From Laetmonice hystrix (taxonomy: Eukaryota), in NCBI GenBank assembly GCA_965235115.1, contig OZ249436.1:23748001-23812000 (forward strand): 64,000 bases of DNA, written 5' to 3'. Each line of letters opens with the position of its first letter. Positions within the stretch are counted from its first letter, which is position 1. Positions 1-64,000 of the stretch are shown piece by piece. The notes beneath the pieces are model-generated. The model was given only the letters and a program-made list of their open reading frames with translations. It was not told the origin of the DNA and made no database searches. The translations under genes and the position numbers were made by a program.

Positions 1-440
1 AGGTATCACATGACCTTTTTCGTTGATTCTAAAAAAAATTTCAAGATGGTCGCCAAAATTTGCGAATTTCTAATTTCACCACCATTTGATAGCATACTAC
101 CCATCCTGTCTCTGACTCCAAGATGGTTTGCCTATCCATAATAGTTTTTGTGCTATGGCTCATGAAAGTTGTTTTTTTTCACCCATTTTGATTGAAAATC
201 CTCAAAATCTCGAATATGGTTGAAGATATCAACGTCGCGTTTTCACCATTGGATTCAGCAGAAAAAATTACGTGGAAATGAGGTATCACATGACTTTTTT
301 TCGTTGATTCTAAAAAATTCAAGATGGCCGCCAAAATTTGCGAATTTCTAATTTGACCACCATTTGATAGCATACTTCCCATACGGTCTCTGACGCCAAG
401 AGGGTTTGCCTATCCATAATAGTTTTTGTGCTATGGCTCC
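1..440. repeat. ~280-bp tandem repeat (about 1.6 copies visible) containing CAAGATGGYCGCC
   Basis: aggtatcacatgac...aagatgg..gccaaaatttgcgaatttc recurs at 1 and 281; it resembles the 258-bp unit seen later. Confidence 0.7.
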
Positions 441-1384
441 CAAAATTTGGTTTTATTTATCAAAAATTTATCAATTTAACATTTATTTAATAGAAAAAAA
501 ACAGCCACCACATGTCGTGACCGTTCCAACACCTGTTTAACTTTCAGAGATTACATATGAACAAGTCGAAAAGGCATTGCTTTTGACAGTAGTTGAAACA
601 GACTGTGCCTATACCCTCCATACATGTAGTCAATATAAACCTGGGGACCAGGCTACGTTACCTTTGACCTTTTTAGGTCGCCAGCAAAAGTGGGGGGAGG
701 GGGGATGGCATGTCCCCCGTCCCCCCGGCAGTTGTGCCCCTGTCCTGGCACTCGGCTCACCCACGATTGACTCCGTCATATCTCGGCTGTACGACGAAGG
801 TTCCCATGCTGGGGGGTGGGGTGGGTGGGTGGCTAGGTCGGGACCGCTGACCCGGATGTAAACAACAAACTCGCGCGCTGCCGCCGTGCCGAAAATGTAG
901 AACTCCCTAGTGTCGGACTTTATACAAAGTCAGAATATCTGGGTTTCCTCCCAGGTGAAGAAGAGACTGTTTTGTCTCCACGATAGAAAATTCGAAGTAC
1001 AGGTATGCTGAGAAATTATATTTGAACTAGGCCTATGTGCCTGTGCGTAGGGGTCGACTATTTACTCTTTGTGTTCATGTGCGACCGCTTTACACTACTT
1101 TGCACGAAAAACGGGAAAATGGCCGCTTCATACATCCGAGGCCTGCTTCGCCTCCGGATATGACCTAGAAACAGCCAATCAGAAGCAGCGTCGGTGTTCC
1201 GAGTGCCTGTCCTGGTTACAGCCTACTGTAAAAAAAAACAAAAAAAAAAAACCTTCAGCCACAGTGCTTCAGGTGTATGTGGCCACCGTCGTGATATATA
1301 GTATTGGTAACAAGCCAATTGTCCGCTTGCAGATCCATCTGTGTTTGTTGTCAGGGCAACAGGCAATTTCTAACTCTACTCTCT

Positions 1385-2991
1385 AGCTATTTACTAAGCC
1401 AAAACGCAATTATAGCTCTTTAAACTTTACACACAAGGAGCTATACATGCTTTATATACATATATATAACATACATAGGCTTTCAAAACAAAAGATTAAA
1501 TATTTTTGAAGTTACCCCTGCTACCTACCAAGCCAGGCATTGGTACGAATTCAATGCAAATAAACCATGTAAAATATCATAGCACGATGGCAGCGCCAGT
1601 GCTTCGTACCTGTGACAGGTCCCGGGTTCAAATCCTGGCGAAGTCACTATAATTTTTTTTCCGGTTTTGATTTTTTTCGGCCACTAAATTAGAAAAATAT
1701 TATGTTTCTTGCCTTGACAATTGCCAGTATTTCAGCTATACATGTTTTACAGCTGTATTTCACGTTCCATACCGAAAATATACAGTAGTCTACTTTTAAA
1801 TATTAAATATGCGTCACTGTCTGCAGTGTGGACTTCTCTATGGCGAACGCCATTGGATTTTTGAACTGAGATTTGTCATTGCTTCCGAGTTCATCTCGCC
1901 TCTATTACAAGACGACTATCTCTTCAAAATAGTCTTGCATTGAGCTAAATATGTCTCTGAAGTACTCCTCCCGTTTCAGACAGAAATAATCGATACTTCT
2001 TTACTACAGAGGTGGTTAGTAACAGTGTGTGCTGTCAACTTCTCCATGCAGAGACTGAGCGACAAGCTGACGTCACTCACTAACCAGGTTTCTAGGTCAT
2101 TCGATCAGTGGCCAAATTCGCTGTCTCTCTTCACGACCTTAACTTACATAATTGATCTCCGTGTTGTTAATTATATATTTTGCTAATTGAAATTTATAGC
2201 ATGTTAAAGTAGACAGTTTGAAGACCCCAACCCTGTAAATATTTAAGGCTGTGAGCTTATCGCCTGTAGTTGAGAAGTCCCACAACGTTAGGAATAGATG
2301 ATGTCAAAGATGACGTCATAGATGACGTCACAAGTCACGTGATTAATAGAAATTCGTACCTAATTAAAGAGAACATAACCTTTTATCAGGATCAAGAAGA
2401 ATTATGATTCTTTTTTAAATATTTCGAGAGTTACAGCCAGGACTCTTCCAAATGACATAATTTCCAAAGTTTAAGGTCACGTCTCTAGGTCAAAATAGGG
2501 CACAGCGCGTAACCATGAAGTTCCCAGTTGAACACCCCAATGGAGATGTGTTGTAGCCAATTTGGGCTCAGTTCGTTAAAAATTCAGGGAGAAGAAGCGA
2601 TTTGGTCACATTTTGACCCGTGACCTAGATCTCGGAAGGGTCAAAGGTCAGAGACCAAACTGATAAAAAAAAAGATTCTGCATTACGAACCAAGGTCCCT
2701 GAAATGAATAGGGGCCTACATTTTGTCTAGCTGCTCCTGGGGCTCTACAATAAGGTTGTTGCCTGTGAAGTTATAACTCCATGATGTGACGTCATATGAC
2801 GTCATATGACGTCATGCATAATAATATAAGTAATTTGTCCCATAATCAACCATCAGCCCAAGTTTCATTAAGATCCATTTAAAAATGAGTGAGATACAGG
2901 CATTGTCTAACTACAACAATAATGAAGTATAATAATAGTGTACACTAACATCGACAATTTCAATATCCCATTCCCCTCCGGGGAATGGGAT
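1385..2991 (-). mobile_element. Partial HINE/DINE-1-like element (diverged relative of family B) with its 5' head
   Basis: Collinear similarity to 58705-60278 (agccaaaacgca...cacacaaggagctata; gtcactgtctgcagtgtggact; attgatctccgtgttgttaattatat). Ends in an atcccattcccc...ggggaatgggat hairpin. Confidence 0.7.
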
Positions 2992-3337
2992 AATAATAGT
3001 GTCCACGAAACCGGACAACTTCAAAATCCCATTCCCCTTCCAGGGGGAATGGGATAATAATAATAATAATAATAGTGTACACGAAACCGGACAACTTCAA
3101 AATCCCATTCCCCTTCCAGGGGGAATGGGATAATAATAATAGTGTACACGAAACCGGACAACTTCAAAATCCCATTCCCCTTCCAGGGGGAATGGGATAA
3201 TAATAGTGTACACGAAACCGGACAACTTCAAAATCCCATTCCCCTTCCAGGGGGAATGGGATAATAATAGTGTACACTAACATCGACAATTTCAAAATCC
3301 CATTCCCCTCCGGGGGAATGGGATAATAATAATAATA
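2937..3337 (-). repeat. Stack of 6 HINE 5' heads (order X,Y,Y,Y,Y,X) separated by (AAT)n
   Basis: ~60-bp units agtgtacac...aaatcccattcccc(n)ggggaatgggat; two sequence types. Confidence 0.85.
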
Positions 3338-3399
3338 ACTAGTCATGTCGTGGTTAACCACGATGGATCCCATCCCCTGGGTGACAATTGATAACATTC

Positions 3400-5270
3400 T
3401 CATGACGTCATAGGTCACGTGTCAAATAATGATGCCAATCGAAAGAGCACACTTCCTACAGGGTATTAGTGTTTAATAGAACGTATCGCTCAAACTTAAA
3501 CCAGTTACAAATTATAAACCTTAGAAAATCTGAATGACATCGTTATGACGTCATAGGTCACGAGACCTAAAAAATAATGCTGCAAAATGAATTTAGAAAG
3601 ACCATATATGACTTCCTATTCGTGTTGAATAGTAACCATGGGCCCATCTGGAACCTTTTACAAGTTATCACCCTGAGAAAATATCAATAACTTCCCTATG
3701 ACGTCATAGGTCACGTGACCTAAAATGATACAAAACGAAAGAGCATATGAAGTCCTATTTGTGTCCAATAGTAACCATTGCCCTGTCAAGCACACTGTAC
3801 AAGTTATTAAGCTTAGATGATAATAAGAACATCCTTATGACGTCATAGGTCACGTGACCTGAAATATAAAGGTGGCAAACGAAAGGGCATATACTTCCTA
3901 TCAGTGTTTAATAGTAACTATGGCTGTATCTTCAACCATTTACAAGTTATAGGACAGGGAATATATAGGTGACCTCCTTATGACGTCATAGGTCACGTGA
4001 CCTACAAAACAATGGTGCCAAATGAAAGAACATATGTGAGTTCCTATTCGTGTTCAAAAGTAACTATGGCCCTATCTGGGACCGTTTACAAGTTATAGCC
4101 CTGAGAAAATGTCAATGACATCCTTATGACGTCATAGGTCACGTGACGTGGAAAATGAAGGTGTAGAACGAAAGATTATATATGACTTGCTATTAGTGTT
4201 TAATAGTAACTATAGCTCTATCTTCAACCATTTACAAGTTATGGCCCTGGGTAAATATAGGTGACGTCGTTATGACGTCATAGGTCACGTGACCTACAAA
4301 ACAATGGTGCCAAATGAAAGACCATATATGACTTCCTATTCGTGTTGAAGAGTAACTATGGCCCTATCTGGCACCGTTTACAAGTTATAGCCCTGAGAAA
4401 ATGTCAATGACATCCTTATGACGTCATAGGTCACATGACCTGGAAAATGAAGGTGTAGAACGAAAGAGCATATATGACTTCCTATTAGTGTTTAATAGTA
4501 ACTACGGCTCTATCTTCAACCATTTACAAGTTATGGCCCTGGGAAAATATAGGTGACGTTGTTCTGACGTCATAGGTCACGTGACCCACAAAATAATGGT
4601 GCAAAATGAAAGAACATATATGACTTCCTATTCGTGTTCAATAGTAACTATGGCCGAGCTGGCACCGTTTACAAGTTATAGCCCTGAGAACACATTGGCG
4701 ACCTTGCTCTGACGTCATAGGTCACGTGACCTGGAAAATGAAAGTGTAGAACGAAAGATTATATATGACTTCCTATTAGTGTTTAATAGTAACTATGGCT
4801 CTATCTTCAACCATTTACAAGTTATGACCCTGGGGAAATATAGGTGACGTCGTTCTGACGTCATAGGTCACGTGACCTACAAAACAATGGTGCCAAATGA
4901 AAGATTATATATGACTTCCTATTCGTGTTCAAGAGTTACTATGGCCCTATCTGACACCGTTTACAAGTTATAGCTCTGAGAAAATGTCAATGACATCCTT
5001 ATGACGTCATAGGTCACGTGACCTGAAAAATGAAGGTGTATAATGAAAGAGCTTATATGACTTCCTATTAGTGTTTAATAGTAACTATGGCTGTATCTTC
5101 AACCATTTACAAGTTATGGGCCTGGGAAAATATAGGTACCTTCGTTATGACGTCATAGGTCACGTGACCTACAAAATAATGGTGTCAAATGAAAGACTAT
5201 ATATGACTTCCTATTCATGTTCAATAGTAACTATGGCCCTATCTGGCAGCGTTTACAAGTTGTAGCCATA
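3400..5270. repeat. 146-bp tandem array (~12 units), partly an A/B dimeric higher-order repeat
   Basis: tgacgtcataggtcacgtgac at 3981, 4127, 4273 etc. (period 146); alternate units carry ctacaaaacaatggtgcc or tggaaaatgaaggtgtag. Confidence 0.9.
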
Positions 5271-5777
5271 GATATCTAAACTGACCACTGTTCAAAACTT
5301 TAAGGTCACGTGGTTCAGCGAATATAGGTCAAATCGCTTGTACCTATTTGAATGTTTTGAACCTATCGATGTAGAGTACTACTACCAAATATTGTCAAAT
5401 TTTACAAAGAAATGGGGAAGGAGTAGCGATTCAACCCGATTCTGACCCAGGAGCCAGTTCTCCCTAAGGTCAAAGGTCAAAGGTCAAATGAAGGGTCGCT
5501 TTGAGACAGGACCCTTGCCTGATTAAGACGCCATGATGGGTTTTGAAAATTTCGAATATGACCTTGAAAAATATTGCCCCAATGTGTAAGATACGTTTGA
5601 CCTCATGACGTCATGACGTGACGTGACGTGACGTCATGATTGATTGTGTGACCTGACTTTGTCATGGTGAAGACGTGTGCCAAGTTTGATTGGCATTATC
5701 TTGAAAAATGACTGAGATAGACGAAAAGTCTAACTCCTACAACTACTACTACTACTACAACGCAAAGAATAATAATA

Positions 5778-8700
5778 ACTAGCCCGACTGATTGCTAAAG
5801 CAATACAGGGATCCCTTCCCCTGACGAGGAACAATGAAGCAATAATAAAAATAATAATGATAACGAGGCAATAGGTGTTGGTAGGCAACACCAGATCCCA
5901 TTTCCCATTTATGTACATGACGTGCACCTAGCCATGACGTGTACAACTACATGATGTGTACCTAGCCATGACGTGTACCTAGCCAAAACCAGACATGGCG
6001 ATTAGTATGGCTATAACAATGGCACAACAGGCATTGGTGTATTATGACGTCATTATGACGTTATACGTCACACGACGTCATAAGTCTTGGTGGCAACTGA
6101 AAGAGCATCTATGAGTTCCTATTCGGGTTCAATAGTAACTATGATCGTATCTAGCACCGTTTCGGAGTTACAGGCCTCTGAAAATCCTTAGAAAATGGCA
6201 ATGACGTCATTATGACGTCATACGTGATGATAGGTCAAAAAGGTTGGTGGCATTCGAAAGAGCATATATGACTTCCTATTCATGTTCAATAGTAACCATG
6301 GCTCTATCTTACACCGTTTCAGAGTTACCGCCATTTGTTTCTCAAAAATGGCTATGACCCAATTTCGATGTCACATGGTATGCTAAAAATAGTGCACAGC
6401 CCTTAGTCTGATCCCGGGGATCTGGGAAACCCCATGGAGATTCCCTGGTATCAATTTGGGCTCGATTTGTCAAAAATTGTTGGAGGAGAGGCGAATTAGT
6501 AACATTTTGAGCTGTGACCTAGATTTCAAGAAGGTCAAAGGTCAGGAAAGTGCTATGAATGAATTTTCTCTGATCATGGGACTGGTACAATGAGGCACAA
6601 TGAGGTACTTCCCAAAACACCAAATTAAGTCATGACGTCACGTCATATGACGTAAATCTTGGTGTCATTTGAAAGAGCATCTATGAGATCCTATTCGTGT
6701 TCAATAGTAACTATGACCCTATCTAGCACAGTTTAAGAGTTATAGGCCTCTGAAAATGCCAATGACGTCATTATGACGTTATACGTCACATGACGTCATA
6801 AATCCTGGTGTCAATTGAAAGAGCATATATGACTTCCTATTCATGTTCAATAGTAACCATGGCTCTATCTTAAACGGTTTCAGAGTTACAGTCATTTGTT
6901 TTTTTAAAAAAATGGCTATGACCCAAATTCAATGTCACATGCCATTTCTCTACTTTCAAAGTTTAGCACTAGGTCGCAAACCCCCCCCCCCCGGCAATAT
7001 CCCGGGTCAGAGACTGCCACATATCGCTATGTGGGAGGAAGGGGGTCCCCGATAATGCTAGTCCCAGTATGCGGCAGGTAGGGGGGTCCCTCATATTTAA
7101 TAGGCCTATTAAGTGAGGAAGTTCTAGTCCCAATAGATATGGGGAAGGTAGGGGGTCCCTGATATTTAGCCGACATATTGATATGTGACCATCCCTGGCC
7201 CAGATAGATATTCTCAATTCAATACAATACAATATGTTTATTCACAACCTTGACACTCCATCTGCCGCCGCCAGGGCCAGGGCCCGGCCCCCTAGCGTGA
7301 GGACAGTGTATAGTCGAGACGTGCTGCTACCTGGTGTCAAACTTCGCCCCCCCCCCCAACTTTCAAAGCAAAAGTTTACATCAGTAGCAATTCAAAGCAC
7401 TAGCAGCAGGCAGAACGGGGTACCTCCAAGGATCCTTAGTAGCTCATGACAAGAGCCTAGGATTGATGTGCGACAGGTCTGGCGTTCGATTCCCCATCAA
7501 GTCATTTGCTGTTTTCGTTTTGATGTTTTTTTTCGACTGAATTTGAAAAATATTATGTTTCTCCCCTTGACAATTGCCAGTCATTCGGCTACAGATAATT
7601 TACAGCTATATTTCACGTTTAATGACGAAATATACAGCATATATACGCCACTGTCTGCAGTGTGGACTTACTATGGAGAACGCCATTGGATTTAACTGAT
7701 ATTTGTTAGTAAATAGCTTCGGTCTTCACATGGCGAGTTCCATTCCGACACTTGGAATCTTCTCTTCAAAGTTGCCTGACATTGAGCTAAATATGTACCT
7801 GAAGTACTCCCCATAGATTTAGGCAGAAATAATATAGATACTTATTAATACAGAGGCCGATAGGCTCAGTGTCTGCAGTCGGCCCCTTCCAGCGGACAAC
7901 CAGCGGGGACCCGACGTCACTCACGAAAGAGGTTTCTAGGTCACTCGTTCAGTGGTCAAATTGCCTGTCTCTCTTCACGACCTTCTCTTATATAATTGAT
8001 CTCCGTATTGTTAATTATATATTTTGCCAATTGAAATTTATAATATCTTAAAGTAGACAGTTTAAAGTCCACACCGTGTAAATATTAAAACGCTGAGCTT
8101 ATTGTCCCGTAGTTGAGAAGTGTCCCAAAGTAAAGAAGAGATCACGTTGCAGATGACGTTGTAGATGACGTCACAGGTCACGTGGCACCAAAAATATGGT
8201 ACCTAATTAAAGTAGACATAAACCTTTATAAGGTTCATTTAAAATTATGGCTCTATCTCCAATCATTCATGAGTTACAGCACAAAATCTTCCAAATGACC
8301 CAAGTCAAGCTCAAGTTCAAAACTTTCAGGTCACGTGGTTCAGCGAAAATAGATCAAATCGCTTATCCGCCTAGGAATCTGGTTGAGCTGTCCCTAGAGA
8401 GTGCCTGTGCGACATATTATCAAGATTTATCAAAAAAATGGGAAGAAGTAATGATTAAACCGATTTGCGAGTTAGGGACCAGGTCTGTCTAAGTTCAAAG
8501 GTCAAAGGTCAAATGAAGGGTCAGACTTATGCAGCACCCTTGCCCGACTAAAACGCCTTGACGAGTTTTGGAAATTCCCAAGATGAGGTTCAAAAATGGG
8601 CTTTAATGTACAAAACACGTTTCACGTCATGACGTCATGACGTGACGTTACGTGACGTCATGACGCAGCATGAGATCAGAGTTTGTCATGGTCAAGACGT

Positions 8701-8854
8701 AGCCCAAGTTTCATTGAGATATCTTGAAAAATGACTGAGATATACGTATGGGTTTACGACTACGACTACTACTACTACTACTACTACAGGCATAAAAATA
8801 AGGAAGACGAAACCAGACAATTTCAAGATCCCTTCCCCTATCGGGGGAAGGGAT
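5778..8854 (-). mobile_element. HINE family B, complete copy nested in element A
   Basis: Tail ACTAGcccgactgattgctaaagcaatacagggATCCCTTCCCCT; head ATCCCTTCCCCTatcgGGGGAAGGGAT; (ACT)n near 8760-8787; closely similar to 56613-60278 and 60428-64000. Confidence 0.85.
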
Positions 8855-9187
8855 AATAATACGGAAGACGAAACCACACAATTTCTAGATCCCATCCCCT
8901 GGATAGGGATGGGATAATAATAATAATAATAATAAAGTACACGCAAACACGACAACTTCAAGATCTTCAAGATCCCAGAATGGGATAATAATAGTGTACA
9001 CCCAAACCGTACAATTTCAGGATCCCGTTCCTCAGTCGGAGGAACGGGATAATAATAATAGTGTACACCCAAACCGTACAATTTCAGGATCCCGTTCCTC
9101 AGTCGGAGGAACGGGATAATAATAATAGTGTACACCCAAACCGTACAATTTCAGAATCCCGTTCCTCCGACTGAGGAACGGGATAAT
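8795..9187 (-). repeat. Stack of 6 HINE 5' heads of four types
   Basis: Hairpins atcccttcccct, atcccatcccct, a deleted atccca-gaatgggat, and three atcccgttcctc, separated by AAT runs. Confidence 0.85.
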
Positions 9188-9333
9188 TAGGAAAAGTTCA
9201 CGTGACAGTGACTGGAACGGGTGCTGAGGCCAAACATGGAAAGGACAATGGCCCGCTGAACAATATACCTGGTTCAAAATATAGGTATTTCTTCGCTAGT
9301 ATACAGAGGTAGCATTATTCAGCATTATTCAAT

Positions 9334-9900
9334 ATGAGAAGTACATGTTACAGGGAACCAAACGGGAACACACGTGTTGTGGAAAAAAGGAAAAGCTTTA
9401 ATAAACTGAATGGTTTTATTAGGATAGGTAGTTTTAACATACAAGGTAGTGTTGACAAGAAACTGAATTTCAATGATGTCAAAAGCTTAATTGTTCGCTG
9501 TGATATCAGGTTCATACAAGAAACATGGTTCATTGAAAGTAGTGTGATGTCAGAAACCAACAGCAATATATTCAGAAGTGACAGAAAAAAGAATAAGAAG
9601 GCAGCAGGGTCAGGAGGGGTGTGTGCAATATTCAAAACACAGGTGCGAGCAGGCCTATGGAAAATTAACAGTAAAGTGGCTGACTTTATGTGGGTCAAAC
9701 TCCACAAGGCATTCTTTGGCATGGAAAAAGACTTATGTGTAACTGCTACATTCCTCCTGAGAAATCAACTCTGCATGAATCCATGAGTAGCGGATACTAT
9801 GAGACTTAAAGAAGAGGTATCCCAGTACAGTACAGTAGGGCACATACTATTTTGTGGAGACTTCAATGCTAGAACAGGGGGTTTACAGGAAAAGTTCAGA
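9334..9900 (+). pseudogene. Degenerate APE-type endonuclease fragment of a non-LTR retrotransposon (LINE ORF2 N-terminus)
   Basis: Motifs IGSFNIQG, IQETW, GSGGV, FMWVKL and, after a frameshift/stop, LFCGDFNARTG; no reverse transcriptase follows. Confidence 0.8.
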
Positions 9901-10025
9901 ACAATTGACGACGACATCGCTAGACGAAGGAGAAAGCAATACAACAAATATGTATATTTATAAGAGACATCTGCAGGAGCATAGAAACAAATAATAAATC
10001 ATATACTGTAGATGAATAAAGATCA

Positions 10026-11686
10026 TGTAATGATCGACTTTATGGGTGCGACAAGATGCGGACTTTGGTGCAGTTTATATCACCCAAGTGTCAGTTAAGA
10101 TTATCCGCTAGGTGGCAGTCCAATCTCGTCGGAACCTCTTCCCTAGGTGGCGTTGTATTCTCTCGGGTCTGAGAGGTTAAGGTAAAGGACGGACCTCAAC
10201 ATCGTGTCCTCCACGTTACTCGGACTCAGATAGTTTTTCATCAGAATCCCACCCCTTCCCCGTACTCCTCCGTCTCGGTTCAACTTCGCCTGTAGGGGTC
10301 GCAGCCACCTCCTTCTCTGATGTATGAACGTCAGTTAGTGAGATATGTTGTGATAGGTTTTATGGTACCGCCGGTATTCATTCCGTGATGGGGTTACATA
10401 CCAGTTATTCCTCGTTTACTGGTATCTTCCCTTCGTCTGTTGCCCCTTTTATGTCAGTTGTGTTATTAGTCCAATATACCATTGGTCAGATCGTGAGCTA
10501 CACGCCAGGGGGCTCCATCCTGTCTGTTTTGAGATCCAATAATCCTCCAGAGTTTTTATGCTGGTAGTTTTACGGAGGTGCACCTGTGTTCTTTCCGTGT
10601 TGTGTGTTGAGGAGATCCAGTGATCCCTTGGTTACTGTAGTGTTAGAAGTCGTCAGTTACTTTGAACACTGGGGGCATGCGCCACCCCTCTCCCTTCAAG
10701 GGAGTCATTAACTTGTATGTTTTGAGAGATCCGGTGATCCTCCCGGGAAGTGTATGTTAGTAGTTTTATGGAAGAAGAAATGGTTTCCTTCCGTTGGTTA
10801 TTGAGGAGATCCGGCGATCCTTCTGTTCGTGGGTTGGGGAGATTCGGTGCTCCCTCGGTTTCTGTTAAAATACTTCAGTGGCATTTCAACAGTGGGGGCC
10901 GGTTCCAACCCCCCCCCCCCCCTTTTCCAGTGAGTCATTATCTTGGCTGGTTCGAGAGAGATCCGGTCATCCTCCTGAGATGTTTATGCTAGTTTTACGG
11001 AGTAGAGCCTCTCTTCTTTCCGTCTGTGTGTTGAGGAGATCCGGTGATCCCTCGGTGACGGTGAATATTTCGGTTACGTTTATCTAGATCCGGTCATCCT
11101 CCCAATATGTTTATGTTAGTTGTTTTACGGAGGAGAACATGTGTTCTTTCCGTGTTGTGTGTCGAGGAGATCCGGCGATCCCTTGGTTACTGTTAGAATA
11201 CGTCAGTTGCGTTAAACAGTGGGGGCCTGGTCCAACCCTTGAAGGGAGTCAGTAACTTTTATGTTTCGGGAGAGATCCGGTGATCCTCCCGAGGTTTATG
11301 TTAGTAGTTTTACGGAAGAGAAATGGTTTCCTTCCATGTAGTTATTGAGGAGATCCGGTGATCCCTCGGTTAGGGTTACAATACCCCAGTTACTTATGAC
11401 CGTTTTCATAACAGTTATTTGTGTCTTAGTCTTATCTCCATTGTCATATTGTAGACTAGACACCATTTCTCCATGTATTATGTTAGCACAATAATAGTTC
11501 ATATATGGGTAGAGTAAACTCTTATTTGCTTATTCCACTGAACTACCCACTTCATATTTTCATACATTATTGGAACCTAGTTTCCGATTGTTCACTTATT
11601 ATGTTATTACACCATCCCATACCTATGTATACGAAAGTCCTACCTTATACGTTATAGGAAGTTATACTGTATAATAAAATATTACA
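10026..11686 (+). mobile_element. Possible solo LTR-like sequence with internal degenerate tandem repeats
   Basis: Begins TGTAAT and ends AATAAAATATTACA (TGTAAT/ATTACA inverted ends, polyA signal); internal gagatccggtgatcc repeats at ~10520-11380. No TSD visible. Confidence 0.3.
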
Positions 11687-12480
11687 GGGCCATATGGCCA
11701 TAACGAAACAAAATGAGATGTCATGTTATTCAGGGTGGAGCATCTAGGAGCCACACATAAAAGTGTTTAAAAGCTGTAAACGATGCTGACATACAGATAA
11801 CACTGTAAATCAGGTAGTGTGAGTCAAATAAACCATCATTGTCATTGTCATATTTAAGTCGGGACCGATGGTGGGGCTGGAGAGTGGCAATGGATAAGTG
11901 CAGTCGAGTATGTCCAAACACGGTTTTCGCCGACCTGGGCTAAAAGAACGACGGTAGCCCAGGCGGCGCTAAACACGACATGTACCAGCAACGGAAAAAA
12001 CGTGGTTTTGAAAGTAACAGGTCCCTTAGCTGTTATGTAAATGTTATGAGAGATCGTGTGAACTTGGTCGTTTGGTTTATTTAACCCAAGAACCATTGCA
12101 GTTCCTTCACAGGTGTGTGTTTTGGGTTCATGTACAGATTGAGTAGACCGAGTAGATTGAGTCGCCACCCTTCCTTCTCTTTATTACATGCACCCGTTAC
12201 AACCACTTCTTACTTCTCATGAGTACCACCTGAGGCTGCCTTAATTAAGAAGTAAAACTCTACACGTTATTTAAGAAGAAACTATGAAAGGATATAAAAC
12301 AGATTAAAAATTCCTTCATTCCCTCTGTATCATTGATGTGTTTTTATTCTACAGAACTCTCCCAGATACGATTGAAGCGGTCTCTCTCTCACCGAGCAAA
12401 ACGTCAAATACAGATTCCTGATTCCCCAGCTGTGGGTAAGTATCGTACCATTGAAGACTTTACAGCCTACTTCCCAACCG

Positions 12481-12850
12481 GGGCCCCGTTTCGTAACTAA
12501 CAGCGAACGCACATTAATAGTGCACAAGTGCGTTATTAACGAACGATGAAGATAGCGATTGTTGCGTTAAAGTGTTTCATAAGCATTTGTGTAATTGTCC
12601 CCGGTCTCCCCTACTTTTCAATTTAACTTTCCACGCTACGGTACGTATTTTCATAGAATTGCCAGCTTTATATTTCATAATGGGAAGTTAGCGCAGACCC
12701 TTATAGGTAATTACACGATTTTAGAGCCAGACAACGAGCGCTGTGAACGCATAGTGCGTTGCGTTATGAGTTATGCAACACATTAACCTCAAATTATTTG
12801 CGAATCTGCGTTAACAACGCAGCTGCGTTATTAGTTATGAAACGGGGCCC
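12481..12850. mobile_element. PIF/Harbinger (Tourist-like) MITE
   Basis: TIRs GGGCCCCGTTTCGTAACTAA / TTAGTTATGAAACGGGGCCC (1 mismatch); TSD imperfect. Confidence 0.75.
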
Positions 12851-13924
12851 AGGAGCGTATTCAGTGCCCCCAGTTTGCTGTCCCAGAAAAAATATTCCTA
12901 ATATTCCTATTTTTTCTTGATAAAATGAACCTTTTCTTAAGTTTCCCCAGGTTTCCTAGATAAACTTTTCCGACTTGATTTTAATTGTTGCGTTTATTTC
13001 CATAAGTTGAGGTAAAGTACAGCTTATATGTGGTAAGACACGATGAAGTCTAGATAGACTTATTGGTCTGCACAAGTGTAATTTAGATAGCAACGCCTTA
13101 AAGATGGCTATACATAGTTTAAATGAGCGCTAGGATACTTACTACATTGGAAAAACTTAAATTAGGACAATTCTAAACATGTTGAAGAAAACTGCCCATT
13201 CGAAGCCTTGAATGCACGGCTTTCAACAGCCAGAAAACAGACCGAGATCCTGCTTGTTCGGCAGCTGGCTATGATCAGCCTAGCGTTTATTTTACGATAT
13301 ATATTAAAGTATAGTGGTCGGACCGCCGGCAGCCAGCTCCTCCCTTCTCCAGATGGCGGTGTTAGATTTAATTGGCTCTGCAGAGATCAGGATAAGCCAG
13401 CCTGGCAAGAAGTACATCCGGCGTCCGGCCATGGAGTACATTTCTGGAGTTGGTACGTTTCTAGAACCAACTCTACACATCAATATTAGTGGTGAATAAG
13501 TAATAAATGTTACAATAAAGATAAATAATAAATGTTACAATAACGATGCATAATAAATGTCTGAACGTCCCTCTATTTTCTACACACCTCCCCATCTCAA
13601 AGTTTTCACGTATCCTTACGGAAAACTCGAAGATCCAGAAGCCATATCAAGAACGGTAGGGGCACCGGGAGGAGAGTGTTGTTTCATGGAACTTTGGACA
13701 ACCTCCACCCGTGGTCGGTTCCGCGCCCACCATTCACGGAAGCTTTGCTGTACGATATAAAGGCTATTCAAAACTCCCACAATAAAAGCAACCAATCCAA
13801 TCCAAGGAACACCGTGTGCACCCGGTGACCAAGCTAGAATGATCCCATCCTCATTCGAGGGTTTCCAAGTTAACTTTCGATTGTGGCTCGGGGAACAATG
13901 TGCAGACCTTTCAGAGTTAGATTT

Positions 13925-15900
13925 TTATCCACGACGGACCAGCGCCATTTCCAATAGGCCTACTGTAGTTATTGCCGAGGAATAACTATGTGGACCTTCT
14001 CCTCGAACCCCTCTGCAAACATGACAATGATCGGCTGCAATGCAACACTGTCTGAACAATCGTTGCAATGGGATAAATCTAGCTTCTGTGCACGGTAGAA
14101 ACTCAGTGCACCACACGGAAATATCAACTCCGTAATGTGCCCGATTTGGGTGGCTGGTAAACCAGTCAACCTGAGCGATCAAGTGTGGTATAGTCATTGT
14201 CCGGCCTCCGCCTACCACTTGTGCATCTGACTGGAATATTTCCCTGACCACACATGGCCTTCACTAGTGGGGTCAATTATTGCGGACCCTTGAAGGGGAG
14301 TTTCTTTGATCCATCAGGCCAAAAATACAGAAGAGCACGTCACGTCATCTTCGTCCAACTTTCCATTCGGCGATATATCAATCCCTGCTTGCCTGACCTT
14401 CCCCACTGCTTTAATAACTAGGTCTGTACATATAGTTCACAGCTTGGATATAGGTGCTCGTACATCCGAGTTAAGTCGATGAGGATATCATGCTGTAGAT
14501 ATGTGGCAGTGTCAGACGAGCTCCTGAAAAGTTGATACTCTGTCAAAGCATAGTTACCTGACAAATGCGGCGTATTTGCCAGAGTCTGCTGCTCATTAAA
14601 AAATGAATGTGAGTCTTTAAGAGCTCCCGTGCCGACCAATACATCCTTCGTCAAAGCTTTCTCAAAAACAGGGCTTTCAGTGCATATCCACTGAGTTTGC
14701 TTCCTTATGAGCTGTACACATAATGTTTTGCTTGTTGTTTGGAGTTTTGGAAAGCAGACCATTGATGCACTCAAACGCAAACAGCCAAAACCCATGTATG
14801 GGGCCATAGTCCAGTAAACACTCTTTTAAATGTAGGTGCATGTGCATATTCATGGTACAGTACTCTTCACTATATAACGTAAGAAAACCTTCGCAGAACT
14901 CACGTAGGAAATTATTAGCCCTTTCAATATCGGTTACTGATATAGACGGTTTGCAAAGTAATTTGCATGCCTGTACGAATAATAGCCAACATTCATAATG
15001 TTCCTCACTCACAATACCTTTAAGTGCCACAAGTGAATACACACACACCCAGTTCTTCCATTGGTCGGCTGTCTGACCGGCCATCCCAGATTCGATCTTC
15101 CTCGGTATATGGCTGATGTCTTGGGGAACTCGTTATCAACGCGTCTTTGTATTTCCTTCAAATCTGCCTTTGAAATGATTTGACATTTCATCCATGTTCT
15201 GAATACGCGCCGTTCCCAGAAAAAGATTGTGCATAGGGTCAACAACCACCATCCGGATACAATCATAATAGGGTAGTAGAAACAGTTGACTCCACCGTGC
15301 ACTGTACTGTTTTTCGAGTGACTGTCGCTGAGCCATTGTCTTTGCGCTGTGAACCATGGAAGCATGTTTACTATGGGATAGATTATTTCGGCGGGGCCAG
15401 GATTCCTGTGAAAAAAACCCATAACGAGGTTTAGCCCCGAATCCATCACGGGGAAACTGTTTGTAACATTTGTTACTGGGCAGAGTGTCCAAGGAAACCT
15501 CCACATTTTCAGGAAGCCGGCGACACATATCAGTGCAGGTCGACATGTGATCGCTCGGTCCTTATCATCTGTGACAGCTATGCCATTCCACAAATCCACG
15601 AGGTCATCCACGAAGGGTTTAAGATACGGGTTAAGATCATGAGGTTCTTTAGGTATTAGGTCTTTAGGCTTTAGGTCATTGGCTATAGAGAGCACGCCAT
15701 GACCGGTACTGGGGGTGAATCTGTAGCCCAACCGCAGCACGAACGCAGCAAAAGTTCTTCATGCACTAAAAGTGCAACGTCGTGTCTGCGTGCTCCCAAG
15801 TCCGTACTGAGGCGGTACTCACCACGTACGGATCCCCAGATTTTGGCCACGTTTTTGCAAGTAGACAGCACGCACTTGCAAGTACGACCGGTTGGGACCA
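13925..15900 (-). pseudogene. Frameshifted CACTA/EnSpm (CMC)-type DDE transposase
   Basis: Overlapping ORFs in different frames give LNPYLKPFVDDLVDLWNG, DPMHNLFLG, TADQWKNW..YSL, NMHMHLHLKECLLDYGPIHGFWLFAFECING and C-terminal HLIAQVDWF..HP...YG....VW...FIPLQR. Confidence 0.8.
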
Positions 15901-15904
15901 CGGC

Positions 15905-17103
15905 TATAGTATGGTTGACATCGTTATGACGTCACAGGTCACGTGACCTGAAAAATAATGGTGCCAAATGAAAGAGCATATAGGACTTCCTATCCGTCGC
16001 AATAGTAACTTTGGCCCTATCTGGCACTGTTTAGAAGTTGTAGCCATACATAGCTAAACTGACCACTGTTGGAAACTTCAAAGTCTCGTGATTCAGCGAA
16101 TATAGTTCAAATCGCTTCTCCCTGGATGATTCTGTGGATGAAGAAGAGGAAGAAGAATAAGAAGCAAAAAAGAAAAAGAAGAAGAAGAAGAAGAAGAAGA
16201 AGAAGAAGAAGAAGAAGAAGAAGAAGAAGAAGAAGAAGAAGAAGAAGAAGGAGAAGAAGAAGCGATTTAACCAATTTGTAAGGTACAAATCACGTTTGAC
16301 GTCATGACGTGACGTCATGACTGATTGTATGACCTGTCTTTGTCATGGTCAAGGTGTGTATTCATGAACAAGTATGGCTGTGTCTCAAATCTTTCAAGAG
16401 TTACAGCCAGGAATTTTCCAAATGACCTAATTTTAAAACTTGCAAAAATGGGCCAAATCCTTAAAAATGATGGTGCCAAATTAAAGAGCATATCACTTCC
16501 TATCTGTGTACAATAACAAACATATGGCCCTTTTAGAAAAGCATCTTTGAGTTTTAGCCATATTTAAAATGGGCACTGTTCAAAACTTCAATGTCACGTG
16601 GTTCACTGAATATAGGTCAAATCTCTAATCCCTCTTTGTGGGGTTTGAACCTTTTGTCGTAGTATGGTACTACCAGATATTGTCCAATTTTACAAAGAAA
16701 TGGGGCAGGAGTAGCGATTCAAAAGGATTCTGACCCAGGAGCCAGTTCTCCCTAAGGTCAAAGGGCAAAGGTCAGATGAAGGGTCGCTTTGAGACAGGAC
16801 CCTTGCCTGATGAAAACTCCATGATAGATGTTGTAAATTCCCAATATGAACTTTAAAAATGGCCCCCAATGTCCCAACAATTTGACATCATAACGTGAGG
16901 TCACGTGACGTCATGACTTATTGTAGACCAGACTTTGTCATGGTCAAGATGCGTACCAAGTTTGGCTGAGATATCTTGAAAAATGACTGAGATAGACATA
17001 GTGTCTTACAACAGCCCACAACTACAATTTTAAGATCCCATAATAATGCGGAAGACGACACCATACAACTATAAAATCCCATCCCCCATGGGGGGGATGG
17101 GAT
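15905..17103 (-). mobile_element. HINE element lacking its tail but retaining its head
   Basis: 146-bp-type unit, aggtcaaagggcaaaggtca, core gatatcttgaaaaatgactgagatag, head atcccatcccccatgggggggatgggat. Confidence 0.7.
16139..16262. repeat. (AAG)n microsatellite
   Basis: Long gaagaagaa run, visible directly. Confidence 0.95.
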
Positions 17104-17105
17104 AA

Positions 17106-18818
17106 TAGAGAGTTTTAGATTGCGCTCCCGTAAACGCGAGCCGCACGTGTGACGTCACCACGAGCCCCAAATAGCAGCAAATAGCTGGGGAATCCCTCAC
17201 ACGCTGGCGTGACACGCGCGTTTTAAACGTGTAGCTGCTGTCTGAAGGCCAAATGTGGTCGCTGGATCACAGCCAGACAACATTACGTAAGTGAAAAGTG
17301 ACGAACGCAAAGCGCACCTCAGCAGAGTTTACTCGCATTATGCATTGCACCCGGACGACCCTGCAAATCCGTCTGTAATTCGTTTGACATAACCAAAATT
17401 TAACTCAATAAAAAGAGAGTCGGTAAATATTTCTGAATTATAGCTGATAAGAGGATGGTGCTATGAACGTCAATGTCCTTTTTCATTGATTGCATAACCT
17501 TAAATATATTCAGGCCTGGATATCCGATTTAACGAGGCCTACCCAGAAGGCAGCACATTGTTGTGTATTTTTACTGCATGGAGCTCATTTTTGCTCACAT
17601 ATCTGCAAACCTTGTACAGTTGACTCATATTCATAGCCTGACGCGCTGGTACCATTCTATCTCTGGTAAAAATGGACGAAGTTATTCTGTTGGGACTAGC
17701 TTGGTGTGATGACGAAGCTGTACCCTACTTCTGCCGAGAAACGCATTTTTCTGAAGTGGCAAGATACAATGCTTATATGATGCCAACACGTGATGCGATC
17801 TAAATGAAATATTTGGTCATATAGTCAAAGTCGGTATCTGGTATACCATTGTATCACTTTTATTTCATCAGCAAAATTGATGTCAGGGAGTCATGACCTG
17901 TTTATTCATGGGACGCAAAATGCCCCTGGAAACATAACAAAATTGTTAAGTGGATTTTATTAATACTTTTTAACACTAAAGACTAAAAGTATAAAATTGT
18001 ACACGGTTTCAACACACCAAAAAGAATTATTAGAAGTAAACGACAAAAAGGGACCATCTAATGTGCGAATTTATGTATCATCAAGGCGTTGGTTTTAGGA
18101 ATAGATCTATTACAAGGGACAGCTGAATGCTTAAATTATAAATGATCAATTTCTCCATTCTAGACAGCTGCTAATCAATTTCAAGATTATCTTAGGCCGG
18201 GCATGAGGTTGTTCTATAGCTTCCACTACAGTGGAGTGATCTCCTGGGTCCTTTGACACGATGTCTGGAATCACCAAAAACATGCACACGTATCTCACCC
18301 GATTGAACAACAAATACCTCGTTTCAACTCTAATTCCTCTGCACATATGTACATAAATAATTGGCAAATATTATATTACTGCCATGTATCCGTTTAGACC
18401 ATTCTACAGGCTGGAATATTAAAAGGGAAAAACGCGTATCTTACGTGTGGGACAGCAGCTACACGTATAAAACGCGCGTGTCACCCCCGTGCGTGTGGGA
18501 TTCCCCAACTATTTGTGGCTCGCGGTGATATCACATGTGTGGCTCACGTTCACGGCAGTGCAATCACGTCCCTGCACTAAAAATTAAAATGTCACCATTG
18601 CATCAAACAGGTGCCGATTTTAGCTACATGACCAAACTTTCCACGTGGGGAAAGTCGGCACCCATTCAAAATGGGTGCCTGCACGGGACACCTCCACACG
18701 TGTGTACTCGGTTAATCTAAAACTGTTTTAGTTGCCGCGTGTACTCAACTTCAACGTGACCTTTTCACTGCTCCCACGTATGCGGGGCGTTCACGTGAGT
18801 GCAATCTAAAACTCTCTA
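17106..18818. mobile_element. Non-autonomous TIR DNA transposon (Academ-like TAG..CTA ends, or Harbinger-related)
   Basis: TIRs TAGAGAGTTTTAGATTGC / GCAATCTAAAACTCTCTA; flanks read as a 4-bp ATAA TSD (or 3-bp AAT with AG..CT ends); internal inverted repeat ~17116-17242 vs ~18452-18564. Confidence 0.75.
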
Positions 18819-20473
18819 ATAACGTTTTGATCTTGCAACTCATTTGTTCTGTATACCTCTTTTGGGCCTGTTGCACAACTTTCTCGTAACTTACGATACG
18901 AATGTTCTCGTAAAATTTACGATTACGATATTTCTTACGATCTGTCGTAATTTCTGTTGCACAACTGTTCTCGTAAATCGGTGTTTAAAAATACGAGGAA
19001 ATTCCTCGTATCTTTACGAAAAGCATCGGTTCTTTACGAAGTTCCTCGTAAGATACGACATGGTGTGATAATGGACCGGTGACAAGTAGGATGGTTTCCG
19101 GTTCCGGTGTTTATCTGCAAAAGCGCGATCCAGAATGGCGGGCCAGCCGGATAATGAAGCCACGCCTAAAGGAAAACGGGTGAGGAGACTCGATCTAGAT
19201 GTAAAATATGATGTCAGACTATTTTTATGATATCTGCACGTAAACTCCGTGAGGCTGTGTGTAGACTGTATCCTGAAACATTGAAGATATACCCCAGTTT
19301 TAGGGTAGTTCCGTAGTCTACATCTATGCTATGGAAGTTCTAACCTCTGACTTATCGCCCATATAAATCTAGATATTCGTGTTGGCCTAACGTTACAGCG
19401 GAGGTCTCGGCGCCGTCTATAGGCTAGACTGGCTCCCCCGATCCCCCGGCCCTAGACAATACCTCACCCCCCCCCCCCCCCCCGTCCCAGCTGTACCGCT
19501 GCGATATCTAGGTAAGCCGGCCCTAGAACTCAGAAACTCAGTGTGAAGTCTTTTCGGTGCCTAAACAGGCACTAAATGTCTTTGAAAAGTTTTTTTAATG
19601 CACCTGGAAATGATGGATTCTTTTCCGCCAGTGCGGTAAAAATTGGACTTCTGACGCCATCAAAGCGGTTCTGGGGGGGTGTTTCAACAAGCGCGTCCGA
19701 CTGGCGACGGACAGTCCGTCGCTTGGTTGTAGGGCCTGCAATTTTTGTTATTTTTTAAATATTTGTTTATATTTATTTAAATTTAATTTTATTTTTTAAT
19801 GTTATTTTTTTAATTTTATTTTATTTTATCTTTATTTTATTTTTATTTTATTTTTATATTTTATATTTTTATATTTATATTTTTTATATTTTGGTATTTT
19901 TTTAAGAATTCTGTTGGAATCCTGGTTTCAAGGTCCGAATAATGCATCTTCTTAAAAAAAAGGGGAAGGAAAATTTAAGGGGGACCCGGGGCTTGGGCCT
20001 ATAGCTGTAGCAGGGGGGGGTCCAGCTTTTTCAAGTGGGGTGGGTCCAACCTTTTTAGGGGCGCAGGCGAGACTGCGAGCGCCGAAGGCGCGAATTCTTG
20101 CTAGGGGGGTCCGGGGCATGCCCCCGGAAATGTTTAATTTCAAGGTGTAATTTGGTGAAATGTGATGCATTTTGGAGCACAAAATAAGCTATTCAATGAC
20201 TTCCGAATTCATGATCGGCAGGAGAGGCGCCATAAAACTTTAAGGGGGGGGGGGATAACATGTGCAGTGAGACCCCAGAAATTCTTTGAATTCAGAAGAC
20301 AAAAAAAAACGCGATTTCCTGGCATCTGGAGATAGAATTTCTGAAGTTCCTCAAAGCATTTAGAGGTCTGAGCCTGGCTTACCAATAACATGGGGGGAGG
20401 GGTGTCTGAGGGCCCTTCTGAGGACATTTTTAAATTTAGAAGGCATAAAAATGCTATTCTTGGCATGCTATAG

Positions 20474-20747
20474 GGGGGACTATGGGTCGGGGGGGTTCGA
20501 ACACCCCCTAGGTACGGGCCTGACTGTCAGGGGGGACCGGGTCCCCCTCTCAGGGGGGACTATGGTTCCAGGGGGTGAACTTTGTCATAGCGGGGACTAT
20601 GGGTCGGGGGGGGGGGGTCGAACACCCCGAACACCCCCTAGGTACGGGCCTGACTATCAGGGGGGACCGGGGCCCCCTCTCAGGGGGACTATGGGTCCAG
20701 GGGGTGGTTCGTTCAAACACCCCGAACACTCCCTGGCTACGGGCCTG
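20474..20747. repeat. Two to three copies of a ~120-bp G-rich unit ending ctacgggcctg (MITE-like end)
   Basis: ggggactatgggtc...gaacaccccctaggtacgggcctgact..cagggggaccggg is repeated. Confidence 0.6.
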
Positions 20748-21162
20748 TATATTGCACCACTAGTCTTGCTCGGAATCGTAAAGCAAGGCAAACCTACAGA
20801 ATGAAACAAAAGATATTTACTTGTAGGCACGAGTCAGTTATGGGGTTGCAAAATACGGGGGGGGGGTTAAAAGTTATCCACCGGTGAAGTAGCTTGAGCA
20901 TTCTAGTTGAGGAGACAGCACTAAGAAAGGGGAAGTGGGTGAATATCAATGCCAAGAAATTGTAATTGTAATTATATATTTTGTGGCTTTCTTTACCAAC
21001 GTCTACTATGTGAGGACTGGATCAATAATGGCATTTTGGGACCTCATGGGGTAGATCAGAGGCGGAGCCACGTTTGCGTTGTGGGGTGCCGCGGGGGGGG
21101 TGTATGTTTTGTGTGAACCCAAGCTAACTTCCCCCTTAAATCTGCCACTGTAGATTATTTTA

Positions 21163-21348
21163 AATCACCCTCTCCTTGTGGGAAAGACCCTTGGAGTGTC
21201 TTGTGCATTTGGTAGCAAATTCCGATGAACCGAACTCGTAGGCCAACTGTTTAACTAACTGTGAAGTAAGCCGGTACCTCTGCCTGAACTTGGATTCCCT
21301 TGAATATCGTTCAAAGGGATCTACTCGGTCCAATACTCGTTCAGCCAT
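21163..21348 (-). pseudogene. Harbinger (HARBI1-like) transposase N-terminal fragment
   Basis: RVLDRVDPFERYS..SKFRQRYRL....VKQL...LSHKERV resembles Harbinger transposase N-termini; it lies just inside the right TIR. Confidence 0.65.
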
Positions 21349-22308
21349 AATCACGGTGCCTGTGGCAGTAAAATACTGCGGGATCGATGACCAGGAGGAT
21401 ATCATTAAAAATTCGTAAAACCTTAAGAGTACCCTTTTGTATCGTATTGTTTACCATGTCTTACGCTACGATTTTAGTGATGTGCAACGAAAAATGCCTC
21501 GTATCGTAATTTACAATACGATTTTCCTTACGAGGAAGTTGTGCAACAGGCCCTTTACATTGTCGAGTCATTCATTATCGGGTCAGACCCATTTCTAAAC
21601 GGGACACACTTTGCCACGTTTTGGCATTCACAGATGGGTTGCCCCTTTGCAAATGGGCAACCCATCTGTGAATTCATTATTGGGTCAGATCCATTTGCAA
21701 ATGGGTCAGATTCATAGATGGCGTGTAACATAACCACACGCTATAATGGCCCATCCGCCGATCGTTTGAAAAGGCTGCAAAACACAGCCGGCTGGAAATC
21801 CCGGGGTCTCGGAATCTAAGTGTGTCATTTTCAGTGACCACATTAGGAATTGGCGATTTTTTTAACATAATACTGGCCAAAGCTACATAAACAGGTAGGG
21901 GACCTTTGGGGCATATAGGAGAACCGCAATGCAGACATATTTTTGCTGAAATACGACGTATTATTTGAAATTCATGACATATTACCTATAAGCCTATAAC
22001 TCGTAAACAGTGCAAGCTGGAGCCATGGATACCAGTGAACAGGAATAGGAAGTCATATGCATTGTATGCTCTTTTATTGACACCAGGATTTATTATGTAG
22101 CATATCATATGATGTCATAATGATGCCGTTGACATCTTCCAAGGCTTCTAAGTAATAAACCATTCAAGATAGAGCCATTGTTACAACTTAACATGAATAG
22201 GAAGTCATACGATCTTTCCTTCAACACCATTATTTTTAGGTGACGTCATGACCTATGACGTCAGAGGGATGTCGATATTTGGCTAAAACTTGTAAATGGT
22301 TTGCGTTA

Positions 22309-22716
22309 TGGCGGGCTCAGACAGAGCGATGCAACGCGATTCCTTGCAACGGCAACAGTCGCGAGGAATCGCAAGTTGCACACGACTGAAAGACGGAGGG
22401 AGCTCACACAGAGCAACGCGCTGCCGCTGCTACAGTGATCCTGTTACGTCACAATGAGCTTGTGACGTTGTAATCGTCAAGCGAACTATAAATGATTGTC
22501 TCTTATTGGTTATTACTGCTAGCAACAGTCCAGTCGCGTTAGCAGCCCGCTCATACAAAGCAACCAGTTGCGACCAGTCGCCAAATATTAAACATGTTTA
22601 ATGTCTTGCGAAGCAATTGCTACTGGCCAAAATCGCGTTGCAAGTTAGCTCAGACAGGCCGACGCGAAGATAGAGTTGCGTCGCAAGCAGTCGCGTCGCT
22701 CTGTCTGAGCCCGCCA
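22309..22716. mobile_element. PIF/Harbinger MITE
   Basis: TIRs TGGCGGGCTCAGACAGAGCGA / TCGCTCTGTCTGAGCCCGCCA; TTA TSD at 22306-22308 and 22717-22719. Confidence 0.9.
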
Positions 22717-23529
22717 TTAGAGACATAGTTAGGTACTATTAAACACTAATATGAAGTCTTATGTGATCTTTCACTTGACATTTTTGACGTGACGTGACCC
22801 GTGACATCATAAAGTGTCATAGGTATTTTTCTCAGAGCTTTTCTCTGGTAAAATTCACTATTCAATATCTACATTGCTATAACTCTAAAATGAAACGAGA
22901 TAGAGCCATGGTTACTATTGCAGCCATATAGGAAGTCATATATGCTCTTTCAAAAGACACCAATACCTATGACATAGGGTGACATTTTACGTCATAATGA
23001 CGTCATTGATATATCACCAATTTACATTTGTGCGTCTATCTCAGTCATTTTTAAAGATATACAAATGAAACTTGGCAGGGACATTCACCATGGTAGAGAT
23101 AATCGACTCATGTAACTATTACGTCATATGACGTCACATCATGACGTCATGACGTAATATGCATTTTAAACTTTGAGGCATTTCTTCAAACCATATTCCA
23201 TAGTTTCCTAAAACTTTTCATAGAATAGTAATCTCCCATAGACCCTTCTTCCTTACATCCATTATTTTGACCTATGTCCTCTGACGTCATGGAAAAGTAG
23301 GTCATGTGCTCTAACGTGGTCAATTCGCTACTCCTCCGCCATTTTTGGACAAAATCTGACAATTTTTGTTTGAGAGGCCTTCTGTGGGCAGCTTTACTAG
23401 AACACTTCACCAATAAGGGATTTGACCTATTTTAGCTGAACCACGTGACCTTGAAATTGTTAAAATTCACTTTTGCAGACGCACATTGTTATAACTCTAA
23501 AACAAAGCGAGATACAGCCATGGTTACTA

Positions 23530-23691
23530 CAGTATGTCCCCCCAAAATGATAGTCTAACTTTACGTGTGCATCCCCCCCTCCTAGATAACTCTCAGCAAG
23601 TTTGGTGTTGACAGGGTGACATTACTGATCACAACCAGTATCTCTTTTTCACAATGGAACAGAGACTATCATTTTTTGGGGGGACATACTG
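23530..23691. mobile_element. Tc1/mariner-type MITE (162 bp)
   Basis: TIRs CAGTATGTCCCCCCAAAATGATAGTC / GACTATCATTTTTTGGGGGGACATACTG; TA TSD; removing it restores ggttacTAttgagg of the host repeat. Confidence 0.9.
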
Positions 23692-25809
23692 TATTGAGGT
23701 CATATAGGAAGTCATAGATGCTCTTTCGATTGACAACAATACCGATGACGTAGGGTGACGTTTTACGTCATAATGGTGTCATTGATATAAGCAATATTAT
23801 ATAAACAGATATAACTCCTAAACGGGACCAGATAGAGCTATGGTTACTATTGCAGCCATATACTAAGTCATACATGCTCTTTCAAAAGACACCAAGAGTG
23901 GTGACGTATTACGTCACAATGACGTCATTGATAGATCACCAATATTATTTAAACAGCTATAACTCCTAAACGGGGCACGATAGAGCTATGGTTACTATTG
24001 AAGCCATATAGGAAGTCACATATGCTCTTTCCAAAGACACCAAGATTGGTGATGTATTACATTACAGTGACATCATTGATATATCACCAATATTATTTAA
24101 ACAGCTACAGCTCCTAAACGGGACCAGATAGAGCTATGGCTACTATTGAAGCCATATAGGAAGTCATACATGCTCTTTCAAATCACACCGAAATCGATGA
24201 TATAGAGTGGCGTATTACGTCATAATGACATATTTGATAGATCACCAGTATTATTGAAACAGCTCTAACTCTGAATCGGGGCCAGGTAGAGCTATGGTTA
24301 CTATTGAAGCCATATAGGAACATGCTCTTTCAAAAGATACCAAAATCAATGACGTAGAGTGACGTATTGCATGACAATGACGTCATTGATAGATTGAGGT
24401 CATATAGGAAGTCATGACATTATATGCTCTTTCGAACGACAGGCCTACCGTTGACATATATGTAGTCCAACATCATAATGGATCTATCATATGCAGTGCC
24501 AGGGAAAGAAGCCAAAATTGATGATGTAGGATGACGTATTACTTGACAATGCCGTCGTTGAATATTATTTATTGAGGTCATAATAGAAAGTCCTAATATA
24601 TATGCTCTTTCGATCGCCAGGCCTATCGATGACATAGAGTTAGTCTAACATAATAATGGATCTATGATTTTCATTGCCAGGGGATGGAATACAAGATGTT
24701 GGCCCTAGCCACATTGGCGCTAGTTATCCCATCCCCCATGGCGGGGGATGGGACTTTCTAGTTGTATGGTTTCGTCTTCTGTATTATTATTCCCGTAGTA
24801 TAGTTAGGGAGCATGTGTAATCCCATGGGAATTTTGTGATGAAAGCAAGCGACCTAGACTATCAAAACGTGCAATTAACTTACAGCGCAACTCTCGGTTA
24901 ATGCAGACTTCGAGCACACTGATAAGTGATATTTTCAAGCTCATCACTGACAGCCATCTTGGAGGCCTCCAAATGGAAACATAATGGCAGGAATAGATTC
25001 TTCATGTCACATTTGGTCGAAAAAGTCCTATCATACGTGTTCCTAGGCCAAGCAGTTCAATAGTTACATTTATCAGCATTTTTCTTGAATGTCAACCGCA
25101 AGTAGGCCTCCAAATCAAAGAATAATGCCAGAAATCGATTCCTCGTATGAGATTTAGTGGAAAAAGTGCTATTATACATGCTTCTATGACAAGGGAATCG
25201 AAACATACAATTTTAATATGGCGACTGGCAGCCATTTTGGATTTCGCGCTTTACTGGAAGTAACCATTGCTAGATTGCCAACAAGTTTGTTTGTATTATT
25301 TGGAACCTTCTAAAGACATCTAGGGGGGCATCTTCAGTTGTCAAGGGGCATCGCGCATCCTGCATTTTACCCCTTGAGCGCAGCCCATGCTAACCGGGCG
25401 GAAGTTGACCCTGAGGTCAACCTTATGAATATTAATAAGACCTGTCATCGGTGCTCCACCCGCACTAACGGTCCTCACTGAAGGCTTACTTCTCGCAAAA
25501 ATGCCTGATAGCCTTGCCCAGTTCGTTGATAAACAAATGTGTCGCTCCCTAACAAGACAGTTAGTTATAGTGTGTGTTCTTGCAGCCCTGGCAACTGAAA
25601 CTGCACGCTAATTTTTATGAATCGCGCCTCAGGCAGTGCTGTAATCTCATGGAGCGGCCGCAGACGGCAGCAAGGGGAAAAACAGATGGCGCTGCGAGGA
25701 ACGCGTTTCTAAGAATAGACGGGCAGGCGGGAGGGGGATGAATCAACTGCAACTGCAAGCGGTTCAACCCCGAGCGGGGGAGGATGCTAGGGGGGGTCGC
25801 TTGCTTTTT

Positions 25810-26640
25810 ACGTCTCCCCCCAGCTGGGGGAGACGTTTTGTTTTGCACGCTGTTTCTGACCGCTCTCTCTCTTTCTTTCTTTCTTTCTTTGTTTCTTTTA
25901 TTTCCTTCTTTTTGGAATAACTCGGCCACTGTTAGAGAGAGAGTTATCAAATTTGAAATGCCCCGACAGAACCTTCTGAAAAATCTTTGTTTGTAATTAT
26001 AGTGCCATTTGACATTTGACCTCTTCCGTGGCACCAATGTGCCAACTTGTGCTGTGATCACGATAACGCGAGAAAAATAGCCTCAATCGATCCAAAATTG
26101 GTATGTCGGCCTTCTTTCATCCGGGGCTTGGACAAGTTCGAAAACCAGTTTGGTTGACCCAGAACTTTCAAGATGGCGGCTGATCTAAAAAAAATGGCAC
26201 GTGCCATTTTTTTGCCAAAGCCATAACTCGGAAAATACTGGCTGGAATAACATCAAATTTGGTCAGCAGGGTCATCTATGTGCCAAATTTAGATTTCCCG
26301 GAGGACACGTTCGTGTGACCCCAGATGACCTCTGTGTGACCTTCAACATTTTCGAAGTGGTTGGGCGCTTACTTGACGTCAGCCCAAAAACTACCGGGGC
26401 TAGAAAGTCCTAATTTGGGGAAAAGACAACTGTGGATATTTTCTCGGGATTTTGCTATTTTTAGCACTTCATGACCTTTGACCTCAGTACCGTGCCAACC
26501 TTAGAGAAGCCTTTTATATCTTCCAAACCCCTGACCCTATCTTTATGAAACTTGGTGGAGAAGAATCTCCAGGTCTTTGCCTACAACCGCTACATTAAGT
26601 GTTTTTCTCTACAGTTAATAGTTTCCGACTTAGTGGCCTC
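25810..26640 (+). mobile_element. Unrelated DINE-1/pearl-like element (different subTIR family), 3' end not located
   Basis: T-run, then hairpin acgtctcccccc-agct-gggggagacgt, (TTTC)n microsatellite, ataactcg...atcaaatttg core-like motif and tgacctttgacc motifs. Confidence 0.55.
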
Positions 26641-26947
26641 AAAGTGGACGATCCTTCCGACACACAGCGTAAACAACAGTCCGGCCAGCGGCCCGCTCCC
26701 ACGGCCTGTGGCCTGTAAAGTTCTCAGCCGTTGTCCCTGGCAACCCCCGCCAACCCCCGCCAACCCTCAGTCAGGCGTCCTTCTCAGCCGTGGTAACTTC
26801 CCGCCAAACCCCTGCATGGGCCTCCGGATATGACCTAGAAACAGCCAATCAGAAGCAGCGTCGGTGTTCCTGGCCACCTGACTGAGTTACATAACACTTT
26901 CCCGCTCCACCAACAACCACCAACTCCTTTACCACAGCCGGCACATC

Positions 26948-27002
26948 GCACACACACACACCCACACACACACACCCACACACACACACCCCCACACACG
27001 CA
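26948..27002. repeat. Imperfect (CA)n microsatellite
   Basis: Visible directly. Confidence 0.9.
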
Positions 27003-27029
27003 CCCATACCAAAAACATACATACATACC

Positions 27030-28728
27030 TTATCGTCGGTATTTTCAGGTAGCAGTAACTTGGCAATACAGCCAGATAGGCCCATAGTTACTATTGAAGA
27101 CAAATAGGAGTCATATATGGCCTTTAAAATGACACCATTTTTAATTAGGTCCCGTGACCCTACGTGACTCTATGACGTCATCGGTATTTTCAATTAGCAG
27201 TAACTTGGAAATAGAGCCAGATAGGCCCATAGTTACTATTGAAGACAGATAGGAAGTCATTATGGCCTTTAAAATGACACAATTTTTAATTAGGTCACAT
27301 GACCCTACGTGACTCTATGACGTCATCGGTATTTTCAATTAGCAATAACTTGGAAACAGAGCCACATAGGCCTATAGTTACTATTGTAGACAGATAGGAA
27401 GTCATATATGGCCTTTCAAATGACACCATTTTAATAAGGTCACGTGACCATATAGGGCTGGATGACGTCATCAGTGTTTTCAGCTTGCAGTAACTTGGAA
27501 AAAGAGCCAGATAGGTCCATACGTACTAATGAAGACCCATAGGAAGTCATATATGGCCTTTCAAATGACACCATTTTTAATTAGGTCACGTGACCCTTCG
27601 TTGCCCTATGACGTCATTGGTATTTTAAGATGGCTGTAACTTAGAAACAGAGCCAGATGGGTCCATGGTTCCTATTAAACTCATATGGAAAATCTTGTAT
27701 GAGTTTTCAATTTACGTCAATTTAAATGCTGTCACGTGACCCCATCTGGCTTAATGACCCTTTTTAGGTAATTTTCAACCAAACATCAGTGATATCTCGA
27801 AAACGGTTAAAGATATCAATGTCTGGTTTTCACCTTTGGGTTTAGGATGAAAAACTTTGAAAAATCCAAGATGGCGGCCAAGTTGACCTAATTTCCATTT
27901 TCAGCACCATTGGATTGGGTAATAGGTCCACTATCTCTGACACCGAGATGGCTCCCCTAAATTCGATAGTTTCCATCTTATGGCCCCTCAAAGTTGGCCC
28001 TTTTAGGTTATTTTCAATTAAACATCACTGATACCTCGAAAACGGTTAAAGATATCAATGTCTGGTTTTCACCATTGGGTTTAGGATGAAAACCTTGACC
28101 CATTTTCCCTGAATTTGAGAAATCCAAGATGGCGGCCAAGTTGACCTAATTTCCGATTTTAACACCATTGGATTGGGTAATAGTCAGCTGTCTCTGACAC
28201 CGAGATGGCTCCCCTAAAATCAATAGTTTCCAAGTTATGGCTCTTCAAAGTTGGCCCTTTCAGGTCATTTTCAACCAAAAATCAGTGATATCTCTAAAAC
28301 GGTTAAAGATATCAACGTCTGGTTTTCACCATTGGGATTAGGATGGAAAACTTGACCCATTTGAACTGAATTTGAAAAATCCAAGATGGCGGCCAAGTTG
28401 ACCTAATTTCCGATTTTAACACCATTGGATTGGGTGTTAGGTCAGCTGTCACTGACACCGAGATGGCTCCCCTAAAATCAATAGTTTCCAAGTTATGGCT
28501 CTTCAAAGTTGGCCCTTTCAGGTCATTTTCAACCAAAAATCAGTGATATCTCTAAAACGGTTAAAGATATCAACGTCTGGTTTTCACCATTGGGGTTAGG
28601 ATGGAAAACTTGACCCATTTGAACTGAATTTGAAAAATCCAAGATGGCGGCCAAGTTGACCTAATTTCCGATTTTAACACCATTGACTGGTGAATGGGAT
28701 ACCTGTGCCCTGGGCACCTCGCAACTAG
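27030..28728 (+). mobile_element. 5'-truncated HINE with 146-bp and 258-bp arrays
   Basis: Reverse complement of the 39649 and 47383 element bodies; tail gtgaatgggat-acctgtgccctgggcacc-tcgcaaCTAG. Confidence 0.8.
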
Positions 28729-29567
28729 TTATATCTTTTCTTTCGCATAGAAAATCTGCCATAGCATTGCCTTTGCAACACACTACTTTCATACTAATTA
28801 GTCCTCTCTCAAAAATTATATGATGTCATGGTCATATGTCACTATTTCTCTTTACATTGAGTGACCTTGTCAGGTGAATAAATTAAAGGTCAGGGACATT
28901 TTCGACGATTCAACACTTCAAGATAACCACTTACTACAAATGATGGATTTAGACATATGAAGTTTTTTTGTGACTCACAGATGTACGCACATGGACTCTA
29001 TCTCAAAAATATAAAGTATGCATAGTTCCTAGACCCACAGATAATTCGTACCTGCCCAGTTGGGGGCTGTGACTCAGATCGGGGGAGGGGGGGGGGTCGA
29101 CATTTTTAAGGTATTTAGGTTTATCCCCCAAGGAATTCTGTCAGCTCCCCTACTAACAATACCTGGCTACGGAGCTGGACCTGAGCCATGCCCACATTGC
29201 GTCAAGTCGCAACAGATGGACACAAACCTGGCCAAAATTCACGTTTTTGCTTGATGAAGAAATTCAAAGTTGGAGGCTAACTGTATGTGGCAGATTGTCA
29301 AAACAGTGGTTTTAAAAAAATCGCTTGAATTTAGAAAACGATCAATTTACAGACACTGTCTGAAAAATGAAAAGTCAATATTGAGACAACATTTCTAGTA
29401 TGGGGAGGAAAAAGTTGGAAAAATAAAAAGAAAGTTGATTTTATCAAGAAGATAATCAAAATGGGGGGACCTGAAAATAAAAGGGAAGGTAGATTTGACA
29501 CTGTCCAGCACTTCCGTACAAACGTATTCATTGTGTATTCAAACTTGTTTTACTTCCTCTGTTACAG

Positions 29568-30164
29568 GGGCCTGCTTACAGAAGATTGATCTGGTGTTTG
29601 TCCTGGACAGCTCCGGATCCATCCGAGAGAGTGGTGCCAACAACTGGGGCCGCGTACTCCAATTTGTTATCGATGTTGTGAATTCATTAGTAATAGGACC
29701 AGATGATGCTCGGATTGGAATAGTCGTGTTTTCAGATGAAGCTGAAAATGAATTCTTCCTGAATGAGACACTCATCAGCTCGCGAGACCAACTTCTTCGT
29801 AAAATAGCACAACTGAGGTTCCGTGATGGACGCACGGATACGGCATATGGCCTAGTGCGAATGCACAGTGAGCAATTTCGGATTGTCAATGGCGACCGTC
29901 CTGATGCGCCCAATGTTGCCATCGTCATTACGGATGGAGGATCAAATGACAACAAGACACGAACGATTCCAGAGGCAGAGTTTGCCCGCAGGATGGGGGC
30001 AACCATGTTCTCAGTGGGAATAACAGATTTTGTCAATACAACTGAATTGACATTTATTTCTTCACCGCCACAAGTAGAGGGCAACAACTGGTTCCGATCT
30101 CCAGATTTCTTCTCTCTACCCACATTGCTGGAACCAATTACCAGACAAGTTTGCAATTTTGATC
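29568..30164 (+). CDS. Internal coding exon encoding one complete VWA domain (collagen VI/XII/matrilin-like tandem-VWA extracellular protein)
   Basis: Acceptor ttcctctgttacAG ends at 29567; donor GTAAGT starts at 30165; 597 bp, phase 1-1. Translation CLQKIDLVFVLDSSGSI...GRTDT...AIVITDG...QVC has an intact MIDAS (DxSxS, T, D) and flanking Cys. Confidence 0.93.
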
Positions 30165-30305
30165 GTAAGTCCACTTTCATACTATAAATGCGCTCTCCAT
30201 ATCAATCTTCGTCGTGTAGCCTATGGGTCAACAGGCTTACAAAAATGTCTGTATGTATTTTAGGGAAATGGGATCAATGATTGCAGGCAATCATGCTGAC
30301 TAGTT

Positions 30306-32141
30306 ATCCCATTTCCCTTACGGGGAAATGGGATGTTGTTCTTGTGTGCGTTCGTCTTCTCTCTTCTTTTTTTTTTTTTTTTTTATTATTATCGTCGTAG
30401 ATAGACAATGGCAGTTTCTCAGTCAGTTTTCAAGGTATCTGGATGAAACTTGCACGGTAGGTTGGTCATGCCATGACTACCTCTCCATATCAAGCAGTAC
30501 GTCATGAGCCGTCATGCTTCCGAGTTATGACGTTTTATACACGTCAAAAAGCACTTCACATTGTCAACTGTCGAGACCCAAGAAATAGCAATAGGGTAAT
30601 TATCTCTCTGATACTGGAAAAGGAATGGTTCCTTAATACTTTTTTATCAAAATTTGGCTGATGACCTGTGCCCTTTTTAAGGACTGGGTCACAGGTCACT
30701 TCTCACATAAATCTACGATTTTGAAGTAGGTTTCTTTAAATGAGGACCAAATTGCACAGAATGATTGCCCGTAGATATGCGCAGAAGTTGTAGCATGGAT
30801 TTAGTGATATGACGTATATTGGCGGAGTCACGTGACATCAAAATTTGATTCTGTGGCCAGTTTCTCAGACATCGGTCATATCTCTGGCAGTTTTCAACAG
30901 ATCTTAATGAAAATTGTTGTGCTTAACGAGGGTAGGATGATAAGCCAAATTTATGACAATTTTCTCCTGTGACGTCACTTTTTCGCGTCATGACGTCATT
31001 CACCCATTCTAGATAGGACCTTCGTACTTTTTGGTCTGTGTGTCTCAATAGCTGAGTGGGTAACATACCCGACCGAAAAGCTGTCGATCACGGGTTCGAA
31101 TCCCAATAAAGTATGGAATTTTTATTTGATTTTTTCCGTATTCTTAACGTCAAAATGCAAATTTTCTAATTTAGAAAAAAAGTATTGAGCTATATTATCT
31201 TTTTCAATTTAATGGTCAGTCATATAACCTAAAAGTTGGGTTCTATGGCCATTATACCAGAAATCAATCATATCTCTTGCAGTTTTCAACAGATCTGTAT
31301 GCAACTAGTTGGGCTTAAAGCAGGTGGGATGTTAAGCCAAATTTATGACAATTTTCTCCTGTGACGTCACTGTTATGTGTTGCGACTTCATCCATCTATT
31401 TTAGATAAGATCTTAGTACAGCATCAGTTATGAGTCTCAATGGCTGTATGTGTAACATACCATCCGTCAAACAGGCTGAAGATCATGGGTTCGAATCCCA
31501 CTATGAAAAATTATTTTTTATCAAATACTTTTTGTATTATAAATGGCCAAATGTAAATTTTCATTTTTAGTAAAACTATTGAGCTATATTTTTTTTCAAC
31601 TTGATGGTCAATCATAGGACCTAAAAGAGGGGCTCTGTGGCCCTTTCACCAGAAATCAATCATATCTCTTGCGGTTTTCAACAGATCTTTATGAAACTAG
31701 TTGTGCTTTTAAAGCAGGGGGATGTTGACCCAAATTTTAGCACACAATATTATTGAACCAGAAATTATTGTGAGAAAACCAACCCCACAGCTGAACGCTG
31801 ACTCAGGGAAAATACTCCTTTCAATGAGTTCCCATGTACACTGTGGGGTTCAGCCCAATTTGGTTTAAATTTGTTGATATAATTTACGTGACCTAGAATT
31901 TTCACTATATCTGAACACACAACTGAATGCAAGTAAAATATGTGGGATGGTTCCTTAATACTTTTTTACCGAAATCTATGATTTTGAAGTAGATCTCTTC
32001 CAATTAGCCTGGTCAAATTTGACATAATGCCTCTCTATATCAATCTTCGTCGTGTAGCCTATGGGTCAACAGGCTTACAAAAATGTCTGTATGTATTTTA
32101 GGGAAATGGGATCAATGATTGCAGGCAATCATGCTGACTAG
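30306..32141 (+). mobile_element. Complete HINE element in the VWA intron, with two tRNA-like cassettes
   Basis: Head atcccatttcccttacggggaaatgggat after TT; tail gggaaatgggat-caatgattgcaggcaatcat-gctgaCTAG then TT. Flanked by a tail (30188-30303) and a headless body (32142-32560) of the same family. Confidence 0.85.
31042..31113 (+). other. tRNA-derived Pol III-like cassette (not a functional tRNA)
   Basis: A-box-like TAGCTGAGTGG, B-box GGTTCGAATCCC, then oligo-T; acceptor stem does not pair. Second copy at ~31433-31500. Confidence 0.6.
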
Positions 32142-32659
32142 TTTTTATTATTATTATCGTCGTAGTTAGACAATGGCCTTTTCTCAGTCAGTTTTCAAGG
32201 TATCTGGATGAAACTTGCATGGTAGGTTGGCCATGTCATGACTACCTCTCCATATCAAGAAGTACGTCCTGGGCCGTCATGCTTCCGAGTTATGACGTGT
32301 TATACACGTCAAAAAACACTTCACATTTTCAACTGTCAAGACCAAACAAATAGCAATAGGGCAATTATCTCTCAGATACTGGAAAAGGAATAGTTCCTTA
32401 ATACTTTTTTATCAAAATTTAGCTGATGACCTTTGCCCTCCTTAAGGACTGGGTCACAGGTCACATCTCACATAAATCTACAATTTTGAAGTAGCTTTCT
32501 TTAACTGAGCACCAAATTGCACAGAATGATGGCTCGTAGATATCCGCAGAAGTTGTAGCCTCCCACCGTCGCCTCCCCAAACTACTTAGAGTATCGTCTA
32601 CATATTTTATAGGCCCGAAGCTTAACATGTTAGCAAGCTATACTCCTAAAATTTCATAA

Positions 32660-33027
32660 AATAATACGGAAGATGAAACTACACAATTTCAAAATCCCAT
32701 CCCCTTGATGGGGGATGGGATAATAATAATAGTGTACACGAAACCATACAACTTCAAGATCCCATTTCCACTCTGTGGAAATGGGATAATAAAAAGGAAG
32801 ATGAAACCATACAATTTCTAGGTGAATGGGATAATAATAATAATAGGGAAGACGAAACCAGACAATTTCAAGATCCCATCCCCTGACGGGGGATAGGATA
32901 ATAATAGGGAAGACGAAACCACGCAATTTCTAGATCCCATCCCCTGGATAGGGGATGGGATAATAATAGGGAAGACGAAACCACACAATTTCTAGATCCC
33001 ATCCCCTGGATAGGGGATGGGATAATA
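32660..33027 (-). repeat. Stack of 6 orphan HINE 5' heads
   Basis: Six ~60-bp head units of about five types ending ~55 bp before the exon acceptor; no corresponding - strand bodies in this intron. Confidence 0.85.
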
Positions 33028-33082
33028 AAATTGCAATAATTACCAACAAGAAAAAATTATGATATCTTGTTTCTTCCTGCAG

Positions 33083-33306
33083 CGTGTGATGAGACGGTTG
33101 ATCTGGCCATCCTTCTCGATGTTTCCAACTCCATGTTTACTAATTTCGACACGACACAAGCTTTCCTGAGAGACGTTCTCAGTCAGTATGACATCGGGCC
33201 ATCAGATACAAGGGTCTCCATTGTGACCTTCTCAAGCACAGCCACGGTTCAAATCTCACGGGGCACGGACCGCCGGATCGTCACTAACCGCCTGAACAGT
33301 CTTCTG
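33083..33306 (+). CDS. Coding exon, N-terminal half of a second VWA domain
   Basis: Acceptor ttcttcctgcAG ends at 33082; donor GTGAGC starts at 33307. The phase 1 start joins in frame to the previous exon. CDETVDLAILLDVSNSM...IGPSDTRVSIVTFS is typical VWA. Confidence 0.9.
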
Positions 33307-34240
33307 GTGAGCATAGCGACACGCCATATTTGCAGCTTTGTTCTCTATCCCTTAAATCCCCTTAAAAGCCGCTTATTGTTAACATTTCGTTTCACAGTTC
33401 CATTTTCCCACAACAATTTTCTTTTTAAATATCAAGTAGATTTGAAAACGAATGGTCGTTTTAGCTTATATTTGCCTGAAATGTAAACTTTGTCCCATTC
33501 CTTCTTGTGCAAAAATTCTATAAGATGACATCTGTAGATCTATAGTTATATGATCTAGTGTTAAATTCCAAGGGGTTACATTCCAGCTTTGAACATTTGA
33601 TACATGGTTGTCAAGGAGTATGTTGCCCCTTTGCATATAGCTTTTTGAATAGTCAGTTGTTATTTTGCTTAACAAGATACATGCATATCAAGTTGGATTT
33701 TGATATGCCATGTCACAGCAATTTAAAGGATGAGGTCAGTGAAAATGGTGCCAGGAAATACTACAACTGAACATTCACGACTGACCTTTAATAATACTTG
33801 TGTGAATATAAGCTATTGAAAAGATATATTACCTTGACTGGCCTTTCATGGTCAGTGGATAGTAACTATGTTGTTATCGTGAATCGTATGACATTCTATC
33901 CATCATCAATAGTAAATAGGCCTATATATGGCCATCTTTGATCTGATAGATTGGCATGGATGACCGTAATTGCCCTTTCAGGGTTACTTGGGGTAAAAGA
34001 ATATACTACCAAATAAAACCTCATCTGTGGCTTCCTTGTAATGAATAAGTACCAATGTGGTTATCTGATACAGATTTGGTGATATAAGCTATTCAAACTA
34101 TACATAAGCTTGACTGACCTTTGAATGTCGTGAAAGTTTTGATACGGTTGCTTAAAGGGCTGATTGTCTGTAACATTGGAAAACATCAGGCATATAAGTA
34201 AGTCTCCAGTAGACGGACAAGTTTTTTTTATCACTTTCAG

Positions 34241-34568
34241 GTTGAAGGGGGCCAGGCTGGATTTGCGCAGGCTCTCAGGGTGACGCGTGAGAGAATCTTT
34301 GATTTTGATGACCGTCCCCAGTTTGCCAACATCATCATTTTGGTGACAGCCAGCCGTGACGTGCTGGCCCCAGCTATCATTGACGAGGAGGCCCGTCGAA
34401 TCCAGCAGCAGGGCGTCACCACTGTGGTAGTTGGTATCGGGTCACAGGTGGACCGCACTCAGCTGAGGGAGATTGCCACCTTCGACAGCTTCATCTTTCT
34501 CTCACCAACCATTAGCCAGCTCCGCGATCTCAATGCTGCAGTTGGCAGGGCTGCCTGCCTTGCACCGC
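34241..34568 (+). CDS. Coding exon, C-terminal half of the second VWA domain
   Basis: Acceptor tttatcactttcAG ends at 34240; donor GTAAGT starts at 34569; phase 0 to phase 1. VEGGQAGFAQALRVTRERIF..DRPQFANIIILVT...VVVGIG...LREIA...AAC completes the domain in frame. Confidence 0.9.
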
Positions 34569-34621
34569 GTAAGTATATAGCATAACATTTCCAGTTTGAG
34601 TTTCCAGCGTACCTATAACGC

Positions 34622-36817
34622 GGGCCATTCCACGTCAAATCGTCAAATTTTCAGAAAAATCCCCGGGTGACCCCCTTAGAATTCAACCATTTTTGTGCAT
34701 ACAGGTACTACCACATATACTATGAACCCCTGCAAAATATTAGATTAAAATATCCAATAGTTTTGAAGATAGGCCCCTTTAAACATGTCTGGGGGGTGCG
34801 AATTTCGCGAGCTTTTTTTCGCGTGTTATTTTTCATGTCATGTTCAAGTCCCTATAACTTTTGATCCAGAAGAAGTAGAGCTCTGAAATTTTCAGGATTG
34901 GTTCATCTCACAGGCTGCTATCAGGAGACATCGACAGATCCTTTTTATATTAATTGACATGTGGTACAGATCAAGTTAGAAATCATGATTTCATCAACAC
35001 GAATATTTGCGAACCAACATTTGGCCACGAGCTAGACAAAAACAAACTGCTTAAATCCCTTGAAACTCTGTGTACAACATCTCTAGCATCCTGTCTATCA
35101 GTGTGTATAATATGAACTCTCTGTTGATTACAACTTCTAAGATATGTGCATCCCAATCCGTAACAAATGGAAATATAGTACAGTTTCAAGCACATTTTTC
35201 AAAAGGAGGGATAGGTCGCACAGTTAAGTATTATATGTCAAATGAAAGAGTGAAATTTTCTCTTTCATTTGATATCAAGCACATCTTGCTTCCAAGAATA
35301 GATAATTACATAGATAATTATTTAAGAGCCAGAGTCTGTAACTATGAGCCAGGCGGTGATACATCATGTTCCAGTAGGCCACTGAAGATTTTTGTGTGCG
35401 GCTTTTTGCCTCATTCCACTTGTTCCTCGTCACACTCCACTTCATCAAGAAAGACAAAGGTGAGTTCTCTAATGCTCCAATATGTGGCTTAGCTGGCAGG
35501 TGGCAGCACTGCACTGACCACATTTTTTGACGGCATGTTCAGAGTGATCTGGTGTGAATGTTGAGTAATAGGGTCTCAAAGTTTGAGTAAACTAACACAA
35601 AAGGACATAAAACCAGGCCAAAAGCTGTGCCCGAGGTGTGCATCAATGTTGGGAAGCTGTGATAATATTCAATATTATCTGTTTGTATTACCGTATAATA
35701 TGTCGCGAATAGTGAAAATCCCTCTTTTTGAAATGTCAGTTAGTTACAGAAGACTTCATGGAAGCAAGATGTGCTTAATATCAAAGGAAAGAGTAAATTT
35801 CACTCTTCCATTTCAGATATAATACTTAAAGAGGGGGGTCATCATAATTTTAAGTTGTTTCCATTAAATATCATTGAAATAGAATAGTTTCGAGCCCAAT
35901 TCCTGAATATAAGTGCCGGTTTACAAAGAAAACATATTTTATAGGGACACTCTAAGTGGCATTCCTCACCCCTTTCCCAAACGGCCCGATCTAGGTCCAT
36001 TAACACTGCATATCATTATATGAGTCACAAACTTGTAATGGGATGACCCAGATCAACCCAAGCCATGCCACGCGCTACCAGCCTATGACAACCATGATAG
36101 CGCAGTGAAGACACCGGCTTACATGCCCACAAGATTGTCAAGAGAAAATGGTGAAGCTAGTTGTCTTAAGTAGGCCTATTGTAGCCAGTCATGTCCAGAT
36201 GGAGTGTCTCTTTTCTCTATACCAAAAGAGGAAACCCTGAAAAGAAAGTGGATGAACTTATAACAGCTCAAGAAGGGGTGGTTCTAGGCTATGTGTGGAG
36301 CACTTGACCACTTCGGAGATGCCCATCTCTGTGGCTCATACATCCACCCCAAAACCTCTTGTTCTGCTCCAACATCCTCCTCCTCATCTATCCCACTTCC
36401 AGAATCGTAGAAATTTTCCATCTCATAACTGGATTCATCATTAGAAAAGGAGTTATCTGAATCTGAAGATGCCATGACCCTATCTTATTGCTGCTCCAGG
36501 CTCTGTTTACAATTTTGTGACGTCACCCACCACAGTGGAGCACTCAGTGGTGCCGAACAGAGCGTTTTCAGCACGGGGATGATGTTACCCACTCCCGTCA
36601 CTCACAGCGCGGTTGGTAACGGCGTATATATTGGGGGATCTGTAGAAGATGTTTTTTGTGAAATATATTCCAACTTACAAGTAAATTGGCATGATTATGA
36701 CCCCCCCCCCCTCTTTAACTGTACGACGTATCCCTCCTTTGGAAAAATGTACTTGAAACTGCATTATAATTCCATTTTTTACGAATTGGGATGCCCATAT
36801 CTCAGAAGTTATAATCA
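34622..36817. mobile_element. Long-inverted-repeat DNA transposon remnant (tentatively Sola2-like), interrupted by later insertions
   Basis: Starts GGGCCATTCCACGTCAAATC; 35125-35294 is inverted at 35759-35829 plus 36719-36817; internal peptide IKPGQKLCPRC. Family assignment is from memory of motifs. Confidence 0.5.
35830..36714. mobile_element. Kolobok non-autonomous deletion derivative
   Basis: TTAA TSD (35826-35829, 36715-36718), AGAGGGGGGTCAT/ATGACCCC..CTCT ends, + strand THAP remnant YCSQSCPDGVSLFSIPKEETLKRKW...CGAH, and convergent acidic ORF ending GWMYEP (36284-36475, -). Confidence 0.85.
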
Positions 36818-36820
36818 CCT

Positions 36821-37471
36821 GGGGCCTGTTGCATAAACAACAAAGATCAGATTTTTCATGAACAACGACAGTAGCCGTTGCATAAAAAATCGTTCTTGTT
36901 CTACGACGTGTCGTAAGTTACGATACCCCGAAATCCTCCAGAATCTGTTGCATAAACTTTTCGTTGTTCTGACGATGTCGTTCAAGGTGTCTTTATTCCC
37001 TTTTCACTGTCGCAAATTACGAACACCAAAAAGGTGTTCGTTAAATCCACCGAAAGTCTAAAATCTTTTTGGGTGGATGGAAAACAGTAATGGAACGTCA
37101 TGGGAGAAGACGACGGTTCTTTTCACATATAGATCCCGTCACATATACTTCGACTCGGAGCAGTTTATCTGTCGATATCGCTTAGATAAGCAGTGGGTGG
37201 TTCAGCTCAGCCTGACCTTTGCAGTCCGGCTTCTGCTCTACCGCAGGAGACCGACGCGGAGGGGGGCTCACCGCACAACAACGGGTATAAATATCATTTG
37301 TTTACATTTCAAAATGAGAAAATTAAGTAAAGACTTAAAATGAATCAAAGTAAAGACTCTACCTTTATAGAGGAATATAATTTAATGCCAGCATATGCCC
37401 GAAATCCTCCAGAATCTGTTGCATAAACTTTTCGTTGTTCTGACGATGTCGTTTAAGGTGTCTTTATTCCC
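36821..37471 (+). mobile_element. Left end of a PIF/Harbinger element with a transposase fragment
   Basis: GGGGCCTGTTGCATAAAC terminus related to the 18864 element; peptide FDSEQFICRYRLDKQWVVQL; ~75-bp duplication (36927-37001 / 37398-37471). Confidence 0.65.
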
Positions 37472-37839
37472 TACCTGTTGTATAATTTGTATGCCTAAAA
37501 TAGTAGGCCTAACCTATATTTTTCACTTCAACTTAGATATTTTTTAACACTACACTAGTTAGTATCGGATAAGTGTGGCCTATACATGGACCTTTGGGTC
37601 CAGGGGGGGGGGTCTAAACCCCCCCCCCCTCCCCAGCCAGCCCCGGTTACGGGCCTGAGTACTAGTTTTAGAAGAAAAGAATGTGGGGTCACCCATCAAT
37701 TTTAAAGGTTACAGCCTGGTAAAAATCCAGCGTCTTGCTGAACATGGTGATGTGGTAACAACGCGCGGCACTGGGTGGCACTTTGCACACTCCCAATTTC
37801 CCTTAAACGCGCGTAGTCAGAGGTTGCAGTACGTGTATA

Positions 37840-39648
37840 ACTAGAGGTAAGATGTTGCAGGGCAACATCAGATCCCATTCACCCGTTTCTGAGGGTTAAA
37901 GGATTTATATTAACTATTTCCTATACATTGGACAAAGTGGCAAAAATATTGCTTCAATAATGTACGAAAAGTAGGTTCCATAGCTCTATTTACTTGCCTG
38001 ATAATATCACTGACATCGTTATGACATCATAGGTCACGTGACTTTAAAAATAATGCTGTGAAACGATAGAGCACATATGACTTCCTATTAGTGCTTCATA
38101 GTAACTATGGCTCTATCTTTAACCATTTACAAGTTATAGCCCTCGGAAAATAAGGTGACCCACTTATGACGTCATAGGTCACGTGACGTGAAAAATAATC
38201 CTGTATAATGAAAGAGCATATATGACTTCCTATTTGTGTTTAATAGTAACTATAGCTCTATCTTCATCCATTTAGAAGTTATAACCCTGAGAAAATCTAG
38301 GTGACCTCCTTATGACGTCATAGGTCACGTGACCTGAAAAATAAAGGTGGCAAACGAAAGGGCATATATGACTTCCTATTGGTGTTTAATAGTAACTATG
38401 GCTCTATCTTCAACCATTTACAAGTAATAGCCCTGGGAAAATATAGGTGACCTCCTTATCACGTCATAGGTCACGTGACCTGAAAAATAAAGGTGGCAAA
38501 GGAAAGGGCATACATGACTTCCCATTGGTGTCTAATAGTAACAATTGCTCTATCTTCAGCCATTTACGAGTTATAGCCCTGGGAAAATATAGGTGGCCTC
38601 TATAACCTATGGCGTCATAGGTCACGTGACCTGAAAAATAAAGGTGTATAACGAAAGAGCATATATGACTTCATATTAGTGTTTAATAGTAACTATAGCT
38701 CTATCTTCATCCATTTAGAAGTTATAACCCTGAGAAAATCTAGGTGACCTCCTTATGACGTCATAGGTCACGTGACCTGAAAAATAAAGGTGACAAACGA
38801 AGGGGCATATATGACTTCCTATTGGTGTTTAATAGTAACTATGGCTCTATCTTCAACCATTTACAAGTTATAGCCCTGGGAAAATATAGGTGGCCTCCTT
38901 ATGACGTCATAGGTCACGTGACCTGAAAAATAAAGGTGGCAAAGGAAAGGGCATACATGACTTCCTATTGGTGTTTAATAGTAACTATGGCTCTATCTTC
39001 AACCATTTACAAGTTATAGCCCTGGGAAAATATAGGTGGCCTCTTTATGACGTCATAGGTCACGTGACCTGAAAAATCAAGGTTTATAATGAAAGACCAT
39101 ATGATTTCCTATACATGTTCTATAGTAACTTTGCCTCTATCTTCCACCGTTGTCGAGTTATTGCCCTATATTGTCTTCAGACCCATTTTTCTCATCTTTG
39201 AGGTCACGTGACTAACTTAATATAGGTCAAATCGACAATTTTCTACCTCCACTTTCATGGCCCATGTAACAAGATGCTCCAGACCGAATTTCATTAAATT
39301 TCCTAAAAAATTAAAAGAGTAGACAGGAATTAACCGTTTTCTAAGGTTTGACCTATAAGCAGCAAAGGTCAAAGGTCAAATTGCATGACGCCATGTTAGG
39401 AGGGCCTTGGCCAATAATTCTGGTATATAAAGTTTTGCAAAAGTCCCAATTTCCTGTGAAAGAGAGGCCAATATATCTGGAACAGTTTTTACGTCATTAC
39501 GTCATGACGTTACGTCATATGACGTCATAACTGATTTGCATGATAGAAAATCACTATACCTATAAGCACACCAAGTTTTATTGAGATATCTTTAAAATTA
39601 ATATCAATATGGGGCATGAGTCTAACTACTACTACTACTACGTGTATA
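37840..39648 (-). mobile_element. HINE body (outermost element of the large nest; head not in window)
   Basis: Tail ACTAG-aggtaa-gatgttgcagggcaacatc-ag-atcccattcacc; 146-bp array ~38020-39160; (ACT)n then gtata|ACTAG of the next element. Confidence 0.8.
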
Positions 39649-41325
39649 ACTAGTCGCCAGGTGCCATGGGCACAGGTATCCCATTCACCTATTGAGGTTA
39701 TCATAGGTCGCGTAACCCAAAAAATATTGTGCCGAAGGAAAGATGACTTCCTTTGAGGGGCCATAACATGAAAACTATTGATTTTAGGGGAGGCATTTCG
39801 GTGTCAGAGACAGCTGACCCATTACCCAATCCAATGGTGTTAAAATAAAAAATTAGGTCAACTTGGCCGCCATCTTGGATTTTTCAAATTCGAGGAAAAT
39901 GGGTCAAGTTTTCCATCCGAACCCCAATGACGAAAACCAGACGTTGATATCTTTAACCGTTTTAGAGATATCAATGATTTTTGGTTGAAAATGATCTAAA
40001 AGGGTCAACTTTGAGGGGCCATAACATGAAAACTATTGATTTTAGGGGAGCCATCTCGGTGTCAGAGACAGCTGACTATTACCCAATCCAATGGTGTTAA
40101 AATCGGAAATTAGGTCAACTTGGCCGCCATCTTGGATTTCTCAAATTCAGGGAAAATGGGTCAAGTTTTCCATCTTAACCCCAATGGCGAAAACCAGACG
40201 TTGATATCTTTAACCGTTTTAGAGATATCAATGATTTTTGGTTGAAAATGACCTAAAAAGGGTCATGGAGCCAGATGGGGTCACGTGACAGCATTTAAAT
40301 AGGGAAATGAAAGGTGATATCAGATGTCCCATGAGTTTAGTTAGTAACAATGCACACATCTGGCTGTTTTTCCAAGTTACAGTCATCTGAAATTACCGAT
40401 GACGTCATAGAGTCAGGTAGAGCCACGTGACCTGAATAAAAATGGTGTCATTTGAAAGGCCATATATGACTTCCTATCTGTCCCCAATAGTAACTATGGG
40501 CCTATCTAGCTCTGTTTCCAAGTTACTGCTAGCTGAAAATATCGATGACGTCATAGGGTCACGTAGGGTCACGTGACCTAAATAAAAATGGTGTCATTTG
40601 AAAGGCCATACATGACTTCCTATCTGTCTTCAATAGTAACCAATGGCCTATCTGGCTCTGTTTCCAAGTTACTGCTAGCTGAAAACACTGATGACGTCAT
40701 GCAGCTATGTAGGGTCACGTGACCTAATTAAAAATGGTTTCATTTGAAAGGCCATCTATGACTTCCTATCTGTCTTCAATAGTAACTATGGGCCTATCTG
40801 GCTCTGTTTCCAAGTTATTACCACATATGTGTCATGAACATGTAAATTGACCCATCTACCAAAATTCAATGGCCCATATCTGGGTCAATATGGGTCAAAT
40901 CGAATTTCTGTTGCGTAACTTTATGAATCCGGCCATGTAGTCTCTCAGGAGTCAATTTCAACCTCATTTCCCTAAAATTCTGGCACCTGACATGATTTTG
41001 TCACATTTTGACCTTTGACCCATACCTCCAGAAGGTCAAAGGTCAGAGGTCAAACTGCCCTCCATAATTTAGCTAGTCACTTGTCCAATAATGATTATGG
41101 CAATAGTTTTTGAAAAAGTCTAATTTACAATAAAATACAGGCCTATATATCTGGAACCGTTTTTACGTCATTACGTCATGACGTTACGTCATATGACGTC
41201 ATGGGTCACACGGCCAACTCAACTTCCCAAGGCCAACCTATGTGCCAAGCTTCATTGAGATATCTTGAAAAATAATACCAATTAGGGGTACAAAGTTAAC
41301 AACTACTACTACTACTACGGGTATA
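39649..41325 (-). mobile_element. HINE body (second level; head not in window)
   Basis: Tail ACTAGtcgccaggtgccatgggcacaggtATCCCATTCACC; two 258-bp and several 146-bp units; (ACT)n then gtata|ACTAG. Confidence 0.8.
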
Positions 41326-41434
41326 ACTAGTGGTAACGTGCCCTGGGCACAGGTATCCCATTCACGTATTGAGGTAATCATAGGTCACGTGACCCAAAAA
41401 ATATAGTTCCAAAGGAAAGATGACTTCCTATTAA

Positions 41435-43590
41435 AATGGGTCAAGTTTTCCATCTTAACCCCAATGGCGAAAACCAGACATTCATATCTTTAACTGTTTT
41501 CGAGATATCAATGATTTTTGGTTGAAAATGACCTAAAAGGGCCAACTTTGAGGGGCCATAACATGAAAACTATTGATTTTAGGGGAGCCATCTCGGTGTC
41601 AGAGACAGCTGACCCATTACCCAATCCAATGGTGTTAAAATAAAAAATTAGGTCAACTTGGCCGCCATCTTGGATTTTTCAAATTCGAGGAAAATGGGTC
41701 AAGTTTTTCATCTTAACCCCAATGGCAAAAACCAGACGTTGATATCTTTAACCGTTTTCGAGATATCAATGATTTTTGGTTGAAAATGACCTAAAAGGGC
41801 CAACTTTGAGGGGCCATAACATGAAAACTATTGATTTTAGGGGAGCCATCTCAGTGTCAGAGACAGCTGACCCATTACCCAATCCAATGGTGTTAAAATC
41901 AAAAATTAGGTCAACTTGGCCGCCATCTTGGATTTTTCAAATTCGAGGAAAATGGGTCAAGTTTTCCATCTTAACCCCAATGGCGAAAAAACCAGACGTT
42001 GATATCTTTAACCGTTTTCGAGATATCACTGATTTTTGGTTGAAAATGACGTAAAAGGGCCAACTTTGAGGGGCCAAAACAATGAAAACTATTGATTTTA
42101 GGGGAGCCATCTCGGTGTCAGAGACAGCTGACCCATTACCCAATCCAATGGTGTTAAAATCAAAAATTAGGTCAACTTGGCCGCCATCTTGGATTTTTCA
42201 AATTCGAGGAAAATGGGTCAAGTTTTCCATCTTAACCCCAATGGCGAAAAAACCAGACGTTGATATCTTTAACCGTTTTCGAGATATCACTGATTTTTGG
42301 TTGAAAATGACGTAAAAGGGCCAACTTTGAGGGGCCAAAACAATGAAAACTATTGATTTTAGGGGAGCCATCTCGGTGTCAGAGACAGCTGACCCATTAC
42401 CCAATCCAATGGTGTTAAAATAAAAAATTAGGTCAACTTGGCCGCCATCTTGGATTTTTCAAATTTGAGGAAAATGGGTCAAGTTTTCCATCCTAACCCC
42501 AATGGCGAAAACCAGACGTTGATATCTTTAACCGTTTTAGAGTTATAAATGATTTTTGGTTGAAAATGACCTAAAAGGGCCAACTTTGAGGGGCCATAAC
42601 ATGAAAACTATTGATTTTAGGGGAGCCATCTCGGTGTCAGAGACAGCTCACCCATTACCCAATCCAATGGTGCTAAAATAAAAAATTAGGTCAACTTGGC
42701 CGCCATCTTGGATTTTTCAAATTCGAGGAAAATGGGTCAAGTTTTCCATCCTAACCCCAATGGCGAAAACCAGACGTTGATATCTTTAACCGTTTTAGAG
42801 GTATCAATGATTTTTGGTTGAAAATGACCTAAAAGGGCCAACTTTGAGGGGCCATAACATGAAAACTATTGACTTTAGGGAAGCCATCTCGGTGTCAGAG
42901 ACAGCTGACCCATTACCTAATCCAATGGTGTTCAAATCAAAAATTAGGTCAACTTGGCCGCCATCTTGGATTTTTCAAATTCGAGGAAAATGGGTCAAGT
43001 TTTCCATCTTAACCCCAATGGCGAAAACCAGACGTTGATATCTTTAACCGTTTTAGAGATATCACTGATTTTTGGTTGAAAATGACCTAAAAGGGCCAAC
43101 TTTGAGGGGCCATAACATGAAAACTATTGATTTTAGGGGAGCCATCTCGGTGTCAGAGACAGCTGACCCATTACCCAATCCAATGGTGTTAAAATAAAAA
43201 ATTAGGTCAACTTGGCCGCCATCTTGGATTTTTCAAATTCAAGGAAAATTGGTCAAGTTTGCCATCTTAACCCCAATGGCGAAAACCAGACGTTGATATC
43301 TTTAACCGTTTTAGAGATATCACTGATTTTTGGTTGAAAATGACCTAAAAGGGCCAACTTTGAGGGGCCATAACATGAAAACTATTGATTTTAGGGGAGC
43401 CATCTCGGTGTCAGAGACACCTGACCCATTACCCAATTCAATGGTGTTAAAATCAAAAATTAGGTCAACTTGGCCGCCATCTTGGATTTTTCAAATTCGA
43501 GGAAAAAGGGTCAAGTTTTCCATCTTAACCCCAATGGCGAAAACCAGACGTTGATATCTTTAACCGTTTTAGAGATATCAATGATTTTGG
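41435..43590. repeat. 258-261-bp tandem array (~8 units)
   Basis: gttgaaaatgacctaaaagggcc at 41521, 41779, 42039 etc.; each unit contains TGGCCGCCATCTTGG. Confidence 0.95.
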
Positions 43591-45065
43591 GTCACATAGG
43601 GTCACGTGACCTAAATAAAAATGGTGTCATTTGAAAGGCCATATATGACTTCCTATCTGTCTCCAATAGTAACTATGGGACTATCTAGCTCTGTTTCCAA
43701 GTTACTGGTAGTTGAAAACACTGATGACGTCATACGGCCATATACGGTCACGTGACCTAATTAAAAATGGTGTTATTTGAAAGGCCATATATAACTTCCT
43801 ATCTGTCCCCAATAGTAACTATGGGCCTATCTAGCTCTGTTTCCAAGTTACTGCTATCTGAAAATATCGATGACGTCATAGGGTCACGTAGGGTCACGTG
43901 ACCTAAATAAAAATGGTGTCATTTGAAAGGCCATACATGACTTCCTACCTGTCTTCAATAGTAACTAAGGGCCTATCTGGCTCTGTTTCCAAGTTACTGC
44001 TAGCTGAAAATACCGATGACGTCATAGGGTCACGTAGGGTCACGTGACCTAAATAAAAATGGTGTCATTTCAAAGGCCATACATGACTTCCTATCTGTCT
44101 TCAATAGTAACTAAGGGCCTATCTGGCTCTGTTTCCAAGTTACTGCTAGCTGAAAATACCGATGACGTCATAGGGTCACGTAGGGTCACGTGACCTAAAT
44201 AAAAATGGTGTCATTTGAAAGGCCATACATGACTTCCTATCTGTCTTCAATAGTAACTAAGGCTTTATCTGCAACCATTTACAAGTTATGACCCTTAGAA
44301 AATCTAGGTGACCTCATTATGACGTCATAGGTCACGTGACCTTAAAAATAAAGGTCTATAATGAAAGATCATATATGACTTCCTATTAGTGTTCAATAGT
44401 AACTATAGCTCTATCTTCAACCATTTACTAGTTATAGCCCTTGGAAAATATAGGTGACCTCCTTATGACGTCATAGGTCACGTGACCTGAAAAAATATAG
44501 TGCCAAACGAAAGAGGACATATGATTTCCTATAGATGTTCTATACTAACTTTAGCTCTATCTCCTATGGTTTCTGAGTTATACCACTTCATGGCATTATG
44601 ACCCAATATTCAGAAGTTTGAGGTCACGTGACTCAGTAAATATAATAAAAATCAAAAAATCCTTTAAGATTCTTAAGGGCATTACTACTGGGCATCTTTT
44701 GGTGAAAGTCTCATCCAAATCGGATAATATTTGAGTGAGGAGAAGGGATTTAAGTGATTTTCACACTTTGACCTTTATTCCATAAAGGTCAAAGGTCAAA
44801 GGTCAAATTTCATGACGCCATGTTAGCAGGGCCTTGGCCAATCATTCTGGTATATAGAGTTTTTCAAAAGTCCCAATTTCCTATAAAAGAGAGGCCAATA
44901 TATCTGGAACCGTTTTTACGTCATTACGTCATGACGTAACGTCATATGACGTCATGGGTCACATGGCCAACTCAACTTGCCATGGTCGACCTATGTGCCA
45001 AGTTTCATTGAGATATCTTGAAAAACAATACCAAAGTTAACGGAACTACTACTACTACGGGAATA

Positions 45066-47381
45066 ACTAGTGGTAACGTGCCCTGGGCACAGGTATCCCA
45101 TTCACGTATTGAGGTAATCATAGGTCACGTGACCCAAAAAATATAGTTCCAAAGGAAAGATGACTTCCTATTAGTGTTTAATAGTGACTATGGCTCTATC
45201 TTGAACCATTTACTAGTTATAGCCCTTGGAAAATATAGATGACCTCCTTGTGACGTCATAGGTCACGTGACTTAAAAAAATAAGGGTGCATAATGAAGGA
45301 GAATATTTGACTTCCTATTAGTGTTTAATAGTAACTATGGCTCTATCTTCAGCCAAGAAGTTATAACCCTTGGTAATTTGAATGACCTGATTATGACGTC
45401 ATAGGTCACGTGACCTAAATAAAAATTATGTCATTTAAAAGGCCATACATAACTTCCTATTCTGTCTTCAATGGTAACTAAGGGCCTATCTGGCTATGTT
45501 TCCAAGTTACTGCTCACTGAAAATACCGATGACGTCATAGGGTCACGTAGGGTTACGTGACCTTAATAAAAATTGTGTCATTTGAAAGGCCATATATGAC
45601 TTCCTATCTCTCTTCAATAGTAACTATGGACCTATCTGGCTGTGCTTCCAAGTTACAGCCAACTTAAAATACTGATGACGTCATAGGGCGACGTAGGGTC
45701 ACGTACGGTCACGTGACCTACTTAAAAATGGTGTCATTTGAAAGGCCATATATGACTTCCTATCCGACTTCAATAGTAACTATGGACCTATCTGGCTCAG
45801 CTTACAAGTTACAGCCATCTTAAAATACCGATGACGTCATAGGGTCACGTAGGGTCACGTGACCTAAATAAAAATGGTGTCACTTGAAAGGCCATACCTG
45901 ACTTCCTATCTGTCCTCAATAGTAACTATGGGCCTATCTGGCTCTGTTTCCAAGTTACTGCTAGCTGAAAACACTGATGACGTCATACAGCCATGTAGGG
46001 TCACGTGACCTAAATAAAAATGGTGTCATTTGAAAGGCCATATATGACTTCCTATCTGTCTCCAATAGTAACTATGGGACTATCTAGCTCTGTTTCCAAG
46101 TTACTGGTAGTTGAAAACACTGATGACGTCATACGGCCATATACGGTCACGTGACCTAATTAAAAATGGTGTTATTTGAAAGGCCATATATAACTTCCTA
46201 TCTGTCCCCAATAGTAACTATGGGCCTATCTAGCTCTGTTTCCAAGTTACTGCTATCTGAAAATATCGATGACGTCATAGGGTCACGTAGGGTCACGTGA
46301 CCTAAATAAAAATGGTGTCATTTGAAAGGCCATACATGACTTCCTATCTGTCTTCAATAGTAACTAAGGGCCTATCTGGCTCTGTTTCCAAGTTACTGCT
46401 AGCTGAAAATACCGATGACGTCATAGCGTCACGTAGGGTCACGTGACCTAAATAAAAATGGTGTCATTTGAAAGGCCATACATGACTTCCTATCTGTCTT
46501 CAATAGTAACTAAGGCTTTATCTGCAACCATTTACAAGTTATGACCCTTAGAAAATCTAGGTGACCTCATTATGACGTCATAGGTCACGTGACCTTAAAA
46601 ATAAAGGTCTATAATGAAAGATCATATATGACTTCCTATTAGTGTTCAATAGTAACTATAGCTCTATCTTCAACCATTTACTAGTTATAGCCCTTGGAAA
46701 ATATAGGTGACCTCCTTATGACGTCATAGGTCACGTGACCTGAAAAAATATAGTGCTAAACGAAAGAGGACATATGATTTCCTATAGATGTTCTATACTA
46801 ACTTTAGCTCTATCTCCTATGGTTTCTGAGTTATACCACTTCATGGCATTATGACCCAATATTCAGAAGTTTGAGGTCACGTGACTCAGTAAATATAATG
46901 AAAATCAAAAAATCCTTTCAGATTCTTAAGGGCATTACTACTGGGCATGTTTTGGTGAAAGTCTCATCCAAATCGGATAATATTTGAGTGAGGAGTAGGG
47001 ATTTAAGTGATTTTCACACTTTGACCTTTATTCCATAAAGGTCAAAGGTCAAAGGTCAAATTTCATAACGCCATGTTAGCAGGGCCTTGGCCAATCATTC
47101 TGGTATATAGAGTTTTTCAAAAGTCCCAATTTCCTATAAAAGAGAGGCCAATATATCTGGAACCGTTTTTACGTCATTACGTCATGACGTAACGTCATAT
47201 GACGTCATGGGTCATATGGTCAACTTACCTTGCCATGGCCAACCTATGTGCCAAGTTTCATTGAGATATCTTGAAAAACAATACCAAAGTTAACGGAACT
47301 ACTACTACTACGGGAATAATAAAAAGGAAGATGAAACCATACAATTTCAAAATCCCATTCCCCCAAGGGGGTGAATGGGAT
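45066..47381 (-). mobile_element. Complete HINE nested in a copy of its own family
   Basis: Tail ACTAGtggtaacgtgccctgggcacaggtATCCCATTCAC; head ending GTGAATGGGAT; ~46000-47315 is nearly identical to ~43590-45065. Confidence 0.85.
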
Positions 47382-47382
47382 A

Positions 47383-50300
47383 ACTAGTGGCCAGGTGCCA
47401 TTGGCACAGGTATCCCATTCACAGATATGATGTAAACAAATTTTGACTGGACTGGATTATGTTAGTTACTATGCTCTATGTTAAGACATCAGGCATCACG
47501 TGATTAGAACAATCGTATTGTCACGTGATAAGGCAAAAAAACAAAGTGGCCGTATCTGACCGCCATCTTGGATTTTTCACATTCAGGTCAAATGGGTTAA
47601 GTTTTCCACCCTAACCCCAATGGTGAAAACCAGACATTGATATCTTTAACCGTTTTAGAGATATCACTGATTTTTGTTTGGAAATGACCTAAAAGGGCCA
47701 ATTTTGAGGGGTCATAACATGGAAACTATAGATTTTAGGAGAGCCATCTCGGTGTCAGAGACAGCTGACCTATTACCCAATCCAATGGTGCTAAAATCAG
47801 AAATTAGGTCAACTTGGCCGCCATCTTGGATTTTTCAAATTCAGTTCATATGGGTCAAATTTTCCATCTTAACCCAATGGTGAAAACCAGACGTTGATAT
47901 CTTTAACCGTTTTAGAGATAGCAATGATTTTTGGTTAAAAATGACCTAAAAGGGTCAACTTTGAGGGGCCATAAGATGAAAACTATTGATTTTAGGAGAG
48001 CCATCTCGGTGTCAGAGACAGCTGACCCATTACCCAATCCAATGGTGTTAAAATCAAACATTAGGTCAACTTGTCCGCCATCTTGGATTTTTCAAAATCA
48101 AGGAAAATGGGTCAAGTTTTCCCTCTTAACCCCAATGGCGAAAACCAGACATTGATATCTTTAACCGTTTTCGAGATATCACTGATTTTTGGTTGAAAAT
48201 GACCTAAAAAGGGTCATGGAGCCAGATGGGGTCACGTGACAGCATTCAAATAGGGAAATGAAAGGTGATATAAGATGTCCCATGAGTTTAATTAGTAACC
48301 ATGCACACATCTGGCTCTTTTACCAAGTTACAGTCATCTGAAATTACCGATGACGTCATAGGGTCAGGTTGAGCCACGTGACCTAAATAAAAATGGTGTC
48401 ATTTGAAAGGCCATATATGACTTCCTATCTGTCCCCAATAGTAACTATGGGCCTATCTGGCTCTGTTTCCAAGTTACTGCTAGCTGAAGATATCGATGAC
48501 GTCATAGGGCCACGTAGGGTCACGTGACCTAATTAAAAATTGAGTCATTTGAAAGGCTATATATGACTTCCTATCAGTCTTCAATAGTAACTATGGGCCT
48601 ATCTGGCTCTGTTTCCAAGTTACTGCTATCTGAAAATACCGATGACGTCATAGGGTCACATAGGGTCACGTGACCTAAATAAAAATGGTGTCATTTGAAA
48701 GGCCATATATGACTTCCTATCTGCCTTCAATAGTAACTATGGGCCTATGTGGCTCTGTTTCCAAGTTACTGCCAGCTGAAAATACTGATGACGTCATACA
48801 GCCATGTAGGGTCACGTGACCTAATTAAAAATGGTGTCATTTGAAAGGCCATATATGACTTCCTATCTGTCTTCAATAGTAACTATGGCCCTATCTGGCT
48901 CTGCTTCCAAGTTACAGCCATCTTAAAATACCGATGACGTCATAGGGCCACGTAGGGTCACGTGACCTAATTAAAAATGGTGTGATTTGAAAGGCCATAT
49001 ATGACTTCCTATCTGTCCCCAATAGCGTTGTTGCGGAATGACGTCACCACGCATCTCATTACTACATTAACATAATAATGAGCGTAAGTTGCCCGGATGT
49101 TCGGACAAACTTTGGAGGGAAATGACTGCTGATAGAGTAGCCTACACTGCATCCCACTGATTTCACTAAGCGAAAACGACGTTCCTGGCGCAAAGTTTGC
49201 TCATACATCAGTCCCAGACAACAGTGTAGTCCAACTCAGGAGGTGGCTGAAGTATAGAGGGTTACCAGTTCCCGAGAGGAAGGCCGATTTGGTCAAGAGG
49301 TAGGTGAAAACTTTGACAGTCGTTCGTTTGACATGTGTCTGGGAACAAAAAAAATGAAACCCCAAAAGTGGCCTAACTCAAGAAATACAAAGATACCTAA
49401 GACAAGACACATTGTGTAAGGTGTAGTTCAGTGTACTGTGAGTAGAGATCAGCAGTTTGAAGGAAATTTAACCAGACATGGGAGTAGACCCAAGGTCGAA
49501 GGTGCTCTCGTGCAGTCGGCTCCCGTCCCGGCATCACCGGGGTGTTGACCCGTGTGACTCCGGGCCGGGAGCTGTGCAGTCCGTGGAGGTGGATGGCCAC
49601 ATCTAGTGGCACGGGAGGATGTATGATTTGGGTCTGCCGACGGGCCTTTGAGAATAACCCTTGTTTGATTTTTAAACTATTTATTTTTGTCTTTTGATAT
49701 TTTCAGATGTGAAGACTGCGAAAGATGGAGATACTTTTCGTATCGTGAACAGAGTGTATCATCCCAGCCCTAATAAAATATTATAGCCCTAAATAACTGC
49801 TTGGAATAAAATGTTATTTTTTGTGTAGACTCTAGCTGTGATGGTGTTGGCTCTTTCAGAAATAAATATTTAAAAAGTAGGCCTATTGTTTGGTGTTGGA
49901 CTTTTGAATGTTTGTTGGGCCTTGACTATATATATGATTTTATAAATATGTTTTGAGAATCTGTATAGGTATATAGGGGCATGTTGGTAGGCTGTTTCCC
50001 TGGGTTGACACTCTGGCCGGAGCCTCGGCAAGGTTGAGCCGTGACCCGGGAGGTCAACCATGCTGATGATCTTCCAGTAACGGTATATACTTGTTCTGGC
50101 GTGGCAGTAGCTGGTGCTGGGTCAGGATGTAGCTGTGTGGGACCTTTTCCCACCTACAAAGTGCTTAGAGCAGATATAAGTGTCCTTTTTAATACTTTCT
50201 ATATTAAAGGTGAAATTCTCTCGACCGTAAGCACGCGTCCATCGCCATGCTTTCTCGGCCTGCCGACTCGGCTTTGGGAATGGGATGAAAACAAAGTTTG

Positions 50301-51608
50301 TTATGTGCATAGTGTAAGTCACAACGGCACGTGCCATAGCAGCAATGCTTTGTTGTCACCATACTGTGTTAAATCCACTTTAACAGGCTATCCTGCGCTC
50401 TACTGTCCAACTTAAATGTCCATCCCATTTGTCATTCAGCCCTATGTATTATTGCCTTGCCTCAGACATTCGGACAGCGTGTTTGTCCGAAAGTAATTAC
50501 ATATTCACGCATGCGCGCTACCCCAGTTATTTTTAGTACATCGCTGCAATCCGCAACAACGCTATAGTAACTATGGGCCTATCTAGCTCTGTTTCCAAGT
50601 TACTGCTATCTGAAAATACCGATGACGTCATAGGGTCACGTAGGGTCACGTGACCTAAATAAAAATGGTATCATTTGAAAGGCCATACATGACTTCCTAT
50701 CTGTCTTCAATAGTAACTAAGGGCCTATCTGGCTCTGTTTCCAAGTTATTGCTAATTGAAAATACCGATGACGTCATAGAGTCACGTAGGGTCACGTGAC
50801 CTAAATAAAAATGGTGTCATTTGAAAGGCCATATATGACTTCCTATCTGTCTTCAATAGTAACTATGGGCCTATCTGGCTCTGTTTCCAAGTTATTGCTA
50901 ATTGAAAATACCGATGACGTCATAGAGTCACGTAGGGTCACGTGACCTAAATAAAAATGGTGTCATTTGAAAGGCCATACATGACTTCCTATCTGTCTTC
51001 AATAGTAACTATGGGCCTATGTGGCTCTGTTTCCAAGATATTGCCATGAATGTCTTAATTGACCCATTTACCAAATTTCAGGGGCTGATATTTGGGTCAA
51101 AATAGGCCAAATCAAAATTTTAGACGATAACTTTTTTAAATCCCCCCATGTAGTCTCCCTGAACTTAATTTTGACTCCAATTAACTAAAATTCTGGCGCG
51201 TGAAAAGTTTAAGTCAAATTTTGACCCATAACCTAGATCTCAAGAAGGTCAAAGGTCAAAGGTCAAATTCCAAGACGCTATGTTAGCAGGGCCTTGGCCA
51301 AAATTACTGGTATATAGAATTTTTCGAAAATCCCAATTTCCTGGAAAAGAGAGGCCAATATATCTGGAACCGTTTTTACGTCATTACGTCATGACGTTAC
51401 GTCATATGACGTCATGGGTCACATGGCCAACTCAACTTACCATGGTCGACCTATGTGCCAAGTTTCATCGAGATATATTGAAAAATAATACCAATTAGGG
51501 GTACAAAGTTAACAACTACTACTACTACATCTACGGGAATAATAATAAGGAAGATGAAACCATACAATTTCAAAATCCCATTCACCTTCTAGAGAAGGTG
51601 AATGGGAT
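47383..51608 (-). mobile_element. Complete HINE with 258-bp and 146-bp arrays, carrying an ISL2EU insertion
   Basis: Tail ACTAGtggccaggtgccattggcacaggtATCCCATTCAC; head atcccattcaccttctagagaaggtgaatgggat. Confidence 0.85.
49024..50563. mobile_element. ISL2EU-type DNA transposon deletion derivative
   Basis: TIRs AGCGTTGTTGCGGA/TCCGCAACAACGCT; 2-bp AT TSD (removal restores ccccaATagtaactatggg). - strand THAP remnant FIPFPKP...RW...GRENF...TYICSKHFVGG; + strand SAP-like exon LSENDVPGAKF...VVQLRRWLKYRGL...KADLVKR then GT. Confidence 0.85.
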
Positions 51609-51673
51609 AATAAAAAGGAAGATGAAACCATACAATTTCAAAATCCCATTCCCCCAAGGGGGTGAATGGGATA

Positions 51674-52681
51674 ACTAGAAACACTGATTGCTGAAGCAAT
51701 ACAGGGATCCCATCCCCCTGGTTATCATCACTTGTCAACACGTTGTGAACCCTGATGCAGTGCACACTGGGAAACTGTCGTGCCAAGCCACTTCTCAGAT
51801 TCCATAGCATGAAAACTATTGATTTTAGAGAAGCCATCTTGGTGTCACAGACAGTTGACCTATTAAAAAATCTTGGATTGGTCTATTTGAATGCAATTGC
51901 AAAATATCCTTTGGTAATCAGTACCAGTTCAATCCTGTAATCACATGTCAGAATTGCGTGGCGATGGTCAAGAGTGTTCGACTCGCATCGGAAAGGTCCG
52001 GGGATCAATCCCGGTACTCGGCATGTTTTTCACTTTTTTTATTTTCCCCCCTAATTTTTAAAAATAGTCACGTGACCTAAAAAAATTATATAATAAAGAG
52101 CATATATGATTTCCTAATCATGTTTAATAGTAACCAAGGCTCCATCTTTCACCGTTTAGAAGTTACAGCCAATTGTTTCTATAAACGGCCATGACCCCAA
52201 CTTCAATGCCACGTGGTACCCTTAAAATAGATCACAGCGCTTTATCCTAAAGAACCCTATTGAAGGTCCCCATGGAGATTTCCTGAAATCAATTTGGAGT
52301 CAATTCGATCAAAAATGTAGGGCGTGAAACAATTTTGTCACTTTTTGACCTATGACTTACATCTCAAGAAGGTTAAAGGTCAGGGGTCAAATGTGGTAAG
52401 AAAGTTATGGGCACTTAAGTGATAAGGTCTCCGATATGAATAAATTTTGTTCTGCTCCTCCAGGAACTCTAGAAATAAGGTATTTTCCCCAACTTTTGAT
52501 TACGTCATAACTCTATGACGTTACGTCATATGACGTCATGCATATAAAAATGAGTTGCTATGCCCATGGGCAAGAGTCCCACCAAGTTTCATTACGATAC
52601 CTTAAGAAACAACTGAGAAATCGATCATTGTTAACTACTACTACGGGTACTACTACTACTACTACAACTACAACAGGTATA
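51674..52681 (-). mobile_element. HINE body with tRNA-like cassette (head not in window)
   Basis: Tail ACTAGaaacactgattgctgaagcaatacagggATCCCATCCCC; nearly identical to 54173-55187. Confidence 0.8.
51947..52023 (+). other. tRNA-derived cassette followed by oligo-T (copy at ~54446-54522)
   Basis: ...gagtgttcgactcgcatcggaaaggtccggggatcaatcccgg resembles anticodon, variable and T arms (CGC triplet in the loop); degenerate. Confidence 0.5.
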
Positions 52682-54171
52682 ACTAGACATCATGATTGCA
52701 AGCAATACACTAATCCCATTTCCTCCGGACGTCATGAGGAAAACGCCAGGTGCCATTCGTATGCTATCAAGTAACTAAAGTGGCCCATAGCCTTACCACT
52801 CTGCCATCTTGGTTTTACTGTCAGTCCTGGAACCTTTGTCCCAAATCTCAGAAAGGGTAATTGACAGAGGTCAAGTTATGGGAAAATTATCTCTGAAAAC
52901 AATGTATGTCAAAATATTTCATAACTATGATTTTGACAAGGCCTCATATCCTGCCTGGTGGTGTTTTGGTATTCAGAGTCTGAAAAATGAGAAGAAAAAA
53001 AATTCCGTATTTGGTGGGATTCGAACCCATGATCTCCGGCCTTTAGGTCGGGCATGCTACCCACTCAGCTATTGAGACTCACGGGTATAGAGGTACCTAG
53101 GTCCTATTTGAAATAGGTGGATGACGTCATGACACAAAAGAGTGACGTCACAGAAAAAAGTTTGCATAAATCTAGCTCAGCATCCCATCCTCTTTAAGCC
53201 TATTAAGTTTCGTTAAGATCTGTTAAAAACTGCCAGAGATATGACCGATTTCTGGTAAACTTTATCTTTGAGAACCATGTATGTCAAAACATTTCATAAC
53301 TATGACTGTGACAAGGCCTCATATCCTGCCTGGTGGTGTTTTGGTTTTCAGAGTGTGACAAATGAGAAAAAAGTTTTTGTACTTGGTGGGATTCGAACCG
53401 ATGATCTCCAGCCTTTAGGTCGGGCATGCTACCCACTCAGCTATTGAGACTCACGGGTATAGAGGTACCTGGGTCCTATTTGAAATAGGTGGATGACTTC
53501 ATGACACAAAAGAGTGACGTCACAGAAAAAAGTTTGCATAAATCTAGCTCAGCATCCCATCCTCTTTAAGCCTACCAAGTTTCATTAAGATCTGTTAAAA
53601 ACTGCCAGAGATATGACCGATTTCTGGTAAACTGACCAAAGAATCAAACTTTGATGTCACGTGATTCAGTGAAAAAAGGTCTGATCGCTAAACAACGGCC
53701 CCACAATTTTAAGCTATCCACCAGGAACATCCAGAAGTGGTTTGGTCAAGATTTTCAAAAAAATGAGAGAGTAGTAAGGATTTAACCGTATTGTGACCTT
53801 TGACCCGAATCTCAGAAAGGGTAATGATCCAAGGTCAAGTTATGGAACAAGTATCTTAGAGAACCATCCACGAAGAGGATCTATAACCAATATTTCTCCA
53901 AGTAACAGTAGTTTTGTGTTGGGAGTTGATAAATTGATGCTCCATGTGACGTGTTTGAGACGTCATAAAACCAAGACATGACGTCGCATGAAGTCCTGCT
54001 TCATATGCACAGATCTTCATCCCATGATGAACCCTCCCTGCAAGTTTCAACCTGCTATCTTAAATAGTGACCGAGATATACACTTTGTCTTACAACAGGA
54101 ATAATAATAATAATAGTGTAGACGAAACCATACAAAATCAAAATCCCATTTCCCCGTCAGGGAAATGGGAT
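52682..54171 (-). mobile_element. Complete HINE related to 30306-32141, with a ~373-bp duplication carrying two tRNA-like cassettes
   Basis: Tail subTIR atcccatttcc matches head atcccatttccccgtcagggaaatgggat; - strand gtctcaatagctgagtgggtagcatg...gggttcgaatccc at ~53004-53077 and ~53378-53450. Confidence 0.85.
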
Positions 54172-55187
54172 AACTAGAAACACTGATTGCTGAAGCAATA
54201 CAGGGATCCCATCCCCCTGGTTATCATCACTTGTCAACACGTTGTGAACCCTGATGCAGTGCACACTGGGAAACTGTCGTGCCAAGCCACTTCTCAGATT
54301 CCATAGCATGAAAACTATTGATTTTAGAGAAGCCATCTTGGTGTCACAGACAGTTGACCTATTACAAAATCTTGGATTGGTCTATTTGAATGCAATTACA
54401 AAATATCCTTTAGTAATCAGTACCAGTTCAATCCTGTAATCACATGTCAGAATTGCGTGGCGATGGTCAAGAGTGTTCGACTCGCATCGGAGAGGTCCGG
54501 GGATCAATCCCGGTACTCGGCATGTTTTTCACTTTTTTTATTTTTCCCCCCTAATTTTTAAAAATAGTCACGTGACCTAAAAAAATTATATAATAAAGAG
54601 CATATATGATTTCCTATTTATGTCCAATAGTAACCAAGGCTCCATCTTTCACCGTTTAGAAGTTACAGCCAATTGTTTCTGAAAATGGCCATGACCCCAA
54701 CTTCAATGCCACGTGGTACCCTTAAAATAGTTCACAGCGCTTTATCATAAAGAAGCCCATTGAAGATCTCCATGGAGATTTCCTGAAATCAATTTGGGGT
54801 CGATTTGACCAAAAATGTGGGGCGTGAAACCATTTTGTCACTTTTTGACATATGACCTACATCTCAAGAAGGTTAAAGGTCAGGGGTCAAATGTAGTAAC
54901 AAAGTTATGGGCACTTAAGTGATAAGGTCCCCGATATGAATAAACTTTGTTCTGCTCCTCCAGGGACTCTAGAAATAAGCTATTTTCCCCAACTTTTGAT
55001 TACGTCATAACTCTATGACGGTACGTCATATGACGTCATGCATATAAAAATGAGTTGCGATGCCCATGAGCAAGAGTCCCACCAAGTTTCATTACGATAC
55101 CTTAAGAAACAACTGAGAAATCGATCATTGTTAACTACTACTACGGGTACTACTACTACTACTACAACTACAACAGGTATAATAATA

Positions 55188-58100
55188 ACTAGATACGTTG
55201 TGGAGTACCACAATGGATCCCATCCCCGGGGTGTCCCATGTAACATGTTCTGAATAGGGATAACTATGGTACTATCTTGCACCCGTGACGACTTATGAGC
55301 CTTAGAAGATGGAAGTTACGTCATTATGACCTTATGCTACGTCATAAATATTGATCTCAATGGACTTCCTATTCATGTTCAAAAATAACTATAGGTGTAT
55401 TTAGCACCGTTTACTAGTTACAGGCTTCTACCAATCCTTAGAAGGGCTCAGTTACGTCATAAGGATGTAATAGATCACACAACAGAATAAATCTTGGTGT
55501 CAATTGAAAGAACATAATGAGGACTTCCTGTTTATATTCAATACTAACTATGGGTCTAACTCCTACCATTTACAAGTTAAAACCCTGAGAAAATATCGAT
55601 GACATCGTTATGTCATGGGTCACGTGACCTAAGAAATAATGATGCCAAACGAAAGAGTATACATGACTTCCTATTCGTGTTCAATAGTAACTATGGGTCT
55701 AACTTCAAGCATTAACAAGTTATATCCCTTAGAAAATATCGATGACATCTTTACGACGTCACAGGTCACGTGACCTTAAGGATGACGATACCAAGTGATG
55801 GCAAGTTATAGCCCTCACAAAATATAGGTTCACTGGCTGTGGTAATCAGTACCAGTTCAATCCAGTATTAGCTTGTCAGATGGCGTAGCACTGGCGATAA
55901 GTGTCTTGACTCACATGCTATGGGTCGCCGGTTCAATCCCAGGCCGAGTCACCTATTTTTTTTTACTTCTACCGGAAGGGTCCCGCGTTCAATCCCAGGC
56001 CGAGTCACGTTTCTTTTTCTTTTTGTTTTTTCCCTCTAATTTTTAAAAATGGTCACGTGACCTGAAAAAAAAAAATATCATAAAAGAGCATAATGACTTC
56101 TTATCTGTGTTTAATAGTAACCAATGCCAAATCTGGCACCGTTTACAAGTTCTAGAAAATTGACAATTTTTCGAAATTTCAAAGTCACGTGATTCAGCGA
56201 ATATTAGTCAAATCGCTTATCTTTTGATGATTTGAGACAAGCTCATGTTAGAGAGTCCTTCTGCCTAATATTGTCGAATTTCACCAAAAAATGAAGAAGG
56301 AGTAGCGATTTAAGAGATTTGTGACTGAGGACCCAGTTCTCCCAAAGTTCAAGGTCAAATGACAAATGAAGGGTCCATGTTAGACTAGATCCTTGCCTGA
56401 TTAAAACGCCATGATGGGGTTTGGAAATTCCCAATATGAACGTCATGACGTGACGTCATACGTCACGTCACGTGATATGTCACAACTCATTGTCTGACCA
56501 GTCCTTGTCATGGTCAAGATGTGTGCCAAATTTGATTGAGATATCTTGAAAACTGACTGAGATAGACGCCACTGTTTACTACTACTACTACTACTACTAC
56601 TACGACGCAAAGACTAGCTCGACTGATTGCTAAAGCAATACACGGATCCCTTCCCCTAACTTGTTTGGTGAGGGGAGAGTAAGGCGACGTGAGAAATCTT
56701 AGTGCCAATTGAAAGAGCAAGTGGCCAAATCCTGGCAACTGAAAGAGCATCTATGAGTTCCTATTCGGGTTCAATAGTAACCATGATCGTATCTAGCACC
56801 GTTTAGGAGTTACAGGCCCCTGAAAATCCTTAGAAAATGGCAATGACGTCATTATGACGTCATACGTGATGATAGGTCAAAAAGGTTGGTGGCATTCGAA
56901 AGAGCATATATGACTTCCTATTCATGTTCAATAGTAACCATGGCTCTATCTTACACCGTTTCAGAGTTACCGCCATTTGTTTCTCAAAAATGGCTATGAC
57001 CCAATTTCGATGTCACATGGTATGCTAAAAATAGTGCACAGCCCTTAGTCTGATCCCGGGGATCTGGGAAACCCCATTGAGATTCCCTGGTATCAATTTG
57101 GGCTCGATTTGTCAAAAATTGTTGGAGGAGAGGCGAATAGTCACATTTTGAGCTGTGACCTACATTTCAAGAAGGTCAAAGGTCAGAGGTCAAATTGATG
57201 AATAAAATTATTCCCTCTCAAGTGGCAAGCTAAGTGCTTTGAATGAATTTTCTCTAACTGATCATGGGACTGGTACAATGAGACACAATGAGGTACTTTC
57301 CAAAACACCAAATTACGTCATTACGTCACGTCATATGACGTAAATCTTGGTGTTATTTGAAAGAGCATCTATGAGATCCTATTCGTGTTCAATAGTAACT
57401 ATGACCCTATCTAGCACAGTTTAAGAGTTATAGGCCTCTGAAAATGCCAATGACGTCATTATGACGGTAAACGTCACATGACGTCATAAATCTTGGTGTC
57501 AATTGAAAGAGCATATATGACTTCCTATTCATGTTCAATAGTAACCATGGCTCTATTTTACACGGTTTCAGAGTTACAGCCATTTGTTTCGCAAAAATGG
57601 CTATGACCCAATTTCGATGTCACGTGGTATGCTAAAAATAGGGCACAACACCTAGTCTGATCCCGGGCCTCTGGGGAATCCTATGGAGATTCCCTGGTAT
57701 GAATTTGGGCTCGATTTGTCAAAAATTGTGAGAGGAGTATTGAAATAGTCACATTTTGACCTGTAACCTAGATCTCAAGAAAGTCAAGGGTCAGAGGTCA
57801 AATTGATAAATAAAATAATTCCCCCTCGAGAGGCAAGCTGGGTGCTATGAATGAATTTTCTCTAACTGATCACGGGACTGGTACAATGTGGTACAATGAG
57901 GTACTTCCCAAAACATCAAATTACGTCATGACGTCAGGTCATATGACGTAAATGTTGGTGTCATTTGAAAGAGGATCTATGAGTTCCTATTCGTGTTTAA
58001 TAGTAACTATGGTCCTATCTAGCACCGTTTAGGAGTTACAGACCTCTAAAAATCCTTAGAAAATGTGAATGACGTCACTAACGTCATAGTTCATAGGTAA

Positions 58101-60343
58101 AAATGTTGGTGTATCTATGACTTACTATTCATGTTCAGTAGTAACCATGGCTCTATCTTAGACCGTTTCAGAGTTAGTCATTTGTTTCTCAAAAATGGCT
58201 ATGACCCAAATTCAATGTCACATGCCATTTCTCTAGTTTCAAAGTTTAGCACCAGGTCGCAGCACGCCTCGGCAATATCCCGGGTCAGGGGCTGCTGTGG
58301 GAGGAAGGGGGTCCCCGATATGCTAGTCCCAATATGCGGCAGGTAGGGGGTCCCTCATATTTAATAGGCCTATTGAGTGAGGAAGTTCTAGTCCCAATAA
58401 ATATGGGGAAGGTAGGGTGTCCCTGATATTTAGCCGACATATTGATATGTGACCATCCCTGGCCCAGATATTCTCAATTCAATACAATACAATATGTTTA
58501 TTCACAACCTCGATGGAGGCAAAGGAACAGGGTCAGGGATTGTATAGTATAGTAGCACTGCTCACTCCATCTGCCGCCGCCAGGGCCCGGCCCCCTAGCG
58601 TGAGGACAGTGTGTAGTCGAGACGTGCTGCTACCTGGTGTCAAACTTCGCCCCCCCCCCACGGTTGATTGTGTGCTAACGAGATGGGATTTTATTTCTCA
58701 CTCCAGTCATTTCCTTAGCCAAAACGCAGCCATACTTTTCCAAACGTTACACACAAGGAGCTATAAATGTTTAATCTATACATCGACTTTCAAGGCATAA
58801 GTCTACATTAAATATTTACAAAGACAGGCATGAGTAGCAATTCAAAGTAGTAGCAGCAGGTAACGTGATAGCTCTTCACAAGAGTCTATGCTTGATGTGC
58901 GAGAGGTCTAGCGTTCGATTCCCCATCAAGTCATTTGCTGTTTTCGTTTTGATGTTTTTTTTCGACTGAATTTGAAAAATATTATGTTTCTCCCCTTGAC
59001 AATTGCAAGTCGTTCGGCTACAGATAATTTACAGCTATATTTCACGTTTAATGACGAAATATACAGCATTACGCCACTGTCTGCAGTGTGGACTAGTATG
59101 GAGAACGCCATTGCCAACCGGCATTGGATTTAACCAAAGATCTATGAAAATAGCTTCGGTCTTTACATGGCGAGTTCCATTCCGAGACTTGGAATCTTCT
59201 CTTCAAAGTTGCCTGACATTGAGCTAAATATGTCCCTGAAGTACTCCCCTATTTATAGATAGAAACATTAGATACTTATTCATACAGAGGCCGGTCGGCT
59301 CAGTGCCTACAGTCGGCCCCTTCCAGCGGACAACGAGCGGTGACCCGACGTCACTCACGAAAGAGGTTTCTAGGTCACTCGATCAGTGGTCAAATTGCCT
59401 GTCTCTCTTTACGACCTTCTCTTATATAATTGATCTCCGTGTTGTTAATTATATATTTTGCCAATTGAAATTTATAATATCTTAAAGTAGACAGTTTAAA
59501 GTCCACACCGTGTAAATATTAAAACGCTGAGCTTATTGTCCCGTAGTTGAGAAGTGCCCCAAAGTAAAGAAGAGATCACGTTGCAGATGACGTTGTAGAT
59601 GACGTCACAGGTCACGTGGCACCAAAAATATGGTACCTAATTAAAGTAGACATAAACCTTTATGAGGTTCATTTAAAATTATGGCTCTATCTCAAATCAT
59701 TCATGAGTTACAGCACAAAATCTTCCAAATGACCCAAGTCAAGCTCAAGTTCAAAACTTTCAGGTCACGTGGTTCAGCGAAAATAGGTCAAATCGCTTAT
59801 CCGCCTAGGAATCTGGTTGAGCTGTCCCTAGAGAGTGCCTGTGCGACATATTGTCAAGATTTATCCAAAATTGGGGAAGAAGTAATGATTAAACCGGTTT
59901 GCGAGCTAGGGACCAGGTATGTCTAAGTTCAAAGGTCAAAGGTCAAATGAAGGGTCAGTCTTATGCAGCACCCTTGCCCGACTAAAACGCCTTGACGAGT
60001 TTTGGAAATTCCCAAGATGAGGTTCAAAAATGGGCTAAATGTACAAAACACGTTTCACGTCATGACGTCATGACGTGACGTTACGTGACGTCATGGCGCA
60101 CCATGAGATCAGAGTTTGTCATCGTCAAGACGTAGCCCAAGTTTCATTGAGATATCTTCAAAAATGACTGAGATATACGTATAGGTTTACGACTACTACG
60201 ACTACTACTACAGGCATAAAAATAAGGAAGACGAAACCAGACAATTTCAAGATCCCTTCCCCTATCGGGGGAAGGGATAAATAATAATAGGGAAGACGAA
60301 ACCGTACAATCTGAAGATCCCATCCCCCTGTAGGGGATGGGAT
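55188..60343 (-). mobile_element. HINE (body 55188-56612; head inferred at ~60288-60343)
   Basis: Tail ACTAGatacg-ttgtggagtaccacaa-tggATCCCATCCCC; tRNA-like cassette at ~55882-55952; (ACT)n before the next tail. Confidence 0.7.
56613..60278 (-). mobile_element. HINE family B, complete copy
   Basis: Tail subTIR atcccttcccct matches head atcccttcccctatcgggggaagggat; collinear with 5778-8854. Confidence 0.85.
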
Positions 60344-60427
60344 AATAATAATAATAGGGAAGACGAAACCACACAATTTCAAAATTCCATCCCCCACTTG
60401 GGGGATGGGATAATAATAATAATAATA

Positions 60428-63400
60428 ACTAGCCCGACTGATTGCTAAAGCAATACAGGGATCCCTTCCCCTGACGAGGAACAATGAAGCAATAATAAAA
60501 TAATAATGATAACGAGGCAATAGGTGTTGCTAGGCAACACCAGATCCCATTTCCCATTTATGTACATGACGTGCACCTAGCCATGACGTGTACAACTACA
60601 TGACGTGTACCTAGCCATGACGTGTACCTAGCCAAAACCAGACATGGCGATTAGTATGGCTATAACAATGGCACAAAAGGCATTGGTGTATTATGACGTC
60701 ATTATGACGTTATACGTCACACGACGTGATAAGTCTTGGTGGCAACTGAAAGAGCATCTATGAGTTCCTATTCGGGTTCAATAGTAACTATGATCGTATC
60801 TAGCATCGTTTAGGAGTTACAGGCCTCTGAAAATCCTTAGAAAGTGGCAATGACGTCATTATAACGTCATACGTGATGATAGGTCAAAAAGGTTGGTGGC
60901 ATTCGAAAGAGCATATATATGACTTCCTATTCATGTTCAATAGTAACCATGGCTCTATCTTACACCGTTTCAGAGTTACCGCCATTTGTTTCTCAAAAAT
61001 GGCTATGACCCAATTTCGATGTCACATGGTATGCTAAAAATAGTGCACAGCCCTTAGTCTGATCCCGGGGATCTGGGAAACCCCATGGAGATTCCCTGGT
61101 ATAAATTTGGGCTCGATTTGTCAAAAATTGTTGGAGTTCAGGCGAATTAGTAACATTTTGAGCTGTGACCTAGATTTCAAGAAGGTCAAAGGTCAGAGGT
61201 CAAATTGATGAATAAAATTATTCCCTCTCAAGTGGCAAGCTAAGTGCTATGAATGAATTTTCTCTGATCATGGGACTGGTAAAATGAGGCACAATGAGGT
61301 ACTTTCCAAAACACCAAATTACGTCATGACGTCACGTCATATGACGTAAATCTTGGTGTCATTTGAAAGAGCATCTATGAGATCCTATTCGTGTTCAATA
61401 GTACCTATGACCCTATCTAGCACAGTTTAAGAGTTATAGGCCTCTGAAAATGCCAATGACGTCATTATGACGTTATACGTCACATGACGTCATAAATCCT
61501 GGTGTCAATTGAAAGAGCATATATGACTTCCTATTCATGTTCAATAGTAACCATGGCTCTATCTTAAACGGTTTCAGAGTTACAGCCATTTGTTTCTCAA
61601 AAATGGCTATGACCCAATTTCGATGTCACGTGGTATGCTAAAAATAGGGCACAACACCTAGTCTGATCCCGGGCCTCTGGGGAATCCTATGGAGATTCCC
61701 TGGTATCAATTTGGGCTCGATTTGTCAAAAATTGTGAGAGGAGTATCGAAATAGTCACATTTTGACCTGTAACCTAGATCTCAAGAAGGTCAAGGGTCAG
61801 AGGTCAAATTGATAAATAAAATGATTCCCCCTCGAGAGGCAAGCTGGGTGCTATGAATGAATTTTCTCTAACTGATCATGGGACTGGTACAATGTGGTAC
61901 AATGAGGTACTTGCCAAAGCATCAAATAACGTCATGACGTCAGGTCATATGACGTAAATGTTGGTGTCATTTGAAAGAGCATCTATGAGTTCCTATTCGT
62001 GTTTAATAGTAGGCCTAATTATGGTCCTATCTAGCACCGTTTACAGACCACTGAAAATCCTTAGAAAATGTGAATGACGTCACTATGACGTCATAGTTTA
62101 TACGTCACGATAGGTAAAAATGTTGGTGTCAATTGCAAGAGTATTTAAGACTTACTATTCATGTTGAGTAGTAACCATGGCTCTATAATACCGTTTCAGA
62201 GTTACAGTCATTTGTTTCTCAAAAATGGCTATGACCCAAATTCAATGTCACATGCCATTTCTCTTGTTTCAAAGTTTAGCACCTGGTCGCACCCCCCCCC
62301 CCCCCCCCCCTGGCAATATCCCGGGTCATGGGCTGCCACATATCGCCATGTGGGAGGAAGGGGGTCCCCGATAAAATATAATATTTAGCCGACATATTGA
62401 TATGTGACCATCCCTGGCCCAGATATTCTCCATCCAATACAATACAATATGTTTATTCACAACCTCGATGGAGGCAAAGGAACAGGGTCAGGGATTGTAT
62501 CTTATAGTAGCACTGCTCACTCCATTTGCCACCGCCAGGGCCCAGCCCCCTAGCGTGAGGACAGTGTATAGTCGAGACGTGCTGCTACCTGGTGTCAAAC
62601 TTCGCCCCCCCCCCCCCCCCCCCACGGTTGATTGTGTGCTAACAAGATGGGTTTTTGATTTCTTACTCTAGCCATTTCCTTAGCCAAAACGCAGCCATAC
62701 TTTTTAAAACGTTACACACAAGAAGCTATAAATGTTTAATCTATACATCGACTTTCAAAGCAAAAGTCTACATTAAATATTTACAAAGACAGGCAGCAGT
62801 AGCAATTCAAAGCCATAGCATTAAGCAGAAAGTCATAGCTCTTCAGAAAAGTATATGCTTGATGTGCGACAGGTCTGGCGTTCGATTCCCCATCAAGTCA
62901 TTTGCTGTTTTCGTTTTGATGTTGTTTTTCGACTGAATTTGAAAAATATTATGTTTCTCCCCTTTACAATTGCCAGTCATTCGGCTACAGATAATTTACA
63001 GCTATATTTCACGTTTAATGACGAAATATACAGCATACGCCACTGTCTGCAGTGTGGACTTACTATGGAGAACGCCATTGGATTTAACTGAGTTTTGTTA
63101 GTAAATAGCTTCGGTCTTCACATGGCGAGTTCCATTCCGAGACTTGGAATCTCCTCTTCAAAGTTGCCTGACATTGAGCTAAATATCTACTTGAAGTACT
63201 CCCCATAGTTTTAGGCAGAAATATTAGATACTTATTAATACAGAGGGCGATAGGCTCAGCGTCCACAGTCGGCCCATCACGCGGACACCAAGCGAGGCCC
63301 CGACATCACTCACGAAACCAGGTTTCTAGGTCAATCGATCAGTGGTCAAATTGCCTGTCTCTCTTCACGACCTTCTCTTATATAATTGATCTCCGTATTG

Positions 63401-64000
63401 TTAATTATACATTTTGCCAATTGAAATTTATATTATCTTAAAGTAGACAGTTTAAAGTCCACACCGTGTAAATATTAAAACGCTGAGCTTATTGTCCTGT
63501 AGTTGAGACGTGCCCCAAATTAAGAAAGAGATGACGTTGTAGATGACGTTGTAGATGACGTCACAAGTCACGTGGCACAAAAAATATGGTACCTAATTAA
63601 AGTAGACATAAAACTTTCTAAGGTTCATTAAGAATTATGGCTCTGTCTCAAATCATTCAAGAGTTACAGCACAGAATCTTCGAAATGACCTAAGTCAAGC
63701 CCAAGTTCAAAACTTTCAGGTCACGTGGTTCAGCGAAAATAGGTCAAATCGCTTATCCACCAAGGAATCTGTTGGAGCTGTCCCTAGAGAGTGCCTCTGC
63801 GAAATATTGTCAAGAATTATCCAAAAATGGGGAAGAAGTAATGATTTAACCGATTTACGAGCTAGGGACCAGGTCTCTCTAAGTTCAAAGGTCAAAGGTC
63901 AAATGAAGGGTCAGACTTATGCAGCACCCTTGCCCGACTAAAATGCCAAGACGGATTTTCGAAATTCCCAAGATGAGGTTCAAAAATGAGCTTTAATGTA
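60428..64000 (-). mobile_element. HINE family B copy running off the window
   Basis: Tail and body nearly identical to 5778 onward; 64000 corresponds to about 8610. Confidence 0.85.

Follow-up and report, generated by a model that had tools for sequence, protein, structure and literature searches.

The DNA between positions 37841 and 86761, which begins in the window (the whole 64,000-nucleotide stretch of Laetmonice hystrix DNA that was analysed) and continues into the DNA downstream of it, is very probably a nest of non-autonomous Helentron-type elements (HINEs) of several related families, inserted in one orientation into a pad in each host and with ends ordered like brackets. As read from the sequence, insertion is across families, co-oriented and nested, into one common tract near the host's 5' end. 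The 26 tails (3' ends) and 26 heads (5' ends) of this segment form a single balanced bracket word of depth 6, and ends paired last-in-first-out are identical in the 11-nt subterminal inverted repeat (subTIR) in 26 of 26 cases, with 0 mismatches. The original prediction of a nest six deep was right about the depth; the nest is larger than it had stated, the outermost pair running from 37841 to 86761.

What kind of element builds such a nest? Read on the element's own strand, the 5' module is about 55 nt long and consists of a subTIR, a complementary IR that completes a hairpin, and a conserved leader. Inward of it lie an (ATT)n tract, which we call the pad, an (AGT)n tract, and a satellite-like tandem-repeat body; the 3' end is a subTIR, a hairpin and CTAG(T). 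The body arrays have units of 146, 258 and 372 bp, for example 7.9 copies of a 146-bp unit at 38011-39167 (no strand assigned). The nest elements lie on the minus strand, and on the plus strand (ACT)n and (AAT)n precede each head. In the accessible parts of the published accounts, the HINE layout comprises subTIR, IR, microsatellite, tandem repeats, 3' palindrome and a TT target (PMC4067079, PMC7492417). The DINE-1/HINE character that had been proposed for these elements is borne out by their subTIRs, hairpins and microsatellites: the inverted repeats, of the 11-13-nt class, are present at both ends, every detected head has a hairpin in which the IR complements the 5' subTIR, a palindrome stands between 3' subTIR and 3' terminus in all 26 nest tails, and microsatellite and central tandem repeats are in place. 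For a tail to be accepted, a stem of 5 nt or more had to separate CTAG from the subTIR, as it does in all 26, and heads were detected as hairpins whose arms measure 9-14 nt with no more than 1 mismatch; hairpins being palindromic, head orientation was assigned by the leader motif. ARAGORN found no tRNA gene in the window, and the window has no frame of 250 aa or more.

The eleven plus-strand tails that had been listed (37840, 39649, 41326, 45066, 47383, 51674, 52682, 54173, 55188, 56613 and 60428) are all found at those positions, and a scan for head hairpins, ending (GGGAT), recovers all seven proposed heads, at 47381, 51608, 51672, 54171, 60278, 60343 and 60411. Four elements left open at the window's edge had been expected to close downstream, and their heads are present there in the order forecast: 64256 (ATCCCTTCCCC) closes tail 60428, 64318 (ATCCCATCCCC) closes tail 51674, and, with other balanced pairs intervening, 86692 and 86761 (ATCCCATTCAC) close 39649 and 37840. 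The outermost 3' end, at 37840-37883 (CTAG, hairpin, a-type subTIR), thus has its head ending at 86761, and the second a-type 3' end, at 39649-39689 in the outermost element's pad, has its head ending at 86692. The next a-type host, 41326-51673 (tail 41326-41366, head 51616-51673), holds two sibling guests in its pad: an a-type element without guests of its own at 45066-47382, whose pad is intact (gggaataataaaaagg), and an adjoining a-type element at 47383-51609, the junction reading GGGAT-AA-CTAG. Remnants of that host's (AAT)n pad remain at 45058-45066 on the left and 51609-51616 on the right, and joined they give an intact pad with no duplication.

A b-type host with three guests in its pad begins at 51674 (tail 51674-51718), fills the rest of the window to 64000 and has its head ending at 64318, outside. 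Within it lie a c-type guest (subTIR ATCCCATTTCC) without guests of its own at 52682-54172, a b-type host at nesting level 4 (54173-60412), a b'-type host at level 5 (55188-60344), a d-type guest at level 6, the deepest in the window (56613-60279), and a further d-type guest from 60428 to 64000, its head ending at 64256 outside the window. The three heads stacked at 60225-60412 are of d, b' and b type, the reverse of the order of their tails. It had been thought that the pairs opened by 55188 and 54173 cannot be told apart, a view we abandon, as hairpin and lead classes and solo copies separate them. Tail 55188 (hairpin GTGGAGTACCAC) pairs with head 60343 (lead ACAATCTGAAG), and solo copies with this combination of ends, about 1.44 kb apart, are found on the same contig at C1:1917440/1915998, 8825143/8826589, 12112670/12111228 and 12132067/12130625. 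Tail 54173 pairs with head 60411, and the head type is the same in 5 of 5 pairs of that tail class.

Could so orderly an arrangement arise by chance? When heads were shuffled among the head slots, the mean number of matching pairs was 11.6 (sd 2.0, maximum 21), and none of 100,000 shuffles reached the observed 26; pairing the same nest first-in-first-out gives only 17 of 26. Tail-hairpin class and head-loop class have a mutual information of 2.49, a value that none of 20,000 shuffles reached, the highest being 1.67. A mapping from tail class to head class taken from the 13 guest-free elements predicted 11 of the 13 host pairs and none of them wrongly, the other 2 being untestable. When order was shuffled inside the head stacks only, the observed order was regained in 420 of 200,000 trials. 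Beyond the nest, at 96422, stands an a-type head with no matching tail, a hint of one more host around the nest.

The placement of the guests is as regular as their pairing. All 25, in all 13 hosts of the nest, lie between the end of (ACT)n and the head leader, in host orientation, which agrees with the placement first proposed, in an AAT tract near the host's 5' end. The nest has 5192 same-strand and 4155 opposite-strand TT sites, with just 266 TT sites in pad zones, generously drawn. Between sibling guests stands 'AA' or (AAT)n, and a host's flanks, once joined, again form an intact pad if two As are assigned to the guest, the repeat leaving the exact cut ambiguous. The insertion target is always A/T-only, with a variable position within the tract; insertions outside pads have T-rich flanks, nearly all of which begin TT, and most 3' flanks in a sample of b-family tails begin TT as well.

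A simple scheme would account for the nest. A new copy would enter a resident copy's pad between two Ts, and no target sequence would be duplicated. Since (ATT)n has TT on one strand only, the guest would enter in host orientation only. Each entry would displace the host's 5' module from the host body, so that heads stack in the reverse order of the tails and a balanced bracket word results. Host and guests together would keep valid outer ends and could be copied as one unit; transposition that started at an outer head and stopped at an inner tail, or started at an inner head and ran on to an outer tail, would produce units with extra heads or extra tails. We infer that the integrations, for which neither an empty-site allele nor polymorphism was seen, are enzymatic Helentron insertions.

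Whole units have been copied, as pairs of closely similar hosts with closely similar guests show. Between hosts 70966 and 78881 identity is 99.8%, and between the guests they carry, 77547 and 80094, it is 99.9%; for hosts -10830 and -7889 the figure is 98.2%, and for the guests of these two, -9415 and -6469, it is 99.7%. Because host-guest composites are copied as units, part of the order record is inherited. The record of insertion history that had been claimed therefore stands as a relative order of events, not all of which took place here. Composite copying, together with the recurrence of the same guest-host junction at scattered loci, also means that many junctions may not be independent insertions. 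Do outer elements look older? Counted against a majority consensus, the outer hosts 70966 and 78881 have 40 substitutions against 9-14, and 64330 has 32 against 10-11; the relation is the opposite for host 51675 (12) and guest 54174 (26), the consensus being built from 5-8 local copies of mixed subfamilies.

The bracket balance claimed for these elements holds in the nest from 37841 to 86761; elsewhere there are stacks of orphan heads, and extra tails, and these show that strict one-to-one pairing does not hold everywhere. Outside 37.8-86.8 kb it is common for a head to lack a matching tail. Over the 184 kb examined, the plus strand has 57 heads and 45 tails, with at least 13 orphan heads. Units with multiple termini include the orphan stacks at 3131-3324, 32665-33024 and C1:23905659-23905920, and a locus at C1:23909527-23925210 with one e-type head followed by two e-type tails. 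They presumably arose by re-mobilisation; orphan heads and extra tails fit the re-mobilisation of parts of nests and do not refute nesting.

How much of this needs the 5' module? Another possibility, which we consider rather unlikely, is that the nesting is real and is caused by a preference for T-rich or (ATT)n DNA, combined with local hopping and composite copying, with no part played by the 5' module. The A/T-only target at variable tract positions and the T-rich, TT-starting flanks of the non-pad insertions agree with this explanation, the TT asymmetry of (ATT)n by itself explains orientation, and microsatellite-targeting transposons are known (PMC4486113, in its accessible part). Local hopping is likewise consistent with 20 of 39 junction matches (hand count) lying within 40 kb of a Rep match, against about 1.6% expected. 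Microsatellite preference accounts less well for the context of the insertions: tails flanked by at least (ATT)2 are in a HINE context in 15 of 17 cases (b-family sample, a small hand count), whereas HINE pads make up 9 of 41 tracts of (AAT)4 or longer in C1:0-9.9 Mb (a small hand count from a different sample), so that the pad exceeds generic (AAT)n by about 27-fold, a figure that comes from small hand counts in two samples and is inflated by composite copying. Several pad insertions, moreover, have almost no ATT on the body side, as in CTAG-TT-CCCGTAGTAG. We infer that something besides its ATT sequence makes the pad a target: transposase may bind to the 5' module next to it, or the palindrome of that module may unwind the AT-rich tract.

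Errors of rolling-circle replication, or unequal recombination, form a further and improbable explanation, in which head stacks consist of 3'-truncated tandem copies, or of 65-nt units that have slipped, and a body without a head is a tandem copy that has lost its 5' part. Homogeneous tail-less stacks would suit it (the four extra g-type heads at 3131-3324, the stack at 32665-33024, and the four b-type heads on C1), as would the scoring by TRF of the head stack at 60216-60424 as a 65-nt tandem repeat, and truncated Helitrons in tandem arrays have been published (PMC7492417, PMC8268682, accessible parts). For the mixed-family nest this explanation is already contradicted: a single template cannot yield mixed-family stacks in exact reverse order of the tails, as seen in the 26 pairs here and in five nests elsewhere, the host flanks rejoin to an intact pad, and unequal crossing-over between host and guest would, we reason, unbalance the brackets. 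That the nest is an artefact of assembling a highly repetitive region, over which (44001-64000) public-run contigs are short, thousands deep and bridge nothing, is hardly credible, given that random mis-joins would not yield a balanced, family-matched word over 49 kb and that the same grammar recurs at many contig loci, with 750 abutments of head and tail genome-wide against 0 in a control. Parts of 51001-61000 are present in five public runs as contigs of about 100-330 nt, which neither bridge junctions nor show empty pads; joints in read contigs, such as 56520 to 60349 with 19 letters between, do not match tail or head boundaries and probably derive from other copies.

Insertion into resident pads extends well beyond this nest. 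In C1:0-18.4 Mb, on the same contig, 48 of the 50 pairs formed within 60 kb are family-matched and 2 are mismatched, and the mixed-family nests, at 5.32, 5.36, 9.87 and 17.35 Mb together with a duplicated pair at 2.49/2.52 Mb, are all last-in-first-out. Orphan heads number 14 of 64 and open tails 25 of 75 there, counts to which the 82% sensitivity of the head pattern contributes. Genome-wide, the tail pattern has 6632 matches against 682 with a reversed control, or about 5,950 tails, and the head pattern 5298 against 96 in the control. An AATAA flank is found at 2073 tails, and about 47% of the roughly 5,950 have either such a flank or a head directly adjoining. The first 100 b-family tails by position, classified by hand, include 94 real ones: host pads contain 32 of them, 8 are placed at a head, and the other 54 lie elsewhere.

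What enzyme moves these elements? A search had been recommended for an autonomous element with Rep, helicase and endonuclease and the same ends, and for the e family a relative of this kind was identified. It lies 99 kb downstream, itself inside a nest, at C1:23911040-23925212, and has frames of 955 and 1737 aa with one in-frame stop between them. The 1737-aa frame contains DUF6570, Helitron_like_N, PIF1 and Exo_endo_phos domains, giving the combination of Rep, PIF1 helicase and apurinic-type endonuclease, and an e-type 3' end follows about 660 nt past it. The e-family HINE has 126 nt at the 3' end in common with this Helentron (86-88% identical), as well as a stretch of about 780 nt in the 5'-proximal body (74-76%). 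No 5' head of its own was found next to the Helentron's body, and at this locus strict last-in-first-out order would pair an e-type tail with a b-type head. The one other Helentron examined, on C7, with a 2769-aa frame carrying Rep, PIF1 and endonuclease, was rejected as a partner of these HINEs: it is only 72.6% identical to the C1 copy, is of a different family, and lacks ATCCC-type heads and tails in the 3.9 kb upstream and the 7.7 kb downstream of it.

Parts of this picture have precedents, described here from the accessible portions of the papers. The HINE/DINE-1 elements of Thomas, Vadnagara & Pritham (2014, PMC4067079) resemble the present elements in having subTIRs, a 5' IR, a microsatellite, tandem repeats in the centre and a palindrome at the 3' end, and in having a Rep/helicase/endonuclease partner; they use a TT or T-rich target without duplication, as the present elements appear to do. 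Insertion into the element's own microsatellite, co-oriented nests and stacked 5' modules are not described in that portion, where 'nested' denotes an IR inside the subTIR. Cg_HINE from Crassostrea gigas, the Pacific oyster (Vojvoda Zeljko et al. 2020, PMC7492417), to which we liken our elements by layout only, has the same modular plan: the left flank carries the 5' subTIR, the IR and the microsatellite, the centre holds satellite-like repeats, and the right flank, about 60 bp long, carries the 3' subTIR and the palindrome. It has a TT target without duplication, and insertions into repetitive regions were noted; its microsatellites are mostly of 4-nt motifs, unlike our pads, and the word 'nested' has 0 occurrences in the accessible text.

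Closer to the bracket order are two proposals on nested Helitrons. In the non-canonical FoHeli Helitrons of Fusarium (Chellapan et al. 2016, PMC5148889), 5' pieces of less than 200 bp are repeated before a single 3' end, and the authors propose self-insertion and, after it, a transposition that begins at the outer 5' end and stops at the first 3' end, which is the explanation we adopt for orphan head stacks. Theirs is a hypothesis with one observed nested case, and a fixed tract, deep nests and ordered pairing are not reported in the portion available. Maize Helitrons (Dong et al. 2011, PMC3288121) land close to other Helitrons or within them, as here, and nested intermediates re-mobilised from an inner 5' end yield units with several 3' ends, which match our Helentron locus with its one e-type head and two e-type tails. 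In contrast to our elements, these are canonical Helitrons with an AT target and, in that account as accessible, no defined site within the host and no orientation rule derived from a microsatellite. Oyster 'shuffled' Helitron and satellite loci, and arrays with a one-sided Helitron box, are apparently the same kind of locus, with truncated or 'tandemized' parts of elements sitting inside other elements and arrays bordered by a single end; they are attributed in the accessible parts of those papers to insertion, deletion, tandemization, recombination or truncation (PMC12628747, PMC8268682, PMC11136912); on the bracket reading, the missing end is displaced, not lost. Nested LTR retrotransposons (PMC6911290, PMC3014933) likewise provide a relative clock in their nesting order, and some families target regions of other elements, although class and mechanism differ and the available descriptions include no single fixed site and no enforced orientation. 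The novelty claimed at the outset is accordingly divided: multiple termini from nested Helitrons had already been proposed for maize and Fusarium, while a landing tract that is fixed, and an order that can be read, look new, neither such an intra-element tract nor bracket-ordered HINE nests having been found in the literature outside subscription journals (the 2021 'shuffled loci' paper of Satovic-Vuksic & Plohl falls outside that coverage).

A broader reading, on which we find the evidence evenly poised, is that the Helentrons of this genome, autonomous and non-autonomous, carry a 5' docking tract that draws further copies, that this is a main mode of integration (about 40% of 3' ends), providing a safe haven and a readable record, and that target choice depends on the resident 5' module and not on ATT alone. 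If so, host genes would be spared and both elements would stay mobile, clusters would be stratigraphic records of family activity, and predictable by-products would be the stacking of 5' modules, satellite arrays that are one-sided, and the 'shuffled loci' of bivalves. Bracket parsing of 'scrambled' loci recovers element, family and order of arrival. Annotation of Helitrons and Helentrons would gain from it, long-distance pairing of left and right ends being a known source of error; the bracket rule also explains satellite-like arrays with seemingly one transposon end, and the order in a nest offers a relative clock by which to time the activity of families. Should the 5' module help to choose the target, these elements would be a tractable eukaryotic rolling-circle transposon with a self-carried integration site, whose selection is directly testable.

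The window holds further elements of the same type. A nest of the same kind, which had gone unlisted, fills positions 1-9185 and extends upstream of the window. The plus-strand scan for ACTAG, hairpin and ATCCC-type subTIR gave two more tails there, at 3338 and 5778, which open a b-type host (3338-8916) and its d-type guest (5778-8855). Six g-type heads are stacked at 2938-3325, for which there are two g-type tails upstream of the window, at -1437 and -284, leaving four orphans; three e-type heads at 8994-9185 face two open e-type tails, also upstream. These elements lie on the minus strand, as does the stack of five orphan heads at 32665-33024, which has no same-orientation tails within reach. 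Between 24724 and 32142 are elements of the opposite orientation, on the plus strand, with four minus-strand tail motifs at 32142, 30304, 28729 and 24724 and a head at 30276-30335.

As assembled, the locus holds Helentron-type elements in a real, ordered nest. On the + strand each 3' end, or tail, consists of ACTAG, a short hairpin and an ATCCC-type 11-12-mer, and each 5' end, or head, consists of a leader of ~27 nt and a hairpin with a 3' arm reverse-complementary to the tail 11-mer, ending GGGAT. The elements themselves lie on the - strand, which makes the tail the 3' terminus and the head the 5' terminus; this polarity is confirmed, because the frame of a Rep-helicase-endonuclease copy (described below) runs from the microsatellite side to the CTAG end. 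A motif scan of the window found the eleven + strand tails of the original prediction in their places, together with its seven head ends, and two further + strand tails at 3338 and 5778. The layout is that of published HINE/DINE-1 elements, HINE being a non-autonomous Helentron-type element, and of oyster Cg_HINE, for which PMC4067079 and PMC7492417 give a 5' subTIR, IR and microsatellite, tandem repeats, and a 3' subTIR and palindrome. Tandem arrays in the bodies of the present elements have units of 146, 258 and 372 bp. The bodies also contain short tRNA-derived-looking segments (ending ...ggttcgaatcc or ...gatcaatccc) at 51930-52010, 53010-53080, 53370-53440 and 55840-56000; ARAGORN called no tRNA genes in the window.

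Besides the window we examined 60 kb upstream and 60 kb downstream, where negative positions and positions above 64000 lie, respectively. Four elements are open at the window's end, and the downstream heads close them in the order predicted for them: the element opened by tail 60428 ends at head 64256 (ATCCCTTCCCC), that opened by tail 51674 at head 64318 (ATCCCATCCCC), and, after many intervening balanced pairs, those opened by tails 39649 and 37840 at heads 86692 and 86761 (ATCCCATTCAC), respectively. The stretch 37841-86761 contains 26 tails and as many heads, which spell the balanced word (((()())(()((()))())((()))()(((())())(()(())()())))), six levels deep as had been claimed, and the 11-nt subTIRs are identical in all 26 last-in-first-out pairs. 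The one ambiguity previously left, between tails 54173 and 55188, is now settled: tail 55188 pairs with head 60343, since the leader of that head, ACAATCTGAAG, goes with the same tail type elsewhere on the contig, in four solo copies ~1.44 kb long. The flank before the outermost tail (37828-37840, agtacgtgtataa) resembles the body end of an a-type element (families are lettered by subTIR and hairpin), and an unmatched a-type head lies at 96365-96422; flank and head may belong to an additional outer host, the seventh, that lacks its body.

How does this matching compare with shuffled order? When heads were re-dealt among the head slots, the mean was 11.6 matches (sd 2.0, maximum 21), and none of 100,000 shuffles reached 26; first-in-first-out pairing gives 17 of 26. 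Under the strictest null, in which order is shuffled within each head stack only, the observed order was recovered in 420 of 200,000 trials. Tail-hairpin and head-loop classes correspond almost one-to-one, with a mutual information of 2.49 against a shuffle maximum of 1.67 (0/20,000), and a class mapping drawn from the 13 guest-free elements alone gives the right head class in 11 of 13 hosts and a wrong one in none, the other two being untestable.

The guests, or inserted elements, bear out the claim of a shared landing tract. All 25, in 13 of 13 hosts, sit in the A/T-only tract between the (ACT)n end and the head leader, that is, in the host's (AAT)n pad, and none lies within an element body in the nest. 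Sibling guests are spaced by 'AA' or (AAT)n. Host flanks, when rejoined, give the pad of guest-free copies (gggaata joined to ataaaaagg, for example), and the guest accounts for two As at each junction. Seen from the element strand, the insertion would then fall between two Ts, as published for Helentrons, with the exact cut ambiguous within the repeat. Every guest has its host's orientation, again as claimed, and for this it is sufficient that (ATT)n has TT on one strand only. Across the nest there are 5192 TT sites on the same strand and 4155 on the opposite strand, of which only 266 lie within generously drawn pad zones. The d-family copies at 5778-8855, 56613-60279, 60428-64256 and 74231-77454 are all guests and are themselves guest-free; in these four copies the pad is degenerate (cataaaaataagg), not clean (AAT)n. 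In the a' family (70966-86563), the pad variant ACTACTTGTATAATAAT... is guest-free in 4/4 copies and ACTACAGGAATAATAA... is a host in 3/4.

Is the microsatellite alone enough to explain the targeting? This is a live alternative. We sorted by eye the 100 b-family tails that come first by position: 6 are false and 94 real, and of the real ones 32 are inside host pads, 8 are at heads and the remaining 54 are elsewhere, 19 of these 54 sharing four recurrent flanks. Of the tails in this sample flanked by (ATT)2 or longer, 15/17 are in HINE context; by a hand count of C1:0-9.9 Mb, only 9 of 41 (AAT)4-or-longer tracts are pads before a head. The excess of pad over generic tract is ~27-fold, on small counts from differing samples and inflated by copied composites. 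It nevertheless suggests a role for the adjacent 5' module in choosing the target; the targeting mechanism is one that we infer rather than show.

The arrangement recurs across the assembly (627 Mb, 35 contigs), in which the window occupies C1:23748001-23812000. Tails give 6632 pattern matches (reversed control 682) and heads 5298 (control 96), and as the patterns detect 45/45 curated tails and 53/65 curated heads, the genome totals are roughly equal, ~5,950 tails and ~6,350 heads. Tails directly abutting a head (GGGAT-AA-CTAG) number 750 (control 0), and AATAA-flanked tails number 2073 (control 2). Within contig C1, both kinds are strongly concentrated at 23.4-24.2 Mb, which includes the window, and at 25.6-26.1 Mb. 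For C1:0-18.4 Mb, parsing the positions gave 50 tail-head pairs no more than 60 kb apart; the families agree in 48 of them and differ in 2, and a further 14 heads are orphans and 25 tails stay open. The mixed-family nests there, at 5.32, 5.36, 9.87 and 17.35 Mb and in a duplicated pair at 2.49/2.52 Mb, are all last-in-first-out. That pair is a b'[b] nest present twice with identical motifs, 26.6 kb apart (C1:2491059-2494856 and 2517682-2521479), and resembles a segmental duplication. At 6 of 9 sampled places (C1:1902707, 2933045, 9236833, 18271723 and 23152650, and window 28729 on the - strand), the commonest a-type tail (CTAGTTGCGAGG...) is followed past its 3' end by one and the same ~70-nt flank, and many of these copies lack a nearby head; these tails therefore lie in a larger repeated unit and are not independent insertions. 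Likewise, b-family tails with one identical flank (TTATGATGAAATATAG...) are spaced ~3.47 kb apart at three places (C1:42762408-42769441, 70702973-70716809 and 71028424-71038695), in what looks like a tandemly repeated unit containing a HINE end.

Outside 37.8-86.8 kb, heads outnumber tails: the + strand of the 184 kb examined has 57 heads versus 45 tails, and at least 13 heads are orphans, including four extra g-type heads at 3131-3324 and a stack at 32665-33024. Composites of host and guest are also found as repeated units. Identity is 99.8% between hosts 70966 and 78881 and 99.9% between their respective guests 77547 and 80094; for hosts -10830 and -7889 the figure is 98.2%, and for their guests -9415 and -6469 it is 99.7%. 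Because a nest keeps valid outer ends, the whole nest can move, and would do so as one unit. Transposition that starts at an outer head and stops at an inner tail would generate extra heads, as proposed for Fusarium (PMC5148889), and transposition that starts at an inner head and stops at an outer tail would generate extra tails, as proposed for maize (PMC3288121). Since composites move as units, the bracket record gives the relative order of events, not all of them at this locus.

HINE structure and TT targeting are already in print (PMC4067079, PMC7492417), as are Helitrons inserted close to or within each other, multiple termini and the derivation of such termini from nests (PMC3288121, PMC5148889), and oyster loci in which element parts are truncated and 'tandemized' and arrays have a single end (PMC12628747, PMC8268682, PMC11136912). 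The literature searched yielded no description of a fixed landing tract inside the element, of the orientation rule that follows from it, or of a family-matched bracket order across families, and relative to that literature these three look new.

What of autonomous relatives? The genome has 125 Helitron_like_N matches, most inside open frames of 2,000-3,634 aa, and some matches are evenly spaced, for example four at ~28-kb spacing in C5:29.45-29.53 Mb; this suggests that many Helentrons were recently active or recently duplicated. An autonomous element with the subTIRs of the nest had been suggested as a search target, and a Helentron copy 99 kb beyond the window (C1:23911040-23925212) answers to this in part. 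A single in-frame stop separates its two frames, of 955 and 1737 aa; the longer one has DUF6570, Rep, PIF1 and Exo_endo_phos domains, and an e-type 3' end lies ~660 nt past the frame. Its own head is not adjacent; on its 5' side an (AGT)n tract and the remnant of a pad come immediately after the 3' end of an e-family HINE, and the next open heads upstream are b-type. The copy probably belongs to a composite with one head and two tails in the pad of a b-type host. The e-family HINE matches it over 126 nt of the 3' end at 86-88% and over ~780 nt of 5'-proximal body at 74-76%. A second Helentron, on contig C7, shares just 72.6% identity with the C1 copy, and no ATCCC-type ends were seen near it. 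By hand count, 20 of 39 head-tail junction matches have a Rep match no more than 40 kb away, where ~1.6% would be expected.
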